Of a stretch of 57,174 bases of DNA, positions 1-57,174 are shown in pieces. Within the stretch, counting starts at the first letter, position 1. The number at the start of each line of letters is the position of its first letter. The stretch is from an uncultured Deinococcales bacterium. Its GTDB lineage: Bacteria; Deinococcota; Deinococci; Deinococcales; JAAFIG01. Both the position numbers and the translations under genes were made by a program. Under the pieces are notes generated by a model, which was given only the letters and a program-made list of their open reading frames with translations, did no database searches and was not told where the DNA came from. The stretch covers positions 1 to 57,174 of the forward strand of contig CAXTTL010000007.1 of the NCBI GenBank assembly GCA_964247135.1. The letters are read 5' to 3'.

Positions 1-1
1 A

Positions 2-748
2 ATGGACATTCGATTTGACCAAAAAACCGTGATCGTCACCGGCGCAGCGCACGGCTTTGGTCGCGCCATCGCCCATGCCTTCTCGAGCCTTGGAGCACAG
101 GTTTACGCCTGGGATTTGATCGCGGCAGAACTCGAGGAAACAAAATCAAACGCCGAAGGTCACTGCGAGGTCAAGGCTGTGGACGTGACGAATTTTGAAG
201 CCGTGCAAGATGCGGCTCGAGCCATTGGGCAGGTTGATATTCTGGTCAACAACGCGGGTGGTGTGCTGGGGCAGGTCGGCAAGCCGCTCGAGCTGGTCAC
301 GCCCAAAGAGTGGAACGACATTGTGGCGGTGAATTTGAGCGCCGCGTTTTACACGGCGCAAGCGGTTGCCCCTGGCATGAAAGCCGCAAACTGGGGGCGG
401 ATCATCAACATCTCGAGCGGTGCGGGTTTGGGTCCGAGTTTGACGGGCATTCAAGCCTATGCCAGCGCCAAGGCGGGACTGGTCAATTTAACGCGGCAAC
501 TCTGTCACGAACTGGGGACGTGGAACATCACGGTCAATTGTGTTGCGCCAGGTTTTGTACGATCCAACCCGACCACCGAAAAACAGTGGCAGTCTTACGG
601 CGCAGATGGGCAAAAGCAATTGCTCGAGAACATCGCCCTCAAGCGCCTCGGCACAGCTTCGGACATTGCGAACGGCGTGCTGTTTTTCGCTTCCGATATG
701 GCGGCTTGGGTCAGCGGTCAGGTGCTCAGTGTGGACGGTGGAAAATGA
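2..748 (+). CDS. SDR family NAD(P)-dependent oxidoreductase (FabG-like)
   Basis: TGAAHGFG Rossmann motif, NNAG, YASAK catalytic motif; stop overlaps next ATG (ATGA). Confidence 0.92.
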   Translation: MDIRFDQKTVIVTGAAHGFGRAIAHAFSSLGAQVYAWDLIAAELEETKSNAEGHCEVKAVDVTNFEAVQDAARAIGQVDILVNNAGGVLGQVGKPLELVTPKEWNDIVAVNLSAAFYTAQAVAPGMKAANWGRIINISSGAGLGPSLTGIQAYASAKAGLVNLTRQLCHELGTWNITVNCVAPGFVRSNPTTEKQWQSYGADGQKQLLENIALKRLGTASDIANGVLFFASDMAAWVSGQVLSVDGGK

Positions 749-2286
749 CAAATCTCGAGAAGTATCAGGATTTTAAGGAGTACATGGCGGGTGTCAGCGA
801 CATCCTCAACACGATGAACATTTTAAATTGGGATGCCCGCACCCAAATGCCGACGGGGAGCAATGTCTCTCGAGGGTTTCAACTTGCCACGCTCTCTGGG
901 TTGGCGCAAGAAAAACTGGTGGCAGACAAGTTGCAACAACTGCTGGGTGATGCCGAACGTGAAACCTCGAGCCTGAGTGATGATGGCATTGAACGTCGCA
1001 GCTTGCAGGCGGTGCGTGAAGCCAGCGAACTTTTTCGTCGCACCCCCGAACGCCTCACCCGCGAGATGGCGCAACTGCGTGCCGAAGCCCAGCCGTGTTG
1101 GGGAGAGGCTCGAGCCAAAAATGATTTTGCAATGTTTGCCCCGATGCTCGAGCGCACGATTGGGCTGCAACGCGAGTTGGCTGAAATCATTGGGTACAGC
1201 GAGCATCCTTACGACGCGCTGGTTTCCCTGTACGAACCTGACATGACGCGAGCCAAACTCCAGGATTTGTTCACGCAACTCAAAGCCCGAAGCCTGCCCT
1301 TGCTCGAGCGCATCCGCAATGCCGAGCCGCCCCGTGACGATTTTTTGAGGCGCGAATTTCCATTGGGGCAGCAACGGGCTTTTGGACTCGAGGTGGCACA
1401 AGCTTTTGGTTATGACCTCGAGCGCGGACGCTTGGACACGTCATTGCACCCCTTTGAAATTTCGTTCACCCGCGACGATGTACGCATCACCACGCGTTAC
1501 CAGACCAATTTTTTGACCATGAGCTTGTTTGGCACGTTGCACGAAACCGGTCACGCGCTTTACGAACAGGGCGTGTCGCCTGCACTGTCGCGCACGGCGC
1601 TGACCAGCGATTTGCCTGGGTTGTACGCGGTGGGCGGAGCCAGTTTTGGCACGCACGAAAGCCAATCCAGACTCTGGGAGAACCTGATTGGGCGCTCGAG
1701 GATGTTTTGGCAGCACTGGTATCCAAGGCTTAGTGAAACCTTCAAATCGCAACTCGAGGATGTTGACCTCGAGACCTTTCACCGCGCCGTCAACCGCGTC
1801 AGCCCAAGCCTGATTCGGGTCGAAGCCGATGAGATCACCTACAACTTGCACATCATGTTGCGCGTCGAACTCGAGGCGGCATTGATCGACGGGTCTTTGA
1901 GCGTGTCGGAATTGCCTGCCGCCTGGAATGCCAAAATGCGGGAGTACCTGGGCATCACGCCGCCCGATGATGCTCGAGGGGTGCTGCAAGACATTCACTG
2001 GTCGGCGGGTTATTTTGGTTCGTTTCCGACCTACACAATTGGCAACGTCATGGCATCACAATTTTTTGCGGCGGCTCGAGCGCAAGTTCCCAACCTGGAG
2101 GCTTCGCTCGAGGCTGGCGATTACGCGCCTTTGCGCGACTGGTTGACCGAGCACATCTACCAGCACGGCAGGCGTTTTCGTCCGCAAGAATTGTTACAAC
2201 GCGCCACGGGTCACGGACTCGATGCCGAACCTTACCTCGAATACCTCGAGACCAAATTTTCTGGCTTGTACCAACTCGAGGTTTGA
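745..2286 (+). CDS. Carboxypeptidase, M32 (Taq-like) family
   Basis: HPF, HETGH (HExxH), HESQSRLWEN, IRVEADE and GVLQDIHW motifs; true start taken as ATG 745, coupled to the SDR stop. Confidence 0.93.
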   Translation: MTNLEKYQDFKEYMAGVSDILNTMNILNWDARTQMPTGSNVSRGFQLATLSGLAQEKLVADKLQQLLGDAERETSSLSDDGIERRSLQAVREASELFRRTPERLTREMAQLRAEAQPCWGEARAKNDFAMFAPMLERTIGLQRELAEIIGYSEHPYDALVSLYEPDMTRAKLQDLFTQLKARSLPLLERIRNAEPPRDDFLRREFPLGQQRAFGLEVAQAFGYDLERGRLDTSLHPFEISFTRDDVRITTRYQTNFLTMSLFGTLHETGHALYEQGVSPALSRTALTSDLPGLYAVGGASFGTHESQSRLWENLIGRSRMFWQHWYPRLSETFKSQLEDVDLETFHRAVNRVSPSLIRVEADEITYNLHIMLRVELEAALIDGSLSVSELPAAWNAKMREYLGITPPDDARGVLQDIHWSAGYFGSFPTYTIGNVMASQFFAAARAQVPNLEASLEAGDYAPLRDWLTEHIYQHGRRFRPQELLQRATGHGLDAEPYLEYLETKFSGLYQLEV

Positions 2287-2295
2287 ACGCCGTGC

Positions 2296-3225
2296 TCAAG
2301 TTTCGTGAATTGCCACATACACACCGTCAGGGCGAATCCAACCGCGATACATGCCTTCGGTGTTGTACGGCAGCATCACATTGCCGTCACGGTCTATGGC
2401 GCAAGCCCCAGCCCCGTTGTCCAGCCGCACCATCTCGCCGTGAATCAAATCGTTTATTGCCGCCTCGAGCGTCATGTTTTGATAGAGCATTCGGGCATGA
2501 ACCTCGTGACCAAAGGACAGACGGATGAACAACTCACCCTTGCCCGTGCCCGAAATCGCGCAGGTGCGATCATCCGCCCAGGTGCCCGCCCCAATGATCG
2601 GTGAGTCGCCCACGCGTCCAGCGGGTTTGGCGGTGTACCCGCCCGTCGAGGTGGCTGCCGCCAGATGCCCGTGGACATCCAGGGCGACCGCGCCCACTGT
2701 GCCGTGCTTGTCACGTTCAGACACGGGTTTGACGTTGCCTGTGGTCTCGCGCTCGAGCATCAACGCCAGCGATTCGCGGCGCGAGGCGGTGGTGAAATGC
2801 GAGTTTTCGACCATCTCAAAACCATGCGCCGCCGCCCAGTCGTCGGCGGCTTGGGCAATCAACAACAACGGGTCAGATTTTCCCATCAAGGCTCGAGCCA
2901 CGCGCACCGGATTGCGAATGCGTTTTGCTCCCGCGACCGCTCCCGCCCGCCCCGTCGCGCCGTCCATCAACGAGGAATCAAGCTCGTGGACACCATCACG
3001 GTTGAGCGCCGCACCAAAACCCGCGTTGAACACTGGGTCATCCTCGAGAATCACCACGCTCTCCATAACCGCGTCAAAGGCGTTGCCGCCCGCTTTGAGC
3101 ACCGCAAAACCAGCCTCGAGTGCCTTGCGCACGCCTGCTCGGGCGGCTTGGTTTAGGGCAGGGGTCAGTTCGGCTTTGGGGATCGCACCGCAACCACCGT
3201 GAATGGCAAGAACAGGTTCACGCAT
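2296..3225 (-). CDS. iaaA: Isoaspartyl peptidase/L-asparaginase (Ntn hydrolase)
   Basis: AIHGGCG N-terminus, GTVGAVA nucleophile site, AATSTGG, GRVGDSPIIGAG. Confidence 0.92.
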   Translation of the reverse strand: MREPVLAIHGGCGAIPKAELTPALNQAARAGVRKALEAGFAVLKAGGNAFDAVMESVVILEDDPVFNAGFGAALNRDGVHELDSSLMDGATGRAGAVAGAKRIRNPVRVARALMGKSDPLLLIAQAADDWAAAHGFEMVENSHFTTASRRESLALMLERETTGNVKPVSERDKHGTVGAVALDVHGHLAAATSTGGYTAKPAGRVGDSPIIGAGTWADDRTCAISGTGKGELFIRLSFGHEVHARMLYQNMTLEAAINDLIHGEMVRLDNGAGACAIDRDGNVMLPYNTEGMYRGWIRPDGVYVAIHET

Positions 3226-3303
3226 TAAAGCACCTCAATCTTTGAAATCAAGCTACCCTTATCCTAACGCGACTCGAGCCACATATTTTCGGGAGGTATC
3301 AGC

Positions 3304-4098
3304 ATGAGCAACACCAGGTTGAACGGGCAGGTCAGCATCGTCACGGGCGCGGCGGGCGGCATCGGACGTGCCATCGCGCTGGCAATGGCGGCGGCTGGCG
3401 CTCGGGTGATCGTTTCCGATGTGCGTGAAGCTGAAGGCGAGCAAAGTGTCAAGTTGATTCAAACGGCTGGCGGCGAGGCGCATTTTGTGGCTTGCGACGT
3501 GTCCAATTCAGAACAAACCAGGCATTTGATCCAAGCAGCCCTCGAGCATTTCGGGCAGTTGGATGTGCTGGTCAACAACGCGGGCATCTCGGGCGGCTCG
3601 AGTTTGGCGCATGAACTCGAGGTTGAAACTTGGGATCGGGTCATGGCGGTCAACCTGCGCGGACCGTTTTTGTGCGCCAAATATGCGATTCCGCATTTGA
3701 TGGCTGGCAGCGCCATCGTCAATGTCGCCTCGACCTACGGTTTGATCGGAGCGCCGCTGGCAGCAGCGTATTGCGCCTCAAAAGCTGGGGTCGTGAACCT
3801 GACGCGGCAATTGGCGGTGGATTACGGCGCGAGGGGCATTCGGGTCAACGCGATTTGCCCAGGGTATGTGGACACCGACATGGGCGGTCACCGCGCCAGC
3901 CTGCCCGCTGAACAATCTGCCGCCGCCAATGCCCGCCGCGAGGCGAATGCGGCGCTGCAACCCATCGGCAGACAAGCCCAGGCGCTCGAGATTGCGCGGG
4001 TGGCGGTGTTTCTGGCGTCTGATGAAAGTTCGTTCATGACGGGTTCGATTGTCACCGTGGACGGAGGTTGTACGGCAACGTTTAATCACGGAAATTGA
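3304..4098 (+). CDS. SDR family oxidoreductase
   Basis: TGAAGGIG, NNAG, YCASK; GGAGG RBS upstream. Confidence 0.92.
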   Translation: MSNTRLNGQVSIVTGAAGGIGRAIALAMAAAGARVIVSDVREAEGEQSVKLIQTAGGEAHFVACDVSNSEQTRHLIQAALEHFGQLDVLVNNAGISGGSSLAHELEVETWDRVMAVNLRGPFLCAKYAIPHLMAGSAIVNVASTYGLIGAPLAAAYCASKAGVVNLTRQLAVDYGARGIRVNAICPGYVDTDMGGHRASLPAEQSAAANARREANAALQPIGRQAQALEIARVAVFLASDESSFMTGSIVTVDGGCTATFNHGN

Positions 4099-4361
4099 TT
4101 GGTCAAACGTCGTGGAAACGCTGACACGTTGAGGGCGACTGAGCCACAAACATGTTGCTCGAGATGCTTCTCTCAAATCCTTTTTGAACCAGTGGGTCAC
4201 GGGTTCAAATTCTGCACGAGGTATCTCGAGAAAAGCACTTGAACCAATTGAGGGTTTGTTAAGCGCGCCGTTACGAAACCCAAATATCAAAGTTCAAAAC
4301 CAGACCACAATGCCCACGGCTCAATTTCTCGACAGCAAAATTAAATCCCAGCAAACGGCGA

Positions 4362-4403
4362 ACTTAACTGGCTGACATTGACATGATGAACAACCAGTTA
4401 AGT
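4362..4403. promoter_or_regulatory. 10-bp inverted repeat (ACTTAACTGG-N22-CCAGTTAAGT) enclosing a TTGACA hexamer; candidate operator/promoter of the peptide ABC operon
   Basis: Arms at 4362-4371 and 4394-4403; TTGACA at 4378; 35 bp upstream of the SBP start. Confidence 0.45.
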
Positions 4404-4437
4404 AACACGATTGTGCAAATGAACCAGGGGGATTTTC

Positions 4438-5955
4438 ATGAAACGTTTTGTGATGGCAGGAATGGTACTCGCGGGTCTGGCTGGGTCGCTGATTGGCATG
4501 GCGCAACAACGCCCCAACGAACTGCGCGTGGCGCTGGCGAACGACCCCAAATCCTTGTTCATGCCGCGCACGGCGGACCGCACGGCAGGCAATGCCGCCT
4601 CGGGTTTGTACAACTCGCTGGTCTGGATCAACGATGAGGGCGACGTTGTGCCAGCGCTCGCCAGCAAGTGGACGGTTTCACCGGACGGCAAAGACTACAC
4701 GTTTACCTTGCGGCGCGGCGTGAAGTTTCACAACGGCGAGACGTTTGACGCGCAAAGCGTGATGGCAACCTGGGAGACGGGCAAGGACAAATCCAACGAT
4801 TACGCCGATGCCTACGCTGTGGTGAAAAGTGTCACCGCCGTCAACGCCTATCAGGTCAAACTCAGCCTCGCCGAACCCGATGCGCTGTTCATGAGCACCG
4901 TGGCAAACTTTTGGGCTGCCGTGCCGCCCAAGTACATCAAAACCGTGGGGCTGGATAAATTTGCCGCCAGTCCTGTCGGCACGGGTCCGTTCAAGTTCGT
5001 GCAGCGCAGCTCTGGTGATCGCATCGAACTCGAGGCGAACAAGGATTATTGGGAGAAGGGTTTGCCCAAGCTGGATCGCGTGACCTTCCGCATTATTCCC
5101 GACCCGACCACGCGGCTTGCAGCCGTCAAGGCGGGTGACATTGACATCGCCAACCGTTTGACCCCCGATCTGGTCAGCCAACTTCAGGGCGCGAGCAACG
5201 TCAAGGTCATCAATTACGCCAACGACCGCGTTTATTATGTCGCGTTTAAGAACATTGGCAACGGCAAAGGCACGCCGCTCGAGGACAAGCGCGTGCGTCA
5301 GGCGCTGAACTTTGCGGTCAACCGTCCTGGCATGGTGAAATCGATTTTTAACGGTCAAGCCAATTTGATTTCAGGTTTTCTGGTTGCTGGCAACCTCGGC
5401 TTTGACAAGAACCTGCCAGCCTATGCCTACGACCCAGAACGCGCCAAGAAATTGCTCGCCGACGCCGGTTATGCCAAGGGCTTCTCGATCAGCATGGGTT
5501 GCCCGACGGACGCCTACGTCAACATCAACGAGGTCTGTCTCAGCGTCCAACGCGATCTCGAGAAGGTCGGGGTCGATGTCAGCCTCGAGTTTAAAACCTC
5601 GAACGCCTACTGGAGCAAAGCCAATTACGGCGCGGTCGGACCGATGTTCGTCGATTCCTGGTCTTCAACCGTCGGCGAGGCACTGCCGCGCCTGACGGGC
5701 GCGTTGATTCCCAGCAATTTTTACGGCGCTTGGGACGATCAGGATTTGGTCAAACAAATCAACGCAATCCGCACCACGATTGACCGCAAGGCTCGAGCCA
5801 AACTCTACAGCAATTTGCAAAAAACCATGTACGACGACCCACCGTTTATTTACCTCTACCAACCCGTGATCTTCGAGGCAACCTCGAGCCGTGTGCAGGA
5901 TTACCAACCGCGTTCGGCAGAGGAATACTTCTTGAAAAACGTGAGCCTGAAGTGA
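4438..5955 (+). CDS. ABC transporter peptide-binding protein (family 5, DppA/OppA-like)
   Basis: Signal peptide; YTFTLRRGVKFHNG, PVGTGPF, DKRVRQAL motifs. Confidence 0.93.
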   Translation: MKRFVMAGMVLAGLAGSLIGMAQQRPNELRVALANDPKSLFMPRTADRTAGNAASGLYNSLVWINDEGDVVPALASKWTVSPDGKDYTFTLRRGVKFHNGETFDAQSVMATWETGKDKSNDYADAYAVVKSVTAVNAYQVKLSLAEPDALFMSTVANFWAAVPPKYIKTVGLDKFAASPVGTGPFKFVQRSSGDRIELEANKDYWEKGLPKLDRVTFRIIPDPTTRLAAVKAGDIDIANRLTPDLVSQLQGASNVKVINYANDRVYYVAFKNIGNGKGTPLEDKRVRQALNFAVNRPGMVKSIFNGQANLISGFLVAGNLGFDKNLPAYAYDPERAKKLLADAGYAKGFSISMGCPTDAYVNINEVCLSVQRDLEKVGVDVSLEFKTSNAYWSKANYGAVGPMFVDSWSSTVGEALPRLTGALIPSNFYGAWDDQDLVKQINAIRTTIDRKARAKLYSNLQKTMYDDPPFIYLYQPVIFEATSSRVQDYQPRSAEEYFLKNVSLK

Positions 5956-6016
5956 TGTTGACGGGCGGTATTGCGGCGGGTTTTGACACGGTGCAATACT
6001 GCCCACCGAGACGATC

Positions 6017-6934
6017 ATGGCGCGTTATTTAGGCTGGCGGGTTTGGCAGTCGCTCTTGCTGGTCTTCGGGGCGCTGGTGATCGTGTTCTTCATGGTGCGC
6101 CTGACCGGCGATCCCGCCGCCTTGATGCTGCCCAAAGAAGCCTCCAATGAGGCTCGAGCGGCGTTTCGTCACGGGTTGGGTTTGGATCGACCGCTGATCG
6201 CGCAGTTTGGACAGTACGTCTCCAAAGTCGCGCAGGGCAATCTGGGCGAATCCTTGCGCTCACGCTCGGCAAACCTGGGCTTGATCCTCGAGCGACTTCC
6301 AGCCACGCTCGAGTTGGCGTTTGCGGCGCTGGGTGTGGCGCTCCTTTTTGCCATTCCGCTCGGGTTGATGGCGGGTTTAAGACCTGGCTCGGTGCTGGAT
6401 TTTTTGGCGCAGGCACTCGCTTTCGCGGGGCAGATCGTGCCGAGTTTTGTGCTGGCGATGCTGCTGATTTTGCTGTTCGCCGTGCAATTGCGCTGGTTGC
6501 CGACCTTTGGGCGCGACTCGCTGGCATCCCTGGTCTTGCCCGCCTTGGCGCTCGGCTTTGCGGGCTTCGGACAGTTGTTGCGCCTAACCCGAGCCGCCAC
6601 GCTCGAGGTGAGGCAATCCGATTTTGTCCGCACCGCCACTGCCAAAGGACTGAAATCGGTGCAGGTCGCCTGGCGCCACGTGCTGCCCAACGCGATCATT
6701 CCCGTGCTGTCGGTGGCAGGGGTGCAATTCACGTATCTACTCGGCGGCAGCGTTTACATCGAAACCATTTTTGCCTGGCCAGGACTCGGCAACCTTTTGA
6801 GCGACGCGATTCATGACAGCGATTTTCCGCTGGTGCAGGCGATCACGATTTTGGTTTCAGTCATCGCCATTGTGGTTCAACTGCTGACCGATGCCCTCTA
6901 CCTCTTGATCGACCCTCGAATCCAGCACGCCTGA
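6017..6934 (+). CDS. Peptide ABC transporter permease (DppB-like)
   Basis: GLDRPL, ERLPATLEL, IETIFAWPGLG, DPRI; multiple TM segments. Confidence 0.92.
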   Translation: MARYLGWRVWQSLLLVFGALVIVFFMVRLTGDPAALMLPKEASNEARAAFRHGLGLDRPLIAQFGQYVSKVAQGNLGESLRSRSANLGLILERLPATLELAFAALGVALLFAIPLGLMAGLRPGSVLDFLAQALAFAGQIVPSFVLAMLLILLFAVQLRWLPTFGRDSLASLVLPALALGFAGFGQLLRLTRAATLEVRQSDFVRTATAKGLKSVQVAWRHVLPNAIIPVLSVAGVQFTYLLGGSVYIETIFAWPGLGNLLSDAIHDSDFPLVQAITILVSVIAIVVQLLTDALYLLIDPRIQHA

Positions 6935-6941
6935 AAGCGCC

Positions 6942-7841
6942 ATGACCCCGATTTCAACCTCAAATCCAGTGACCTCGTCGAGCCGCCAAGTGAAACCCGT
7001 CAGGCGCTGGCGTTTTCGCTGGCACGACCTGGGTGGCATTGTTGGGGCGAGCATCATCGTGTTGCTGATTTTACTGGCGATCTTTGCGCCATTGATCGCG
7101 CCGCACCCGCCGACGGAGGGAAGCTTGGACATTGCCAAGCTTCCCCCCGTTTGGCAACTGGGCGGCACAAGTACGCACCTGCTCGGCACGGACGCACTGG
7201 GTCAAGACATCCTCTCGAGGTTGATGTACGGCACTCGAGTCTCTTTGGTGGTCGGTTTGGGCGGTGTTTCGCTGGCGGTGCTGATCGGCGCGAGCCTGGG
7301 TTTGATCGCGGGTTACAGGGGCGGCTGGTTGGATGCGCTTGTGACGGGTTTGATCAATCTGATTTTGTCTGTGCCGTATTTGATTCTGGTGATCGTGGTG
7401 GCTTCGGTCTTGGGACGCAGTTTGCTGAATGTGGTCTTGCTGTTCGGTGTGACGGGTGCGCCAGTCTTTGCGCGTTTGGTGCGCGGCGAGGTCTTGCGTT
7501 TGCGCAACCAACCGTACCTCGAGGCGGCGCGAAGTCTTGGCTGCGGGGATGCTCGAATTGTCTTGCAGCATATTTTGCCGAACCTGGCTGGCTCGCTCCT
7601 GACCCTGGCGGCATTTGAAACCAGCGCCATGATTTTTTACGAGGCGGGACTGGGCTTTCTGGGCTTGAGCGTCCCGCCCGAAGTGCCGAGTTGGGGCAAC
7701 ATGCTCGCGCTGGGACGCCCGTTGCTTTTGGTTTATCCCTGGATGGCACTGTGCCCATCGCTGGCAATCGCTTTTGCCGCGTTGGGGGTAAACCTGTTCG
7801 GCGAATGGTTGCGCATTCGATTTGACCCGCGAAGAACTTAA
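6942..7841 (+). CDS. Peptide ABC transporter permease (DppC-like)
   Basis: HLLGTDALGQDILSRL, EAARSLG, HILPN, PSWGNML. Confidence 0.92.
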   Translation: MTPISTSNPVTSSSRQVKPVRRWRFRWHDLGGIVGASIIVLLILLAIFAPLIAPHPPTEGSLDIAKLPPVWQLGGTSTHLLGTDALGQDILSRLMYGTRVSLVVGLGGVSLAVLIGASLGLIAGYRGGWLDALVTGLINLILSVPYLILVIVVASVLGRSLLNVVLLFGVTGAPVFARLVRGEVLRLRNQPYLEAARSLGCGDARIVLQHILPNLAGSLLTLAAFETSAMIFYEAGLGFLGLSVPPEVPSWGNMLALGRPLLLVYPWMALCPSLAIAFAALGVNLFGEWLRIRFDPRRT

Positions 7842-7919
7842 CACCAACCTCACTGAACGGCGATGGACACGAATTTAGGCTTGCACGGCTTCTCGAGAAT
7901 TGGTTTTGATTGAGGTTGA

Positions 7920-8792
7920 TTATCGCAAGCCCGATTTCATAAACGATTCGATGATTTGTTTTTGCAGCACCAAATACAGCAGCAAAATCGGCAAACTGGC
8001 AAGGCTTGCCGCCGCCATCAGCGAACCCCACTGGTCGCCTTCCTGGGTTAAAAACATTTGCAAACCGATCTGCACCACCGCATTCTCGAGGTTGCGGGTG
8101 ACCAGCAGTGGCCAGAAATACTCGTTCCAGCCAGAAATAAACAGCAAAATTGCCAGTGACGCCAAACTGGCGCGAAGGTTGGGAACGATCACGCGCCACA
8201 GGATCGACCAGTCGTTTGCCCCGTCAATTCTTGCGGCATCGATCAATTCTTGCGGGAAGGCTTTCAGGCTTTGAAACAACAGCATGACCGCAAACGCCGA
8301 GGCGAATTGCGGCACGACAATCGCGGTGAGGGTGTCCAACCAGCCGAAGCTCGAGATTAAAACATAATTGGGAATCATCGTGACTTGAAACGGTACGAGC
8401 CAGGTCAGCGCAAACAAAGCCAGCAAGAGCTTGTCGGCGAAAAACCGCCAACGGGCAAAAGCGTAGGCTGCCAGGATCGAGGTCAGCAATTGAAAGGCGG
8501 TCAGCAGGCTTGCCACGAGCAGGGTGTTGAAGAGCATTCGGGCAATCGGAATCGTGTTCCAAACCGCTCGGTAATTCTCGAGCGACGGTGCAACAGGAAA
8601 CAGGCTGCTCGAGAACACATCGTTGGCGGGTCGCAGGCTGGTAACAACCATCCAGTACACAGGAAACAACGCCAGCAGGCTTAAGACGATCAGCAACACA
8701 TGACCCGCAACTTGACCAATCCCAAAACCCGAGCGCGTCGAAGTGGTTTGGGTTTTGGGAGTCTCGAGTTTTGTGGTGCTTGGAAACATCAT
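7920..8792 (-). CDS. Carbohydrate/glycerol-phosphate ABC permease (UgpE/MalG-like)
   Basis: ELIDAARIDGA EAA loop, WNEYFWPLL. Confidence 0.9.
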   Translation of the reverse strand: MMFPSTTKLETPKTQTTSTRSGFGIGQVAGHVLLIVLSLLALFPVYWMVVTSLRPANDVFSSSLFPVAPSLENYRAVWNTIPIARMLFNTLLVASLLTAFQLLTSILAAYAFARWRFFADKLLLALFALTWLVPFQVTMIPNYVLISSFGWLDTLTAIVVPQFASAFAVMLLFQSLKAFPQELIDAARIDGANDWSILWRVIVPNLRASLASLAILLFISGWNEYFWPLLVTRNLENAVVQIGLQMFLTQEGDQWGSLMAAASLASLPILLLYLVLQKQIIESFMKSGLR

Positions 8793-8802
8793 GTCCTTTT
8801 AA

Positions 8803-8949
8803 GAGGGTGTTGATGAAGATTTCTCGAGCGAGGCTCTAAGCTATAAGCTTTAAGCTATAAGCCGTAAAGCACTGTTCCTTAGAGCTTATAGCCAAAACAA
8901 AATCAAACCCTGAGCACTTTTTTCCACTGTGGACTTCATAAACATCCTC
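8803..8949. mobile_element. 147-bp non-autonomous MITE with 16-bp imperfect TIRs and 3-bp TAA target duplication
   Basis: Left GAGGGTGTTGATGAAG (8803-8818) vs reverse complement of the right end GAGGATGTTTATGAAG (8934-8949), 14/16 identical; TAA at 8800-8802 and 8950-8952; internal GCT(A/C/T)TAA heptamer repeats. Confidence 0.7.
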
Positions 8950-9878
8950 TAAGTTTCGTAAATCGCAAAGCGGTTAATGAGGCGCAATCCAACAAAGGCA
9001 AGCACGCCAAAACCAACAAACAACAACACCGCCCCAGCCGAACTCCAACCGATGGCAAAACTGCCAAAACCGTATTCGTAAAGCAAATGGTAAATGTTGG
9101 TGGTGGCATTGCGCGGACCACCTTGGGTTAAGACATTGATGTAAGCAAAACTCCACTGCGAACCCAGCAAGACGGTCAGCATCGTGATAAACAAGACCGT
9201 GGGCGAGATCAGCGGCAAGGTGATGCGCCTGGTGATCTGCCATTCGCTCGCGCCGTCCAGCCGTGCCGCCTCGAGGTAACTGCGGTCCACGTTGGCGATG
9301 GCTGCCGAAAAAATCAGGGTCGAAAAACCGACCAACTTCCAACCGGTGATGAAGATGATCGTCCAAATGGCCCAGTTTTCGTCGCGCAAAAAGTTGATCG
9401 GCTCGAGTTTGAGGGCGGTAAAAACCTCGAAGGCAATGCCTTGCACGGGGTTGAGCAACCAACGCCAGATGATCGCAACCACCACCGGAGCCATGATCAT
9501 CGGCATAAAAATCAATGCTCGGTAGATATTTCTGGCGCGTCCCTGAATGCCCTCGGTGAAAATCGCCACCACCAACGGCAACACGACTGCCATCGGCACA
9601 ATTCCCAGAATATAAATGACGGTGTTCCAGAGTGCTTGATGCACCTCGGGAAGCTCGAGAATACGGCTAAAATTCTGCCAACCAACAAAGGTTTTGGGGC
9701 TGCTCGGCAAGAGATTCCACTCAAAAAATGACAACTCGAGCGTTTGAAACAGCGGTTTGTAAACCCAAATTCCAATGGTCAACAGGGCTGGAATCAGGTA
9801 CAGGTAAGGCGTCAGGGAAGCCCAAACATTTCGCCGTTTGGTGGTGGGCAATGCAAAACGCAACTGAGCTGATCGCAT
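8949..9878 (-). CDS. Carbohydrate/glycerol-phosphate ABC permease (UgpA/MalF-like)
   Basis: FVGWQNF, YLEAARLDGA, TQGGPRNAT. Confidence 0.9.
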   Translation of the reverse strand: MRSAQLRFALPTTKRRNVWASLTPYLYLIPALLTIGIWVYKPLFQTLELSFFEWNLLPSSPKTFVGWQNFSRILELPEVHQALWNTVIYILGIVPMAVVLPLVVAIFTEGIQGRARNIYRALIFMPMIMAPVVVAIIWRWLLNPVQGIAFEVFTALKLEPINFLRDENWAIWTIIFITGWKLVGFSTLIFSAAIANVDRSYLEAARLDGASEWQITRRITLPLISPTVLFITMLTVLLGSQWSFAYINVLTQGGPRNATTNIYHLLYEYGFGSFAIGWSSAGAVLLFVGFGVLAFVGLRLINRFAIYET

Positions 9879-9889
9879 GGGATTCCCTT

Positions 9890-10000
9890 GGGGCTTGTTG
9901 ATGAAGGCTTCTCAAGCAGGGCTATAAGCTATAAGCTCCAAGCAAAAACGTTGTTCCTTAGAGCTTATAGCTTGAAGCTTATAGCCAAAAGAACACCCTT
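9890..10000. repeat. Degenerate relative of the 8803-8949 element; heptamer-based (GCTATAA/TTATAGC) stem-loop
   Basis: TGTTGATGAAG..TTCTC.AGC, GCTATAAGCTATAAGCTC and TGTTCCTTAGAGCTTATAGC blocks shared with the first copy; AACACCCT at 9992-9999 matches the TIR core. Confidence 0.65.
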
Positions 10001-10009
10001 CACTCGAGC

Positions 10010-11311
10010 TTACTGATTTGGCATCAAGCTTTGAGCGCGATCTGCGGCAGCTTTCATGGTGGCATCGACATCGACTTTGCCAAACACCGATTGCTCGAGG
10101 GCATCCATCATGATTTTGGTGATCTGCTTGTAACTTTGCCCAGGAATCGGAACCCACGGTGACAGGCGATCCAGTTGCTCGAGGTTGGGTTTGATCAGCG
10201 GGTTGGCGTCCGCCCAAGGTTTGAGGTAGGCGGGGTCGTTGACGATCTCTGGGCGCAACGGCACATAACCGATTTTTGAGGTGATGATGGTGTAGCCGCG
10301 TTTGGAGGTCAGAAATTTCATCAGTTCCCAGGCGGCGCGTTGTTTGAGTGGGTCTTTTGCCAAAATAAACACGCCGCTGCCCGAGTTGACGGGTCGAACC
10401 AGTTTGGTGCCAAACGAAGGCATTTTTGCCGAACGCAATTCAAATTTGTCTTTGGAGGCATTCAGCAAATAATTTTGCAGGGCGCTGGTTTGCAGGTACA
10501 TGCCGAGGTTGCCGGCTGCCATCGCGGCTTGGGCATCGGCGGCGGCAAGGTTTGGATGTGCGCCGGTGTTCACCAGCTCGCGCAACATCCGCACCGCCTC
10601 GAGTGCGGGTGCATCCGCGAAGCTCAGGCGTTTGCGGTCTTCGGACATGACCCGTCCACCGTTGGAAAGCAGCAAAGATTGATACATCCAATCGAACGCC
10701 CCGTGCAATGCCACGTAGACGCCCGCCTTATTGGTTTTGGCTTTGATTTGCAGGGCGTATTTTTTGACCTCTTCCCAGGAACGCGGTGGTTTGTTCGGGT
10801 CAAGTCCGGCGGCTTTAAAAACATCGGCGTTGTAAAACAAGACTGGGGTGCTGAAGACATAAGGCAGTCCGTAGGTCTTGCCGTTCAACCGCGCCAGCGC
10901 CAAACCCCTGGGGTGCAAACCGATGTAATGCGCTTGCAATTCGCGGTCCGAGATCAAATCCTCGAGCGCTTTGACACCCAGGTTGTTGATGGCAAACTCG
11001 TAATCGGCAAAGACAATCTGCGCCAAATCTGGCGTGCGTCCCGCGACCACATCGGCTTGCAGTCGCCCCAGAATTTCGTTGGATGGCGCGGGAACACCCT
11101 CGACGCTGATGTTCGGGTTGGCGGCTTCAAATTCGGAAATCAATTGCTTGGTGGCTTCCGCACCAATGCCCGCGCTGGCGAGGTTGTAATTGTAAAACGT
11201 GATGCTGACCTTGGTGTTTTTGGGCAGCGGTGGCAGAAAGTTTTTTTGAGCCGACACAGCGGCGACTGTAACGGCAAGCGCAATGGCAAATGACCATACT
11301 TTTTTCATCAA
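10010..11311 (-). CDS. ABC transporter substrate-binding protein (UgpB-like, CUT1 family)
   Basis: Signal peptide; YGLPYVFSTPVLFYN, PPRSWEE, AAWELMKFL. Confidence 0.9.
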   Translation of the reverse strand: MMKKVWSFAIALAVTVAAVSAQKNFLPPLPKNTKVSITFYNYNLASAGIGAEATKQLISEFEAANPNISVEGVPAPSNEILGRLQADVVAGRTPDLAQIVFADYEFAINNLGVKALEDLISDRELQAHYIGLHPRGLALARLNGKTYGLPYVFSTPVLFYNADVFKAAGLDPNKPPRSWEEVKKYALQIKAKTNKAGVYVALHGAFDWMYQSLLLSNGGRVMSEDRKRLSFADAPALEAVRMLRELVNTGAHPNLAAADAQAAMAAGNLGMYLQTSALQNYLLNASKDKFELRSAKMPSFGTKLVRPVNSGSGVFILAKDPLKQRAAWELMKFLTSKRGYTIITSKIGYVPLRPEIVNDPAYLKPWADANPLIKPNLEQLDRLSPWVPIPGQSYKQITKIMMDALEQSVFGKVDVDATMKAAADRAQSLMPNQ

Positions 11312-11356
11312 TATCCCCCTGGTGATGGCTTTGAAACCTCGAGCGACTGATACCGA

Positions 11357-12214
11357 TTAGGCGGTGACCGCTTCTTGCGCTTTGGTTGCCAGCTCATTGC
11401 GGTAATTGTCCATCCAGGCTTGGGTGATGTGGTGTACTTCGGTTTGATCGCTCGGCAGCGGCACTTTCACCACATTGAGAGCATTGTCCCGCACATAGCA
11501 CAAGTTCCAACTCGCACCCTGAAGCGCCCGCAAGCCGTCCATCTCGAGCACATCGGTCAGGTTGTGCAAACCCGTGCTGATAAAATACGGCACACCGCCG
11601 CGCACGGAAACCTGATCAAAATGCACGTGACCAGACAGCACGCCGATCACGTTTTTACCCTCGAGCAGTTTCTCGAGTTTTTGGGCGTCGCCTGGGTCAA
11701 AATTGATGTCGTTGAAAATTGGCAGGTGCATTGGTGCAGTCGGGTGATGCACCACCACGATTTTTGGCAGTTCTGGATGTGCGGTTAATTCTTGCTCGAG
11801 CCAGGCAAACTGTTCGGCTTCGATTGTGCCGTGCACCTTGTTTGGCGTGCTGGAATCCAAGACGATCAGGTGCAAACCTTCAATCACATGGCTGTAAAAA
11901 TACGGCTCGTTGCTGCGGCTGGGGTCGTCCAGCACAAACTCGTAAAAGCCTTCTCGGGTGTCGTGGTTGCCCAAGGAAAGCAACACGGGCAGTTCGATGT
12001 CGGAGAGCAAGCGTTTTAGCTCGAGAAAATTTTCTTGGGTGCCACGGTTGGTCAAATCGCCAGAGATCACCACAAAACTCGGGCGCGGCTCGAGCGTGGC
12101 GAGCGCGGTTTTGACGTGCTCGAAGGTGGTGGTGTCACTGAACAAGTGCTCGTCAGTGGCATCTGAATGAACAATGTGCAGGTCACTGAGGTGGGCGAAA
12201 ACGACGTCTTTCAT
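11357..12214 (-). CDS. Metallophosphoesterase (CpdA/Icc/GpdQ-like phosphodiesterase)
   Basis: DLH, GDLT, GNHD, HH and GHVH calcineurin-like motifs; start moved to ATG 12214 behind a GGAGG RBS. Confidence 0.9.
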   Translation of the reverse strand: MKDVVFAHLSDLHIVHSDATDEHLFSDTTTFEHVKTALATLEPRPSFVVISGDLTNRGTQENFLELKRLLSDIELPVLLSLGNHDTREGFYEFVLDDPSRSNEPYFYSHVIEGLHLIVLDSSTPNKVHGTIEAEQFAWLEQELTAHPELPKIVVVHHPTAPMHLPIFNDINFDPGDAQKLEKLLEGKNVIGVLSGHVHFDQVSVRGGVPYFISTGLHNLTDVLEMDGLRALQGASWNLCYVRDNALNVVKVPLPSDQTEVHHITQAWMDNYRNELATKAQEAVTA

Positions 12215-12270
12215 ATTGAAACCTCCCAAATGAAATTTCTGGAGAAACGAAGTGTCAAACCACAAACCCT

Positions 12271-12289
12271 TTTAAGAAATATTCTTAAA
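12271..12289. promoter_or_regulatory. Palindrome TTTAAGAA-N3-TTCTTAAA; candidate operator
   Basis: Perfect 8-bp arms 57 bp upstream of the phosphoesterase/Ugp-like operon. Confidence 0.4.
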
Positions 12290-12493
12290 TCGAGCGGAAG
12301 TGAAGATCAAATTGAAGAATTTGGGCAAGCTCGAGAATGTAAAATGAACAATCGCTTGCCCCTAGTTTTTAACTTAAGCTCTGATTATCATGTTCGCGTC
12401 AAATCGTAACGATTGGGTTTGGCGGCAAAAGAGATCGAGTGAGACGAACGCACGTCAATGGTGCGTTTGCTCGAAACAGTTGCGCTTCCCCGA

Positions 12494-13624
12494 TCAGATC
12501 GGCAAGAGCTTAAAATCAAACAGGCGTTCCGCCAACCAAATCGCGGCGACGGTAGCCACCAGCAGCGAACCAAACGAAAAAAAACCGCGTTTGTAAATGA
12601 TGCTGTGACGAATCAAAAACGCCAACGGTAAGAAAAGCACCACGATTGCCAACTGTCCAATCTCGACCCCAACGTTAAAGCCCAGCAAACTCGAGAGCAA
12701 CCCGCGTTTATCCAGCACCAATTCGTTGAGGACGCTCGAGAATCCAAAACCGTGAATCAAACCAAAAACGAATGCCACCAACCAACGGCGGCGCTCTTGA
12801 ACAATCGGGAAAACGTTGTTGAGCGCCGCCAAAACCACCGAGGCGGCAATGACCGATTCGACCAACCTTGAGGGCAAACGAATCACCTCGAGCGCCGCGA
12901 GTGCGAGGGTGATGGAATGCGCCAGGGTGAACGCGGTGACCACCTTCAAGACGCTGACCAGCGCTTCACGAAACGAGAAGACGGGCTGCCACCCATCATC
13001 TTTGCGCCGTAAAACCGCAGGCAGCAATAAGGAAATCAAAAACAAAACATGATCCCAACCCTGCCAGATGTGGGTCATGCCCTGCCAGACAAACTCGAGA
13101 AATTGGGCGAGGGCGTCTGGCGCTGCGATGCGAAAACGTTCGTGGATGTCGTCGCTGGTGAACACGCCGACAAAATCCTGCCCGTCGGCAACCAGGTTTA
13201 AAAAGCCGCGATGCTGCCCCGTTTGACTGCCGTCCAGAAACAGGCGTTCGGTGACCTCGAGGATTTTGGGCGGTTGCGCACAATTGATCGTCAGACCAAT
13301 TGAAATGTACGCGCCTTTGCTGGTTTCGGTTGGCGTGAAATCGGTGTCTTTGATTTGACAGCTTGCCAATTCACTGCGCACCTCGAGCTTGGAAAGGGCG
13401 TATTTGACGATGCGTCGATGACCAGCCTCGAGTTCGTTGGTGCTGAGCGAGCGGTTGCCGTCCGTGTCAAGCTTGAGCACATAATCAAGGTCACGCAACG
13501 CCACATTCCAAAAACCAGTCAGTTTGGTATCTTGTAACTCAAGTTTGATGTAGGTGTCCGAGGTGGCGTGCGCCAAGGCGAGACCTGAACAACACAGCAG
13601 CAAGATTGGCAACCAAAAACGCAT
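12494..13624 (-). CDS. HupE/UreJ family membrane protein with N-terminal extracytoplasmic domain
   Basis: Signal peptide ending ALAH; GMTHIWQGWDHVLFL, TAFTLAHSITL, VESVIAASV, FGLIHGFGF, FNVGVEIGQL. Confidence 0.88.
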   Translation of the reverse strand: MRFWLPILLLCCSGLALAHATSDTYIKLELQDTKLTGFWNVALRDLDYVLKLDTDGNRSLSTNELEAGHRRIVKYALSKLEVRSELASCQIKDTDFTPTETSKGAYISIGLTINCAQPPKILEVTERLFLDGSQTGQHRGFLNLVADGQDFVGVFTSDDIHERFRIAAPDALAQFLEFVWQGMTHIWQGWDHVLFLISLLLPAVLRRKDDGWQPVFSFREALVSVLKVVTAFTLAHSITLALAALEVIRLPSRLVESVIAASVVLAALNNVFPIVQERRRWLVAFVFGLIHGFGFSSVLNELVLDKRGLLSSLLGFNVGVEIGQLAIVVLFLPLAFLIRHSIIYKRGFFSFGSLLVATVAAIWLAERLFDFKLLPI

Positions 13625-13683
13625 GTCTGACCTCCAAACACAAAGGAGAACCAGGCTCGCTGGTTCTCCTCGAGTGCCGTTGT

Positions 13684-15168
13684 TTACTTCTTCATTTCAA
13701 CAAAAATCGGGTTCGAGTAAAACCACAAGTCGTTCCAAGGCATTTCGCCTTTGGTGTCCATCTCTGGCTCGAGCGCGTCGGTGTTCGTGCCACGCACCCG
13801 CAGGTACATGCCTTTGTCAACTTTTGGCAAGGTCGTGGTGATCGTGTAAACTTCGCCATCCTTGACCCAATCCTTCTCGGTGAACCTCGAGACGACCTTG
13901 GTGGTCTCGACCTTGTCGACATTGCGGTTTTGTGCCGAACCCTTGACCTCGCCGACGATCAAATCGACACGTTTGACTTTTGGATTGTCGCCGTTGGCGT
14001 TCTTGCCTTCGGGATCGCGGAAACGGATCGTGACTTTGACATCGTCAGCCGTCTCGAGTTCCAAGGTGCCACCGATCTCCGCACTCGAGTTGTTGCCCTG
14101 GGCGCTGACATCGAGTTCGCTGATCAGGTCGCCGATGGTGGTAAAAATCCGACCGTTGCGCAGACCATCAAGGATGTCATCGTAGCTTTTAACCGCCTTG
14201 ACGTAGGTTTTTGAGTATTGTCCGGGCCAGAAGTCGATGCCCGCTTTGGCGGTGTCTGAGAAGTTAACGTGTGAATCGGAGGTCGCCACGATCCAGAAGC
14301 GTCGCCCTTCGGTCAGCATCGAATCCCACAAGCCACCGACGATGGCGGTCATCTGATCGTAACCACCAAAAGTACGGGCTTTGTCATTGCCATACGCGCC
14401 ACGATCACCGTCAGGCGCACCGTCTTTCATCTTTTGCGTGCCGTCCTTGTTCAAACCGCCCGCCTGATGCCCGGGCGCACCCTCGAAGCCGTGGTAAACA
14501 TCAGGGGCGATGTCGTTGTTGTTGCGGAATTCTCGAGGCTCGTCCAGACCATACGTGCCAACACCGGTGGCAGAACGGGCGGGGTGGTTGGCGAACATCA
14601 GTGGCAATTTGCGCATCGAGTTCATGTACATCAGCGCCTTGATCGTGTTGGCTTCGCTGTTGCGGCTTGGATCGGTGGGCCAAGCTTCGTTGGAATCAAA
14701 TTGGCTTTCGATGTTAAACAGTTGTTTCCATTCCTCTGGCGTGTTTGGAATGATCAACGTGTGATGATCCATCGCGGGCATGTTGAATTCCATGCCGTAA
14801 AACTGAAGCACTTCAGGCACTTGCACCCGTGAAGCCTGCAAATCTGGGTAGGCTCGAGAGAGGTTCAGTTTGGAGTGGTTTGGACCGCCGTGATCGGTGG
14901 TGACCATCCATGACAGACCATACTTTCTGGCGTTGGTGGCATTGACCTCGGTCGGATAAATCGCGTCGCCGCCAGTGGATTCGCCAAACAATTGCGGTTC
15001 TGGTGGATTTTTGGATTGGTCGTAGGTGGGGCTGTACTTGCTGTGAATGTGCGAATCTCCCGCGAGCCAAGTGCGTTGCGGGGCGGCTTGGGTGAGGGTC
15101 AATGATGCACCGATGACGGTCACAGCCAGCAGTCCAGCCGTGATCCAACGGACGTTGTTCATCTTCAT
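13684..15168 (-). CDS. Secreted PHP-family phosphoesterase
   Basis: Signal peptide; GDSHIHS, TTDH, ANHP, SDSH PHP metal motifs; C-terminal WFYSNPIF. Confidence 0.85.
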   Translation of the reverse strand: MKMNNVRWITAGLLAVTVIGASLTLTQAAPQRTWLAGDSHIHSKYSPTYDQSKNPPEPQLFGESTGGDAIYPTEVNATNARKYGLSWMVTTDHGGPNHSKLNLSRAYPDLQASRVQVPEVLQFYGMEFNMPAMDHHTLIIPNTPEEWKQLFNIESQFDSNEAWPTDPSRNSEANTIKALMYMNSMRKLPLMFANHPARSATGVGTYGLDEPREFRNNNDIAPDVYHGFEGAPGHQAGGLNKDGTQKMKDGAPDGDRGAYGNDKARTFGGYDQMTAIVGGLWDSMLTEGRRFWIVATSDSHVNFSDTAKAGIDFWPGQYSKTYVKAVKSYDDILDGLRNGRIFTTIGDLISELDVSAQGNNSSAEIGGTLELETADDVKVTIRFRDPEGKNANGDNPKVKRVDLIVGEVKGSAQNRNVDKVETTKVVSRFTEKDWVKDGEVYTITTTLPKVDKGMYLRVRGTNTDALEPEMDTKGEMPWNDLWFYSNPIFVEMKK

Positions 15169-15201
15169 GTTTTTGCCTCCAAAATGGTTTTAACCAAAGC
15201 A

Positions 15202-15217
15202 TGTCAGGCTGGTGTCA
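15202..15217 (-). promoter_or_regulatory. Pho-box-like direct repeat (TGTCA-N6-TGTCA on + strand)
   Basis: TGTCA at 15202 and 15213, 11-bp period, just upstream of the PHP phosphoesterase start. Confidence 0.55.
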
Positions 15218-15227
15218 ATCTGAAAAT

Positions 15228-16463
15228 TTAATTCAAACGCTCGAGCGGGCTGCGTCTCGAGGCTGCCAATGCTGGGAACAAGGCAAAGAACACCGCCACG
15301 GGCAACAGCGTGATGGCTCGTAAAAAATCGCCAGACTCGAGCGCCACAACGGGCAGGGTCAGACCGACCTGGTCTTGCAAGACTTGCCCCGCGATGAGCG
15401 TACCAAGATACGCCAGAGCCACGCCCAGCAACACTCCAAGCCCCGTCACCACCAATGCCTCGAGCAAGACCACCGCGATGACCGTGCTGGCTTTCGCGCC
15501 AATCGCCCGTAAAATCGCCAGGTTGCGTTGCCCTGCCAGCGCCGAGGCAAACGTATTCACAGCCACCGTCGCAAGCGCCAGAATCAAGACCAGTGAACCC
15601 ACCACGGCATAGCCCGCCCGTCCTTGCCCCAACAAATCGAGCAGGCTGCCAACCGTCTGACCAGGAAAGACACCTTGTGCCACCGCTCCAGGCAGGTACG
15701 TCCCCTTCTCGAGTTGGTTGGCGATCTGATAGACGTATCCCAGCCTGGTCGGGGTGTAGAGCACGGCGGTGACCTCTCGCGTGTCGCCTTTTGCTCCGCT
15801 GGCAACCTGACCGTGGTCATCCCAGAGCGCTTGAATGTCGGCGTAAATGCCGCGATCACCAGGTCCACCGGTCGCCGCCAGAATGCCGACCACCGTCAGT
15901 TTTGTCACGGCATCGGGATGGTCGGGATTGTGGGCTTGTTTCTCGAGGGTCGGAATAAAACCGTGGGCGCTCTCGAAGGTATCACCCAGTTTCAAACCCG
16001 TGACCCGAGCCGCCTGAGCGCCCAGCACCACTTCATCTGTTTTGGCAAACAGTTTGCCTTGCGCCAGCGTGTAAAACGGCGGGTCGGTCAGTTTGTCGCG
16101 CAATTCAAAAAACTCGGGCGTTGTGCCGACCAACGGAAAGCCATCGTAATTGTCACCAAAGCCCATCGGGATGGCGCTGCGGGTGCGAAGGTCGGCTTTG
16201 AGCTTGGCGTACAGCGCATAGGGAATATTGCCGACGGGCGCTTCTTGCAAAAAAATCGTGTTCAGCATCGCCTGGGTTGGGCTGCCTTTGGCGGTAATGA
16301 GCAAATTGAAAATGCTCGAGGCGCGAATCGTACCAATCCTCAAGCTTGAGAGGGTCAACGGCACCGCCAATGCCACACCGACACCGAGCGCCACCGCAAA
16401 AATGGTGAGAAGGTTTGCGCCAAAACGGTTTCGCAAGGTGCGAATCACCAACCAGAAGATCAT
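15228..16463 (-). CDS. ABC transporter permease, FtsX/MacB-like
   Basis: AKGSPTQAMLN, IPMGFGDNY, His-containing periplasmic loop, LAILRAIGA, C-terminal TMs. Confidence 0.85.
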   Translation of the reverse strand: MIFWLVIRTLRNRFGANLLTIFAVALGVGVALAVPLTLSSLRIGTIRASSIFNLLITAKGSPTQAMLNTIFLQEAPVGNIPYALYAKLKADLRTRSAIPMGFGDNYDGFPLVGTTPEFFELRDKLTDPPFYTLAQGKLFAKTDEVVLGAQAARVTGLKLGDTFESAHGFIPTLEKQAHNPDHPDAVTKLTVVGILAATGGPGDRGIYADIQALWDDHGQVASGAKGDTREVTAVLYTPTRLGYVYQIANQLEKGTYLPGAVAQGVFPGQTVGSLLDLLGQGRAGYAVVGSLVLILALATVAVNTFASALAGQRNLAILRAIGAKASTVIAVVLLEALVVTGLGVLLGVALAYLGTLIAGQVLQDQVGLTLPVVALESGDFLRAITLLPVAVFFALFPALAASRRSPLERLN

Positions 16464-17146
16464 GCGGCGACCGCCGACGGCAGCTCGAGTGAAGTGCTTG
16501 AAACAACCACCCGCTTCTCGAGCGCCGCCATCACGCTGGGGTCGTGCGTGGCGATCAACAATGCCGCGTTGACTTCTTTTGCCAGTTCACGCAGCAACGC
16601 GAGCGCGACCTGACCACGTTTGGCGTCGAGGTGCGCGGTGGGTTCGTCCACCAAGAGCAATTTGGGTTTGGTCGCCAAAGCCCGAGCCAACGCCACCCGT
16701 TGTCGTTCACCCGTCGAGAGTTTTCGCGGGGTCGAATGCAGCCTGTGACCGAGGCTGACGCGCTCGAGCAACGCCCTGGCGCGTTTGGTTGCCTGGGCAA
16801 TCGGCACGTCCGCCAAGCCAAGGCTGGCGGTGACCTGCTCGAGCGCTGTAAACCCTTCAAGCAAGTGAAAATCTTGAAACATCAAGCCAACGGTTTTGGC
16901 GCGGTACGCCTCGAGTTGGCTGGCACTGGCAAGCCGCAAGTCAAGCTCGCCGACACTCGCCACGCCACGGCTTGGGCGCACCAAACCCGCCAGAACATGC
17001 AGCAGCGTGGTTTTCCCAGAGCCGGACGGACCCACCAACGCAACCTCATCGCCAGCCAAAAGCTCGAGATCGGACAGCGCAATTTCGGTGCCGTCCTGGT
17101 AACGCACGGCTGCACCGCGCACGGTGGCAACCCAGGGCTGGGTCAT
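16460..17146 (-). CDS. ABC transporter ATP-binding protein (LolD/MacB-like)
   Basis: GPSGSGKT, LSTGERQRV, LLVDEPT, ATHD. Confidence 0.92.
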   Translation of the reverse strand: MTQPWVATVRGAAVRYQDGTEIALSDLELLAGDEVALVGPSGSGKTTLLHVLAGLVRPSRGVASVGELDLRLASASQLEAYRAKTVGLMFQDFHLLEGFTALEQVTASLGLADVPIAQATKRARALLERVSLGHRLHSTPRKLSTGERQRVALARALATKPKLLLVDEPTAHLDAKRGQVALALLRELAKEVNAALLIATHDPSVMAALEKRVVVSSTSLELPSAVAA

Positions 17147-17595
17147 CGCTTTAAGACCTCGAGTTCATCGGCATAAATCCGAATCAGGCTGACAAAACCT
17201 GTTTCTGGGTCTTCTTTGACCCCAACCTCAAGCCTGCCACGAACCCGCATTGCCGCTGTGGTAAACGGGGCGCTCTTGCCATCACGCATCAGCACCAGCA
17301 CGATGTCTGATGGCCAGTCGGCGGCGCTCGAGCAAAATGGACAGATCGAAAGTGGAGTCGAAGACAGCACAAAAAAGTCAATTTCGGATTTTAGGGGCGG
17401 CGCCATGTAGCCCAGCATCTCGACCCGTTTGCCATTGGCTGCCAGCAGTTTGGGGCTGAGTTCTTGGGTTTTGGATTTGCTGTAGAGTTCTGAGAATTTA
17501 ATCGAAATTGGATTGGCTTGTGCGCCCACATCACCACCGAGCGCCAGCACCAAGACCAAGACGAAACTCGAGGCAAGTGCCAAGATGTTTTTCAT
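17143..17595 (-). CDS. Secreted DUF3299-like protein with CxxC motif
   Basis: Signal peptide; LLAANGKRVEMLGYMAP, CPFC, VRGRLEVG; adjacent to an FtsX-type ABC pair. Confidence 0.6.
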   Translation of the reverse strand: MKNILALASSFVLVLVLALGGDVGAQANPISIKFSELYSKSKTQELSPKLLAANGKRVEMLGYMAPPLKSEIDFFVLSSTPLSICPFCSSAADWPSDIVLVLMRDGKSAPFTTAAMRVRGRLEVGVKEDPETGFVSLIRIYADELEVLKR

Positions 17596-17607
17596 AAGCA
17601 CCACTAT

Positions 17608-17633
17608 TGTCCGAAAATGTCAGGGGATTGTCT
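17608..17633 (-). promoter_or_regulatory. Pho-box-like repeat (TGTCC/TGTCA/TGTCT, 10-11 bp period)
   Basis: Units at 17608, 17618 and 17629, immediately upstream of the 17595 start. Confidence 0.45.
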
Positions 17634-17919
17634 GAATTGGCGGTTTGAGGTCAAACTCAAGGTTTTATATCGCGTGAGAATAGCAGCCAAATGTTGTCAA
17701 GCCCGATCAATTATCACCCCTGGACATATTTGAAATCAGTCACAGTGCGCTGACAAAAGCAGTTTAACCTTTGCTGGTTCAACCCGAGTGTTTCATCCTC
17801 GAGCGGCGCAGTGTTTTATGGGAAACGCTCGCGCTGTGCTTCTCGAGCTTGTGCATTCATCACAATCAATTCTTCAATTCACCAACTCAAAGAGCCAGGC
17901 TCGTTTTGGAGGTCAGTGT

Positions 17920-19170
17920 ATGAAAAAAATGGTGTTGATTCCCCTTGGTTTGGCGGCACTCCTCGCTTCGGCACTCGCCATAGAACCTGTCAACAGCGCG
18001 GCATTTAACGTTGATGCGGGTGGCTTGAACCTCAAGACCCTGAGTGCCAAAAACTTTTTGTCTCGAGTGACCTCATTGGCGAAAAAGCAGGCTTCGCTCA
18101 CGTTTTACGATTTTACCGAGTCATTCAGCCCGCTTTTTAAGGACAATGTCTTGCCACGCTTCGAGAAAAAGTACGGCATCACGGTCAAATACCTGCCCGT
18201 GGACGGTGCGGTAGCGGTGCAGCAACTGATTGCCGCCAAAAAAGCCAATCAGCCCTCGCCAGTGGATGTGTTTTTTATCTCCAACGGTCAGGTCGAAACG
18301 GCGGTAGAGGGCGGAATCGTTGCGAATTTACCACTTAACACCCTCTTGCCGAGTGCACCTGACCTCAACCAGGCGGCTGCCACGGTATCTCGAGGCTTCG
18401 CCCACGGTGGTGTGGTCGTGCCGTTTCACCGCAACCAGACCGCGATTGGTTACAACTCGCGTTTTGTGGCATCGGGTTCTGAACCGACAACCTTCGAGGA
18501 ATTGCTGGCTTACGCCAAACAAAATCCAAAGCGTTTTGCCATGACCAACCCAAGCAAGGGCGGTTCGGGTGGGGGTTTCCTCGAGAGTGCGATCTTGAAT
18601 TTTATCAAAGACGAGGCTTGCCGCAAGCCATTGTATGACAAGCGTGTTGACCCACCTCAAGCCGAAAAATGGGCAGCCGATTGCCTCGCGCCAGTCATGG
18701 CGTACTTTAAGGAACTCGCGCCCAACGTGGAAATCACCAACGGCAACACCGACACCTTGACGCTGATCGCCAACGGTGCGGCGTATGTGGGCACGATCTG
18801 GGAAGACCAGGCTTATGATTTTATGGGGCGCGGTTTGCTGCCGATGAGCGTCAAATTCCGCTTATTGAAAAGCGGTCAGGTCGGCGATGGCGACGGTGTG
18901 ATGATTCCCGCCGGCACGCAAAAATTGGCGGCGGCGTTGCTCTTTACCAACTTTTTGCTATCTGACGAAATTCAAGCCCTCAAACTCGAGTTGAACGGTT
19001 CGCGTTCGGCTCGCACGACCTTGAACGTTGCCAAGTTGCTCAAACCCGAGAACGCCGCGCGTTTGCTGCCGACCGATCAATACCCAAGCCTCAGCCGCCC
19101 TCGGATCAACGGCGACCTCAGCAGCGCCGCCCAAAAACGCTTCACCCAAGACATCCTGCAAGGCAAGTAA
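17920..19170 (+). CDS. ABC transporter extracellular solute-binding protein (PotD/AfuA-like class)
   Basis: GGAGG RBS, signal peptide MKKMVLIPLG; PTTFEELL, NPSKGGSG; first gene of a PotA-type operon. Confidence 0.85.
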   Translation: MKKMVLIPLGLAALLASALAIEPVNSAAFNVDAGGLNLKTLSAKNFLSRVTSLAKKQASLTFYDFTESFSPLFKDNVLPRFEKKYGITVKYLPVDGAVAVQQLIAAKKANQPSPVDVFFISNGQVETAVEGGIVANLPLNTLLPSAPDLNQAAATVSRGFAHGGVVVPFHRNQTAIGYNSRFVASGSEPTTFEELLAYAKQNPKRFAMTNPSKGGSGGGFLESAILNFIKDEACRKPLYDKRVDPPQAEKWAADCLAPVMAYFKELAPNVEITNGNTDTLTLIANGAAYVGTIWEDQAYDFMGRGLLPMSVKFRLLKSGQVGDGDGVMIPAGTQKLAAALLFTNFLLSDEIQALKLELNGSRSARTTLNVAKLLKPENAARLLPTDQYPSLSRPRINGDLSSAAQKRFTQDILQGK

Positions 19171-20237
19171 TGCCGGACGATCTCGAGGTTCGCGGCGCGA
19201 TCAAACGCTACGGCAATGTGACCGCCCTTGGAGGTGTGAGTTTGCGCGTCGAGCAGGGTGAATTTCTGACCCTGCTCGGACCGTCGGGTTGCGGCAAAAG
19301 CACACTGTTGGGCTTGATCGCCGGCAGCCTCGAGCCGGACGCGGGGATCATTCAAATTGGCGGTCGGCGCGTGGACACGCTGCCCAGCGAGCGCCGCAAC
19401 ATTGGCATGGTCTTCCAGTCCTATGCCCTGTTCCCGCATTTGTCGGTGCAAGAGAACGTGGCTTTTGGCTTGCGAATGCGCCGTGTTTCAGACCCCGAGA
19501 TCAAACGTCGGGTGGCGGACGCGCTCGAGATGGTTGGACTGGGCACCCTGCTTTCGCGCTTTCCGCGCCAGTTGTCTGGCGGTCAGCAACAACGGGTGGC
19601 ACTGGCTCGAGCCTTGGTGATCGAACCGGCGGTTTTGCTGCTCGACGAGCCGCTCTCGAATTTGGATGCCCGTTTGCGCGAACAATTGCGCGACGAATTG
19701 CGAGGCTTGCAAAGCCGTTTGCGCACCACCAGCGTTTACGTCACCCACGATCAATCCGAAGCTTTGGCACTCTCAGACCGAATTGCCGTGATGAACGGCG
19801 GGCGCATCATCGAGGTTGGCTCGCCGCTCGAGTTGTACCGCACGCCCAAATACCGTTTTACCGCCGAGTTTTTGGGCAACACCAATTTGATTCACGCCAG
19901 CGCAGAACAAGGTGTCTTGCACTTACCCTGGAACGAACGCCTGCCTTGGCATCAAAGTTCAGGTGCGGTGTTGCTTTCGGTGCGCCCCGAAGACATTGTT
20001 CTTGAGCCAGACCCAAACGGTCTTGGGGTGATCGAATCGAGCATCTTTTTGGGGGCTTGGGTTGAATACCTGGTGCGAATCGGCACTCAACATTTGCGAG
20101 TCCATGTGGCTGGCGGTGGCTCGAGCCTCTTGCGTTCGGGCGATGCCGTGCGCCTGCATTTGCCGTTGCAATTGCACACGGTTTTGGAAGAAAATCAGAC
20201 TGCAAAACCCGCATCCTCGAGTGAGGTTTTGGCATGA
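19170..20237 (+). CDS. ABC transporter ATP-binding protein (PotA-like)
   Basis: GPSGCGKS, VFQSYALFPH, LSGGQQQRV, LLLDEPLSNLD. Confidence 0.93.
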   Translation: MPDDLEVRGAIKRYGNVTALGGVSLRVEQGEFLTLLGPSGCGKSTLLGLIAGSLEPDAGIIQIGGRRVDTLPSERRNIGMVFQSYALFPHLSVQENVAFGLRMRRVSDPEIKRRVADALEMVGLGTLLSRFPRQLSGGQQQRVALARALVIEPAVLLLDEPLSNLDARLREQLRDELRGLQSRLRTTSVYVTHDQSEALALSDRIAVMNGGRIIEVGSPLELYRTPKYRFTAEFLGNTNLIHASAEQGVLHLPWNERLPWHQSSGAVLLSVRPEDIVLEPDPNGLGVIESSIFLGAWVEYLVRIGTQHLRVHVAGGGSSLLRSGDAVRLHLPLQLHTVLEENQTAKPASSSEVLA

Positions 20238-21100
20238 GCCTCACTTGGAAACGCAGCCTGAACTTGTGGCTGCTGCTCGTGCCTGGCGTCGGGTACTTGC
20301 TGGTGTTTTTTGGTTCGCCGCTGGCGCTGGCGCTTTTGGGCAGCGTTGGACTTGAAACCATTGGCACAAGCACCCCAGGTTTCACCCTCGAGCATTACCG
20401 CACGATGCTGACCAACAGCATTTATTTGGATGGTTTGTGGTTTACCCTCTACCTTTCGATCACGTCAACGCTGCTGAGTTTGTTGATTGCCCTGCCTGTT
20501 ACAGCGCTTGTCCTGCAAAGTTTCCCTGGCAAGCAATTGTTCAACACGCTTTACAAAGTGCCGCTGGTGGTGCCTGGTGTGGTGGCGGCATTCTTGGTCT
20601 TAACGCTGGTGGACCGTGGTGGTTTGCTGCCTCGAGCTTTCGAGCGCCTTGGTTTGGGTTTCCCACAACTTGTGCGTGACCGTCTGGCATTGGGCGTGTT
20701 GATTGGCATGGCGTGGAAGAGCGTGCCGTTTATGGTGCTGGTGATTGGTGGTGCGATGGCAAGCGTCCCCAAAGATGTGCTGGCAGCCGCTCGGACGCTT
20801 GGCGCGAATGCTTGGCAAGCTTTTGTCAAAGTCCAAGTGCCGCTTGCCTTGCCTGGCATCACGGCTGCCACGCTGCTGGTGTTTATCGGTTCGACGGGCG
20901 CTTACGCCATTCCCAACTTGATTGGTCCTGTCTACCCTTCGCCCTTGTCGGTTCATATGTATGAAAATGCTTTCGAGCGCAACCAGTGGGGTTTGGTTGC
21001 CGCGATGGGCAGCGTCCTCAGCCTGACCTTGAGCCTTGTCTTGCTGGCGTACTATCAACTCACACGGGGCGCAAGCCGAAGCTCGAGCAAGGGAAGCTGA
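20234..21100 (+). CDS. ABC transporter permease (PotB-like)
   Basis: AAARTLGA EAA-like loop, PLALPGI; multiple TMs. Confidence 0.88.
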   Translation: MSLTWKRSLNLWLLLVPGVGYLLVFFGSPLALALLGSVGLETIGTSTPGFTLEHYRTMLTNSIYLDGLWFTLYLSITSTLLSLLIALPVTALVLQSFPGKQLFNTLYKVPLVVPGVVAAFLVLTLVDRGGLLPRAFERLGLGFPQLVRDRLALGVLIGMAWKSVPFMVLVIGGAMASVPKDVLAAARTLGANAWQAFVKVQVPLALPGITAATLLVFIGSTGAYAIPNLIGPVYPSPLSVHMYENAFERNQWGLVAAMGSVLSLTLSLVLLAYYQLTRGASRSSSKGS

Positions 21101-21951
21101 TGCAAAAGATTGCCGCTCGGGTTTCCAGCCAAAAATTGGCAAGCGTCTGGTTGAGTGTTGGCTTGTTTGCGGCGTTGGCTTTGACCTTGGGCTTGCCCGT
21201 GGTGGTTGCCGCCATGTGGTCGGTGGTTGACCCGAAACAAGGATGGTTCGCCCCCGATCTTGTGCCGCCGTCGGTGTCCACGTACTTCTGGAGCGCAACG
21301 CTTGGCGACCCCAGCATTCTCGAGGCATTTGGTTTAAGTTTGCTGATTGGCGCAATCGTAACGCTCCTGTCGATATTGCTGGCATTGCCTACCGCCTATG
21401 CGCTGGCACGGATTCCATTTCGTGCCAAACGCCTGATCGAACTTTTTATCCTCGCGCCGCTGATCGTGCCTGGCATTATCATTGCCATTGGGCTGGGCAC
21501 ACTTTTTTTGCGTTTGGGTTTGGCGTACAGCGTGGCGGGTGTGGTGTTGGTTCAAACGGTCGGTACGCTGCCACTGATGATCCGAATTCTGTCCGCGTCG
21601 CTCGAGGGGATTCCCGAAGATGTGCTGCGTGCCGCCCGAACCCTGGGCGCAAACCCTTGGCAGATTGGCACGCGCATCGTTGTGCCACTGGCTCGACCTG
21701 GTTTTCTGGCGGGCGGTTTGCTGACGTTTATCTCGAGTTTTGAAGAGTTTGACAAAACCTTTATTGTCGGTTCGCCAGCCGTGCAAACCCTGACCACCAA
21801 GTTGTGGTCCTTCCTGGGCGGGCAACTGATCATTTTCCCGAGTGCGGCGGTGGTCACGTTTGCCTTGCTCGTACCAACCCTGATTGTTTTTTTTCTGGCT
21901 GCCCGTTTTGCCAAAGACGATGTGATGGCGGCTGGCATGGGCAAACTTTGA
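21100..21951 (+). CDS. ABC transporter permease (PotC-like)
   Basis: AYALAR, RAARTLGA, SSFEEF; start at ATG 21100, coupled to the previous TGA. Confidence 0.88.
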   Translation: MQKIAARVSSQKLASVWLSVGLFAALALTLGLPVVVAAMWSVVDPKQGWFAPDLVPPSVSTYFWSATLGDPSILEAFGLSLLIGAIVTLLSILLALPTAYALARIPFRAKRLIELFILAPLIVPGIIIAIGLGTLFLRLGLAYSVAGVVLVQTVGTLPLMIRILSASLEGIPEDVLRAARTLGANPWQIGTRIVVPLARPGFLAGGLLTFISSFEEFDKTFIVGSPAVQTLTTKLWSFLGGQLIIFPSAAVVTFALLVPTLIVFFLAARFAKDDVMAAGMGKL

Positions 21952-21970
21952 GCTTTGCGAAAGGAAGATC

Positions 21971-22789
21971 ATGTTTAAGTTGCTGGCAAAAGACAACGGC
22001 TTCGTTCACGTCTGCGGTCATCGTGGGCACAGCATTGGCGCTCCAGAGAACACCATCGCCGCACTCGAGGCAACATTGGCGCAGGGTGGCTCGAGTGCCG
22101 AAATTGATGTGATGCTGACCGCCGACGATCAGATTGTTTTGATGCACGATTACACCGTGGATCGCAACACCAACGGGCATGGTTTGGTCGAATCGTACAG
22201 TCTGGAACAACTTCAAGCTTTGGACGCCGGCGCTTGGTTCGCACCAGAATTTATCGGCACTCGAGTTCCGATGCTCGAGGAGGCACTGGCTTTTGCCAAA
22301 GGAAAACTGGGTTTGGTCGTCGAGATCAAAGAACCCTGGCGCACAAAGCGCTTGATTGAAGTGCTGGGCGAACTGCTTGAGCGCACTGGTGCTGCCGACG
22401 ATGCCATTTTCATTTCATTCGATCATGTGGTGCTTCATCAACTCAAACTCGAGTTGCCAAACATCCGCACCGAAGCCATCACCCACGAACGCTTTGTTGA
22501 CCCTGTGGCAGTTTTGCGTGCCGCTCAGGTGGATTCTGTGTCGATTGAACTCGAGATGTTCCACCCCGACGATGCCAAAGCCATTCATGACGCAGGGGTC
22601 GCCATTCGCTTGCACTTGCCGCGCCCGAAAATCCTCGAGCATTTCAAGCAGCTCGGCAAAGATGTCGAACTGATGCTGGGCGCGTGGCTCGAGTCTGGGT
22701 TGATTGACACGCTTTCTGGCGATGATGTGGGTTTTCTCGCAGCACTGGTCAAGAGATATTCGTTGAAGACTTCTGCCCAAAATGCTTGA
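21971..22789 (+). CDS. Glycerophosphodiester phosphodiesterase (UgpQ/GlpQ-like, cytoplasmic)
   Basis: GHRG, PENTIAA, EIDV, MHD, EIK, ISFD. Confidence 0.9.
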   Translation: MFKLLAKDNGFVHVCGHRGHSIGAPENTIAALEATLAQGGSSAEIDVMLTADDQIVLMHDYTVDRNTNGHGLVESYSLEQLQALDAGAWFAPEFIGTRVPMLEEALAFAKGKLGLVVEIKEPWRTKRLIEVLGELLERTGAADDAIFISFDHVVLHQLKLELPNIRTEAITHERFVDPVAVLRAAQVDSVSIELEMFHPDDAKAIHDAGVAIRLHLPRPKILEHFKQLGKDVELMLGAWLESGLIDTLSGDDVGFLAALVKRYSLKTSAQNA

Positions 22790-22792
22790 GTT

Positions 22793-24073
22793 TTAGTTGC
22801 CCTCAGCCCAAACCGCGCTCGAGATTGCCGCCATGCAAGCCTGTTGCTCGAGCAACGACGAATCCAAGTCTGGGTGGGCATGAATCGCGGCGCGTTCGGC
22901 TTCAGACCAGTCGCGGGTCAACTCTGCCCGAAGATAGGGTGAGCTGCCAAAGAACACCTCGAAACGCTCAAAGTCGTGGCTGATCCCGCATTCAAGCTGC
23001 GCCCCATCCCGACCAAGAACGCGCAGGGTGGTGCCTGCACCGTTTTGAACGTCCACCACGGCACGGTCTGCTGTGGCACTGATGCTGACAAAAGGCGCGT
23101 TCGGTCCTTCAGAGACGCTGGTGCGCCCCTCAAGGATGGCATTGAGCAGATCACCTGGGCTGAGGCTGGCAGCCTTGATCCAGGTGGTTGGGCTACCGAC
23201 CTGAAACGGCTCGCTTTCAAAGACTTGCCAACCGCAGGGTTGATGGCGGTCGCTGCCACCCACGGCGGGCAGCCGCAAACCGGCGTTCAACGCCGCCACC
23301 CAACGGTCTCGAGCCACCCAGTTGAGTGCTGCCCAAGGACCATTCCAGACCTCAAAAGCATCAAAGTGCTCCAGCAAACCCCACTGCCAATCGCAACTGG
23401 GGCAGACCGGTTTGGGATGGGCAAGAATGCGCAACATGCGCTGCGAGAACGCCGTCTCGAGCGTTTGTTGCACAGACTGGGCTTGGGTGTGCCTAAACTC
23501 GAGGTAGTCCCCCCTGCCCAGCGCCGTAAAATGTCCTCGGTAGGTCGTGACCTCTTGTCCCGCAATCACAGACGGCTGCATCTCGAGGTCGGCGTGGTGT
23601 GAGACGGTGTTGTGATCGGTCACAGCCAGAAAATCCAAACCACGCTCGAGGGCGGCACCGATTAAATCTTTGACACTGCCCACTGCATCAGAATGGTGGG
23701 TGTGGGTGTGAAGATCGCCGCGATACCAACGCAACGAACGCGCCGCCTGCAATTCAATCTCGAGCTTCACCTCGCAACCATCGGCGGGCAGATCGTACAA
23801 GCCGAGCAAGACCTGCCAAACCCCAGGGCGCATCAAGCCTGCCAGGTAGCCAGGTGTGGCGTTGGCGGGTGTGACCGTGAACCCAGTCCGCGCCCCGCCG
23901 CTCCAGCCGCGCAAGCCGCAGGGATCAATCAGTCCAAGATCGACGGTGGCGCTCGTCGGTTCGACGCTGTAACGCACCGTGAGTTCTCGAGTGCCCTCGG
24001 GAACAATAAATTCCACCTCGGGATAGCTTCCCTGTTGGGTGTGTTCATAACGGCGTATCAATTCAAGTTTCAT
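22793..24073 (-). CDS. PHP-domain metallohydrolase (CehA/McbA-like)
   Basis: WYRGDLHTHTHHSD, GLDFLAVTDHN, AHP, EVWNG, GGSDRH. Confidence 0.85.
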   Translation of the reverse strand: MKLELIRRYEHTQQGSYPEVEFIVPEGTRELTVRYSVEPTSATVDLGLIDPCGLRGWSGGARTGFTVTPANATPGYLAGLMRPGVWQVLLGLYDLPADGCEVKLEIELQAARSLRWYRGDLHTHTHHSDAVGSVKDLIGAALERGLDFLAVTDHNTVSHHADLEMQPSVIAGQEVTTYRGHFTALGRGDYLEFRHTQAQSVQQTLETAFSQRMLRILAHPKPVCPSCDWQWGLLEHFDAFEVWNGPWAALNWVARDRWVAALNAGLRLPAVGGSDRHQPCGWQVFESEPFQVGSPTTWIKAASLSPGDLLNAILEGRTSVSEGPNAPFVSISATADRAVVDVQNGAGTTLRVLGRDGAQLECGISHDFERFEVFFGSSPYLRAELTRDWSEAERAAIHAHPDLDSSLLEQQACMAAISSAVWAEGN

Positions 24074-25119
24074 TCGAGACGCTCACCGTTCCGATCAAAA
24101 AAATGCAGCCGCTCAGGGTCAAACTCAAGATACACCCAGCGCGGCAACTCGGGCGGCTCCGCCCCCAAGACCCGCACCGCCACCGTTTGCCCCTCTGCCT
24201 CGAGTGTCAAAATGCTTTCAGCCCCGAGCATTTCGATGTTTTGCAATTCTGCCCGAACGCTGGTTGCAGAAGCTTCAAGTCGAACGCGGACATCTTCGGG
24301 ACGCACCCCAAACAGATCAGCTCGCTCAAGCTTCCCTGAGAGCGTGCCAAGTAGCTCACGAAACGCCCCATGATCCAGCTCGAGCAGGTTCATCGGCGGT
24401 TGACCCAAAAAGCTGGCGACAAAGGTGGTGGCGGGTCGGCGGTAAACCTCGAGCGGTGTGCCGACCTGCAACACCCGACCGTCGCGCATCACTGCCAAAC
24501 GATCTGCCAGTGCCATCGCCTCGAGTTGGTCGTGGGTGACATAGACCACCGTCAGCTTCAATTCCCGTTGCAGCCGCTTGAGAAAGGTTCGTGCCTCAAA
24601 GCGCAACTGGGCATCGAGGTTGGAGAGCGGTTCGTCCATCAACAGCAATTGCGAAGGGTGAACCAGCGAACGAGCCACCGCCACACGCTGTTGTTGACCG
24701 CCCGAGAGTTGCGCCGGACGACGCTCGAGCAAATTTTCGATGCGCAGGTTTTTTGCCACCGCTCGTGTGCGGCTTTCGCGTTCGGCAGGTTTGATGTTTC
24801 GCACCTTGAGCGGATAGGCGATGTTCTCGAGGATCGTCATGTGCGGGTAGAGCGCGTAATCCTGAAAGACCATTGCCAGGTTGCGCTCGGCTGGGTCGAG
24901 GCGGGTGATCTCGCGCCCCGCCAAAAAGACCTGCCCAGAACTGGGCTGCTCGAGTCCGGCGATCATCCGCATGGTGGTGGTTTTACCGCAACCCGAGGGT
25001 CCAAGCAGGGCAAAGAATTCGCCAGCGTTGATGCTGAGCTGAAGCTCGGTCACGGCTCGCACCTCGCCAAAGCGTTTTTCCAGCCCCCGCAACTCGAGGT
25101 GTGCCGCCTCGGGCTTCAT
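24070..25119 (-). CDS. Sugar ABC transporter ATP-binding protein (MalK/UgpC-like)
   Basis: GPSGCGKT, VFQDYALYPH, LSGGQQQRV, DEPLSNLD, PPMNL; start at ATG 25119. Confidence 0.92.
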   Translation of the reverse strand: MKPEAAHLELRGLEKRFGEVRAVTELQLSINAGEFFALLGPSGCGKTTTMRMIAGLEQPSSGQVFLAGREITRLDPAERNLAMVFQDYALYPHMTILENIAYPLKVRNIKPAERESRTRAVAKNLRIENLLERRPAQLSGGQQQRVAVARSLVHPSQLLLMDEPLSNLDAQLRFEARTFLKRLQRELKLTVVYVTHDQLEAMALADRLAVMRDGRVLQVGTPLEVYRRPATTFVASFLGQPPMNLLELDHGAFRELLGTLSGKLERADLFGVRPEDVRVRLEASATSVRAELQNIEMLGAESILTLEAEGQTVAVRVLGAEPPELPRWVYLEFDPERLHFFDRNGERLE

Positions 25120-25967
25120 TGTTTGACCCCGCCAAAAAAGCGAAAGCCGTAGGTTCGGTTGACCCACCAGTACAAGGCAATCACAGGCAAGACGTACAAA
25201 AACGAGTACGCCGCCACCAGAGGCAACTTTGGGTCGCCGCCCTCATTGAAAAAGGCGTAGGCGGTCACGGCAGCCGGCAACTGTTCGGGTGAGCGCAACA
25301 AAATAAACGGGGTGAGGAAATTGCCCCAGACGTTGACAAATGTCCAGACGCCCACGACCATCAAACCTGGGCGGGTCAGCGGCAACACGATGTCCACCAG
25401 CACCCGCCAAGGCTTTGCGCCGCACACCCGAGCCGATTCCTCGAGCGAGCGCGGCAGGGCGTCCACAAAGTCGCGCAAAATAAAAATGGCGGTCGGCAAC
25501 AAACCACCCGTCAAGACCAGAATCACCCCAAGGTGCTGGTCGATCAAGCCAAGGCGAAAGATCAGCAAAAAGATTGGCACCATCGCAACCGTGCCAGTGA
25601 CCACCGATGAGAACAGGGTCAGGCTATAGATCAGTACCTGGCGACCTGGAACCCGTGCCCTCGAGAGCGCATAGGCTGCCAACAATGCGGTCAATGCCAC
25701 CAGCACCATCGTGATGCCCGCCAAGATCAGGCTGTTGAGCAAACCCCTCATGGCAAGCGAGTTCTCGAGCACCACACGAAAATTCTCGAGCGTGAATTGC
25801 GGCAGCCGCACCGAGAGTTTGGCGTTCGCATCCCAGGGAGCGGTCAGCAACCACAACAGCGGCAGGCTAAAAAAACCGACGATCAGTGTCACCAGCAGGG
25901 CAAAACCCACCCGAAGCGAGACAAAACCAAACAACTCGAGCCAGAACGATCTTCGGCGGGTGTTCAT
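25116..25967 (-). CDS. Carbohydrate ABC permease (MalG-like)
   Basis: AAYALSR, SLEESARVCGA, PLTRPGL. Confidence 0.88.
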   Translation of the reverse strand: MNTRRRSFWLELFGFVSLRVGFALLVTLIVGFFSLPLLWLLTAPWDANAKLSVRLPQFTLENFRVVLENSLAMRGLLNSLILAGITMVLVALTALLAAYALSRARVPGRQVLIYSLTLFSSVVTGTVAMVPIFLLIFRLGLIDQHLGVILVLTGGLLPTAIFILRDFVDALPRSLEESARVCGAKPWRVLVDIVLPLTRPGLMVVGVWTFVNVWGNFLTPFILLRSPEQLPAAVTAYAFFNEGGDPKLPLVAAYSFLYVLPVIALYWWVNRTYGFRFFGGVKQ

Positions 25968-26863
25968 GCAGTTCTCGCCGTTCGACGCTGTGACATCAGG
26001 TAACTCGCGGCAAGCACCGAATTGATCAGCATCATCACCACCGCAATGGCAGCACCACGTCCAAACTCGAGGTCACGAAACGCCACGCGGTAACTGAAAA
26101 TCGAGAGCAAATCGGTGGCAAAGGCGGGTCCGCCTTTGGTGATCAGGTACGGCGAGAAGGTGTTGAAGGTCCAGAGTGTCACCAGCAGCAGGGTCGTGCC
26201 AGAATGCTTGGCGATCAAGGGCAGCAAGATGTCGCGCAGTACCATCAGCGGTTTCGCGCCCAACACCCGTGCCGTCTCGAGGTACGAGCTTGGAATCGAA
26301 GCCAAGGCACTGGCAAACAGCAGCATCGAGAACGCCGTGCCACGCCAGATGTTGAACAAGATGATGGCGAACAAGGGGTGCTCGAGCACCCAGTCGGGTC
26401 GTCCCAAGCCCAGGCTGCCCAAAATGGCGTTCAACGTGCCAAAATCGCGGTCCAGAAACGAAACCCAGCCAAACACCAGCGGCACTTCGGGCAGAATCCA
26501 GCAGACCGTGGCAAGCGAGAACACGAGTTCGCGCAGCCAGCCTTTGCGTCCATGAAACAGATAGGCGATCACAAAGCCCAGCATCACCTGTCCCAGCCCA
26601 GAACCGAGCGTAAAGATGACCGTGAGCAGCAAGGCGTGACCGAATTCGCCAGGGCGAAACCAGTCGGCAAAATTGAAAATAGCAGCGTAATTGTCCAAGC
26701 CAACAAAAGCAGGGTTAACGCTGTTTGCCCCCAACAAAGTTTGATTGGTGAAGCTGACCACCACCACCCAGGCAAATGGGAAGAATAAAAACAAAGCCAG
26801 CAACCCCAGGGCTGGGGCGAGCAGCAGCAATCCCACGCGGATCGAAATCAGCGATTCACGCAT
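25964..26863 (-). CDS. Carbohydrate ABC permease (MalF-like)
   Basis: FVGLDNY, YLETARVLGA, TKGGP; start uncertain (26863 or 26899). Confidence 0.86.
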   Translation of the reverse strand: MRESLISIRVGLLLLAPALGLLALFLFFPFAWVVVVSFTNQTLLGANSVNPAFVGLDNYAAIFNFADWFRPGEFGHALLLTVIFTLGSGLGQVMLGFVIAYLFHGRKGWLRELVFSLATVCWILPEVPLVFGWVSFLDRDFGTLNAILGSLGLGRPDWVLEHPLFAIILFNIWRGTAFSMLLFASALASIPSSYLETARVLGAKPLMVLRDILLPLIAKHSGTTLLLVTLWTFNTFSPYLITKGGPAFATDLLSIFSYRVAFRDLEFGRGAAIAVVMMLINSVLAASYLMSQRRTARTA

Positions 26864-26917
26864 GAAGAACCAGACTCCAACTCGAGCGACCCGCACCACA
26901 CAAAATCCATGAAACCA

Positions 26918-26952
26918 GCAAACGGCGCTCGAGGCTCGAGGTCGCCGTTTGC
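26918..26952. terminator. Intergenic stem-loop after the SBP gene (mRNA stabiliser/partial terminator)
   Basis: GCAAACGGCG (26918-27) pairs with CGCCGTTTGC (26943-52); two CTCGAG between the arms. Confidence 0.5.
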
Positions 26953-26988
26953 GGGCACGATGGTCGGGTCAAGCACACGTTGAGGGCT

Positions 26989-28359
26989 TCACTTCACGGC
27001 TTGCTCGAGCACATTGTCCGCCCCAACGATCTTCTTGACCGCCTCGCTGTAGGCGTTCATGGCATCAAGCGGGCTGGCTTGGGCGCTGACCACGCGTTCG
27101 GTCATCAGTTGGATTTCGCTGCTGACCTTGGGGTAGCTGGCGAGTTTTGGGCGGATCACGGTCAACGGCAGCAAGGTTTTTGCCATCTGGCTCATGATGG
27201 GGTCTTGGGTGATCGGCACGTCCTTGCGGGCGCGAATGCGCGGCAGGATTTTCTGAAATTCGGTTTGCATGGCTTTGCTCGCCATGAACGACATCAGCTC
27301 CCACGCCTCTTTGGGGGCTTTGGTGTTTGGGTTGATGACAAAACCCGTGCCGCCCGAAGCCGAGACAAAGCTCTGACCGTTCACGCCCTTGCCTGGCATT
27401 TGGGCTGGCATTTTTGCCCATCCCACCAACTCGTCGCGTTTCTCGAGGGCAAAATCGCCGCCTTTGGGCAGCAAGATCGAGCGCCAGAAGTAATCGCCTT
27501 CGATCAGCATTGCCATTTTGGCGTCGCGGAAGGCTTCAAAGCTGCGGTCGCGTCCCTCCTGAATCAGTTGCAAGCGGGCATCGCCCAGTTTTTCATCGAC
27601 GTAAACGGTTTTGTAAAAGTTCAGGGCGTCGAGGATGCCTTGGTGCTTGACGATCCACTTGTCCTGGCTGTCGTCAAAGGGTTTGATGCCTGTGCCAAGC
27701 AAGAGCATGTACCAGCCTTGAAGCGTGGTCGCCTCGCCCATCGCGCTGCCGGCATTCAATTGAAGCGGCGTCACGTCTGGTAAAGCTTGCTTGATCTTGC
27801 GGGCGGTGTCCAACAAATCGTTCCAACTCTTGGGCTGCCAGGGCGTGCGGATGCCTGCTTTTTGAAAGAGGTCTTTGCGGTAGAAGATCATACGAACATC
27901 GGTGCCGTTGCCCACGCCGTAGACTTTGCCCTTGTAGCCCATCAATTCGCGCAAGCCTGCCGGAATCTGCCTCCAGCCTTCCCAACGGTTGACCTGGGCA
28001 CCCGCTACCTGATCGAGCGGTTTAAGCAGGTTCGAGGCGACAAATTCTGGCACCCAGAAACCATCGAACGCCATCACATCGGCGCCTTTGCCCACCTGAA
28101 GGTCGAGGGCGTATTGCTGTTTGAGGGCTTCGGCTTTGCCAGTAAATTCTTGCAGCACGACATTGACGCTTTTGCCTTCACTTTTTATTTTGGCGTTAAA
28201 CGCCGGCACAACGCTTTCCGAAAGCCATTTGAGGTCATTGCCAGAAACGCCGGCGATGGTGAGCTGGGTTTGGTTTTGGGCGCTGACAAACAGTCCAGAC
28301 GCAATGGCGAGTCCTGCGACCAGTCCAAATTTGAGGGCATGGCTGTTTTTCTTTTGCAT
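26989..28359 (-). CDS. Sugar ABC transporter substrate-binding protein
   Basis: Signal peptide; FYRKDLF, PKSWNDLL, AWELMSFM; GGAGG RBS. Confidence 0.9.
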   Translation of the reverse strand: MQKKNSHALKFGLVAGLAIASGLFVSAQNQTQLTIAGVSGNDLKWLSESVVPAFNAKIKSEGKSVNVVLQEFTGKAEALKQQYALDLQVGKGADVMAFDGFWVPEFVASNLLKPLDQVAGAQVNRWEGWRQIPAGLRELMGYKGKVYGVGNGTDVRMIFYRKDLFQKAGIRTPWQPKSWNDLLDTARKIKQALPDVTPLQLNAGSAMGEATTLQGWYMLLLGTGIKPFDDSQDKWIVKHQGILDALNFYKTVYVDEKLGDARLQLIQEGRDRSFEAFRDAKMAMLIEGDYFWRSILLPKGGDFALEKRDELVGWAKMPAQMPGKGVNGQSFVSASGGTGFVINPNTKAPKEAWELMSFMASKAMQTEFQKILPRIRARKDVPITQDPIMSQMAKTLLPLTVIRPKLASYPKVSSEIQLMTERVVSAQASPLDAMNAYSEAVKKIVGADNVLEQAVK

Positions 28360-28465
28360 GATGTTCCTCCGGTTTGACGCTCGAGGTCAGACAAGCCAAA
28401 TTAGACGAGAAATGTCAGTGTCGCATCAATCACAAAAGGTTGACAACCCAAGCTCAAGGCGTTTT

Positions 28466-29002
28466 TTATTTGCGTTCCAAATTCCAAATTTCTTTGGCGT
28501 ACTCGTGAATCGCACGGTCGCTCGAGAAAAACCCACAGCGTGCCACGTTCAAAATTGAGCTTTTCGTCCACTCGGTTTTGTTGTGGTACGCCCGTTCGAG
28601 GTCGTCTTGGGCTTTGATGTACGACCTAAAATCGGCGAACACCAGGTATTCGTCGCGGTTGAACAGCGACTCGAGAATCGGTTTGAACAGTTCCGTATCG
28701 CCCCTGGAGAACGTGCCACCCGCGATCATCTCGAGAATCGCCCCAAGTTCAGGGTCTTGCTCGACCACGGCTCGAGGGTTGTAAGCGTTTTGTTTGAGCG
28801 CCACGACTTCGGGTTCGGTCAAGCCAAACAAGAAAAAGTGTTCTGCCCCAACGCGCTCGAGAATCTCGACGTTCGCACCGTCGAGCGTGCCGATGGTCAG
28901 CGCCCCGTTGAGCGCCAGTTTCATGTTGCCCGTGCCCGAAGCCTCCTTGCCTGCCAGCGAAATTTGTTCGCTGACATCGGCGGCGGGGAAGATTTTCCGC
29001 TC
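28466..29002 (-). pseudogene. glgP: Glycogen/starch phosphorylase, C-terminal ~179-codon fragment
   Basis: Frame reads [45 protein letters not shown]...[15 protein letters not shown]; in-frame TAA at 29035-29033 upstream; N-terminal part absent. Confidence 0.85.
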
Positions 29003-29060
29003 AGGATCAGGTTGAATTCGATGATTGATGCTTTAGGAAAATGCCTCTGCTAGAATGCCG

Positions 29061-29088
29061 TTGTCAAGAAGCTGACAATTATCAGACA
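29061..29088. promoter_or_regulatory. TTGTCA-N6-TGACAA inverted repeat plus TGACA-N6-AGACA direct repeat
   Basis: TTGTCA 29061, TGACA 29073, AGACA 29084; upstream of the TelA operon; TAGAAT at 29051. Confidence 0.4.
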
Positions 29089-29110
29089 CAATGACCCGAG
29101 GGGGCTGCCG

Positions 29111-30175
29111 TTGAATCGAATTCTTGCACCACTGATCACCATCCTGCTGGTTTTGGGCGTTGGCTACCTTGTGTTTAGCTCGGCGAGCAAGCAATTTTCT
29201 GGTCCCGTGAAAATCAGGGGCGCGATTGGCTCAGAAAAAGAGTCTTTTTTTGCCGACCCCGAATTGCAACAAGAACTCAAATCCAAGGGTTTCAGCGTCG
29301 AGGTTGTGAAGGCTGGCTCGAGGAGCATTGCGACCACCTTTGACCTGACCGGTTTTGATTTTGCCTTCCCTGGCGGTTCGGCGGCGGCGCAAAAACTGAA
29401 AAAAGACCGCAAGGTTGCCAACACCTTCGACGTGTTTTACAGCCCAATGGTGATCGCCACCTGGAAACCGATCAGCAAAATTTTAATTGACAACGGCGTG
29501 GCGAGCAACAAGGGCAAGTACGACGAACTCAAACTCTCGGGGTTTCTCGAGTTGTTCAAAAACCAAAAACGCTGGTCGGATTTAAAGAACAACAGCGAAT
29601 ACGATGTTTCCAAACCCGTGCTGATCAACACCACCGACGTCCGCTCGAGCAACAGCGCCGCGCAGTATTTGGCATTGGTCAGTTACATTTTAAACAAAGG
29701 CAACGTCGTCTCGAGCGCGGCTGAGGCGAGTCAGATCATCCCAGAGACGGCATCGCTGTTTGCCAAGCAGGGTTTTCAGGAATCCTCGAGCGCCGGACCG
29801 TTTGAGGATTATTTGTTGATCGGGATGGGAAAATCGCCGTTGGTGTTTATTTACGAATCACAGTACCTCGAGAAGGCGGTGCAAAAAACCTTGCGCCCCG
29901 AAATGCGTTTGATGTATCCAAACCCCACGATTTTCACCAAGCATATTCTGGTGCCGCTGACCGAAAACGGGCGCAAATTTGGCGAGTTAATTGCAACGGA
30001 CCCGAACATTCAACGGATCGCGGCAAAGCACGGTTACCGCTCGAACGACCCAGCGGCATTCGCCAGCGTGGTCTCGCAGTACAGCCTGCCGATCAAGGAC
30101 AACATCGTCAACGTGGTGGATTCGCCCAGTTTTGAGATGCTCGAGAACATGATTCAAAGCATTGAAAAGCGTTAA
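29111..30175 (+). CDS. Membrane-anchored solute-binding-protein-like protein (TelA/vWA operon)
   Basis: TTG start, N-terminal TM; GSEKESFF, FYSPMVIATW, SSNSA, IYESQY, MYPNPT resemble PBP-II-fold proteins. Confidence 0.65.
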   Translation: MNRILAPLITILLVLGVGYLVFSSASKQFSGPVKIRGAIGSEKESFFADPELQQELKSKGFSVEVVKAGSRSIATTFDLTGFDFAFPGGSAAAQKLKKDRKVANTFDVFYSPMVIATWKPISKILIDNGVASNKGKYDELKLSGFLELFKNQKRWSDLKNNSEYDVSKPVLINTTDVRSSNSAAQYLALVSYILNKGNVVSSAAEASQIIPETASLFAKQGFQESSSAGPFEDYLLIGMGKSPLVFIYESQYLEKAVQKTLRPEMRLMYPNPTIFTKHILVPLTENGRKFGELIATDPNIQRIAAKHGYRSNDPAAFASVVSQYSLPIKDNIVNVVDSPSFEMLENMIQSIEKR

Positions 30176-30201
30176 CGCCAGAAATCCCAGGAGGAACGTT
30201 T

Positions 30202-31395
30202 ATGGAACTGACCGCACCCGAAACCCTGACCGCGCCCGAAGTCGTTCAACCCGTCGCCACCAGCGCCGCCGATGGCATGGTCAAACTCAAACCCGATCAA
30301 CTCGAGGAACTGAATGACCGCGCCGATGATTTTGTCAAAGACGTGCTGAGCCTCGATGTTCATTCCGAGGATTTTAAAAAGCGCAGCAACGCCGTCAACG
30401 ATTTGGGCAACGCCGAGGCTCGCCAAGCCGCCAGCGTCTCGAACCGCATGATGGAACGCCCGATGGCAGCCAGCAAGGGTTTGCAGGACAGCAATTCGCC
30501 GATCTCGAGGTCGCTGACCGAATTGCGGCGCACCGTCGAAGACCTTGACCCCAGCAAGCAGGGCGACATGTTCGCACCGAAAAAACTCTTTGGTTTGATT
30601 CCCTTCGGCGACAAGCTGCGCGATTATTTCATGCGTTACGAGAGCGCCCAGACCAACCTCAACAAGATTCTTGAGAGTCTCTACCGTGGGCAGGACGAAC
30701 TGCGTAAAGACAACGCCTCGATTGAACAAGAGAAAGTCAACTTGTGGGGCGCGATGCAGGCGTTGCAAGGTTATGTTTATATTGGCAAGCAAATTGACGG
30801 CAAGCTCGAGACGCAACTGAATGCCCTGAAAACCTCAGACCCCGAAAAAGCCAGGGTGGTGCAGGACGAGATTTTGTTTTACACGCGGCAAAAAGTTCAG
30901 GATTTGCTGGTGCAGTTGGCGGTCAGCATTCAGGGTTATCTGGCGCTCGATTTGGTGCGCAAGAACAACATCGAACTGATTAAGGGTGTGGATCGCGCCT
31001 CGACCACCACGGTCACGGCACTCAGGACGGCGGTCATGGTGGCGCAGGCGCTGGCGAACCAAAAATTGGTGCTCGACCAGATCAATGCGCTGAACGCCAC
31101 GACCAGCGGTCTGATCGAATCGACCTCGAAAATGCTGCTCGGGCAATCGGATGCCATCGCCAAGCAGTCGGTCAACACCACCATCGGCATCGACAGCTTA
31201 AAAGCCGCGTTTGAAAACATTTACACCGCGATGGACAACATGAGCAATTATAAGGCGGCGGCACTGACGAGTATGCAGCAAACCGTCACGGTCTTATCGC
31301 AGGAGGTGGACAAGTCCAAGCAATACCTGGATCGCGCCCAAGCCCAAACCGTGCAAGAAACCGTCAAAACCGCCGAGCAAGGATTCAAAATCTAA
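30202..31395 (+). CDS. Toxic anion resistance protein, TelA/KlaA/YaaN family
   Basis: Long helical coiled coil; KLFGLIPFG, YFMRYESAQ, ELRKDN, VRKNNIELIKGVDRA; AGGAGG RBS. Confidence 0.85.
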   Translation: MELTAPETLTAPEVVQPVATSAADGMVKLKPDQLEELNDRADDFVKDVLSLDVHSEDFKKRSNAVNDLGNAEARQAASVSNRMMERPMAASKGLQDSNSPISRSLTELRRTVEDLDPSKQGDMFAPKKLFGLIPFGDKLRDYFMRYESAQTNLNKILESLYRGQDELRKDNASIEQEKVNLWGAMQALQGYVYIGKQIDGKLETQLNALKTSDPEKARVVQDEILFYTRQKVQDLLVQLAVSIQGYLALDLVRKNNIELIKGVDRASTTTVTALRTAVMVAQALANQKLVLDQINALNATTSGLIESTSKMLLGQSDAIAKQSVNTTIGIDSLKAAFENIYTAMDNMSNYKAAALTSMQQTVTVLSQEVDKSKQYLDRAQAQTVQETVKTAEQGFKI

Positions 31396-32885
31396 TGCGA
31401 TTCGCTCGAGCCTGGCTGCTGTTCTTGGCGGTTTTGATGGTCGGCTGCAACAGTGAGCCTCAAAGCCTGAGTTTGATCGCGGGTTCGGAAATCAAAGACC
31501 TCGAGCCGATTTTTGCCGACATGCAAAAAGACATCGGCGTGGAACTCAAGATCACGTACTCTGGCACCTTGGATGGTGTGGAGCGCATTCGAGGCGGTGA
31601 GGCGTTTGATGCCGCCTGGTTCTCCCACGCCAAATATTTAAACCTGGTGGCTCGAGCGAAAATCCAAAGCTCGGAGCGCATCATGCTCTCGCCCGTGGTG
31701 CTGGGCGTGAAACGCAGTGTGATGACCAGGCTTGGCTGGCGCGGCAAAACCATTACCTGGGCTGACATTGCCACGGCAGCCTCGAGCGGGCAACTGCACT
31801 ACGCCATGACCAACCCGACCGCCTCGAACAGCGGTTTTACCGCCCTGATGGGGGTTCACGCGGCATTGGGCGGCAACAGTGCCAGCCTGAAGGGTTTTTT
31901 TGCTGGGCAACGCCTGACTGCCGGCTCGAGCGGCTGGCTTGCCGACGCCTACGTGCGCGAGCAGGACAGTTTGGACGGCATGATTAACTACGAAAGTGTG
32001 CTGCTCAGTTTGGGCAATAAACTGCACGAACCGCTCGAACTGCTCTATCCCAAAGAGGGCATCGTCACCGCCGATTATCCGCTGGTGCTGCTCGAGAATA
32101 CCAAGCGCGAAACTTATCAGAAGGTTGTGGATTACTTGCGCTCGGACAAAATACAGCAACGCATCATGACCAGCACCCTGCGGCGTCCCGCCACCAGCAA
32201 CGTGCCACTCTCGAGCGCCTTTCCCAAAGCCTTGTTGATCGAACTGCCGTTCCCCGCCAGCGAGACCGAGGTCAACAACATTCTGGCAAAATTCTTGTCC
32301 GACCAGCGCCGTCCGGCGCACAGCGTTTTTGTGCTCGACACCTCGGGCAGCATGGATGGCGCGAGAATCGAAGCCCTGAAAAATTCGATTAAGAACTTAG
32401 CGGGCACCGACACCAGCCTGACGGGGCGCTTTGCCCGCTTTCAAACCCGTGAACGCGTCACAATCATCACCTTCAACGACATCGTCAGTGCGCCCGAAAC
32501 CATCACGATTCAAAACGATGCCAACCGTCAAACCGTTCAAGCCAAAGCCGAGGGTCTAAAACTTGGCGACGGCACCGCGATTTACAACGCCCTCGAGACG
32601 GCTTACGATTATGTGGCTAAAACCTTGCCGCTCGAGCCAGACCGTGCCTTCAGCGTGGTCTTGATGACCGACGGCGAGAACAACGCGGGCGATAACTACG
32701 ACGGCTTTGCGGCAAAATTTCAAGCCCTGCCAGCCAGCACCCGAGCCATCAAGTTATTCCCGATCTTGTTTGGCGAGGGCAACGTATCTGAGATGAACAA
32801 CCTTGCCACGCTGACTGGCGGACGGGTCTTTGACGGCACCAAGTCGCTCGAGGGGGCGTTCAAAGAAATCAGGGGTTATCAATAG
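31395..32885 (+). CDS. Lipoprotein: solute-binding domain fused to von Willebrand A domain
   Basis: Lipobox MVGC; SPVVLG, MTNPTASNSG, ADYPL; MIDAS DTSGS, GTAIYNAL, VLMTDGEN. Confidence 0.85.
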   Translation: MRFARAWLLFLAVLMVGCNSEPQSLSLIAGSEIKDLEPIFADMQKDIGVELKITYSGTLDGVERIRGGEAFDAAWFSHAKYLNLVARAKIQSSERIMLSPVVLGVKRSVMTRLGWRGKTITWADIATAASSGQLHYAMTNPTASNSGFTALMGVHAALGGNSASLKGFFAGQRLTAGSSGWLADAYVREQDSLDGMINYESVLLSLGNKLHEPLELLYPKEGIVTADYPLVLLENTKRETYQKVVDYLRSDKIQQRIMTSTLRRPATSNVPLSSAFPKALLIELPFPASETEVNNILAKFLSDQRRPAHSVFVLDTSGSMDGARIEALKNSIKNLAGTDTSLTGRFARFQTRERVTIITFNDIVSAPETITIQNDANRQTVQAKAEGLKLGDGTAIYNALETAYDYVAKTLPLEPDRAFSVVLMTDGENNAGDNYDGFAAKFQALPASTRAIKLFPILFGEGNVSEMNNLATLTGGRVFDGTKSLEGAFKEIRGYQ

Positions 32886-33496
32886 TGCGCGGATTTTGGT
32901 TGTATATTTACTCGGCAAGAAATTTGTACGGCAGCCTGTTCGCCTTGGCGGGCTTGGCGCTGTATTTTGCGGGGATCATCAACGATTACTGGTATTTGAT
33001 TGTTCCAGGGTTGTACCTGATCGGGGCGATCATCAACCCGCCAGGGCGTTCCGACCTCGACCTCAAGCACGACCTTGCCGATGGCGACATTAAAAACGAA
33101 CTCGAGCGGGTGATCGCCAAAGCCGGAAGGCGAATCCCAAGCGAAGCCACCGAGATTTGCAACCGCATCAAAACCGCGGTGGTCGAAATGCTGCCGCGCC
33201 TGCGCAACCAGCAGGGCACACAGGACGCCTTCTCGATCAAGCAGGCGGCACTCGATTACCTGCCACACACCCTCGAGAATTATTTGGCGCTGCCGCCAGC
33301 GTATGCCAACCTGCACCCACTGCAAAACGGCAAGACCGCCAAACAGATTTTGCTCGAGCAATTAACCTTGCTCGAGCAGAGTGTGCAAGAAGCCAGCAAC
33401 AATATTTTGCAGGGTGACGCGCAAAAAGTGCTGGTCAACAGCCGATTTTTGCAAGACAAATTTGGCAAACCCGAAGATTTTTTGCACCCAAATTAG
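32885..33496 (+). CDS. Membrane protein, XpaC (5-bromo-4-chloroindolyl phosphate hydrolysis)-like
   Basis: GTG start; two N-terminal TMs then helical domain with DYLPHTLENYLALP; in a TelA operon. Confidence 0.6.
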   Translation: MRGFWLYIYSARNLYGSLFALAGLALYFAGIINDYWYLIVPGLYLIGAIINPPGRSDLDLKHDLADGDIKNELERVIAKAGRRIPSEATEICNRIKTAVVEMLPRLRNQQGTQDAFSIKQAALDYLPHTLENYLALPPAYANLHPLQNGKTAKQILLEQLTLLEQSVQEASNNILQGDAQKVLVNSRFLQDKFGKPEDFLHPN

Positions 33497-33532
33497 GTTT
33501 GGTTCGGGCATTTTTTTTGAGACGGTGAACAC

Positions 33533-34066
33533 ATGCGTAAATTGATCGTGACCGAGTTCTTGACCCTCGACGGCGTGTACGAAGAAGCCACCCCGTGGCG
33601 CACGGATTACAACCCTGATGACGGTCAGTTCAAATATGACGAACTTTTTGAGAGCGACGCCCTCTTGCTGGGTCGCGTGACCGCCGAGGGCTTCGCCAAA
33701 TATTGGTCAACGGCGACGGGGGCATTCGCCGAACGGATGAACAGCCTGCCGAAGTACGTTGCCACGACCACCCTGGGGTCCCTCGAGTGGAACAACGCCA
33801 GCGTTCTCGAGGGAAATGTGGTCGTAGCGGTGGAGGCACTGAAGCGGCGAGAGGGCGGGAACATCCTCACCTACGGCAGCGGCACGCTCGTTCAGACGCT
33901 CTTGCGGCACGGTCTGGTGGATGAACTTCGCCTGATGGTCTTCCCGCTCGTCCTCGGCAGCGGCAAGCGCTTGTTCTCGGGCGAGGATAGGCTGGCGCTA
34001 AAACTGAGTGCCTCGAGGGACCTCGGTGCGGGCGTGATGCTCCTGACCTACGAGCCTGCGACTTGA
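33533..34066 (+). CDS. Dihydrofolate reductase family (RibD C-terminal) protein
   Basis: MRKLIV..TLDG, LLLGRVT, PKYV, GSGTL, LVDELRL, LGSGKRLF. Confidence 0.9.
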   Translation: MRKLIVTEFLTLDGVYEEATPWRTDYNPDDGQFKYDELFESDALLLGRVTAEGFAKYWSTATGAFAERMNSLPKYVATTTLGSLEWNNASVLEGNVVVAVEALKRREGGNILTYGSGTLVQTLLRHGLVDELRLMVFPLVLGSGKRLFSGEDRLALKLSASRDLGAGVMLLTYEPAT

Positions 34067-34136
34067 ACCTCACGCTAGCCTTTACCAGACTCGAGATGAT
34101 CGTCTCCAGCAGTCCTTGATCACAGCTCGAGATTGC

Positions 34137-34742
34137 TTAAAAAACTTGCGCGGTGCCGTAATAGGCGCTCTGCCCAAAGTTTCGCACCGCGCCGTAAAAC
34201 ACCAGCGCGTCGGCTTTGCAAGCCACTTTCAGCGGTGCCTGATACCAGTGATTCCAGTAGCGGTCACACTTGAGGTACATGTTCGAGAGAAAACGGCTGT
34301 CGATGCTTTTGCGCACCGTCTCATTGCGTCCCGCCGCGTACTTGGGGACGTTGCGGTAGCCAAAGTCGTGTTGACGGCAGGCGTTACTGTCAAAAATCAC
34401 GGGTGGCGTCGGACCCGAGCAACCGTCGTCGCTCCAGTCTGGACCAGAGGTTTGAAAGTAATAATTCGAGAGGTAAGTCTCGTAAGTAATACCCGTGGCG
34501 ACGTAGAGCGTGTCGTCGTAGTTCGGGTAGCGGATGGCGGTGCGCGGTGAAATTTTGTTTGTGAATGCCTCGAGGTTGGCTTGGTTTTCTGCACCCAGTG
34601 CCTCGATTTGCGCCTCTGACAAGGCATGAATCTGTGCCGCGTCGAGGTTTGGCACATCCTCGAGCCTTACCGTGGTTGGTGCTGGGGTGGTTGCACAACT
34701 TGCCAGCAGAGCCAGTAATATCACCGCCAAGATTTTTTTCAT
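34137..34742 (-). CDS. Lipoprotein with prokaryotic phospholipase A2 domain
   Basis: Lipobox LASC; DWSDDGCS and ACRQHDFGYRN (His-Asp dyad), YGAVRNFG. Confidence 0.82.
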   Translation of the reverse strand: MKKILAVILLALLASCATTPAPTTVRLEDVPNLDAAQIHALSEAQIEALGAENQANLEAFTNKISPRTAIRYPNYDDTLYVATGITYETYLSNYYFQTSGPDWSDDGCSGPTPPVIFDSNACRQHDFGYRNVPKYAAGRNETVRKSIDSRFLSNMYLKCDRYWNHWYQAPLKVACKADALVFYGAVRNFGQSAYYGTAQVF

Positions 34743-35044
34743 GGCTTCAATCTACATCGTTTAAACCTCGAGCGGGTCAAGATCAGGTCATGGCTTGGGC
34801 GGGTTAAACTGATGGCAGCTCGAGCCGTTTTGAAAGATTTGTGGCGAAGCACCCGCAATTCTTGATGTCAACCTGACACGCCTGTGCAACCCTGATGGTG
34901 TGACAAGTCCTCAGCCACCAACACCCAAACCGATTCCGCCTCCGCCAACGCCAAACAACGTTCCATTTCCACTTCCAGACCGTCAGAAGCCTCCAAAGCC
35001 CAACGTTGTACATCCCATTCGGGCACTTGATTTGGTGGGCAAGC

Positions 35045-36196
35045 ATGAACTCGAGTGAAATTCTCATGCTCGGCAACGAACAACATGTTGCACAAACTCG
35101 GGCGACAAAGCTCAGGTCTGGATTTCTGAGTTCAGATTTTTGGGTCAAACTCTTGACGGCGAGTATGGGTGTCGCGGCTGTTTTCTTGTGGGGTCATTTG
35201 ATATACAAACGCTTGGATGCGATGACCGGTAACCTGCCAAGCGGCAGGTTTTTTCTTGAAACCGCAGCCAATTGTCAGCCTTCAAAATTATTTGCGTTTC
35301 ATTCCCCTGTGATTAAAGCCCGAGATCATATTTCGATAGTTAAATTGTTCAATCCTCAAATAATTACCCAAATCAAACACCTGCAAGCCGCCATTCGGAT
35401 GGGTTTCAATTCGCCGTTGCAAATCAAGGCGGTTCAGCTCGAGTTCAGCCACAAAACCCAGATTTCCTTGGCTTTAATCCGTGGTGGGCGACCCGTCAGT
35501 TTGCTTTCGCGGTACAGAATTGGCGTGCGCGACTTTGTCACCCAATCCGGGGCGCTGGCGGGCATCAACGGCGCGTTTTTTGTCGATGCCTCGCTGTCGG
35601 GAACCAACAACACCCTGATCGGACCCGCCATGACCGAGTCGCAAGGTGGGTTTCAAGCCGAACGAAACCCGAGCATTCTCGGGCGCATTCAAAAACGACC
35701 TTTGGTTTTGTGGAGTACAAAACGCATTGCGATTGTTGAATTTCAATCCAGCCTCATGAACTCGAGCCAGATGCTCAAGCTGATCGTTCCAGGGTTTAAA
35801 AATGTCTTTCTGGGCGGCGCGTGGATTCTCAAACGCGGGCGGGTTTTCACGGATCAAGAATTGCTCGAGCGACCCGCGCCGCAGGATGTCAACGACGTTC
35901 GACCACGGGTGTTTTTTGGTCTGACCGCGCACGGCGAGCTGGTGCTTGGCGCGTCACTGAACCCCACAAGCTCGAGTGACCTGGCACGGGCGGCGCTGGC
36001 GGCTGGTGTGCGTGAGGCGGTGCTGCTCGATTCTGGGTATTCGACATCGCTGGTGTTTCAAGACAAGATCATTGCCGTCGGTCGGCACAATGCAACCGTT
36101 CCTTCAAGACCCGTCCCTCATGCGATTGTGGTGATGGATGATTTTAAGAACACAGCCAGATCAATTGTAAAATCCAAAGCACCCCAAACGTACTGA
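35045..36196 (+). CDS. Phosphodiester glycosidase (NAGPA)-like protein, N-terminally membrane-anchored
   Basis: AGINGAFF, RPRVFFG, AVLLDSGYSTSL, RPVPHAIVV; start uncertain. Confidence 0.6.
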   Translation: MNSSEILMLGNEQHVAQTRATKLRSGFLSSDFWVKLLTASMGVAAVFLWGHLIYKRLDAMTGNLPSGRFFLETAANCQPSKLFAFHSPVIKARDHISIVKLFNPQIITQIKHLQAAIRMGFNSPLQIKAVQLEFSHKTQISLALIRGGRPVSLLSRYRIGVRDFVTQSGALAGINGAFFVDASLSGTNNTLIGPAMTESQGGFQAERNPSILGRIQKRPLVLWSTKRIAIVEFQSSLMNSSQMLKLIVPGFKNVFLGGAWILKRGRVFTDQELLERPAPQDVNDVRPRVFFGLTAHGELVLGASLNPTSSSDLARAALAAGVREAVLLDSGYSTSLVFQDKIIAVGRHNATVPSRPVPHAIVVMDDFKNTARSIVKSKAPQTY

Positions 36197-36263
36197 GGCT
36201 GTTTGCAAACTAAACCGACACCTTGCCGGTGTCCTCGGTTGACGAAACGTTTCGCGTCTGAAA

Positions 36264-36279
36264 TGACAGAATCCTGACA
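36264..36279 (+). promoter_or_regulatory. Pho-box-like direct repeat TGACA-N6-TGACA
   Basis: TGACA at 36264 and 36275, ending 20 bp before the ppk start. Confidence 0.55.
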
Positions 36280-36299
36280 TTTACCCCCGAGACTCGGTC

Positions 36300-38144
36300 A
36301 TGCGAGAAATCACTGCCGAAGCCTCGTGGTTGTCGTTCAACCGTCGGGTGCTGGAACAAACCAAGCGCCCCGATTTTCCTCTTCTCGAGCGACTGCGTTA
36401 CCTTGGGATTTGGGCTTCCAACCAAGACGAATTTTTTGCCGCCAGAATCTCGCGGGCGTTTCTTGAAGACCGTGCGACCCCAGCTTACCAATCCATGCTC
36501 GAGGAGGCTTTTGCTCAAGCCGAAGAGGCGGGACGCTTGTACCTCGAGTTTTTAAGGCAACTCGATGGAATTGGCATCAAAGTGCTCGAGCCTGCCCAAC
36601 TGACCCGTCCCGAAAAGCAGTTTTTTGGCGCGTATCTTGCCGAAGAGGTTGTGCCGCTAACCGATTTGATTCGGGCTGAAGAAATCACCGAACTGAAAAC
36701 GGGCGCGTTGTACTTTGCGGCGGGCGAGGGCGAACTCCAGTCCATCGTGCGTCTGCCCGAAAGCATTCCTCGGGTGCTTTCGATCCCAGGACGACCCAAC
36801 GCCTACGTGCGCTTGGGGGCGTTGGTACGAATGCGCAGCGATCTGTTCCTGCCCGAAGCCAGCCGTCTGTTCGAGTTTCGTCTGGTGCGCCTCGCCCAAC
36901 TTGCGAGGTCTCGAGCCGACTGGGATGAGCTTCCAGAAGCTCTCGAATCCAGGCTTGACGGTACGGTCAGCCACCTGGAACTCGAGGAGGGTTTCCCGAA
37001 GACTTGGGCTGAGACCATGCGCAACGCGCTCGAGTTGCAACCGCACGAGGTCTTTGAACTGACCCCGCCGCTGGTGCTGAGTTTTGTCAGCACCTTGGTG
37101 AACGATGCCCCACCGATCACCAAATTTGCGCCCACCAAAATGATCAAACCCAAAGGATTTGCCGCCGACCCTTGGGCGTTCCTCGAGAAACGCGATTTGG
37201 TGCAGTACCATCCTTTCGACGATTACGATACGGTCGAATCGTTTGCGCTCTCGAGTGCCCTTGATCCCAAAGTCCAAACCATGCGTGCCACCCTGTACCG
37301 CATCGGGCGGGTCAATGGCATTGCCGAAGCCTTGATTGAGGCGGCAAAGGCGGGCAAGGATGTGGCGGTGCTGCTCGAGGGACGCGCCAGATTTGATGAA
37401 CTTTCAAACCTCGAGTGGAGCTTGCGTTTTCAAGCGGTGGGTGTGCGGGTTTTGCCATTGCCAGCCCGCAAGGTTCATGCCAAAGCCTTTTTTGTGCGCC
37501 GAGGACATCAAGAATTTGTGCATTTGGGAACTGGAAATTACAACCCAACCAATGGCAAACTCTACACCGATGTATCCTTGTTCACGTCCAATCCTCAAAT
37601 CACCGGCGATGTTCGAGCGTTCTTTAAAGCCTTCGAGCAAGAAACTGTTCCAGAACTAAAACTGCTGAAAACCGCCGCACCAATTCGTGATTTGCTGGTC
37701 GAATCGATTCTTGGGGAAGCTCACAAAAAAGGGCACATCATTTTAAAATTCAATCACATCACCGACCGTGCCATTTTGGAAGCGCTCGAGAAAGCCAGAA
37801 CGGCGGGGGCGAAAATTCAATTGATCGTGCGCAGCACCCTGAGCACACTCTGGGATGATGTTAATATCAAAAGCATCGTCGGACGTTACCTTGAACACGC
37901 CCGAGTTGTGGCGTTTAAAAACAAAGGACGTTGGAAAGTCTGGGCTGCTTCCGCCGACGCGATGCCACGCAATTTGGACGGACGCTTTGAACTGATGTTC
38001 CCGATTTTGAACGCCCGAGAAAAAAACAAGGTGCTCGAGATTCTTCATGCCCAAGTGCAAGATGACCAAAACGCTTATGCGCTGACCACCAAAGGGCAAC
38101 GTGCACGCTGGGGTGGAAAGCACAACGGACAACACCTGATTTGA
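36300..38144 (+). CDS. ppk1: Polyphosphate kinase 1
   Basis: SWLSFNRRVL, PLLERL, NQDEFF, HPFD, TLYR, ARFDE, KVHAK, HLGTGNYN, SIVGRYLEH, SADAMPRNL. Confidence 0.93.
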   Translation: MREITAEASWLSFNRRVLEQTKRPDFPLLERLRYLGIWASNQDEFFAARISRAFLEDRATPAYQSMLEEAFAQAEEAGRLYLEFLRQLDGIGIKVLEPAQLTRPEKQFFGAYLAEEVVPLTDLIRAEEITELKTGALYFAAGEGELQSIVRLPESIPRVLSIPGRPNAYVRLGALVRMRSDLFLPEASRLFEFRLVRLAQLARSRADWDELPEALESRLDGTVSHLELEEGFPKTWAETMRNALELQPHEVFELTPPLVLSFVSTLVNDAPPITKFAPTKMIKPKGFAADPWAFLEKRDLVQYHPFDDYDTVESFALSSALDPKVQTMRATLYRIGRVNGIAEALIEAAKAGKDVAVLLEGRARFDELSNLEWSLRFQAVGVRVLPLPARKVHAKAFFVRRGHQEFVHLGTGNYNPTNGKLYTDVSLFTSNPQITGDVRAFFKAFEQETVPELKLLKTAAPIRDLLVESILGEAHKKGHIILKFNHITDRAILEALEKARTAGAKIQLIVRSTLSTLWDDVNIKSIVGRYLEHARVVAFKNKGRWKVWAASADAMPRNLDGRFELMFPILNAREKNKVLEILHAQVQDDQNAYALTTKGQRARWGGKHNGQHLI

Positions 38145-38169
38145 TTGACAAGCGACGACGCTTGTCAAT
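38144..38169. terminator. Perfect 11-bp stem-loop after ppk1 (no U-tract; terminator or operator)
   Basis: ATTGACAAGCG-ACGA-CGCTTGTCAAT. Confidence 0.45.
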
Positions 38170-38293
38170 GACCAGCCATGTAGCGAGACTCCAAACATTG
38201 TGCTGACGAATGGATGTCACCCTGGGTGATCGCGTCGCAGATCGACGATGCAGCGCCACAAACCCGTCAACTCTTTTTTCATTGGAGATTTTT

Positions 38294-39292
38294 ATGCCCC
38301 ATGCCATCGTGATCAACGGACTGGACAACGCTTATATTCGCGAGTTGGGTTGCCCATGTGAGCGTTGCCAGCGTCAAACCCGAGCCGCCAACACTTCGGT
38401 TTCGATTCTCGAGACGCTGCCAAATGGCAGGGTAAAACGCCATCTGTTGGTCGATGCGGGCGCGGGTGTCCGCGAGAGTTTGATGTCGCACGCGGTACTC
38501 CGTCCCGATTTTGTGCTCGACGGCGTGCTGTTGACCCACTGGCATGTTGACCACACCTGCGAGTTGCCGCATTTGGCGACCACGCTGGCACGGTCACGCG
38601 CCCGAGACGGCAAAACCCTTGACCCAATTCCGGTTTGGTGCCGTTATGGCAGCAAAGGGTGGTTGGAAAAAAACCTGCTCGAGAAAGCACCGCTAGAATT
38701 GAGGTCTTTTGGGCAGCTCGAGCCGAGTGGAACCTTGCTCGAGCCTGTGGCTGTGGGCTGGGCTGGAATGCGGGTCACGCCCGTCACGATCTCGCACTCT
38801 TCGGCAGACATTTCACCGTTTGGTGGCAGTGAAAATTTCCCGAGTTGCTGCGGTTATCTGCTCGAGTTTTCAAACGGTGTTCGGGTGGCGCTCTTGTGGG
38901 ACATGGATGTCAATAACACCTGGCTCGAGCATCCCAATGCGGCAAACCTTGAGACGATAGAACGCCTGCGCGGAGTCGATCATTTGTTCATCGACTCCAA
39001 CACCTGGCTGTACGATCAAAACAAACTTGGGCGACCCGCCAGCCATCTCTCAACAGCGATTGTGCGCCGTTTTGCTGCCATCCTCGAGCCGAAGCAGACC
39101 TGGCTGATGCACCTCAGCGGACACGAAGACCAGCCTGGAAGTGGCTTCGGTTGGGATGACGCCACCTGGCGGCGCAACGCCAAAGCGGCTTGGATTGAAG
39201 CAGGTTTGAGTGGCGGTGTCGATGTTCCGAGCATTGGGCAGTTGATTGTGCTCGAGCCTGAACTGGCGCCTACAGCCAACGGCGTTTTCTAA
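38294..39292 (+). CDS. MBL-fold metallohydrolase, PhnP/PqqB-like
   Basis: CPCERC zinc motif, LLVDAG, THWHVDH (HxHxDH), SHL, MHLS; GGAG RBS before ATG 38294. Confidence 0.8.
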   Translation: MPHAIVINGLDNAYIRELGCPCERCQRQTRAANTSVSILETLPNGRVKRHLLVDAGAGVRESLMSHAVLRPDFVLDGVLLTHWHVDHTCELPHLATTLARSRARDGKTLDPIPVWCRYGSKGWLEKNLLEKAPLELRSFGQLEPSGTLLEPVAVGWAGMRVTPVTISHSSADISPFGGSENFPSCCGYLLEFSNGVRVALLWDMDVNNTWLEHPNAANLETIERLRGVDHLFIDSNTWLYDQNKLGRPASHLSTAIVRRFAAILEPKQTWLMHLSGHEDQPGSGFGWDDATWRRNAKAAWIEAGLSGGVDVPSIGQLIVLEPELAPTANGVF

Positions 39293-40223
39293 ATTGCGCC
39301 AGCAGCCACCAGACCACCAAAGCACACAAGATCAGCACCAGCGGAAACGCCCAGGGGCTGTTCATGCCAGGGATCGAAACGTTCATGCCGAACACGCCCG
39401 TAATCCAGGTTGGCACCGCCACCAAAATCGTTGCCACCGTCAAGACCCGCACCACAATGTTGAGGTTGTTGCTGATAATCGACGCGAACGCCCCCATCAT
39501 GGTTGACAAAATGTTCAGTTCGACATCGGTCATCTCGAGCGCCTGAATCATTTCGGTATGAGTGTCCTCGAGTTGGTCGGCTTGGCTTTCGTTTAACGCC
39601 AGGACGTTGTTGCGCCGAATCCGCTCGAGCATGGTGGCATTCGCCCGCAGCGCCGTGCGGAAGTAGACCAAACTCTTTTCGATCCGCATCAATTGCAACA
39701 ACTCGCGGTTTTGGGTGCTGCTCTCGAGGTGATTCTCGAGCGCTTCAACCGTGCGGTTGATGCTGCGCAAATTTTGCAAATAACGCTGCGCCACCCGCAG
39801 CAGAAGGTGAAGGGTAAAGTCGGTACGCTCGAGGCTGTTGGCGGCGGGAAGTCGTCCAAAGCGCAGGTCAGACATGACCGTGTGCCGATGCTCGCAAATC
39901 GTGATGACATTGCTTGGCGCCAAAATAATTGCCAGCGGCACGGTGTCATACGGCACGCCAGCGCCCTCGCCGAGCCAGTGGGCGGCTTGCACGACAATCA
40001 GCGTAAATTCGCCCGATTGTTCAAAACGCGGATGCTCGTCTGGGTCGAGCGCATAGGTCAAAAATTCGTTTGGCACACCGTAATCGAGGCGTAAAATCTC
40101 GAGTTCGGGTTCGCTGGGTTTGATCGCATCGACCCAACCGGTGTTTGCTGCGCCGGCATCGGCATCGCTCACCGAGGCGAGGCGGAGCATTTGGGTGCCG
40201 GTGGTTTGGTAGCGGTGCAGCAT
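39270..40223 (-). CDS. corA: CorA-family magnesium transporter
   Basis: ALDPDEHPR, KSLVYF, ASIISNNLN, FGMN signature, two C-terminal TMs. Confidence 0.9.
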   Translation of the reverse strand: MLHRYQTTGTQMLRLASVSDADAGAANTGWVDAIKPSEPELEILRLDYGVPNEFLTYALDPDEHPRFEQSGEFTLIVVQAAHWLGEGAGVPYDTVPLAIILAPSNVITICEHRHTVMSDLRFGRLPAANSLERTDFTLHLLLRVAQRYLQNLRSINRTVEALENHLESSTQNRELLQLMRIEKSLVYFRTALRANATMLERIRRNNVLALNESQADQLEDTHTEMIQALEMTDVELNILSTMMGAFASIISNNLNIVVRVLTVATILVAVPTWITGVFGMNVSIPGMNSPWAFPLVLILCALVVWWLLAQFRKRRWL

Positions 40224-40420
40224 TTCAAAACCAAACTACCATTGAAGCCCGAGCCTTGGGGTGATCTGGTTGGATCGATAGCGAAAATCTCGGTGGTCAA
40301 AATGGGCTGCCATTTCTTTGGGGGCATGGTGAAGCACGTGCCAGAGAGGGATTTTGAACTCGGGTGTATTCAAGTCTGGCGCTTAAAAGGATGACACCGA
40401 GCTGAAAGAACCACACCAAA

Positions 40421-41440
40421 ATGCCTGCCATGAGCGCCTTGAGCCAACAAAAATTTGAACCATCAATTCCAACCCAAGAGCCAGTCGCACAACCGACACT
40501 GTCTGGTTCGCTGGCAAAGCTTGCCATCAGCGATTTTCTGAACAGCATGAGCCAAATGAACACACCAGGTTGGCTCGAGTTCCGACCCTCGGGCATTCGA
40601 TTGCGCCTTTACCAGGGACATCTGGTCGGCGCGAGCGGCACAAAATTTCCGCTCGGTTCGATTCTGGTGCGGCGCGGGGTCTTGACCGAAAGCCAACTCG
40701 AGCAGGCTTTGGCTTTAAAGCGCCAGCAAGCCCAGGGCACCGCTTTTCTGGGCAGCATACTGATGCTCGAGCCATTCAATCTTTCCAGGGCAACAATCCT
40801 TGACGCCCTCAGCACCGAAATCATGCTGACCGTGCACCGTTTGTTGCTCGAGCCTCAAGAGCGTTACGCGTTTTTCAGAGCCGATCCGCCGCCCGTGCTG
40901 CACCCCAAAGTCAATGTCGCCAAAGCACTGCTGACCTCGGCTGGCGTCGCCGATGAAATTGCGGTCAGCGCCTTGCCGCTGGATGCCATGATGCGAATGG
41001 TGCGCAACCCAACTGAGGGCACCATCAACCTTTCGCAGGACGAATGGCGCTTGTGCAGTTACCTGAACGGGCGGCGCAGCTTGCGTTCCGCCATGCAGCT
41101 TGTGGCGACCAGCCTCGAGGATGGAACCCGTCGCTCGCACCGCGCCGCGCAACATCTGGTCGAGCACCGTTTGATTGAATTCGCGCCGGTCATGGGTTTG
41201 AGTGCTTTAATTTTGGCGAAACGCAAAAACACGGGCGCGAATTACCACCCGCCAGCCAGCCTGACCGCGAACTTGTTCGTCAAACAAATCGACGGCGTTC
41301 GCAGCGCCCGAGCCATCGCCGAGGTGTTAAAGCTTCACCCCGACCGTGCGGCGCAGATTGCGGTCAGTTTGTTCCGCGACAACGTGATTGAAGTGATCGA
41401 AGGTCAGTTTGAGCTTGATCTGTTGCTCGAGGAGTATTAA
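40421..41440 (+). CDS. DUF4388 (PatA-N-like) domain protein
   Basis: LSGSLAKLAISDFL N-terminus, LGSILVRRGVLTESQLEQAL repeat-like motif, LSQDEWRL..LNGRRSL. Confidence 0.65.
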   Translation: MPAMSALSQQKFEPSIPTQEPVAQPTLSGSLAKLAISDFLNSMSQMNTPGWLEFRPSGIRLRLYQGHLVGASGTKFPLGSILVRRGVLTESQLEQALALKRQQAQGTAFLGSILMLEPFNLSRATILDALSTEIMLTVHRLLLEPQERYAFFRADPPPVLHPKVNVAKALLTSAGVADEIAVSALPLDAMMRMVRNPTEGTINLSQDEWRLCSYLNGRRSLRSAMQLVATSLEDGTRRSHRAAQHLVEHRLIEFAPVMGLSALILAKRKNTGANYHPPASLTANLFVKQIDGVRSARAIAEVLKLHPDRAAQIAVSLFRDNVIEVIEGQFELDLLLEEY

Positions 41441-41595
41441 CACCTGACACGATTCAGGGGATCAACGACCTGACACCCCCATGAAATCCAACTGGCATTC
41501 TGGGATTGTTCAAGTTGATTTGGAAAATTGAATGCGGTTCGCTCGAGTGCTCAGACTTTTAAAACTCGAGTTGCTCAACACAAGGGGGAAGAAAC

Positions 41596-42714
41596 ATGAA
41601 ACGACTGTTACCCGTTTTTGCTCTGGCGGCGCTCGGCTTGAGCGCCACAATTCTCGCACAAGGTCCTGTCAAGCTCAGTTTTTACTCGAGCGGCGACGTG
41701 AACGTCAAAAACCTCTGGGAACAAAATCTCTTGCCGATGTATCAAAAGCAAAACCCGAACGTGCAATTTGATTTGATCTTCTCGCAGTCCGGCACGGGCA
41801 ACCAGGCGACCCTGGATCGCATGGCAGCCGCCAAAAAAGCGGGGCAGGCTTCGGGCATCGATTTGCTCGAGGGTCCAGTTTTGGAGGCGGGCGAGGCAGG
41901 CTTGTTGGTCGCAGTCAAAAGCAAAGACATCTCGAGGCTCAGCCGCGTCGAAGCCAATGTCTTGGCTCGAGCCAAGGGTTTTGGCGTGCCGTATCGCGGC
42001 TCGAGCGTGGTGTTGGCGTACAATTCGAGCAAGGTTGCCAAACCACCCAAGACGCTCGAGGCGCTGCTGGATTGGATTCAAAAGAACCCTGGGCAGTTCA
42101 CCTACAACACGCCCGACACTGGCGGCAGCGGCAATGCTTTTGTGACTCGGGTCTTAAAACTGGGGCTTGAATCCAAAGACGCGACCACCTTCGAGACGGG
42201 TTACGAACCGACACTCATCAACCAGTGGGACAAGGGTTTTGACACCTTGAAGAAACTCGCGCCAAACTTGTACAACGGTGGACAATACTCCAAGAACAAC
42301 GCCGAGACGATTCAATTGCTCGCCAAGGGCGCGATCAACATGGGTCCGGTCTGGTCGGATCAAGGGCTGTCGGCACTGAAGCAAGGCATCCTGCCCGAGA
42401 ACATCAAACTGGTGCAAATCAACCCGCCGTTCAGCGGTGGCAGCTCATACCTGGGCATTGCCGCCGACAGCCCCAACAAGCCCGAGGCGCTGAAGTTTTT
42501 AAACTGGGTGCTGGGTGAGGAAGCCCAAGCCGTGATTGTGGACAAGATGAACGGCTACCCAGGCGTCAAAATCACCGCCATGCCTGCGGACGTGCGCAAG
42601 AAATTTGGCACGATTGCCAAGAGCTTTAGCTTCGGGTTCTCGAGCAAGTTCGGTGCAGACATGAACCGACTGTGGTACGAAAAAATCGCCGGCACTCCGC
42701 AACCACAACGTTAA
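41596..42714 (+). CDS. ABC transporter extracellular solute-binding protein (PotD/AfuA-like class)
   Basis: Signal peptide; PYRGSSVVLAYN, PPKTLEALL, TPDTGGSG, ALKFLNW. Confidence 0.88.
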   Translation: MKRLLPVFALAALGLSATILAQGPVKLSFYSSGDVNVKNLWEQNLLPMYQKQNPNVQFDLIFSQSGTGNQATLDRMAAAKKAGQASGIDLLEGPVLEAGEAGLLVAVKSKDISRLSRVEANVLARAKGFGVPYRGSSVVLAYNSSKVAKPPKTLEALLDWIQKNPGQFTYNTPDTGGSGNAFVTRVLKLGLESKDATTFETGYEPTLINQWDKGFDTLKKLAPNLYNGGQYSKNNAETIQLLAKGAINMGPVWSDQGLSALKQGILPENIKLVQINPPFSGGSSYLGIAADSPNKPEALKFLNWVLGEEAQAVIVDKMNGYPGVKITAMPADVRKKFGTIAKSFSFGFSSKFGADMNRLWYEKIAGTPQPQR

Positions 42715-42746
42715 GCAACCACAACGTTAAGCAACCACAACGTTAA
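42699..42746 (+). repeat. Perfect tandem repeat, 3 x 16 bp (GCAACCACAACGTTAA)
   Basis: Units 42699-42714, 42715-42730, 42731-42746; the first unit contains the SBP stop codon. Confidence 0.95.
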
Positions 42747-42749
42747 ACC

Positions 42750-43682
42750 GTGAATCAAACTGCCTCCTCTTCCCCCTCCCCAGCCGCCCGAACATTCGGG
42801 CGGTTCGTCCATGCTTGGCGCAAACCAATGCTCGGTTTGCTGTTGGTCTTGCCGCCAATTGTTGTTCTGATTTTGCTGGTCTTGTACCCCGCGCTCGAGG
42901 CGTTGCGGTTTTCGCTCGGATTTGTGCCAGCCGACAATCCCGCCTACGCCAGCGGTCTTGATCTGGTAACCAGCGACACGGGATCGCTCGAGGTCTTCAA
43001 AAAACTGTTTGCCAGTTCGTTCTTCTCGAGCAACCTGGCGCTGACCTTGCGGGTGTCGTTTGTTTCGGTGCTGCTGCTGGTCTTGGTCAGTTACCCGCTC
43101 GCCCTGTTCGCCCGTTTTGGGCGCGGCAAACTGGCAGATGTCGCTCGAGTCTTGTATTTGCTGCCGATGTTTGTTCCCGTGGTGATTGCCACCTATGCCC
43201 TGATCACCTTTTTTGGCGACAACGGCTGGCTCGAGGCGATTCTTGGCACGGTTGGCATTCCCTACCATTCGGTGATTCGTCAAGAGGCTGGCATTGTACT
43301 GGGTCACGTCTGGGTTGGCGTGCCGTTCGCGGTGCTGATGCTCTCGAGCGGCTTGGACGGCATCTCGAACGAGAGTCTCGAGGCGGCGCGAGATCAGGGC
43401 GCGAATGCCTGGGTGGTGTTCTGGCGCATTCTTTTGCCGCTCAACATTGTGCCGCTCTTGATCGTCATGACCTTTTCGTTCATCGGCGTGTTTGGCAGTT
43501 ACACCGTGCCCTACATGCTCGGACCGAGCGCCCCGCAAATGCTCGGGGTCAGCATGGCGCTGAACTTTGGCGCATTTCGTCAGCCGCAACAAGCCGTGGC
43601 GATGGCGGTGGTCAGTTTTGCCTTTTGTGCCTTCGCTGGTGCGCTGTACGTCTGGTCGACCACCCGAGGTCGAAAATCGTGA
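42750..43682 (+). CDS. ABC transporter permease (PotB-like)
   Basis: GTG start; YPLA, EAARDQGA; multiple TMs. Confidence 0.87.
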   Translation: MNQTASSSPSPAARTFGRFVHAWRKPMLGLLLVLPPIVVLILLVLYPALEALRFSLGFVPADNPAYASGLDLVTSDTGSLEVFKKLFASSFFSSNLALTLRVSFVSVLLLVLVSYPLALFARFGRGKLADVARVLYLLPMFVPVVIATYALITFFGDNGWLEAILGTVGIPYHSVIRQEAGIVLGHVWVGVPFAVLMLSSGLDGISNESLEAARDQGANAWVVFWRILLPLNIVPLLIVMTFSFIGVFGSYTVPYMLGPSAPQMLGVSMALNFGAFRQPQQAVAMAVVSFAFCAFAGALYVWSTTRGRKS

Positions 43683-44503
43683 AACCGACCTGGTTTCTCG
43701 AGCATCCCGCGCTCAGGCGTGCGGTGATGTTGTCGTTCGTGCTGGCGTTTGGCGCATTCCTGATTTTGCCACTGGTCACCTTGCTGCTCTGGGCGTTTTC
43801 GGATCGCTGGTTTTTCCCCAACCTCGTGCCGCAGGTTTGGGGTTTTAAATGGTGGGGCTGGATTCTTGAGAACACCGATATCACCAAAGCCGCCCGTTGG
43901 AGTTTTCTGATCGCCCCCACCGTGACGCTGCTGTCGGCGGTGATTTGCTTGCCTGCCGCCTACGCTTTTGCGCGTTTTGAATTTCCGTTCAAACGGTTTT
44001 TGTATGTTGCCCTGCTCGCCTCGAACGCCTTTCCAAAACTTGGCTTGTACATTGCCATCGCCGCGCTGTTTTTTCAATTTCGCTTGATCGGCACGTTCTG
44101 GGGCGTGGTGCTGGTGCAACTCATCAACACCCTTGTGACCATGACCTGGATTCCCGCCGCAGGGTTCTCGAGCGTCCCACGCGAACTCGAGGAGGCGGCA
44201 CGGGATTTGGGTGCGAGTCCCTTGCGGGTGTTTTTTGCGGTCACACTGCCAATTGCCATGCCTGGTGTCATCGTCGCCATGATTTTGGTGTTCCTGGGTT
44301 CACTCGATGAGGCGCAAGCCACGCTGCTGATCGGTGCGCCGAACATCATCACGATGCCCGTGCAAATGTACACGCTGGTCGGAAATTACCCCGAACCCGT
44401 CGGCGCGATTTTCAGTATTTTGCTGACCATTCCATCGTTGATTTTATTGGTGCTGGCGCGAAAATTCTTGGTTTCTGGCTATCTGGCGGCGGGGTTCAAA
44501 TGA
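43679..44503 (+). CDS. ABC transporter permease (PotC-like)
   Basis: GTGA coupling at 43679; PAAYAFAR, LEEAARDLGA, PIAMPG. Confidence 0.87.
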   Translation: MKPTWFLEHPALRRAVMLSFVLAFGAFLILPLVTLLLWAFSDRWFFPNLVPQVWGFKWWGWILENTDITKAARWSFLIAPTVTLLSAVICLPAAYAFARFEFPFKRFLYVALLASNAFPKLGLYIAIAALFFQFRLIGTFWGVVLVQLINTLVTMTWIPAAGFSSVPRELEEAARDLGASPLRVFFAVTLPIAMPGVIVAMILVFLGSLDEAQATLLIGAPNIITMPVQMYTLVGNYPEPVGAIFSILLTIPSLILLVLARKFLVSGYLAAGFK

Positions 44504-45579
44504 GTCAAATCAACTTTATCGATGTCAGTAAGTCTTACGCGGGAAAACCTGCCGTGGACAAGCTCAATTTGGAAATCAAAAGTGGCGAGTTCGTCAGTTT
44601 GCTCGGACCTTCGGGTTGCGGCAAAACCACCAGTTTGAGAATGCTGGCGGGTTTTCTCGAGCCTGATGCGGGCGACATTCAACTGGCGGGCAAAAGCGTG
44701 CTCGGCTTGGGCGCGGAGGTCAGACCCACCGCGATGGTCTTTCAGCGCTACACCCTCTTTCCGCACATGAACATTTTTCACAACGTCGCGTTTGGCTTAA
44801 AACTCAGGAAGCTCGAGGCGCAAAAAATTCGTGATCGGGTTGCCAAAATGCTCGAGTTGGTGGGTTTGCCAGGCTTTGAAAAACGGTATCCCGCGCAGCT
44901 TTCGGGCGGACAGCAACAACGTATTGCCCTCGCCAGGGCGCTGGTGGTCGAACCGCAAGTTTTGCTCTTGGACGAACCACTCTCGAGCCTCGATGCGCGG
45001 TTGCGGGTGAACTTGCGCGAGGAAATTCGGGCGATTCAGCGACAGCTCGGCATCACCACGGTTTTTGTCACGCACGACCAAGAGGAGGCGCTGGCGGTTT
45101 CAGACCGAATTGCCGTGATGAACGAGGGCGTGTTGCAGCAATACGCCGCGCCCGACGAACTGTATACCAGACCAGCGACCTTGTTTTCGGCACAATTTAT
45201 CGGCAGCATGAACCTGATCTCGGGACGAATCGTGGGCGGCTGGCTCGAGGCTGGCGCGTTTCGGATTCCCACCCCAAACCTCGAGCCGCAAAGCATCACG
45301 CTGGCGGTACGACCCGAAGACCTCGAGTTTGGGGTCACCTCAAGTTTTGCGCTCGACAACGTCAGCGCCACGCTCGAGGGCGTGACCGAGTTGGGGCATT
45401 ACCGTTCGCTTCGGGTGAAAGCGGGAGCGTCCAACTTGACGGTTTTTGCCGCTCGAGGGAGCATTCCAGCCTCGAGCGGCGATGCCAGATTGTGGTTGCG
45501 TCGGGCGCTCGTGTACGCTGGCGACAAACTGCTGACCGAACTGATCGCCGAACCAAAAAACCAAATCGAGGTCATCTGA
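44500..45579 (+). CDS. ABC transporter ATP-binding protein (PotA-like)
   Basis: GPSGCGKT, LSGGQQQRI, LLLDEPLS, VTHDQEEA. Confidence 0.93.
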   Translation: MSQINFIDVSKSYAGKPAVDKLNLEIKSGEFVSLLGPSGCGKTTSLRMLAGFLEPDAGDIQLAGKSVLGLGAEVRPTAMVFQRYTLFPHMNIFHNVAFGLKLRKLEAQKIRDRVAKMLELVGLPGFEKRYPAQLSGGQQQRIALARALVVEPQVLLLDEPLSSLDARLRVNLREEIRAIQRQLGITTVFVTHDQEEALAVSDRIAVMNEGVLQQYAAPDELYTRPATLFSAQFIGSMNLISGRIVGGWLEAGAFRIPTPNLEPQSITLAVRPEDLEFGVTSSFALDNVSATLEGVTELGHYRSLRVKAGASNLTVFAARGSIPASSGDARLWLRRALVYAGDKLLTELIAEPKNQIEVI

Positions 45580-46319
45580 TGCCGTTTCCACCCGCTTTAG
45601 AAGCCAGCCTCGAGGCTCGAGGGTACTTGAGAATCGCCCACCGTGGCGCACCGAGTTTTGGCATTGACAATTCCGACCTTGCAATTCTGGCGGCGCTCGA
45701 GCATCGACCCGATTTGATCGAAATTGACGTCCATTTTACCATTGACGGACAGTTGATCCTCTGGCATGACAACCACCTCGAGCACGATGGGCAAAAGCTC
45801 GAGATTGCCAAAACCAGCCTCGAGCGACTGCAAAAAGTTCGATTGTCAGATGGCTCGAGGCTGGTGACGCTCGAGGAAGCCATGAACATGGTGCGAGGGA
45901 CTTGCGGTTTGTTGGTTGACCTGAAAGCTGACGGCTTGGCGCAAGCCATCATCGATTGCACGCACAAAACCGAACTCGAGACGGTGGTGGTTTGCGGCGG
46001 TTATTTTGAAACCCTGAAAACCATCAAATCGCTCGAGCCGAAAATTGCGGTGTCTTACACCCCAGAATTTATTCCGTTTGGTCTGAATCCCAAAGTCAAA
46101 GCCGATTTTCTGGACGCATTGACGGTCTACTGGCGCACCGTCACGCCAGGTTTTTTGAAAGCCTCGAAAGCGCGTGGGATTCGGGTGATCGCCTGGACGG
46201 TGGACGAGGCGGTGCAAATGCGAAAGCTCATCAACATGGGTATTTCTGGCATCACCACCAACCGAATTGAACGGCTCTCGAAACTCAAGTTTTCTGATGC
46301 GGTGCTCGATGTTGGTTGA
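45579..46319 (+). CDS. Glycerophosphodiester phosphodiesterase
   Basis: IAHRG, EIDV, WHD, DLK, AWTVD, GITTN; ATG 45579 overlaps the previous TGA. Confidence 0.88.
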   Translation: MPFPPALEASLEARGYLRIAHRGAPSFGIDNSDLAILAALEHRPDLIEIDVHFTIDGQLILWHDNHLEHDGQKLEIAKTSLERLQKVRLSDGSRLVTLEEAMNMVRGTCGLLVDLKADGLAQAIIDCTHKTELETVVVCGGYFETLKTIKSLEPKIAVSYTPEFIPFGLNPKVKADFLDALTVYWRTVTPGFLKASKARGIRVIAWTVDEAVQMRKLINMGISGITTNRIERLSKLKFSDAVLDVG

Positions 46320-46387
46320 GAACAAATTCGGGTCATTCAACTCTCAATAAAAGTTGAGGTACACCCGAACTGGAGCGCATTACTTCC

Positions 46388-46422
46388 CAGTCACGCTCCA
46401 GTGACGCTCTCCTTTCTATACT
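46388..46422 (+). promoter_or_regulatory. 11-bp direct repeat CAGT(C/G)ACGCTC x2 followed by TATACT -10-like hexamer
   Basis: Units 46388-46398 and 46399-46409; TATACT at 46417; upstream of the 46451 lipoprotein. Confidence 0.45.
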
Positions 46423-46450
46423 TGCCCTCGAGTTTTTGAGAGGAGCGAGC

Positions 46451-47359
46451 ATGATACGATCATTACGAATCTCGAGGGTTGGGAAGTTGAGTGTGGTATT
46501 GGCGTTGCTGGCGGGTTTGAGCGCCTGCCCCAGCGAGGGATCGAACCTGGGTTCAAACCCGCAAAAACCGCCATTGACTGGAAGTTGCGACAATCCAACG
46601 CCAAACCAACTGACCCCAGAAGCCTTAAAGGTCAAAGGTTATTTCGTGAACGCCTGCGGGCAACCCATTCCTGGCGCTCGAGTGATCGTGCGCAATGCGT
46701 TTGCTTCCTCCACGGACACGCCGTTTACGGTTGTTCCCAATGCGGAGGGTTTTTATTCGCAAAACTTGCCGCCCGCCTCGGCGAACGCTGCGGCGTTTCA
46801 AGCCATCGGCGAGGTTGGTAAGGTTTATGACGGCACGGATTACTGCCTGTGGGTGCGACCATCTGACGGTTCAAGCTCGTTTTCAGGCAAGGACGGCGCG
46901 GTGCAAAATCTGGTGTGGCGCGTCGCTGGCGAACGTCCCGATTCCAAACCGGGAGATCGGCGCTACTACGGCGGCAGCCTGTGGCTCTCCCCAAACCTCA
47001 GTGACACGTTTTCTGCGCCGCCAGAATCTGTATTGAAACTCTTGCTCAGACCCACCGCGCCACTGATTGATGGCACGCAGGGACAAGATGTGGAAATACA
47101 AATTCCTTGGGGACAACGCTATCAAACCTCGAGCACCCCAGCACTGAACGGAATTCCACTGGGCAAGTACCAAGTCTTTGCCGCCATTCAACTCCCGAAT
47201 GACCCCGCGCTCTACAGGGTTTATGTCAACTTGGACGATGGCAAGAACAATCCATACGCGGAATCCACGGTCGGCAAGTTTGCGGGTGACCGTTCGGGCG
47301 CGGCGCTCACTTGCGCGGGAACAGCAATGATGCAAATTGGACTGAGTTTTAGCAAATAA
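46451..47359 (+). CDS. Lipoprotein with carboxypeptidase-regulatory-like (beta-sandwich) domain
   Basis: AGGAG RBS; lipobox LSAC; VKGYFVNACGQPIPGARVIV. Confidence 0.6.
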   Translation: MIRSLRISRVGKLSVVLALLAGLSACPSEGSNLGSNPQKPPLTGSCDNPTPNQLTPEALKVKGYFVNACGQPIPGARVIVRNAFASSTDTPFTVVPNAEGFYSQNLPPASANAAAFQAIGEVGKVYDGTDYCLWVRPSDGSSSFSGKDGAVQNLVWRVAGERPDSKPGDRRYYGGSLWLSPNLSDTFSAPPESVLKLLLRPTAPLIDGTQGQDVEIQIPWGQRYQTSSTPALNGIPLGKYQVFAAIQLPNDPALYRVYVNLDDGKNNPYAESTVGKFAGDRSGAALTCAGTAMMQIGLSFSK

Positions 47360-47622
47360 ATGTTGGAGGCTCGAGCATGAAATACAAACTGGTTTTCGCA
47401 AAAGAATCAGGAATGCGTTTTTGCAAGCAAAAAACCAACGGGGATTTTCAGTGCATCTCGAGCGGCACAACGGGCGGTTCATCCGTGGGTTTTGTGGCTC
47501 GAGTGCGCGGCAATTGATTTTGAAACTGGAGGAAGGCATGAACAAAATTGGAAGGGCAGGAATTGTTTTGTTGGTTGAGGCGCTTATAGGGTGCAACCCA
47601 ACAAAGCTCGAGGAAAGGACAG

Positions 47623-47654
47623 TGTAATACACATCCTTTGTAATACACATCCTT
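47623..47654 (+). repeat. Tandem duplication, 2 x 16 bp (TGTAATACACATCCTT)
   Basis: Units 47623-47638 and 47639-47654. Confidence 0.9.
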
Positions 47655-47735
47655 TCGCAGGGTTTCAGTCGAACTAAAGTGCGTCCTCTCAACCGGAAAC
47701 CCACAAAAAATGCTGTTGTTCTCAAGGAGGTAGCA

Positions 47736-49628
47736 ATGAAGAAGTGGTTTTTTCTGATCATGGTTGTGCTTGGTTTATTAAGCGCTTGCAACACAGACAA
47801 TCCGCCATCCGCTCCCAGCAATCTGAAAACCATTGCCAACGCGAGTAGCATCAGCCTCGTCTGGGATGCCTCAACTGGCGCAACCAGTTACACCATCGAA
47901 CGCAAAGTTGACACTGGAATCTTCAGTGCGCTCACAACCGTAAGCGCCATCCAATACAACGATACCGACGTGACCATAGGAACTGCTTACGCCTACCGCG
48001 TCCTGGCGAGCAATTCCAATGGAGCGAGTGCCTGGGCAGAAACCCCAACCGTGAGCCTCGCACCCACGGTGACCTATCAAGCCAACCCGCTGACCGTTCA
48101 ACCACAATACGCGACTGCTGGGGCAACCAGCGCAGAGATCGGACCAGAGGGCGGCACATTGAGCCTGGTGGATGCCAAAGGAACACGCTTTACCCTGAAG
48201 ATCAACCCCGACACGCTGTATTTCAAAACCACCTTCACCATGACACCTTTGACTTCTGCAAGCAATGCCCCAGGTGAGGTGGGCGTTCTGGGCGGTGTGC
48301 GAATCGAGCCAGAGGATGTCATTTTCCCAGACAGCGCGACATTGCAAATCGTACCGACCAGCGCCCCCGAAACCAGCAAATCCAGAATCGGCTTTGAGTT
48401 TTACGGGCAGGGAACTTCATTTCACTTGCGTCCGCTCGAGGATAACGATGCCAATAGCGATCCGCTCGAGACCACCTTGGCGTTATGGGATGGTGGAACG
48501 TTCGGGCTGATTGACTTAAATACAGAACAAGCAACAGTCCAAGCCAATCAGCGCTTTCCAAGCAGTCCGTTTGATGCCTTTGCCCAATTTTCAGCTTTGG
48601 AACAAATACAAAATACCAAAACCAAGACCACACGATTGGACAGAGCGGATAGGGTTTTCTTTGCTAAAGCCCTCTACGATGGCACACTCAACGGCATGTT
48701 TGAGCACAGTATTCAGGATTACCTGAGCGAGGCTGTGAGTCAGAGGGCAACAATTGCTAAGGCGGAAGCAAAATTTAAAGAATGGGTGGCTAACCTGAAG
48801 AAATGGAAATTGATTGATGATCCCGAAATTGCGCCATTGGTCGGGAAGGGCTGGATTCTTCTGGCAAAAGCTTACCTCGAGTCGGTTCGCAGATCAGTGA
48901 ACAGTTGCTTTGATGAAAAGAAACCAGGGCAAGGGTTTGTGGCAAATTATTGGGTCAAACTGGCAAGAAAAAAAATTGGCGATCCAATACCTATAACCAT
49001 CCAAGCTGCCATGAGCAGCGACCTAACAGCGCTCCTCGCCGAGGCGGAAAAGTGTTTTACTTTCACGCTCGAGTTTGATTCACATTTGGCAGCGGTTGCA
49101 CCGAACAAATTATTACTTGACATCGAAGTCAACGCAATTGGGAATTTGAGTTTCGATCAAGCAGTCATTCCACTCGAGCCTAAACATTTCAACATTGACG
49201 TGCTTGGGAAGTGCGGGAAAGTTGACAGCATTACTCACCATTTAGGTGATCCTGGTCGGTACACAATGACTGTCACGGTGTCAGATGAAGTTGATCTCAA
49301 GGAAGAGCGCCAAAACAACTTTAGCGCCATTGTTTTGAAGTACAATCCTGGCAATACACTCCAAGGTTATAGACTTTTGGATACGTGCCAATCGCTCCCT
49401 CCAATAGTTGTTCCACCAGAAACACCACTTTGGTTTGCATATTTCTATTTACTCCATGAAAACGAATACACTACTTCAACAGCATTATTTAGCATCAATA
49501 CCTGGAGTGGCGAAATTGGGTTTGGTGATGCTTTCGCAGCTAAAACTTATACTGAAAAACTTTCCATCGATGGCACTGAAGTCAGCGGTACAACAACCAT
49601 TCGTATCAAACACACGCCGCAACGTTAA
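47736..49628 (+). CDS. Lipoprotein with fibronectin type III domain and uncharacterised C-terminal region
   Basis: AAGGAGG RBS; lipobox LSAC; PSAPSNL..ISLVW..YTIER..YAYRVLASN FN3 pattern; EIGPEGGTL ZU5-like start. Confidence 0.72.
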   Translation: MKKWFFLIMVVLGLLSACNTDNPPSAPSNLKTIANASSISLVWDASTGATSYTIERKVDTGIFSALTTVSAIQYNDTDVTIGTAYAYRVLASNSNGASAWAETPTVSLAPTVTYQANPLTVQPQYATAGATSAEIGPEGGTLSLVDAKGTRFTLKINPDTLYFKTTFTMTPLTSASNAPGEVGVLGGVRIEPEDVIFPDSATLQIVPTSAPETSKSRIGFEFYGQGTSFHLRPLEDNDANSDPLETTLALWDGGTFGLIDLNTEQATVQANQRFPSSPFDAFAQFSALEQIQNTKTKTTRLDRADRVFFAKALYDGTLNGMFEHSIQDYLSEAVSQRATIAKAEAKFKEWVANLKKWKLIDDPEIAPLVGKGWILLAKAYLESVRRSVNSCFDEKKPGQGFVANYWVKLARKKIGDPIPITIQAAMSSDLTALLAEAEKCFTFTLEFDSHLAAVAPNKLLLDIEVNAIGNLSFDQAVIPLEPKHFNIDVLGKCGKVDSITHHLGDPGRYTMTVTVSDEVDLKEERQNNFSAIVLKYNPGNTLQGYRLLDTCQSLPPIVVPPETPLWFAYFYLLHENEYTTSTALFSINTWSGEIGFGDAFAAKTYTEKLSIDGTEVSGTTTIRIKHTPQR

Positions 49629-49641
49629 ATTTTAGGAGGTC

Positions 49642-50808
49642 ATGATGAAAAAACAAGTCGCATTTTTTGGCGTCATCGCACTGCTGGGGCTTGCCCTCGC
49701 GCAGGCAACCTACAGCTTCACCATCAACGGTAAACCCACCAAACTCGAGACGCTCGAGAACAACGGCAAGGTCTTTGTCGAGGCGCAAAGTTTTGCCAAG
49801 GCACTTGGGGCAAGTGTGACGTTTGACAAAACCAAACGCAGTTTTGTGATTGTCTCGAGCGGCGGGAACGCGGTAGCTGATGTGCAAGGCACGAGTCAAC
49901 AGGCGGGTGGCGAGGGTGTGCTCGGCAAGACCTACTCCCTGGGCAAGACCACCAACGCCCTCAACTTCACACTGACCAGCCTCGAGTTTAGCCTTGCGCC
50001 TGTGACCATGGACAATTACGTTTACGCCCCAAAAGCGAACGAGAAGCTCCTGGTGATGCACTACACCGTGCAAAACCCGCAAAAGAGCGAGCTGGGTGTG
50101 GCGTGGGATGCCTTCAAATTCACGGCAGTGGACTCAAAAGACATCAACATCGTGTTCAACAATTACGTGGCTCGAGACGGCACAACCAGTGTGTTTAACG
50201 GGCGACTGAAACCCGCACAGAAAATCAATTTGTTGGCAGCGTTTGCCGTGCCAGCTTCGGGCGCAATTCCAAAATTGATTGTTCAACGCGATTTGAACTC
50301 GAGCGTGCTGCGTTTTGATTTGCGCGGCAAGGTCAAACCACTGACAGCACCGTTTGCCGACCCAAGCGATGCCAGCGGCTCGAGTGTATTGACCGAAGTT
50401 CCCGCGCAGACTGGCACGTTTTACCCAGGCTCGAGTTTGGGCATCAAGCTCGAGGGCGTGGCGTTTTCTGACGAGAAGATGGACGGTAAAGTTCCAGAGG
50501 ATGGCAAGCGTTATTTGATTGCCACGTTCAGCATCAAAAACATTCTGGGTGCGGGTGCGAATCCCGTCGGTTTCTCTTACAGCAGTTTCAAGTTTGAACT
50601 GCGCGATGCCGGGGGCGACAAACAGGTTTTCAACGGTTATCTGATCAAAGCCACCCGCGACGAACACGCCGACGGCAGCCTGAAATCTGGTGAGGAGTAC
50701 CGCTTTCGGGTTTATTTCATGCTGCCAAAAGATTTGACGGCAAAAACCCTGGCGGTCTCTGAGGGTGAATCTCGAGCGTATGCCTTCGATGTCTCGAGTG
50801 CCAAGTAA
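49642..50808 (+). CDS. Secreted protein with two similar beta-sandwich (DUF4352-like) domains
   Basis: AGGAGG RBS, signal peptide; internal repeats FKFTAVDSKD..VFNNYV..LKPAQ and FKFELRDAGG..VFNGYL..LKSGE. Confidence 0.6.
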   Translation: MMKKQVAFFGVIALLGLALAQATYSFTINGKPTKLETLENNGKVFVEAQSFAKALGASVTFDKTKRSFVIVSSGGNAVADVQGTSQQAGGEGVLGKTYSLGKTTNALNFTLTSLEFSLAPVTMDNYVYAPKANEKLLVMHYTVQNPQKSELGVAWDAFKFTAVDSKDINIVFNNYVARDGTTSVFNGRLKPAQKINLLAAFAVPASGAIPKLIVQRDLNSSVLRFDLRGKVKPLTAPFADPSDASGSSVLTEVPAQTGTFYPGSSLGIKLEGVAFSDEKMDGKVPEDGKRYLIATFSIKNILGAGANPVGFSYSSFKFELRDAGGDKQVFNGYLIKATRDEHADGSLKSGEEYRFRVYFMLPKDLTAKTLAVSEGESRAYAFDVSSAK

Positions 50809-50826
50809 ATTTTCAGATTGAAAGCC

Positions 50827-52194
50827 TTATTGCAAAACCGTGTAAATCGGATTGGAGAGCAGCAGCGTGTTCTGCCATTCGCGCCCAACGCCATCTTGAC
50901 TTTGTGCGTCTTTGGCAAACACCTCGAGTCGATAATAACCAACTCGAGGTTCGGTATCTACAAACTCGAGTTTGATCTCTTCACTGGCGGAAATGTCTTG
51001 GTGGGCGTGATAAAAACCGTTTTTCATGACGATCACTCGAGCCGGAAATTGAAGTTTCCCAATTCGCGCCTCGAGCTTCACGGTTTCGCTCACCTCGAGT
51101 TCCTCGCCCATGCCCGCATGGTGCTCGCCTGAGGTTGCCGTAAACTCGAGCGTCGGTCCGAGGGTCACATATGCCCGACCCGCCCTCACGCCGTCCAGAA
51201 TCGCCTCAGACCGCAAGGCGCTCGAGTTGACGACTGTAAAGACCTGTCCGAGCCTGTGACGACCTTTGAAGGCATCGTGCGAGTCCGTTCCCGCCACGCC
51301 CGTAATCCGGTGTCCAGCCCGCAGCAAGCCATCCCAAAGCGTCAACATGGCGGTGTTGCTCGAGCCTTCCTGATGGTGGTAAACCTCGATGGCATCGCAC
51401 AGAGTCCAGTCAAATTCGTGATAGCGCCAGCCCAGATCGAGCGCGAACGGATGGTTGACGCAGACCAAACCACCCTGGTCTTTGGTGGCTCGAGCCGCGT
51501 CGTTGATGCTCCAGGTTTCGGCTTCGTCCACAAACGGGTTAACCCATTGTTCCAAACCGTGAAAGTTCGCGTGACCGCGATGCCCCGTCATCTCGAGGCT
51601 GGTGATGAGGCAGAGTTTCTCGTCTGAGAGTGATTTGAATTCTGCCCAAGCCGCCGTGGTGAAATGATCGGTCAGCGCCAGAAAATCCAGCCCGTAACGC
51701 CGCGCCGCCGCGACCAGTTCGGCAGTGCTCGAGCGACCGTCGGAGTGATGCGTGTGCGAATGCAACTCGCCGCGATACCAACCTGGCGTGTCGTTGCCGT
51801 TTTCAGCGGCGACAAAAGGCTCGAGTTTCAAACCCGTTTCCAAACCAGCTTCAACCGTGAGGGTGTAATCGACCATGTAAGCGGTGCGCTCGAGGTCAAG
51901 AAATGCCAGCCACTTTCCAGCTTCAATCTCGCCCGCGATTGCGCCGAGCGAACCGAAACCTTCACCAAACTCGAGCGTCTCTTCAATCAAACCCACCGCG
52001 CCTGGCAGCATCCTCGAGCCGCGATAACCGTTCGGTCCAAAGACGGAAAGGTACAACTGGCAGATGCCAGGTTTGTCGTAACGCAAACAAACCCGCAATT
52101 GTTTGATGCCTTCGGGCACGTCAAAGCTGTGACGCAAATACGCGGCTGTGGTTTCGGGCGAGACTGTGCCAGTGACCTCGAGTAACTTTTGCAT
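50827..52194 (-). CDS. PHP-domain metallohydrolase (CehA/McbA-like), paralog of 22793-24073
   Basis: WYRGELHSHTHHSDG, GLDFLALTDH, NHP, GTDSH, LSNPIY. Confidence 0.85.
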   Translation of the reverse strand: MQKLLEVTGTVSPETTAAYLRHSFDVPEGIKQLRVCLRYDKPGICQLYLSVFGPNGYRGSRMLPGAVGLIEETLEFGEGFGSLGAIAGEIEAGKWLAFLDLERTAYMVDYTLTVEAGLETGLKLEPFVAAENGNDTPGWYRGELHSHTHHSDGRSSTAELVAAARRYGLDFLALTDHFTTAAWAEFKSLSDEKLCLITSLEMTGHRGHANFHGLEQWVNPFVDEAETWSINDAARATKDQGGLVCVNHPFALDLGWRYHEFDWTLCDAIEVYHHQEGSSNTAMLTLWDGLLRAGHRITGVAGTDSHDAFKGRHRLGQVFTVVNSSALRSEAILDGVRAGRAYVTLGPTLEFTATSGEHHAGMGEELEVSETVKLEARIGKLQFPARVIVMKNGFYHAHQDISASEEIKLEFVDTEPRVGYYRLEVFAKDAQSQDGVGREWQNTLLLSNPIYTVLQ

Positions 52195-52296
52195 GAGGCA
52201 ATTCTTTTATGGTTTCGTCTTCGCCTTGTCAGCCACATTGGAAACGCACAGGGGAGCGACTCCCTGTGCGCCAAAAAAGGGGAATACCCGAGGGGT

Positions 52297-53559
52297 TTAT
52301 TGAGGCGTGCCGACACCCGCCGCCAAGCTCAGCGGTTTCTCGAGTTTGAGCCAGATCATTTCGTTGGCGTCTTTGACATCCTTGCCGCGTCCGCCCGTGC
52401 CAGGGTAATTGTTGTCGTTGGCAACCAGAATCGTGTTGGCGTCCAAGACCAGCACGTCTTCGATGGTCACATACGGAAATTTGAACATGCCGTTCACGCT
52501 GGACGGCGCAAGGCTGTTGGCGTCGTTGATGTTCATCAGGTCAACGACCAATTCTTTTTGCACCATGCCGCTGGCGTCTTTTTTGGAAAGGTCAATCTTG
52601 TAGACGCGTTTGAATTTGGCAGTCTCGCCCGAGGCTTGATCGCGCTCGAGCACCAGGTATTCGTTGTCGTTGATGACCGCAAAATCACCGATTGAATAGC
52701 TCTGGTCCTCGAGCTTGTAATACCCGATCACGCCCATGAATTTTTTGCTGGCGAGGTCAAACTCGTGAATCCGCAGCGTGCCCGGGGTGTCGCCCAAAAC
52801 CGTTCCCTCGAGCATTGGGTAGAGTTTGGTTTTGCTCGGATTGATCGCCATGCCCTCAAAGCCCCTCGAGGCGTTGAGGTTGGCTGGCGTGGGACTGCCT
52901 GGATTTGGGCTGCTGGCGAGCACGCTCGGGTTGTTCGGCGAACGCACCTGGTCTTTGCTGGGGTCTTTGCCCGCGCCAAAATCTGGGGTTGGAATCGGCG
53001 CCTCGAGCATCTTGCCCGTGGCGTCAATGTGCAGCAGGTACGGTCCAAATTCTTCGCCCAGCCAGATCGTGCCGTCCTTGGCGAGCACGAACGATTCGAG
53101 GTCAAAATCGCTGCCCGTCAAGAGGCGCTCAGGGCTGGCTTCGTTGACGATCAAGAAGGGAATTTTCTTGTCGGGGTCGCGCAGTTGAATGAACGTTCCA
53201 ACCTTCACGTCACCCGTGCCGCCGCTGGCGGTTTTGGCGGTTGGGGTGATCTGGTAAATGCGCAGCAAGAAGTCTGGGCTGTTGTACTTTGCGCCGTACC
53301 CGTTGTCGGGCATCATCCAATACGAGCCTTTGCTGGGTCCAAATTGAATGGCGCTGAAACCCTGCACGGGTTGACCCGCAAAGCGTGGTTGCTCGAGTTT
53401 TGCGCCCGTGCCGGTATATTGCCCCGAGGGAACGGTGCCATTAAAGGTATCGGCGGGCAGCATGGCAAAACCGACCAGATCGGTTTTGACTGTGCTTTGC
53501 GCCAGCGCGAGACTCAAACCAATTGCACCAAAAGCCAACAACAAGCGTGATCGCATCAT
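52297..53559 (-). CDS. Esterase-like activity of phytase family protein (secreted)
   Basis: GGAGG RBS; signal peptide; QGFSAI, MPDNGYG, FDLES, GEEFGPYL, SRGFEGMA, LERD, NDNNYP. Confidence 0.85.
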   Translation of the reverse strand: MMRSRLLLAFGAIGLSLALAQSTVKTDLVGFAMLPADTFNGTVPSGQYTGTGAKLEQPRFAGQPVQGFSAIQFGPSKGSYWMMPDNGYGAKYNSPDFLLRIYQITPTAKTASGGTGDVKVGTFIQLRDPDKKIPFLIVNEASPERLLTGSDFDLESFVLAKDGTIWLGEEFGPYLLHIDATGKMLEAPIPTPDFGAGKDPSKDQVRSPNNPSVLASSPNPGSPTPANLNASRGFEGMAINPSKTKLYPMLEGTVLGDTPGTLRIHEFDLASKKFMGVIGYYKLEDQSYSIGDFAVINDNEYLVLERDQASGETAKFKRVYKIDLSKKDASGMVQKELVVDLMNINDANSLAPSSVNGMFKFPYVTIEDVLVLDANTILVANDNNYPGTGGRGKDVKDANEMIWLKLEKPLSLAAGVGTPQ

Positions 53560-53956
53560 TGAAACCTCCGTAACTCGAGACGAATTTAAAGCTCGAGTGT
53601 CTGGGTTTTGCAATTCACAAAAAGCTGACAAAATCACCTGACGAAATCTTGAAACTCGAGTCGCAACATTGGCGCATGGCAAATTATGGCGCAAACTATT
53701 TACGCGAGGCGACCCGTTTGTTCCTTTCCAACTCGAGCTTCAAAACCCCAGCCGAGGCGGTGGAGGCTGGCATCCGCAGTGTTTCGGAATGGTGCGATTG
53801 CCTGAACCGCGTTCGCGTGGCATACGGTTTAAACGAAGGCAGTAACCGTCAAACCCGAGATGCCGTCTTTAATGATGGCGAAATGGCAGCCTAAAAACTT
53901 GAGGTGAAATCGGTATGAATCATCGTCGCCTGACTTAAGCCGCTTAAGGTTCGGGT

Positions 53957-55444
53957 GTGAAAAACAAAAAGATCGTTTTTGTCTCGAGCGCCCTGAGCAT
54001 CGCCGCGCTCGCCTCCGTCGCCCTCGTGACCCGCGCCCAACCGGCGGGCGCAATGGTCGGCGGCAACGCCATCAAGCATGTCTTGCTGATCAGCGTGGAC
54101 GGAATGCACGCATCCGACTTGACAGTGCTGCTCAAAACCAAACCCGACGCCAGCCTGGGTGCCCTCGCCAGCACGGGTCTGACGTACACCCAAGCCTCGA
54201 GCAGTATGCCCTCGGATTCGTTTCCTGGCTTGCTGGCGCTGGTCACGGGCGGCACGCCAAAAAGCACGGGCGTGTATTACGACAACAGCTATGACCGCAA
54301 CCTCTCCGCGCCAGGTTCAAAATGCGAAACCAAAGGCAGCGAGGTGGTGCTCGACGAGAGCGTCGATGTCAACCCCGATCTGGTCGTGACCAGCATCGAC
54401 CCGAACAAGCTGCCTCGAGACGGCAGCAAGAATTGTGCGCCCGTCTACCCGAGCCAGTTCGTGCGGGTCAACACGATTTTTGAGGTGGCAAAAGCCGCAG
54501 GTTTACCAACCGCCTGGGCAGACAAGCATCCCGCCTACGATTTGGTGAACGGACCGAGCGGCAAGGGTGTGGACGACCTCTACACGCCAGAAATCAACAG
54601 TGCCGACGGTACGACGGGCAGTGTGACCAAAACCGAAGCCTACGACGACACCAAAGTTCAGGCGGTCATCAATCAGGTCAACGGTTTAAGCTCGAGCGGC
54701 GCAACCTCGACAGTGCCAGCGATTTTTGGCATGAACTTTCAGGCGGTCAGTGTCGGACAAAAACTGGCGGGCAATGGTTACAGCGACGCTTCTGGCACGC
54801 CGAGCGCGGGTTTGCTCGATGCGATGGTGCACACCGACGCCAGCATCGGCAAAATTGTCGCGGCACTCAAAGCCGCCAAGTTGCTCGAGAGCACCGTGAT
54901 TGTCGTGACCGCCAAGCACGGACAATCACCGATTGACCCGAGCAAACGCAAGGTCGTGGTCGAAGACACGATTCCAAATCTGGTCGAGGGCGTTCAAAAA
55001 GGTCTTCTTGCCAAAGCCACCCAGGATGACGTCAGCTTGTTGTGGCTGACCGATGCCAGCAAGACGGCTGCCGTGGTCGCCAGCCTCAACAAAAACAAGG
55101 ACGCGGCGGGCATTGATAAAATTATTTCTGGTGCTGCCCTGAAAAAAATGTTTGCCGATCCAAGCACCGACTCTCGAGTGCCGAACATTGTGATTTTACC
55201 AAAAGAGGGCGTGATTTACGCTGGGGCAAAAGCCAGCAAACTCGCCGAACACGGCGGGTTTTCCAAGAACGACACCAACGTTGCCATGATCGTTTCAAAT
55301 CCAGGTTTGAAAGCCGCCACCTCGAGCGCCAACGTCACCACCACGCAAGTCGCACCGAGCATTCTTCAAGCCTTGGGCTTGGACCCAGCGCAACTGGGGG
55401 CGGTCAAGCTCGAGAAGACCAAAGTGCTGCCTGGTTTGTTTTAA
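53957..55444 (+). CDS. Alkaline phosphatase superfamily / nucleotide pyrophosphatase-like secreted protein
   Basis: GTG start; HVLLISVDGMH, PSDSFPG, VTAKHGQ, AEHGG, QVAPSIL. Confidence 0.85.
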   Translation: MKNKKIVFVSSALSIAALASVALVTRAQPAGAMVGGNAIKHVLLISVDGMHASDLTVLLKTKPDASLGALASTGLTYTQASSSMPSDSFPGLLALVTGGTPKSTGVYYDNSYDRNLSAPGSKCETKGSEVVLDESVDVNPDLVVTSIDPNKLPRDGSKNCAPVYPSQFVRVNTIFEVAKAAGLPTAWADKHPAYDLVNGPSGKGVDDLYTPEINSADGTTGSVTKTEAYDDTKVQAVINQVNGLSSSGATSTVPAIFGMNFQAVSVGQKLAGNGYSDASGTPSAGLLDAMVHTDASIGKIVAALKAAKLLESTVIVVTAKHGQSPIDPSKRKVVVEDTIPNLVEGVQKGLLAKATQDDVSLLWLTDASKTAAVVASLNKNKDAAGIDKIISGAALKKMFADPSTDSRVPNIVILPKEGVIYAGAKASKLAEHGGFSKNDTNVAMIVSNPGLKAATSSANVTTTQVAPSILQALGLDPAQLGAVKLEKTKVLPGLF

Positions 55445-55458
55445 ACCAATTTTTCGAG

Positions 55459-55500
55459 CGCCAGCGGTTGGAGTTTTCCGACCGCTGGCGTTTTTGTTTT
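55459..55500 (+). terminator. Rho-independent terminator
   Basis: CGCCAGCGGTTGGA-GTTT-TCCGACCGCTGGCG followed by TTTTTGTTTT. Confidence 0.85.
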
Positions 55501-55520
55501 GGTCCGCTTGAGAATCAAAA

Positions 55521-55558
55521 CTGTCACGCGCCTGTCAACCCCTGTCAGCGAGTGGTCA
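55521..55558 (+). promoter_or_regulatory. Pho-box-like array CTGTCA x3 plus GGTCA
   Basis: CTGTCA at 55521, 55532, 55542 and GGTCA at 55554 (11/10/11-bp period); matches the PhoB half-site CTGTCA. Confidence 0.65.
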
Positions 55559-55644
55559 GTCACCCATTGATGACAAAACCGCACTAGGGTTGCCCTCGAG
55601 TCTCTTTTACAAATCAAGACGGCTTGGAAATCAATGGGGGTTGT

Positions 55645-57174
55645 ATGCGCATCACACGGAAACGGATTGTTTCTCGAGTCGGTCGTTCTGTCTCTCGCGC
55701 CAGGCTGGTTCGTACAGGCTTGGTGGCATTAGCCTTCGCTGGAATGGCAGTGATCGCGCAGCAAGTCGCGGTGCGCCTGGTGGGTCGTCAAGCCGACGGT
55801 TCGGTGCTCTTGACCACCAATCAAAGCATCACCCCTGCCGGCAAGCAAGTCGAGTTCGATGGTCGCGCCAACGCGATGGCGCTCTCGCCCGACAAGAAAA
55901 CCGCCGCCGTGCTGAATGGCAACGCCCAGGCGATTGTATTGATTGACCTCGAGACGGGCAAGGTCAAACAAATTTTTGACAAGGTTGGCGGCAGCGCCTC
56001 TTATGACGGCATTCTGTACTCGAGCGACGGCAAAAAACTTTACGCCTCGCAGACGGGTCGAATCGTGATCGCCAATGTGCAAACCGATGGAACTTTGGCA
56101 CTCGAGAAACTGATCGAAGTGCCGCGCACCACCGCGTACTTTGCGGGCACCAGCCCCAGCAGCTACCCAGGGGGCATGGCACTCTCGCAGGATCAAAAAA
56201 CGCTTTACGTGGCACTCTCGAGGAACAACGCGCTCGGGGTGCTCGACCTAGGCAGCAACCGTTGGACGGCTCAAATTCCCGTGGGCAATGCGCCGCACAC
56301 GGTCATCGTTGATGGAAACACCGCCTATGTCAGCAATCAGGGCGGACGACCCGCCAAAGCTGGCGACAACACCGTCAACTCGAGCGGCACAAACATCGTG
56401 GCGGACAAGACCTCCGGTTTTGCCAACGCGGGTACGGTGTCGGTGGTGAACCTCGAGACCTTGCGCCAAACAAACAGCATCAAGGTCGGTCATCAACCCA
56501 CGGCGTTGCTGCTGGATGGGCAACGTCTGTTTGTCACCAACTCCAACAGCGACACGGTTTCGGTGATTGACACCCAAGGCAACAAGCTCGAGCGCACGAT
56601 TGCGGTCAAACCATTTGCGGGGGCAAAACTCGGCAGCAGCCCGAATGGACTGGCATTGATCGGCGAGAATCGTCTGGCGGTGTCGCTGGGGCGCAACAAT
56701 GCGGTTGCGATTTACACCGTGCCAACCAAGCCAAGCGAAGCCGTGCTGTTTGAAGGTCTTGTGCCTGTCGGATTCTACCCGACCGCCGTCGCCAGCGACG
56801 GCACACACCTGCTGGCACTCAATGGTCGCGGTGTGGGTGCGCTCGGACCAGAGCGTGTGGGCGGACCCGACCCCGCCACCAACAAGAAAGCCAAAAGCGT
56901 GTACTCGGTGGTCTCGAGCCTTTCGATCATTGACCACCCAAGTCTCGAGCAACTGAAGAATTACACCGCGCAAGTCCTTCAAAACAACGCCTGGAACGCG
57001 ATCCCGTCCGAAAAACGTGGCGACTCGAACGCTGCGCCCGTCGCCATTCCAAACCGTCTGGGCGAACCGAGTCTGTTCAAGCACGTGTTTTACATCATCA
57101 AAGAAAACCGCACCTACGACCAACTGCTGGGCGACGTGAAGGAGGGCAACGGCGACCCGAACATCGTGCAATTT
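55645..57174 (+). CDS. YVTN beta-propeller / phosphoesterase (alkaline-phosphatase-like) protein, truncated by window end
   Basis: Not in the ORF track. Manual translation of the ends gives MRITRKRIVS...TNQSITPAG and ...FKHVFYIIKENRTYDQLLGD; internal IPVGNAP, IKVGHQP, LFVTNSNSDTVSVID propeller blades. Confidence 0.85.
   Translation, partial: MRITRKRIVSRVGRSVSRARLVRTGLVALAFAGMAVIAQQVAVRLVGRQADGSVLLTTNQSITPAGKQVEFDGRANAMALSPDKKTAAVLNGNAQAIVLIDLETGKVKQIFDKVGGSASYDGILYSSDGKKLYASQTGRIVIANVQTDGTLALEKLIEVPRTTAYFAGTSPSSYPGGMALSQDQKTLYVALSRNNALGVLDLGSNRWTAQIPVGNAPHTVIVDGNTAYVSNQGGRPAKAGDNTVNSSGTNIVADKTSGFANAGTVSVVNLETLRQTNSIKVGHQPTALLLDGQRLFVTNSNSDTVSVIDTQGNKLERTIAVKPFAGAKLGSSPNGLALIGENRLAVSLGRNNAVAIYTVPTKPSEAVLFEGLVPVGFYPTAVASDGTHLLALNGRGVGALGPERVGGPDPATNKKAKSVYSVVSSLSIIDHPSLEQLKNYTAQVLQNNAWNAIPSEKRGDSNAAPVAIPNRLGEPSLFKHVFYIIKENRTYDQLLGDVKEGNGDPNIVQF

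What the first reader, a model, noticed from the sequence alone, without database searches (positions are those of the whole stretch)
1..57174. CTCGAG behaves as a highly iterated palindrome (HIP-like) throughout the window
Seen: I counted at least 23 CTCGAG in positions 1-2280, about 1 per 100 bp. A hexamer at ~55% GC is expected roughly once per 3-3.5 kb, so this is about a 30-fold excess. It occurs in all three codon frames (Leu-Glu, x-Ser-Ser/Arg, Ala-Arg-Ala) and in intergenic DNA, so amino-acid usage alone does not explain it. Known: cyanobacterial HIP1 (GCGATCGC) is a comparable phenomenon linked to DNA methyltransferases, and CTCGAG is the XhoI/PaeR7I site containing the TaqI core TCGA. 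Inference: a methylation-coupled repair or mutational ratchet, or a DNA-binding, uptake or recombination system, is creating or retaining this motif in a non-cyanobacterial lineage. I cannot tell whether it has already been reported for this lineage.
Basis: partly seen in the sequence, partly recalled or inferred. Interest (0 to 1): 0.8.

Follow-up and report, generated by a model that had tools for sequence, protein, structure and literature searches.

The report
Hyper-abundant CTCGAG palindrome in Deinococcales
In this uncultured relative of Deinococcus the six-letter palindrome CTCGAG occurs about every 150 bases in genes and between them, is kept in place by evolution and has even changed protein sequences, much like the still unexplained HIP1 word of cyanobacteria but with no matching methylase in sight.

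Summary
The window has 347 CTCGAG against 12 expected. The whole 5.09-Mb genome has 33,925, one per 150 bp and 25-35x expectation. All 18 of 18 other genomes of the same family carry 4.3-6.8 per kb.

Density is equal in coding and non-coding DNA. All three frames are enriched 6-15x after a synonymous-codon shuffle. Sites are the best-conserved hexamer class against a congener: 78.5% against 45%. Synonymous bases inside sites change 5-6x more slowly. Leu-Glu is the most over-used dipeptide, 2.36x.

So it is HIP-like. Vsr was found in 0 of 19 genomes. One-off variants are not depleted. The five complete small methylase genes found sit beside nucleases of other families, four of whose recalled sites are strongly avoided. 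None of the five methylases tested is family-wide.

My best reading is a weak, uniform DNA-level fixation bias (scaled S about 3), probably from an uptake or recombination process. That mechanism is unproven.

This scan has already reported the same phenomenon on other DNA of this genome and lineage. I found no published report.

The parts
1..57174 (.). 347 dispersed copies of the palindromic hexamer CTCGAG, 6.1 per kb. None is part of a longer repeat unit.
   Evidence: 347 against 12.0 expected. (frames 202/39/64, uncalled DNA 42). Genome-wide (flanks near background, no palindromic extension).
1..2280 (.).
131..136 (+). Example of a frame-0 site (CTC GAG = Leu-Glu) in ORF 2-748.
   Evidence: Sequence read; ORF.
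82..87 (+). Example of a frame-2 site (xxC TCG AGx = Ser-Ser) in ORF 2-748.
216..221 (+). Example of a frame-1 site (GCT CGA GCC = Ala-Arg-Ala) in ORF 2-748.
4158..4230 (.). Two sites (4158-4163 and 4225-4230) in the 339-bp spacer 4099-4437. These are examples of truly intergenic copies.
26928..26940 (.). Two sites 7 bp apart (26928 and 26935) in the spacer 26900-26988. This is the closest spacing seen; sites never overlap.
27448..28379 (.). The longest site-free stretch of the window: 938 bp between site starts 27442 and 28380, inside the solute-binding-protein gene 26989-28359.

Best explanation
SHOWN. CTCGAG is a true highly iterated palindrome of a whole Deinococcales family. It is a bare 6-bp word with no longer repeat around it. 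It sits at about 1 per 150 bp in coding and non-coding DNA alike and is kept by a force that acts on the DNA word itself.

INFERRED (size of the force). Two independent measures agree on a weak, roughly uniform fixation bias per site, with scaled S of about 3.
- Sites outnumber their one-mismatch neighbours 27 times more than base composition predicts, so ln 27 = 3.3.
- Synonymous bases inside sites are replaced at 0.16-0.22 of the rate of the same codons elsewhere, which gives S of about 2.5-2.9.
Gains and losses are roughly balanced, so the system looks close to equilibrium rather than like a running ratchet.

INFERRED (mechanism; my commitment). The features are an exact 6-bp two-fold symmetric unit, the same density per length of DNA whatever it encodes, scarcity in low-GC accessory islands, and many weakly favoured sites rather than a few essential ones. 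Together these point to a chromosome-wide DNA transaction that reads duplex CTCGAG.

The most likely transaction is a bias in uptake and/or recombination of own-species DNA during natural transformation. This would be a molecular drive like DUS/USS, and it is what is now proposed for HIP1. Methylation by a methylase not yet identified may or may not be involved.
For: Abundance. Family-wide presence, 18 of 18 other genomes at 4.3-6.8 per kb.

Coding 6.65 per kb against uncalled DNA 6.66 per kb, and all frames enriched after the synonymous shuffle.

Bare hexamer: flanks are near background, with a weak G at -1 and C at +1 (39%), and there is no palindromic extension.

Conservation against a congener, over 309 kb aligned at about 85% identity:
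- 1681 of 2141 sites are kept (78.5%), against 45% for other hexamers.
- This holds in every frame and in uncalled DNA (73% against 41%).
- CTCGAG ranks 1 of 1453 hexamer classes.
- Per-base identity is 0.93-0.95 inside the site against 0.79-0.88 in the flanks, with sharp edges.

Synonymous third positions: CTC is kept in 1027 of 1110 cases in sites against 731 of 1120 elsewhere; GAG in 1064 of 1113 against 956 of 1306.

Across genera, 35-52% of window sites are kept against 18-20% for other hexamers. Polarised changes give 31 gain-like and 29 loss events.

Neighbour counts used for S.

Proteome effect:
- Leu-Glu O/E is 2.36, the top dipeptide, while Glu-Leu is 1.01.
- 77.9% of Leu-Glu is written CTCGAG, against 5% expected from codon usage.
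- At aligned orthologous positions this genome has 248 Leu-Glu against 132, 228 against 156 and 281 against 220 in three outgroups.

There are 48 site-free gaps of 1.2 kb or more, against 11 expected. Most of the 25 longest have 27-45% GC, and the ones sampled encode accessory-type genes.

ComEC is present in 5 of 5 family genomes searched. This is only a necessary condition, because 10 of 14 controls also ring.

HIP1 raises transformation efficiency in cyanobacteria (abstract) and correlates with DNA-transfer genes (abstract).
Against: No uptake, binding or methylation was or could be measured. The transformation link rests on analogy with HIP1 and on my recalled knowledge that Thermus and Deinococcus are naturally competent.

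A 6-bp word carries little information for a receptor. Known uptake sequences are longer and not palindromic (recalled).

Conservation and S of about 3 fit direct selection or biased gene conversion just as well.

Sites avoid each other below about 60 bp (0.39x at 6-12 bp in spacers). A drive model does not predict this.

The S estimates ignore multiple hits and assume site independence. The gene calls are my own ORF heuristic, and the 'intergenic' class includes some missed genes.
Confidence: 0.4

Rival explanations
1. Direct selection for a structural role. CTCGAG would be the binding word of a lineage-specific nucleoid or chromosome-organising protein, or of some other genome-wide reader. 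Each site would add a small benefit up to saturation.
For: Density is the same per length of DNA whatever it encodes. The unit is an exact 6-bp symmetric word. Sites are conserved in position. Short-range exclusion below about 60 bp occurs in spacers as well as genes, as a protein footprint or saturation would give. Xu et al. argued for selection and a nucleoid role for HIP1 (abstract).
Against: No candidate protein was identified. The pair correlation shows no preferred spacing or periodicity up to 700 bp. The 10-90 kb periodicity reported for HIP1 could not be tested on these short contigs.
Confidence: 0.25
2. Methylation-coupled mismatch repair. A CTCGAG methylase would mark sites, and a methylation-dependent short-patch repair would convert near-sites into sites and restore mutated ones.
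For: CTCGAG is a classical type II target. Orphan CTCGAG methylases of both the m6A and m4C kind exist in giant viruses (passages). In cyanobacteria each alternate HIP comes with a methylase for that sequence (abstract). The genome is 84% complete. A partial N6_N4 methylase at a contig end (G000:C4:1-397) and a divergent methylase-like gene (C4:28577-29977) have no assigned target.
Against: Vsr was found in 0 of 19 family genomes, with the control ringing in 3. MutH was found in 0 of 5.

The transition neighbours that such repair should consume are enriched 1.2-1.8x, not depleted.

The five complete small methylases pair with NgoPII-, Eco29kI-, PvuII-, SacI- and MvaI/BcnI-family nucleases.

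No Eco57I/TaqI-type methylase of PaeR7I size is present in this genome.

Orthologues of the five methylases tested occur in only 2-6 other family genomes.

The closed family genome G011 has no PF01555 methylase. Two motif-rich genomes gave no match to either C5 methylase query.
Confidence: 0.15
3. A by-product of codon, dicodon or dipeptide usage, or of the massive avoidance of other palindromes.
For: Frame 0 (Leu-Glu) holds 63% of the coding sites. In the high-GC outgroups G021 and G025 the milder excess is almost all in frame 0, with O/E 1.8-1.9. The maximal-order Markov O/E is only 1.24; this is trivial, because the pentamers already contain the word.
Against: Frames 1 and 2 are enriched 15x and 12x after the synonymous shuffle. 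Uncalled DNA has the same density at 46.5% GC. Short true spacers of the window hold 6.6 per kb. CTC and GAG are minority codons outside the word, at 15% and 33%. Synonymous bases are constrained only inside the word.
Confidence: 0.02
4. Copies of a small mobile or REP-like repeat that carries CTCGAG.
For: The genome does hold short dispersed repeats, for example window 8800-8957 and 9893-9990.
Against: Base frequencies at all 24 flanking positions examined lie between 0.18 and 0.39. No 10-mer holds more than 1.4% of the sites. There is no palindromic extension. 82% of the sites lie inside genes, in all frames.
Confidence: 0.02

Closest known systems
HIP1 (GCGATCGC) and the alternate HIPs of cyanobacteria (Elhai 2015, PMC4390886; Xu, Lawrence and Durand 2018, PMC5861425)
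   Same: It is a short GC-rich palindrome, tens of times over-represented (HIP1 is 15-300x). It occurs inside and between reading frames and is conserved between genomes beyond background. It is not explained as a peptide or RNA motif and is lineage-wide (abstracts; here).
   Different: The phylum is different (Deinococcota). The word has 6 bp, not 8, and is denser: 6.7 per kb, or 4% of all bases. No cognate orphan methylase was found, whereas HIPs are reported to come with one. The pattern of one-off variants does not fit a repair model. No short-range periodicity was seen, and the 10-90 kb periodicity of HIP1 was not testable here.
DNA uptake sequences of Neisseria (DUS) and Pasteurellaceae (USS)
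   Same: They are genome-wide over-represented short words. They are present in genes and spacers, conserved, thought to be kept by many weak per-site biases, and rare in foreign DNA. This description is recalled knowledge; no call tested it.
   Different: DUS and USS are 9-12 bp and not palindromic, occur at about 1 per kb, and have measured uptake bias. Here nothing was measured; only ComEC was found.
XhoI/PaeR7I-type restriction-modification and orphan CTCGAG methylases
   Same: The recognition word is the same 6-bp CTCGAG. Orphan methylases for it exist in two chemical types (passages).
   Different: Hosts of restriction systems avoid their own sites, whereas here the site is 25x enriched. 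No XhoI-family nuclease was found (the control rang nowhere, so this is weak evidence). No PaeR7I-sized TaqI-like methylase was found in this genome.
Very-short-patch repair shaping CCWGG and its neighbours in E. coli (Dcm/Vsr; recalled)
   Same: It offers a repair process that could enrich a methylated palindrome.
   Different: Vsr was not found in 19 of 19 genomes. The predicted depleted neighbours are enriched. The size of the effect is an order of magnitude larger than in E. coli (recalled).

Membership tests
Highly iterated palindromes (HIP1-type) | A short palindrome over-represented at least about 15-fold genome-wide. | tested here: met
   33,925 copies; O/E 24.8, 35.2 and 14.4 for zero-, first- and second-order models. 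In the window, 347 against 12.
Highly iterated palindromes (HIP1-type) | Present in all reading frames and between genes; not a peptide motif. | tested here: met
   O/E 5.8, 15.3 and 11.6 after the synonymous shuffle. Coding 6.65 per kb against uncalled DNA 6.66 per kb. Window spacers hold 6.6 per kb.
Highly iterated palindromes (HIP1-type) | Sites conserved between related genomes beyond background. | tested here: met
   78.5% against 45%; rank 1 of 1453 classes. Synonymous bases change 5-6x more slowly. Across genera, 35-52% against 18-20%.
Highly iterated palindromes (HIP1-type) | A methyltransferase specific for the word is present in the genome (Elhai 2015, abstract). | tested here: inconclusive
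   Twelve methylase-like genes were found. Five sit beside nucleases of other families and one beside a weak NotI-like match. One is type I, two are MmeI-like and one is an SNF2 fusion. Two are unassigned. None of the five tested is family-wide. The genome is 84% complete, and specificity cannot be read from sequence.
Highly iterated palindromes (HIP1-type) | Periodic distribution at 10-90 kb (Xu et al. 2018, abstract). | not testable with these tools
Up to 700 bp the pair correlation is flat beyond 60 bp.
Highly iterated palindromes (HIP1-type) | Membership of the cyanobacterial lineage, or homology of the system. | tested here: not met
   The closest named record is a Deinococcales MAG. CGATCG occurs only 47 times. 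This is therefore an analogue, not a homologue.
DNA uptake sequences (DUS/USS) | Measured preferential uptake of DNA carrying the word. | not testable with these tools
   Needs transformation assays.
DNA uptake sequences (DUS/USS) | DNA-uptake machinery is present. | tested here: met
   The ComEC domain PF03772 was found in 5 of 5 family genomes. This is weak evidence, because 10 of 14 controls also ring.
Resident XhoI-type restriction-modification | The cognate nuclease and methylase are present and the site is avoided. | tested here: not met
   The site is 25x enriched. PF04555 gave no hit, but its control was silent.
Vsr-type short-patch repair enrichment | A Vsr nuclease is present and T:G-derived neighbours are depleted. 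| tested here: not met
   Vsr was found in 0 of 19 genomes. CTTGAG/CTCAAG is at 1.21x and TTCGAG/CTCGAA at 1.81x.
REP/MITE-type dispersed repeats | The word is embedded in a longer conserved unit. | tested here: not met

The most novel reading that the evidence does not exclude
CTCGAG would be the first highly iterated palindrome maintained without a dedicated methyltransferase. It would be the recognition word of a lineage-specific, methylation-independent reader, such as an uptake or recombination 'self' signal or a nucleoid protein.
Probability: 0.25. Interest if true: 0.85.

Novelty: new variant of a known kind. Interest (0 to 1): 0.72.

Why it matters
HIP1 has been a puzzle for three decades and has been studied in only one phylum. 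An independent case gives a second system in which to test the rival ideas of methylation-linked repair, nucleoid structure, and uptake or recombination signal. This case differs in three useful ways:
- The word is shorter and denser.
- It comes with a clear gradient: a full form in one family, an intermediate form in a near-complete genome of a neighbouring family, and nothing but codon usage in Thermus-like genomes.
- No cognate methylase has been found so far.

It also has practical uses. The word is a sharp compositional marker for binning this lineage and for spotting recently acquired DNA. XhoI would cut such genomes to about 150-bp pieces unless the sites are methylated.

Tried and rejected
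1. Codon or dipeptide artefact. Rejected.

2. Longer repeat unit or hairpin centre. Rejected. There is a 2x peak of sites in the first 30 bp after stop codons (12.4 per kb), but I found no stem built around the word.

3. Periodic spacing. There is none up to 700 bp, only exclusion below about 60 bp.

4. Search for a cognate methylase through Pfam families in the genome and family, protein searches and neighbour annotation. No candidate emerged. Not tested for family-wide distribution: the C189, C207 and C4:1-397 methylases, the two MmeI-like genes, the SNF2 fusion and the type I system.

5. XhoI nuclease family PF04555. No hit, but the control rang nowhere, so this is uninformative.

6. Viral contigs with clustered CTCGAG. 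Of the 80 of 120 loci that I examined, the dense ones are high-GC contigs that are also rich in GAGCTC, which indicates codon usage. No phage of this lineage was identified.

7. Metagenome scan for close strains. It found only 8 distant homologues (42-60% identity), with 0-2.3 sites per kb. These serve only as a negative control.

8. Sequencing runs. There was no RNA holder. All holders are contigs with small word shares (0.18 or less), holding relatives about 5-10% diverged. The table of differences is cut to 40 of 1,625 rows, so no test of sites against flanks could be made.

9. The 16S rRNA gene is not in the assembly.

10. Polarised gain and loss could be done only for the window (60 events). 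The outgroups are 25-29% diverged, so 'gain' includes old losses.

11. I could not see which part.

12. Supplementary files of the HIP papers were not open, so any non-cyanobacterial tallies in them were not seen.

Full report
OBSERVATION

The window holds 347 CTCGAG. In 100 dinucleotide-preserving shuffles the mean was 12.0 +/- 3.3 and the largest count was 20. Window GC is 0.52-0.575.

The window is contig C7 of a 5.09-Mb, 386-contig assembly. It is 84% complete with 1.8% contamination and has no 16S gene. In that genome CTCGAG occurs 33,925 times, once per 150 bp. It is the commonest hexamer by more than two-fold. O/E is 24.8 (zero order), 35.2 (first order) and 14.4 (second order). Every contig carries at least 2.5 sites per kb, with a median of 6.8.

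No gene caller is on hand, so I called genes with an ORF and codon-score heuristic: 4,057 genes covering 82% of the genome.
- Sites in genes number 17,392 in frame 0 (CTC GAG), 3,958 in frame 1 (xCT CGA Gxx) and 6,384 in frame 2 (xxC TCG AGx).
- Shuffling synonymous codons within each gene predicts 3,018, 259 and 551. The excess is therefore 5.8x, 15.3x and 11.6x.
- Permuting whole codons gives an excess of 14.8x, 27.6x and 21.5x.
- Density is 6.65 per kb in called genes and 6.66 per kb in the rest, although the rest has only 46.5% GC.

The 'rest' includes some genes that my caller missed. In the window, 18 of the 42 'intergenic' sites lie in such ORFs. The other 24 lie in 3,660 bp of short spacers, which is 6.6 per kb (counted by hand). 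A dicodon-preserving control would absorb the frame-0 signal by construction. The maximal-order Markov ratio of 1.24 is likewise uninformative, because the pentamers already contain the word.

ANATOMY

The unit is the bare hexamer.
- Flanking positions stay near background. There is only a weak G at -1 and C at +1 (39% and 38%) and a weak A at -3 and T at +3 (37%).
- The commonest 10-mer holds 478 of 33,925 sites.
- The flanks are no more self-complementary than chance, in genes or outside.
- Sites never overlap. They avoid each other at short range: 0.39x at 6-12 bp and about 0.9x up to 60 bp in spacers, and more strongly in genes.
- Beyond 60 bp the pair correlation is flat up to 700 bp.
- Density is even along genes, with a two-fold peak in the first 30 bp after stop codons.
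- There are 48 site-free gaps of 1.2 kb or more, against 11 expected. Most of the 25 longest have 27-45% GC. The gaps I sampled encode proteins of no known family, a STAND-like ATPase and an O-antigen ligase. That pattern fits recently acquired DNA.

PHYLOGENETIC EXTENT

The closest named record (87% protein identity) is a 'MAG: Deinococcales bacterium'.
- All 18 of 18 other genomes of the same family, in five genera, hold 4.3-6.8 sites per kb. Nearly all of them lack the reversed word GAGCTC.
- Samples of two of them, one a closed genome, repeat the whole pattern: all frames are enriched, uncalled DNA holds 6.2-6.5 per kb, and Leu-Glu O/E is 2.2.
- In two high-GC genomes of another family of the order the milder excess is nearly all in frame 0 (157 of 164 and 244 of 259 coding sites), with O/E of only 1.8-1.9. 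That is codon usage.
- One genome of a third family (G019, 58% GC, near complete) is intermediate. Frame O/E is 1.2, 9.5 and 4.7, uncalled DNA holds 1.87 per kb, and GAGCTC occurs once in 100 kb.
- Deinococcus-sized genomes of another family are depleted, at 0.03-0.1 per kb.

EVOLUTIONARY BEHAVIOUR

I aligned 309 kb with the closest congener, at about 85% identity.
- 1,681 of 2,141 sites are identical in the congener (78.5%), against 45% for all other hexamers.
- By class, the figures for sites and for other hexamers are 0.83 and 0.45 (frame 0), 0.69 and 0.45 (frame 1), 0.75 and 0.45 (frame 2), and 0.73 and 0.41 (uncalled DNA).
- CTCGAG is the most conserved of 1,453 hexamer classes; their mean is 0.43 with sd 0.09.
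- Per-base identity is 0.93-0.95 inside the word and 0.79-0.88 immediately outside, so the edges are sharp.
- The third base of CTC is kept in 92.5% of cases inside the word and 65.3% elsewhere. The third base of GAG is kept in 95.6% against 73.2%. The constraint therefore acts on DNA, not on protein.
- In the window, 35-52% of sites are kept in four other genera, against 18-20% for other hexamers.
- Polarised differences between the two congeners give 31 gain-like and 29 loss events. These are small numbers and the outgroups are distant.

PROTEOME EFFECT

- Leu-Glu is the most over-represented dipeptide (O/E 2.36), while Glu-Leu is at 1.01.
- 77.9% of Leu-Glu pairs are written CTCGAG. Only 5% is expected, because CTC makes up 15% of Leu codons and GAG 33% of Glu codons elsewhere.
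- At aligned orthologous positions this genome has 248, 228 and 281 Leu-Glu where three outgroups have 132, 156 and 220. The outgroup residues are mostly one substitution away: LD, LR, LK, VE, IE and AE.

SIZE OF THE FORCE (my inference)

Against a background with the sites masked, the ratio of sites to all one-mismatch neighbours is 33,925 to 22,412. The expected ratio is 1,290 to 22,844 (sums by hand). The excess is 26.8-fold, so S = ln 26.8 = 3.3 under a mutation, selection and drift equilibrium.

The relative loss rate at synonymous bases is 0.216 and 0.164. Under S/(e^S - 1) this gives S of 2.5-2.9. The agreement of the two estimates, together with balanced turnover, suggests many weakly favoured sites at equilibrium.

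TESTS OF THE METHYLATION-REPAIR IDEA

1. None of the nine neighbour classes shows the depletion a ratchet predicts. The three transition classes are at 1.21x, 1.55x and 1.81x.

2. Vsr was found in 0 of 19 family genomes, with the control ringing in 3. MutH was found in 0 of 5.

3. The genome has twelve methylase-like genes. Each of the five complete small ones lies beside a restriction nuclease of another family:
- a C5 methylase with an NgoPII-family nuclease,
- a C5 methylase with an Eco29kI-family nuclease,
- an N6_N4 methylase with a PvuII nuclease,
- an N6_N4 methylase with an MvaI/BcnI-family nuclease,
- a D12 methylase with a SacI-family nuclease.
A sixth, partial N6_N4 methylase lies beside a weak NotI-like match.

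The sites I recall for these enzymes are GGCC, CCGCGG, CAGCTG, CCSGG or CCWGG, and GAGCTC. Four of them are among the most avoided words: O/E 0.016, 0.006, 0.011 and 0.000. CCSGG is at 0.066, while CCWGG is at 1.15.

The remaining genes are a type I system, two MmeI-like enzymes, an Eco57I-SNF2 fusion, a fragment at a contig end, and a divergent gene that carries stop codons in two relatives.

4. Orthologues of the five methylases I tested occur in only 2-6 other family genomes. The closed genome G011 has no PF01555 methylase. G008 and G015 gave no match to either C5 methylase query. Family-level scans show a patchwork of cassettes.

A cognate methylase may still hide in the missing 16% of the genome or in an unrecognised family.

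READING

The word behaves like the cyanobacterial HIPs in abundance, frame independence and conservation (abstracts). It differs in four ways: it is in another phylum, it is shorter and denser, it lacks a visible cognate methylase, and its variant pattern does not fit the repair model.

The force acts per length of DNA on an exact symmetric 6-bp unit and is weak and uniform. I therefore favour a chromosome-wide transaction. The most likely one is a bias in uptake or recombination of own-species DNA, as now proposed for HIP1 (abstracts). ComEC is present in 5 of 5 family genomes, which is only a necessary condition. Direct selection for a nucleoid-type reader is nearly as likely. The short-range exclusion fits that reading better.

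NOVELTY

Six searches of the held library found no report of CTCGAG hyper-abundance in Deinococcota or any other bacterium:
- iterated palindrome plus CTCGAG, 0 papers;
-;
-;
- iterated palindrome plus Deinococc, 2 papers, both on cyanobacteria;
-.

Orphan CTCGAG methylases are known in giant viruses (passages). This scan has itself reported the same phenomenon before, once on another piece of this genome and at least seven times on sister genomes. One of those notes is marked as having partly failed a later check, and I could not see which part.

- the quantitative estimate of S;
- the constraint at synonymous bases;
- the pairing of the small methylases with nucleases of other families;
- the absence of Vsr and MutH;
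- the intermediate state in G019.

Noticed in passing
G000:C14:36041-37936; C178:2930-4752; C36:19236-21059; C320:1061-2985; C189:4077-5632; C207:3-1650: There are five complete type II restriction-modification pairs, with NgoPII-, Eco29kI-, PvuII-, SacI- and MvaI/BcnI-family nucleases, and one weak NotI-like pair. The sites I recall for them are almost absent from the genome: GGCC 380, CCGCGG 11, CAGCTG 15, GAGCTC 0, and CCSGG 856 against 12,889 expected.
   Followed up: yes
G000:C14:35074-39157 against L170 (G005:C6:76500-81000): The spacer between the nucleoside hydrolase and Sua5 genes holds an NgoPII-type cassette in this genome. In the congener it holds a D12 methylase plus an unknown 397-aa gene. 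This looks like a hot spot where restriction cassettes are swapped.
   Followed up: partly
window 8800-8957 and 9893-9990: These are short intergenic stretches that match many other contigs of this genome and of G004 at 71-90% identity. They are dispersed small repeats.
   Followed up: no
G000:C13:11899-14536, C70:14174-16418, C13:4764-6745, C20:7992-9673: Islands with 27-30% GC in a 53% GC genome, without a single CTCGAG. They encode proteins of no known family and a STAND-like ATPase, and probably represent recent acquisitions.
   Followed up: partly
L294-L298 (G019:C4:1000001-1100000): A near-complete genome of a neighbouring family shows a weak form of the phenomenon: 1.56 sites per kb, frames 1 and 2 enriched 9.5x and 4.7x, spacers at 1.87 per kb and GAGCTC nearly absent. 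It is a possible intermediate or early stage and perhaps a cultivable model.
   Followed up: partly
G000:C4:1-397 and L332 (G010:C13:2-379): Two assemblies from different genera break at about the same residue of an orthologous N6_N4 methylase gene (66% identity). The rest of the gene may be repeated or variable. Its target is unknown.
   Followed up: partly
G000:C4:28577-29977; L315, L316: A divergent methylase-like gene (44% GC) whose orthologues in G005 and G012 carry in-frame stop codons.
   Followed up: partly
window 46282-50841: This stretch has no counterpart in the congener G005, although both flanks are collinear. One public-run contig joins 47390 to 49634. It is a variable segment that holds the 649-aa ORF 47679-49628, which has no Pfam match.
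   Followed up: no
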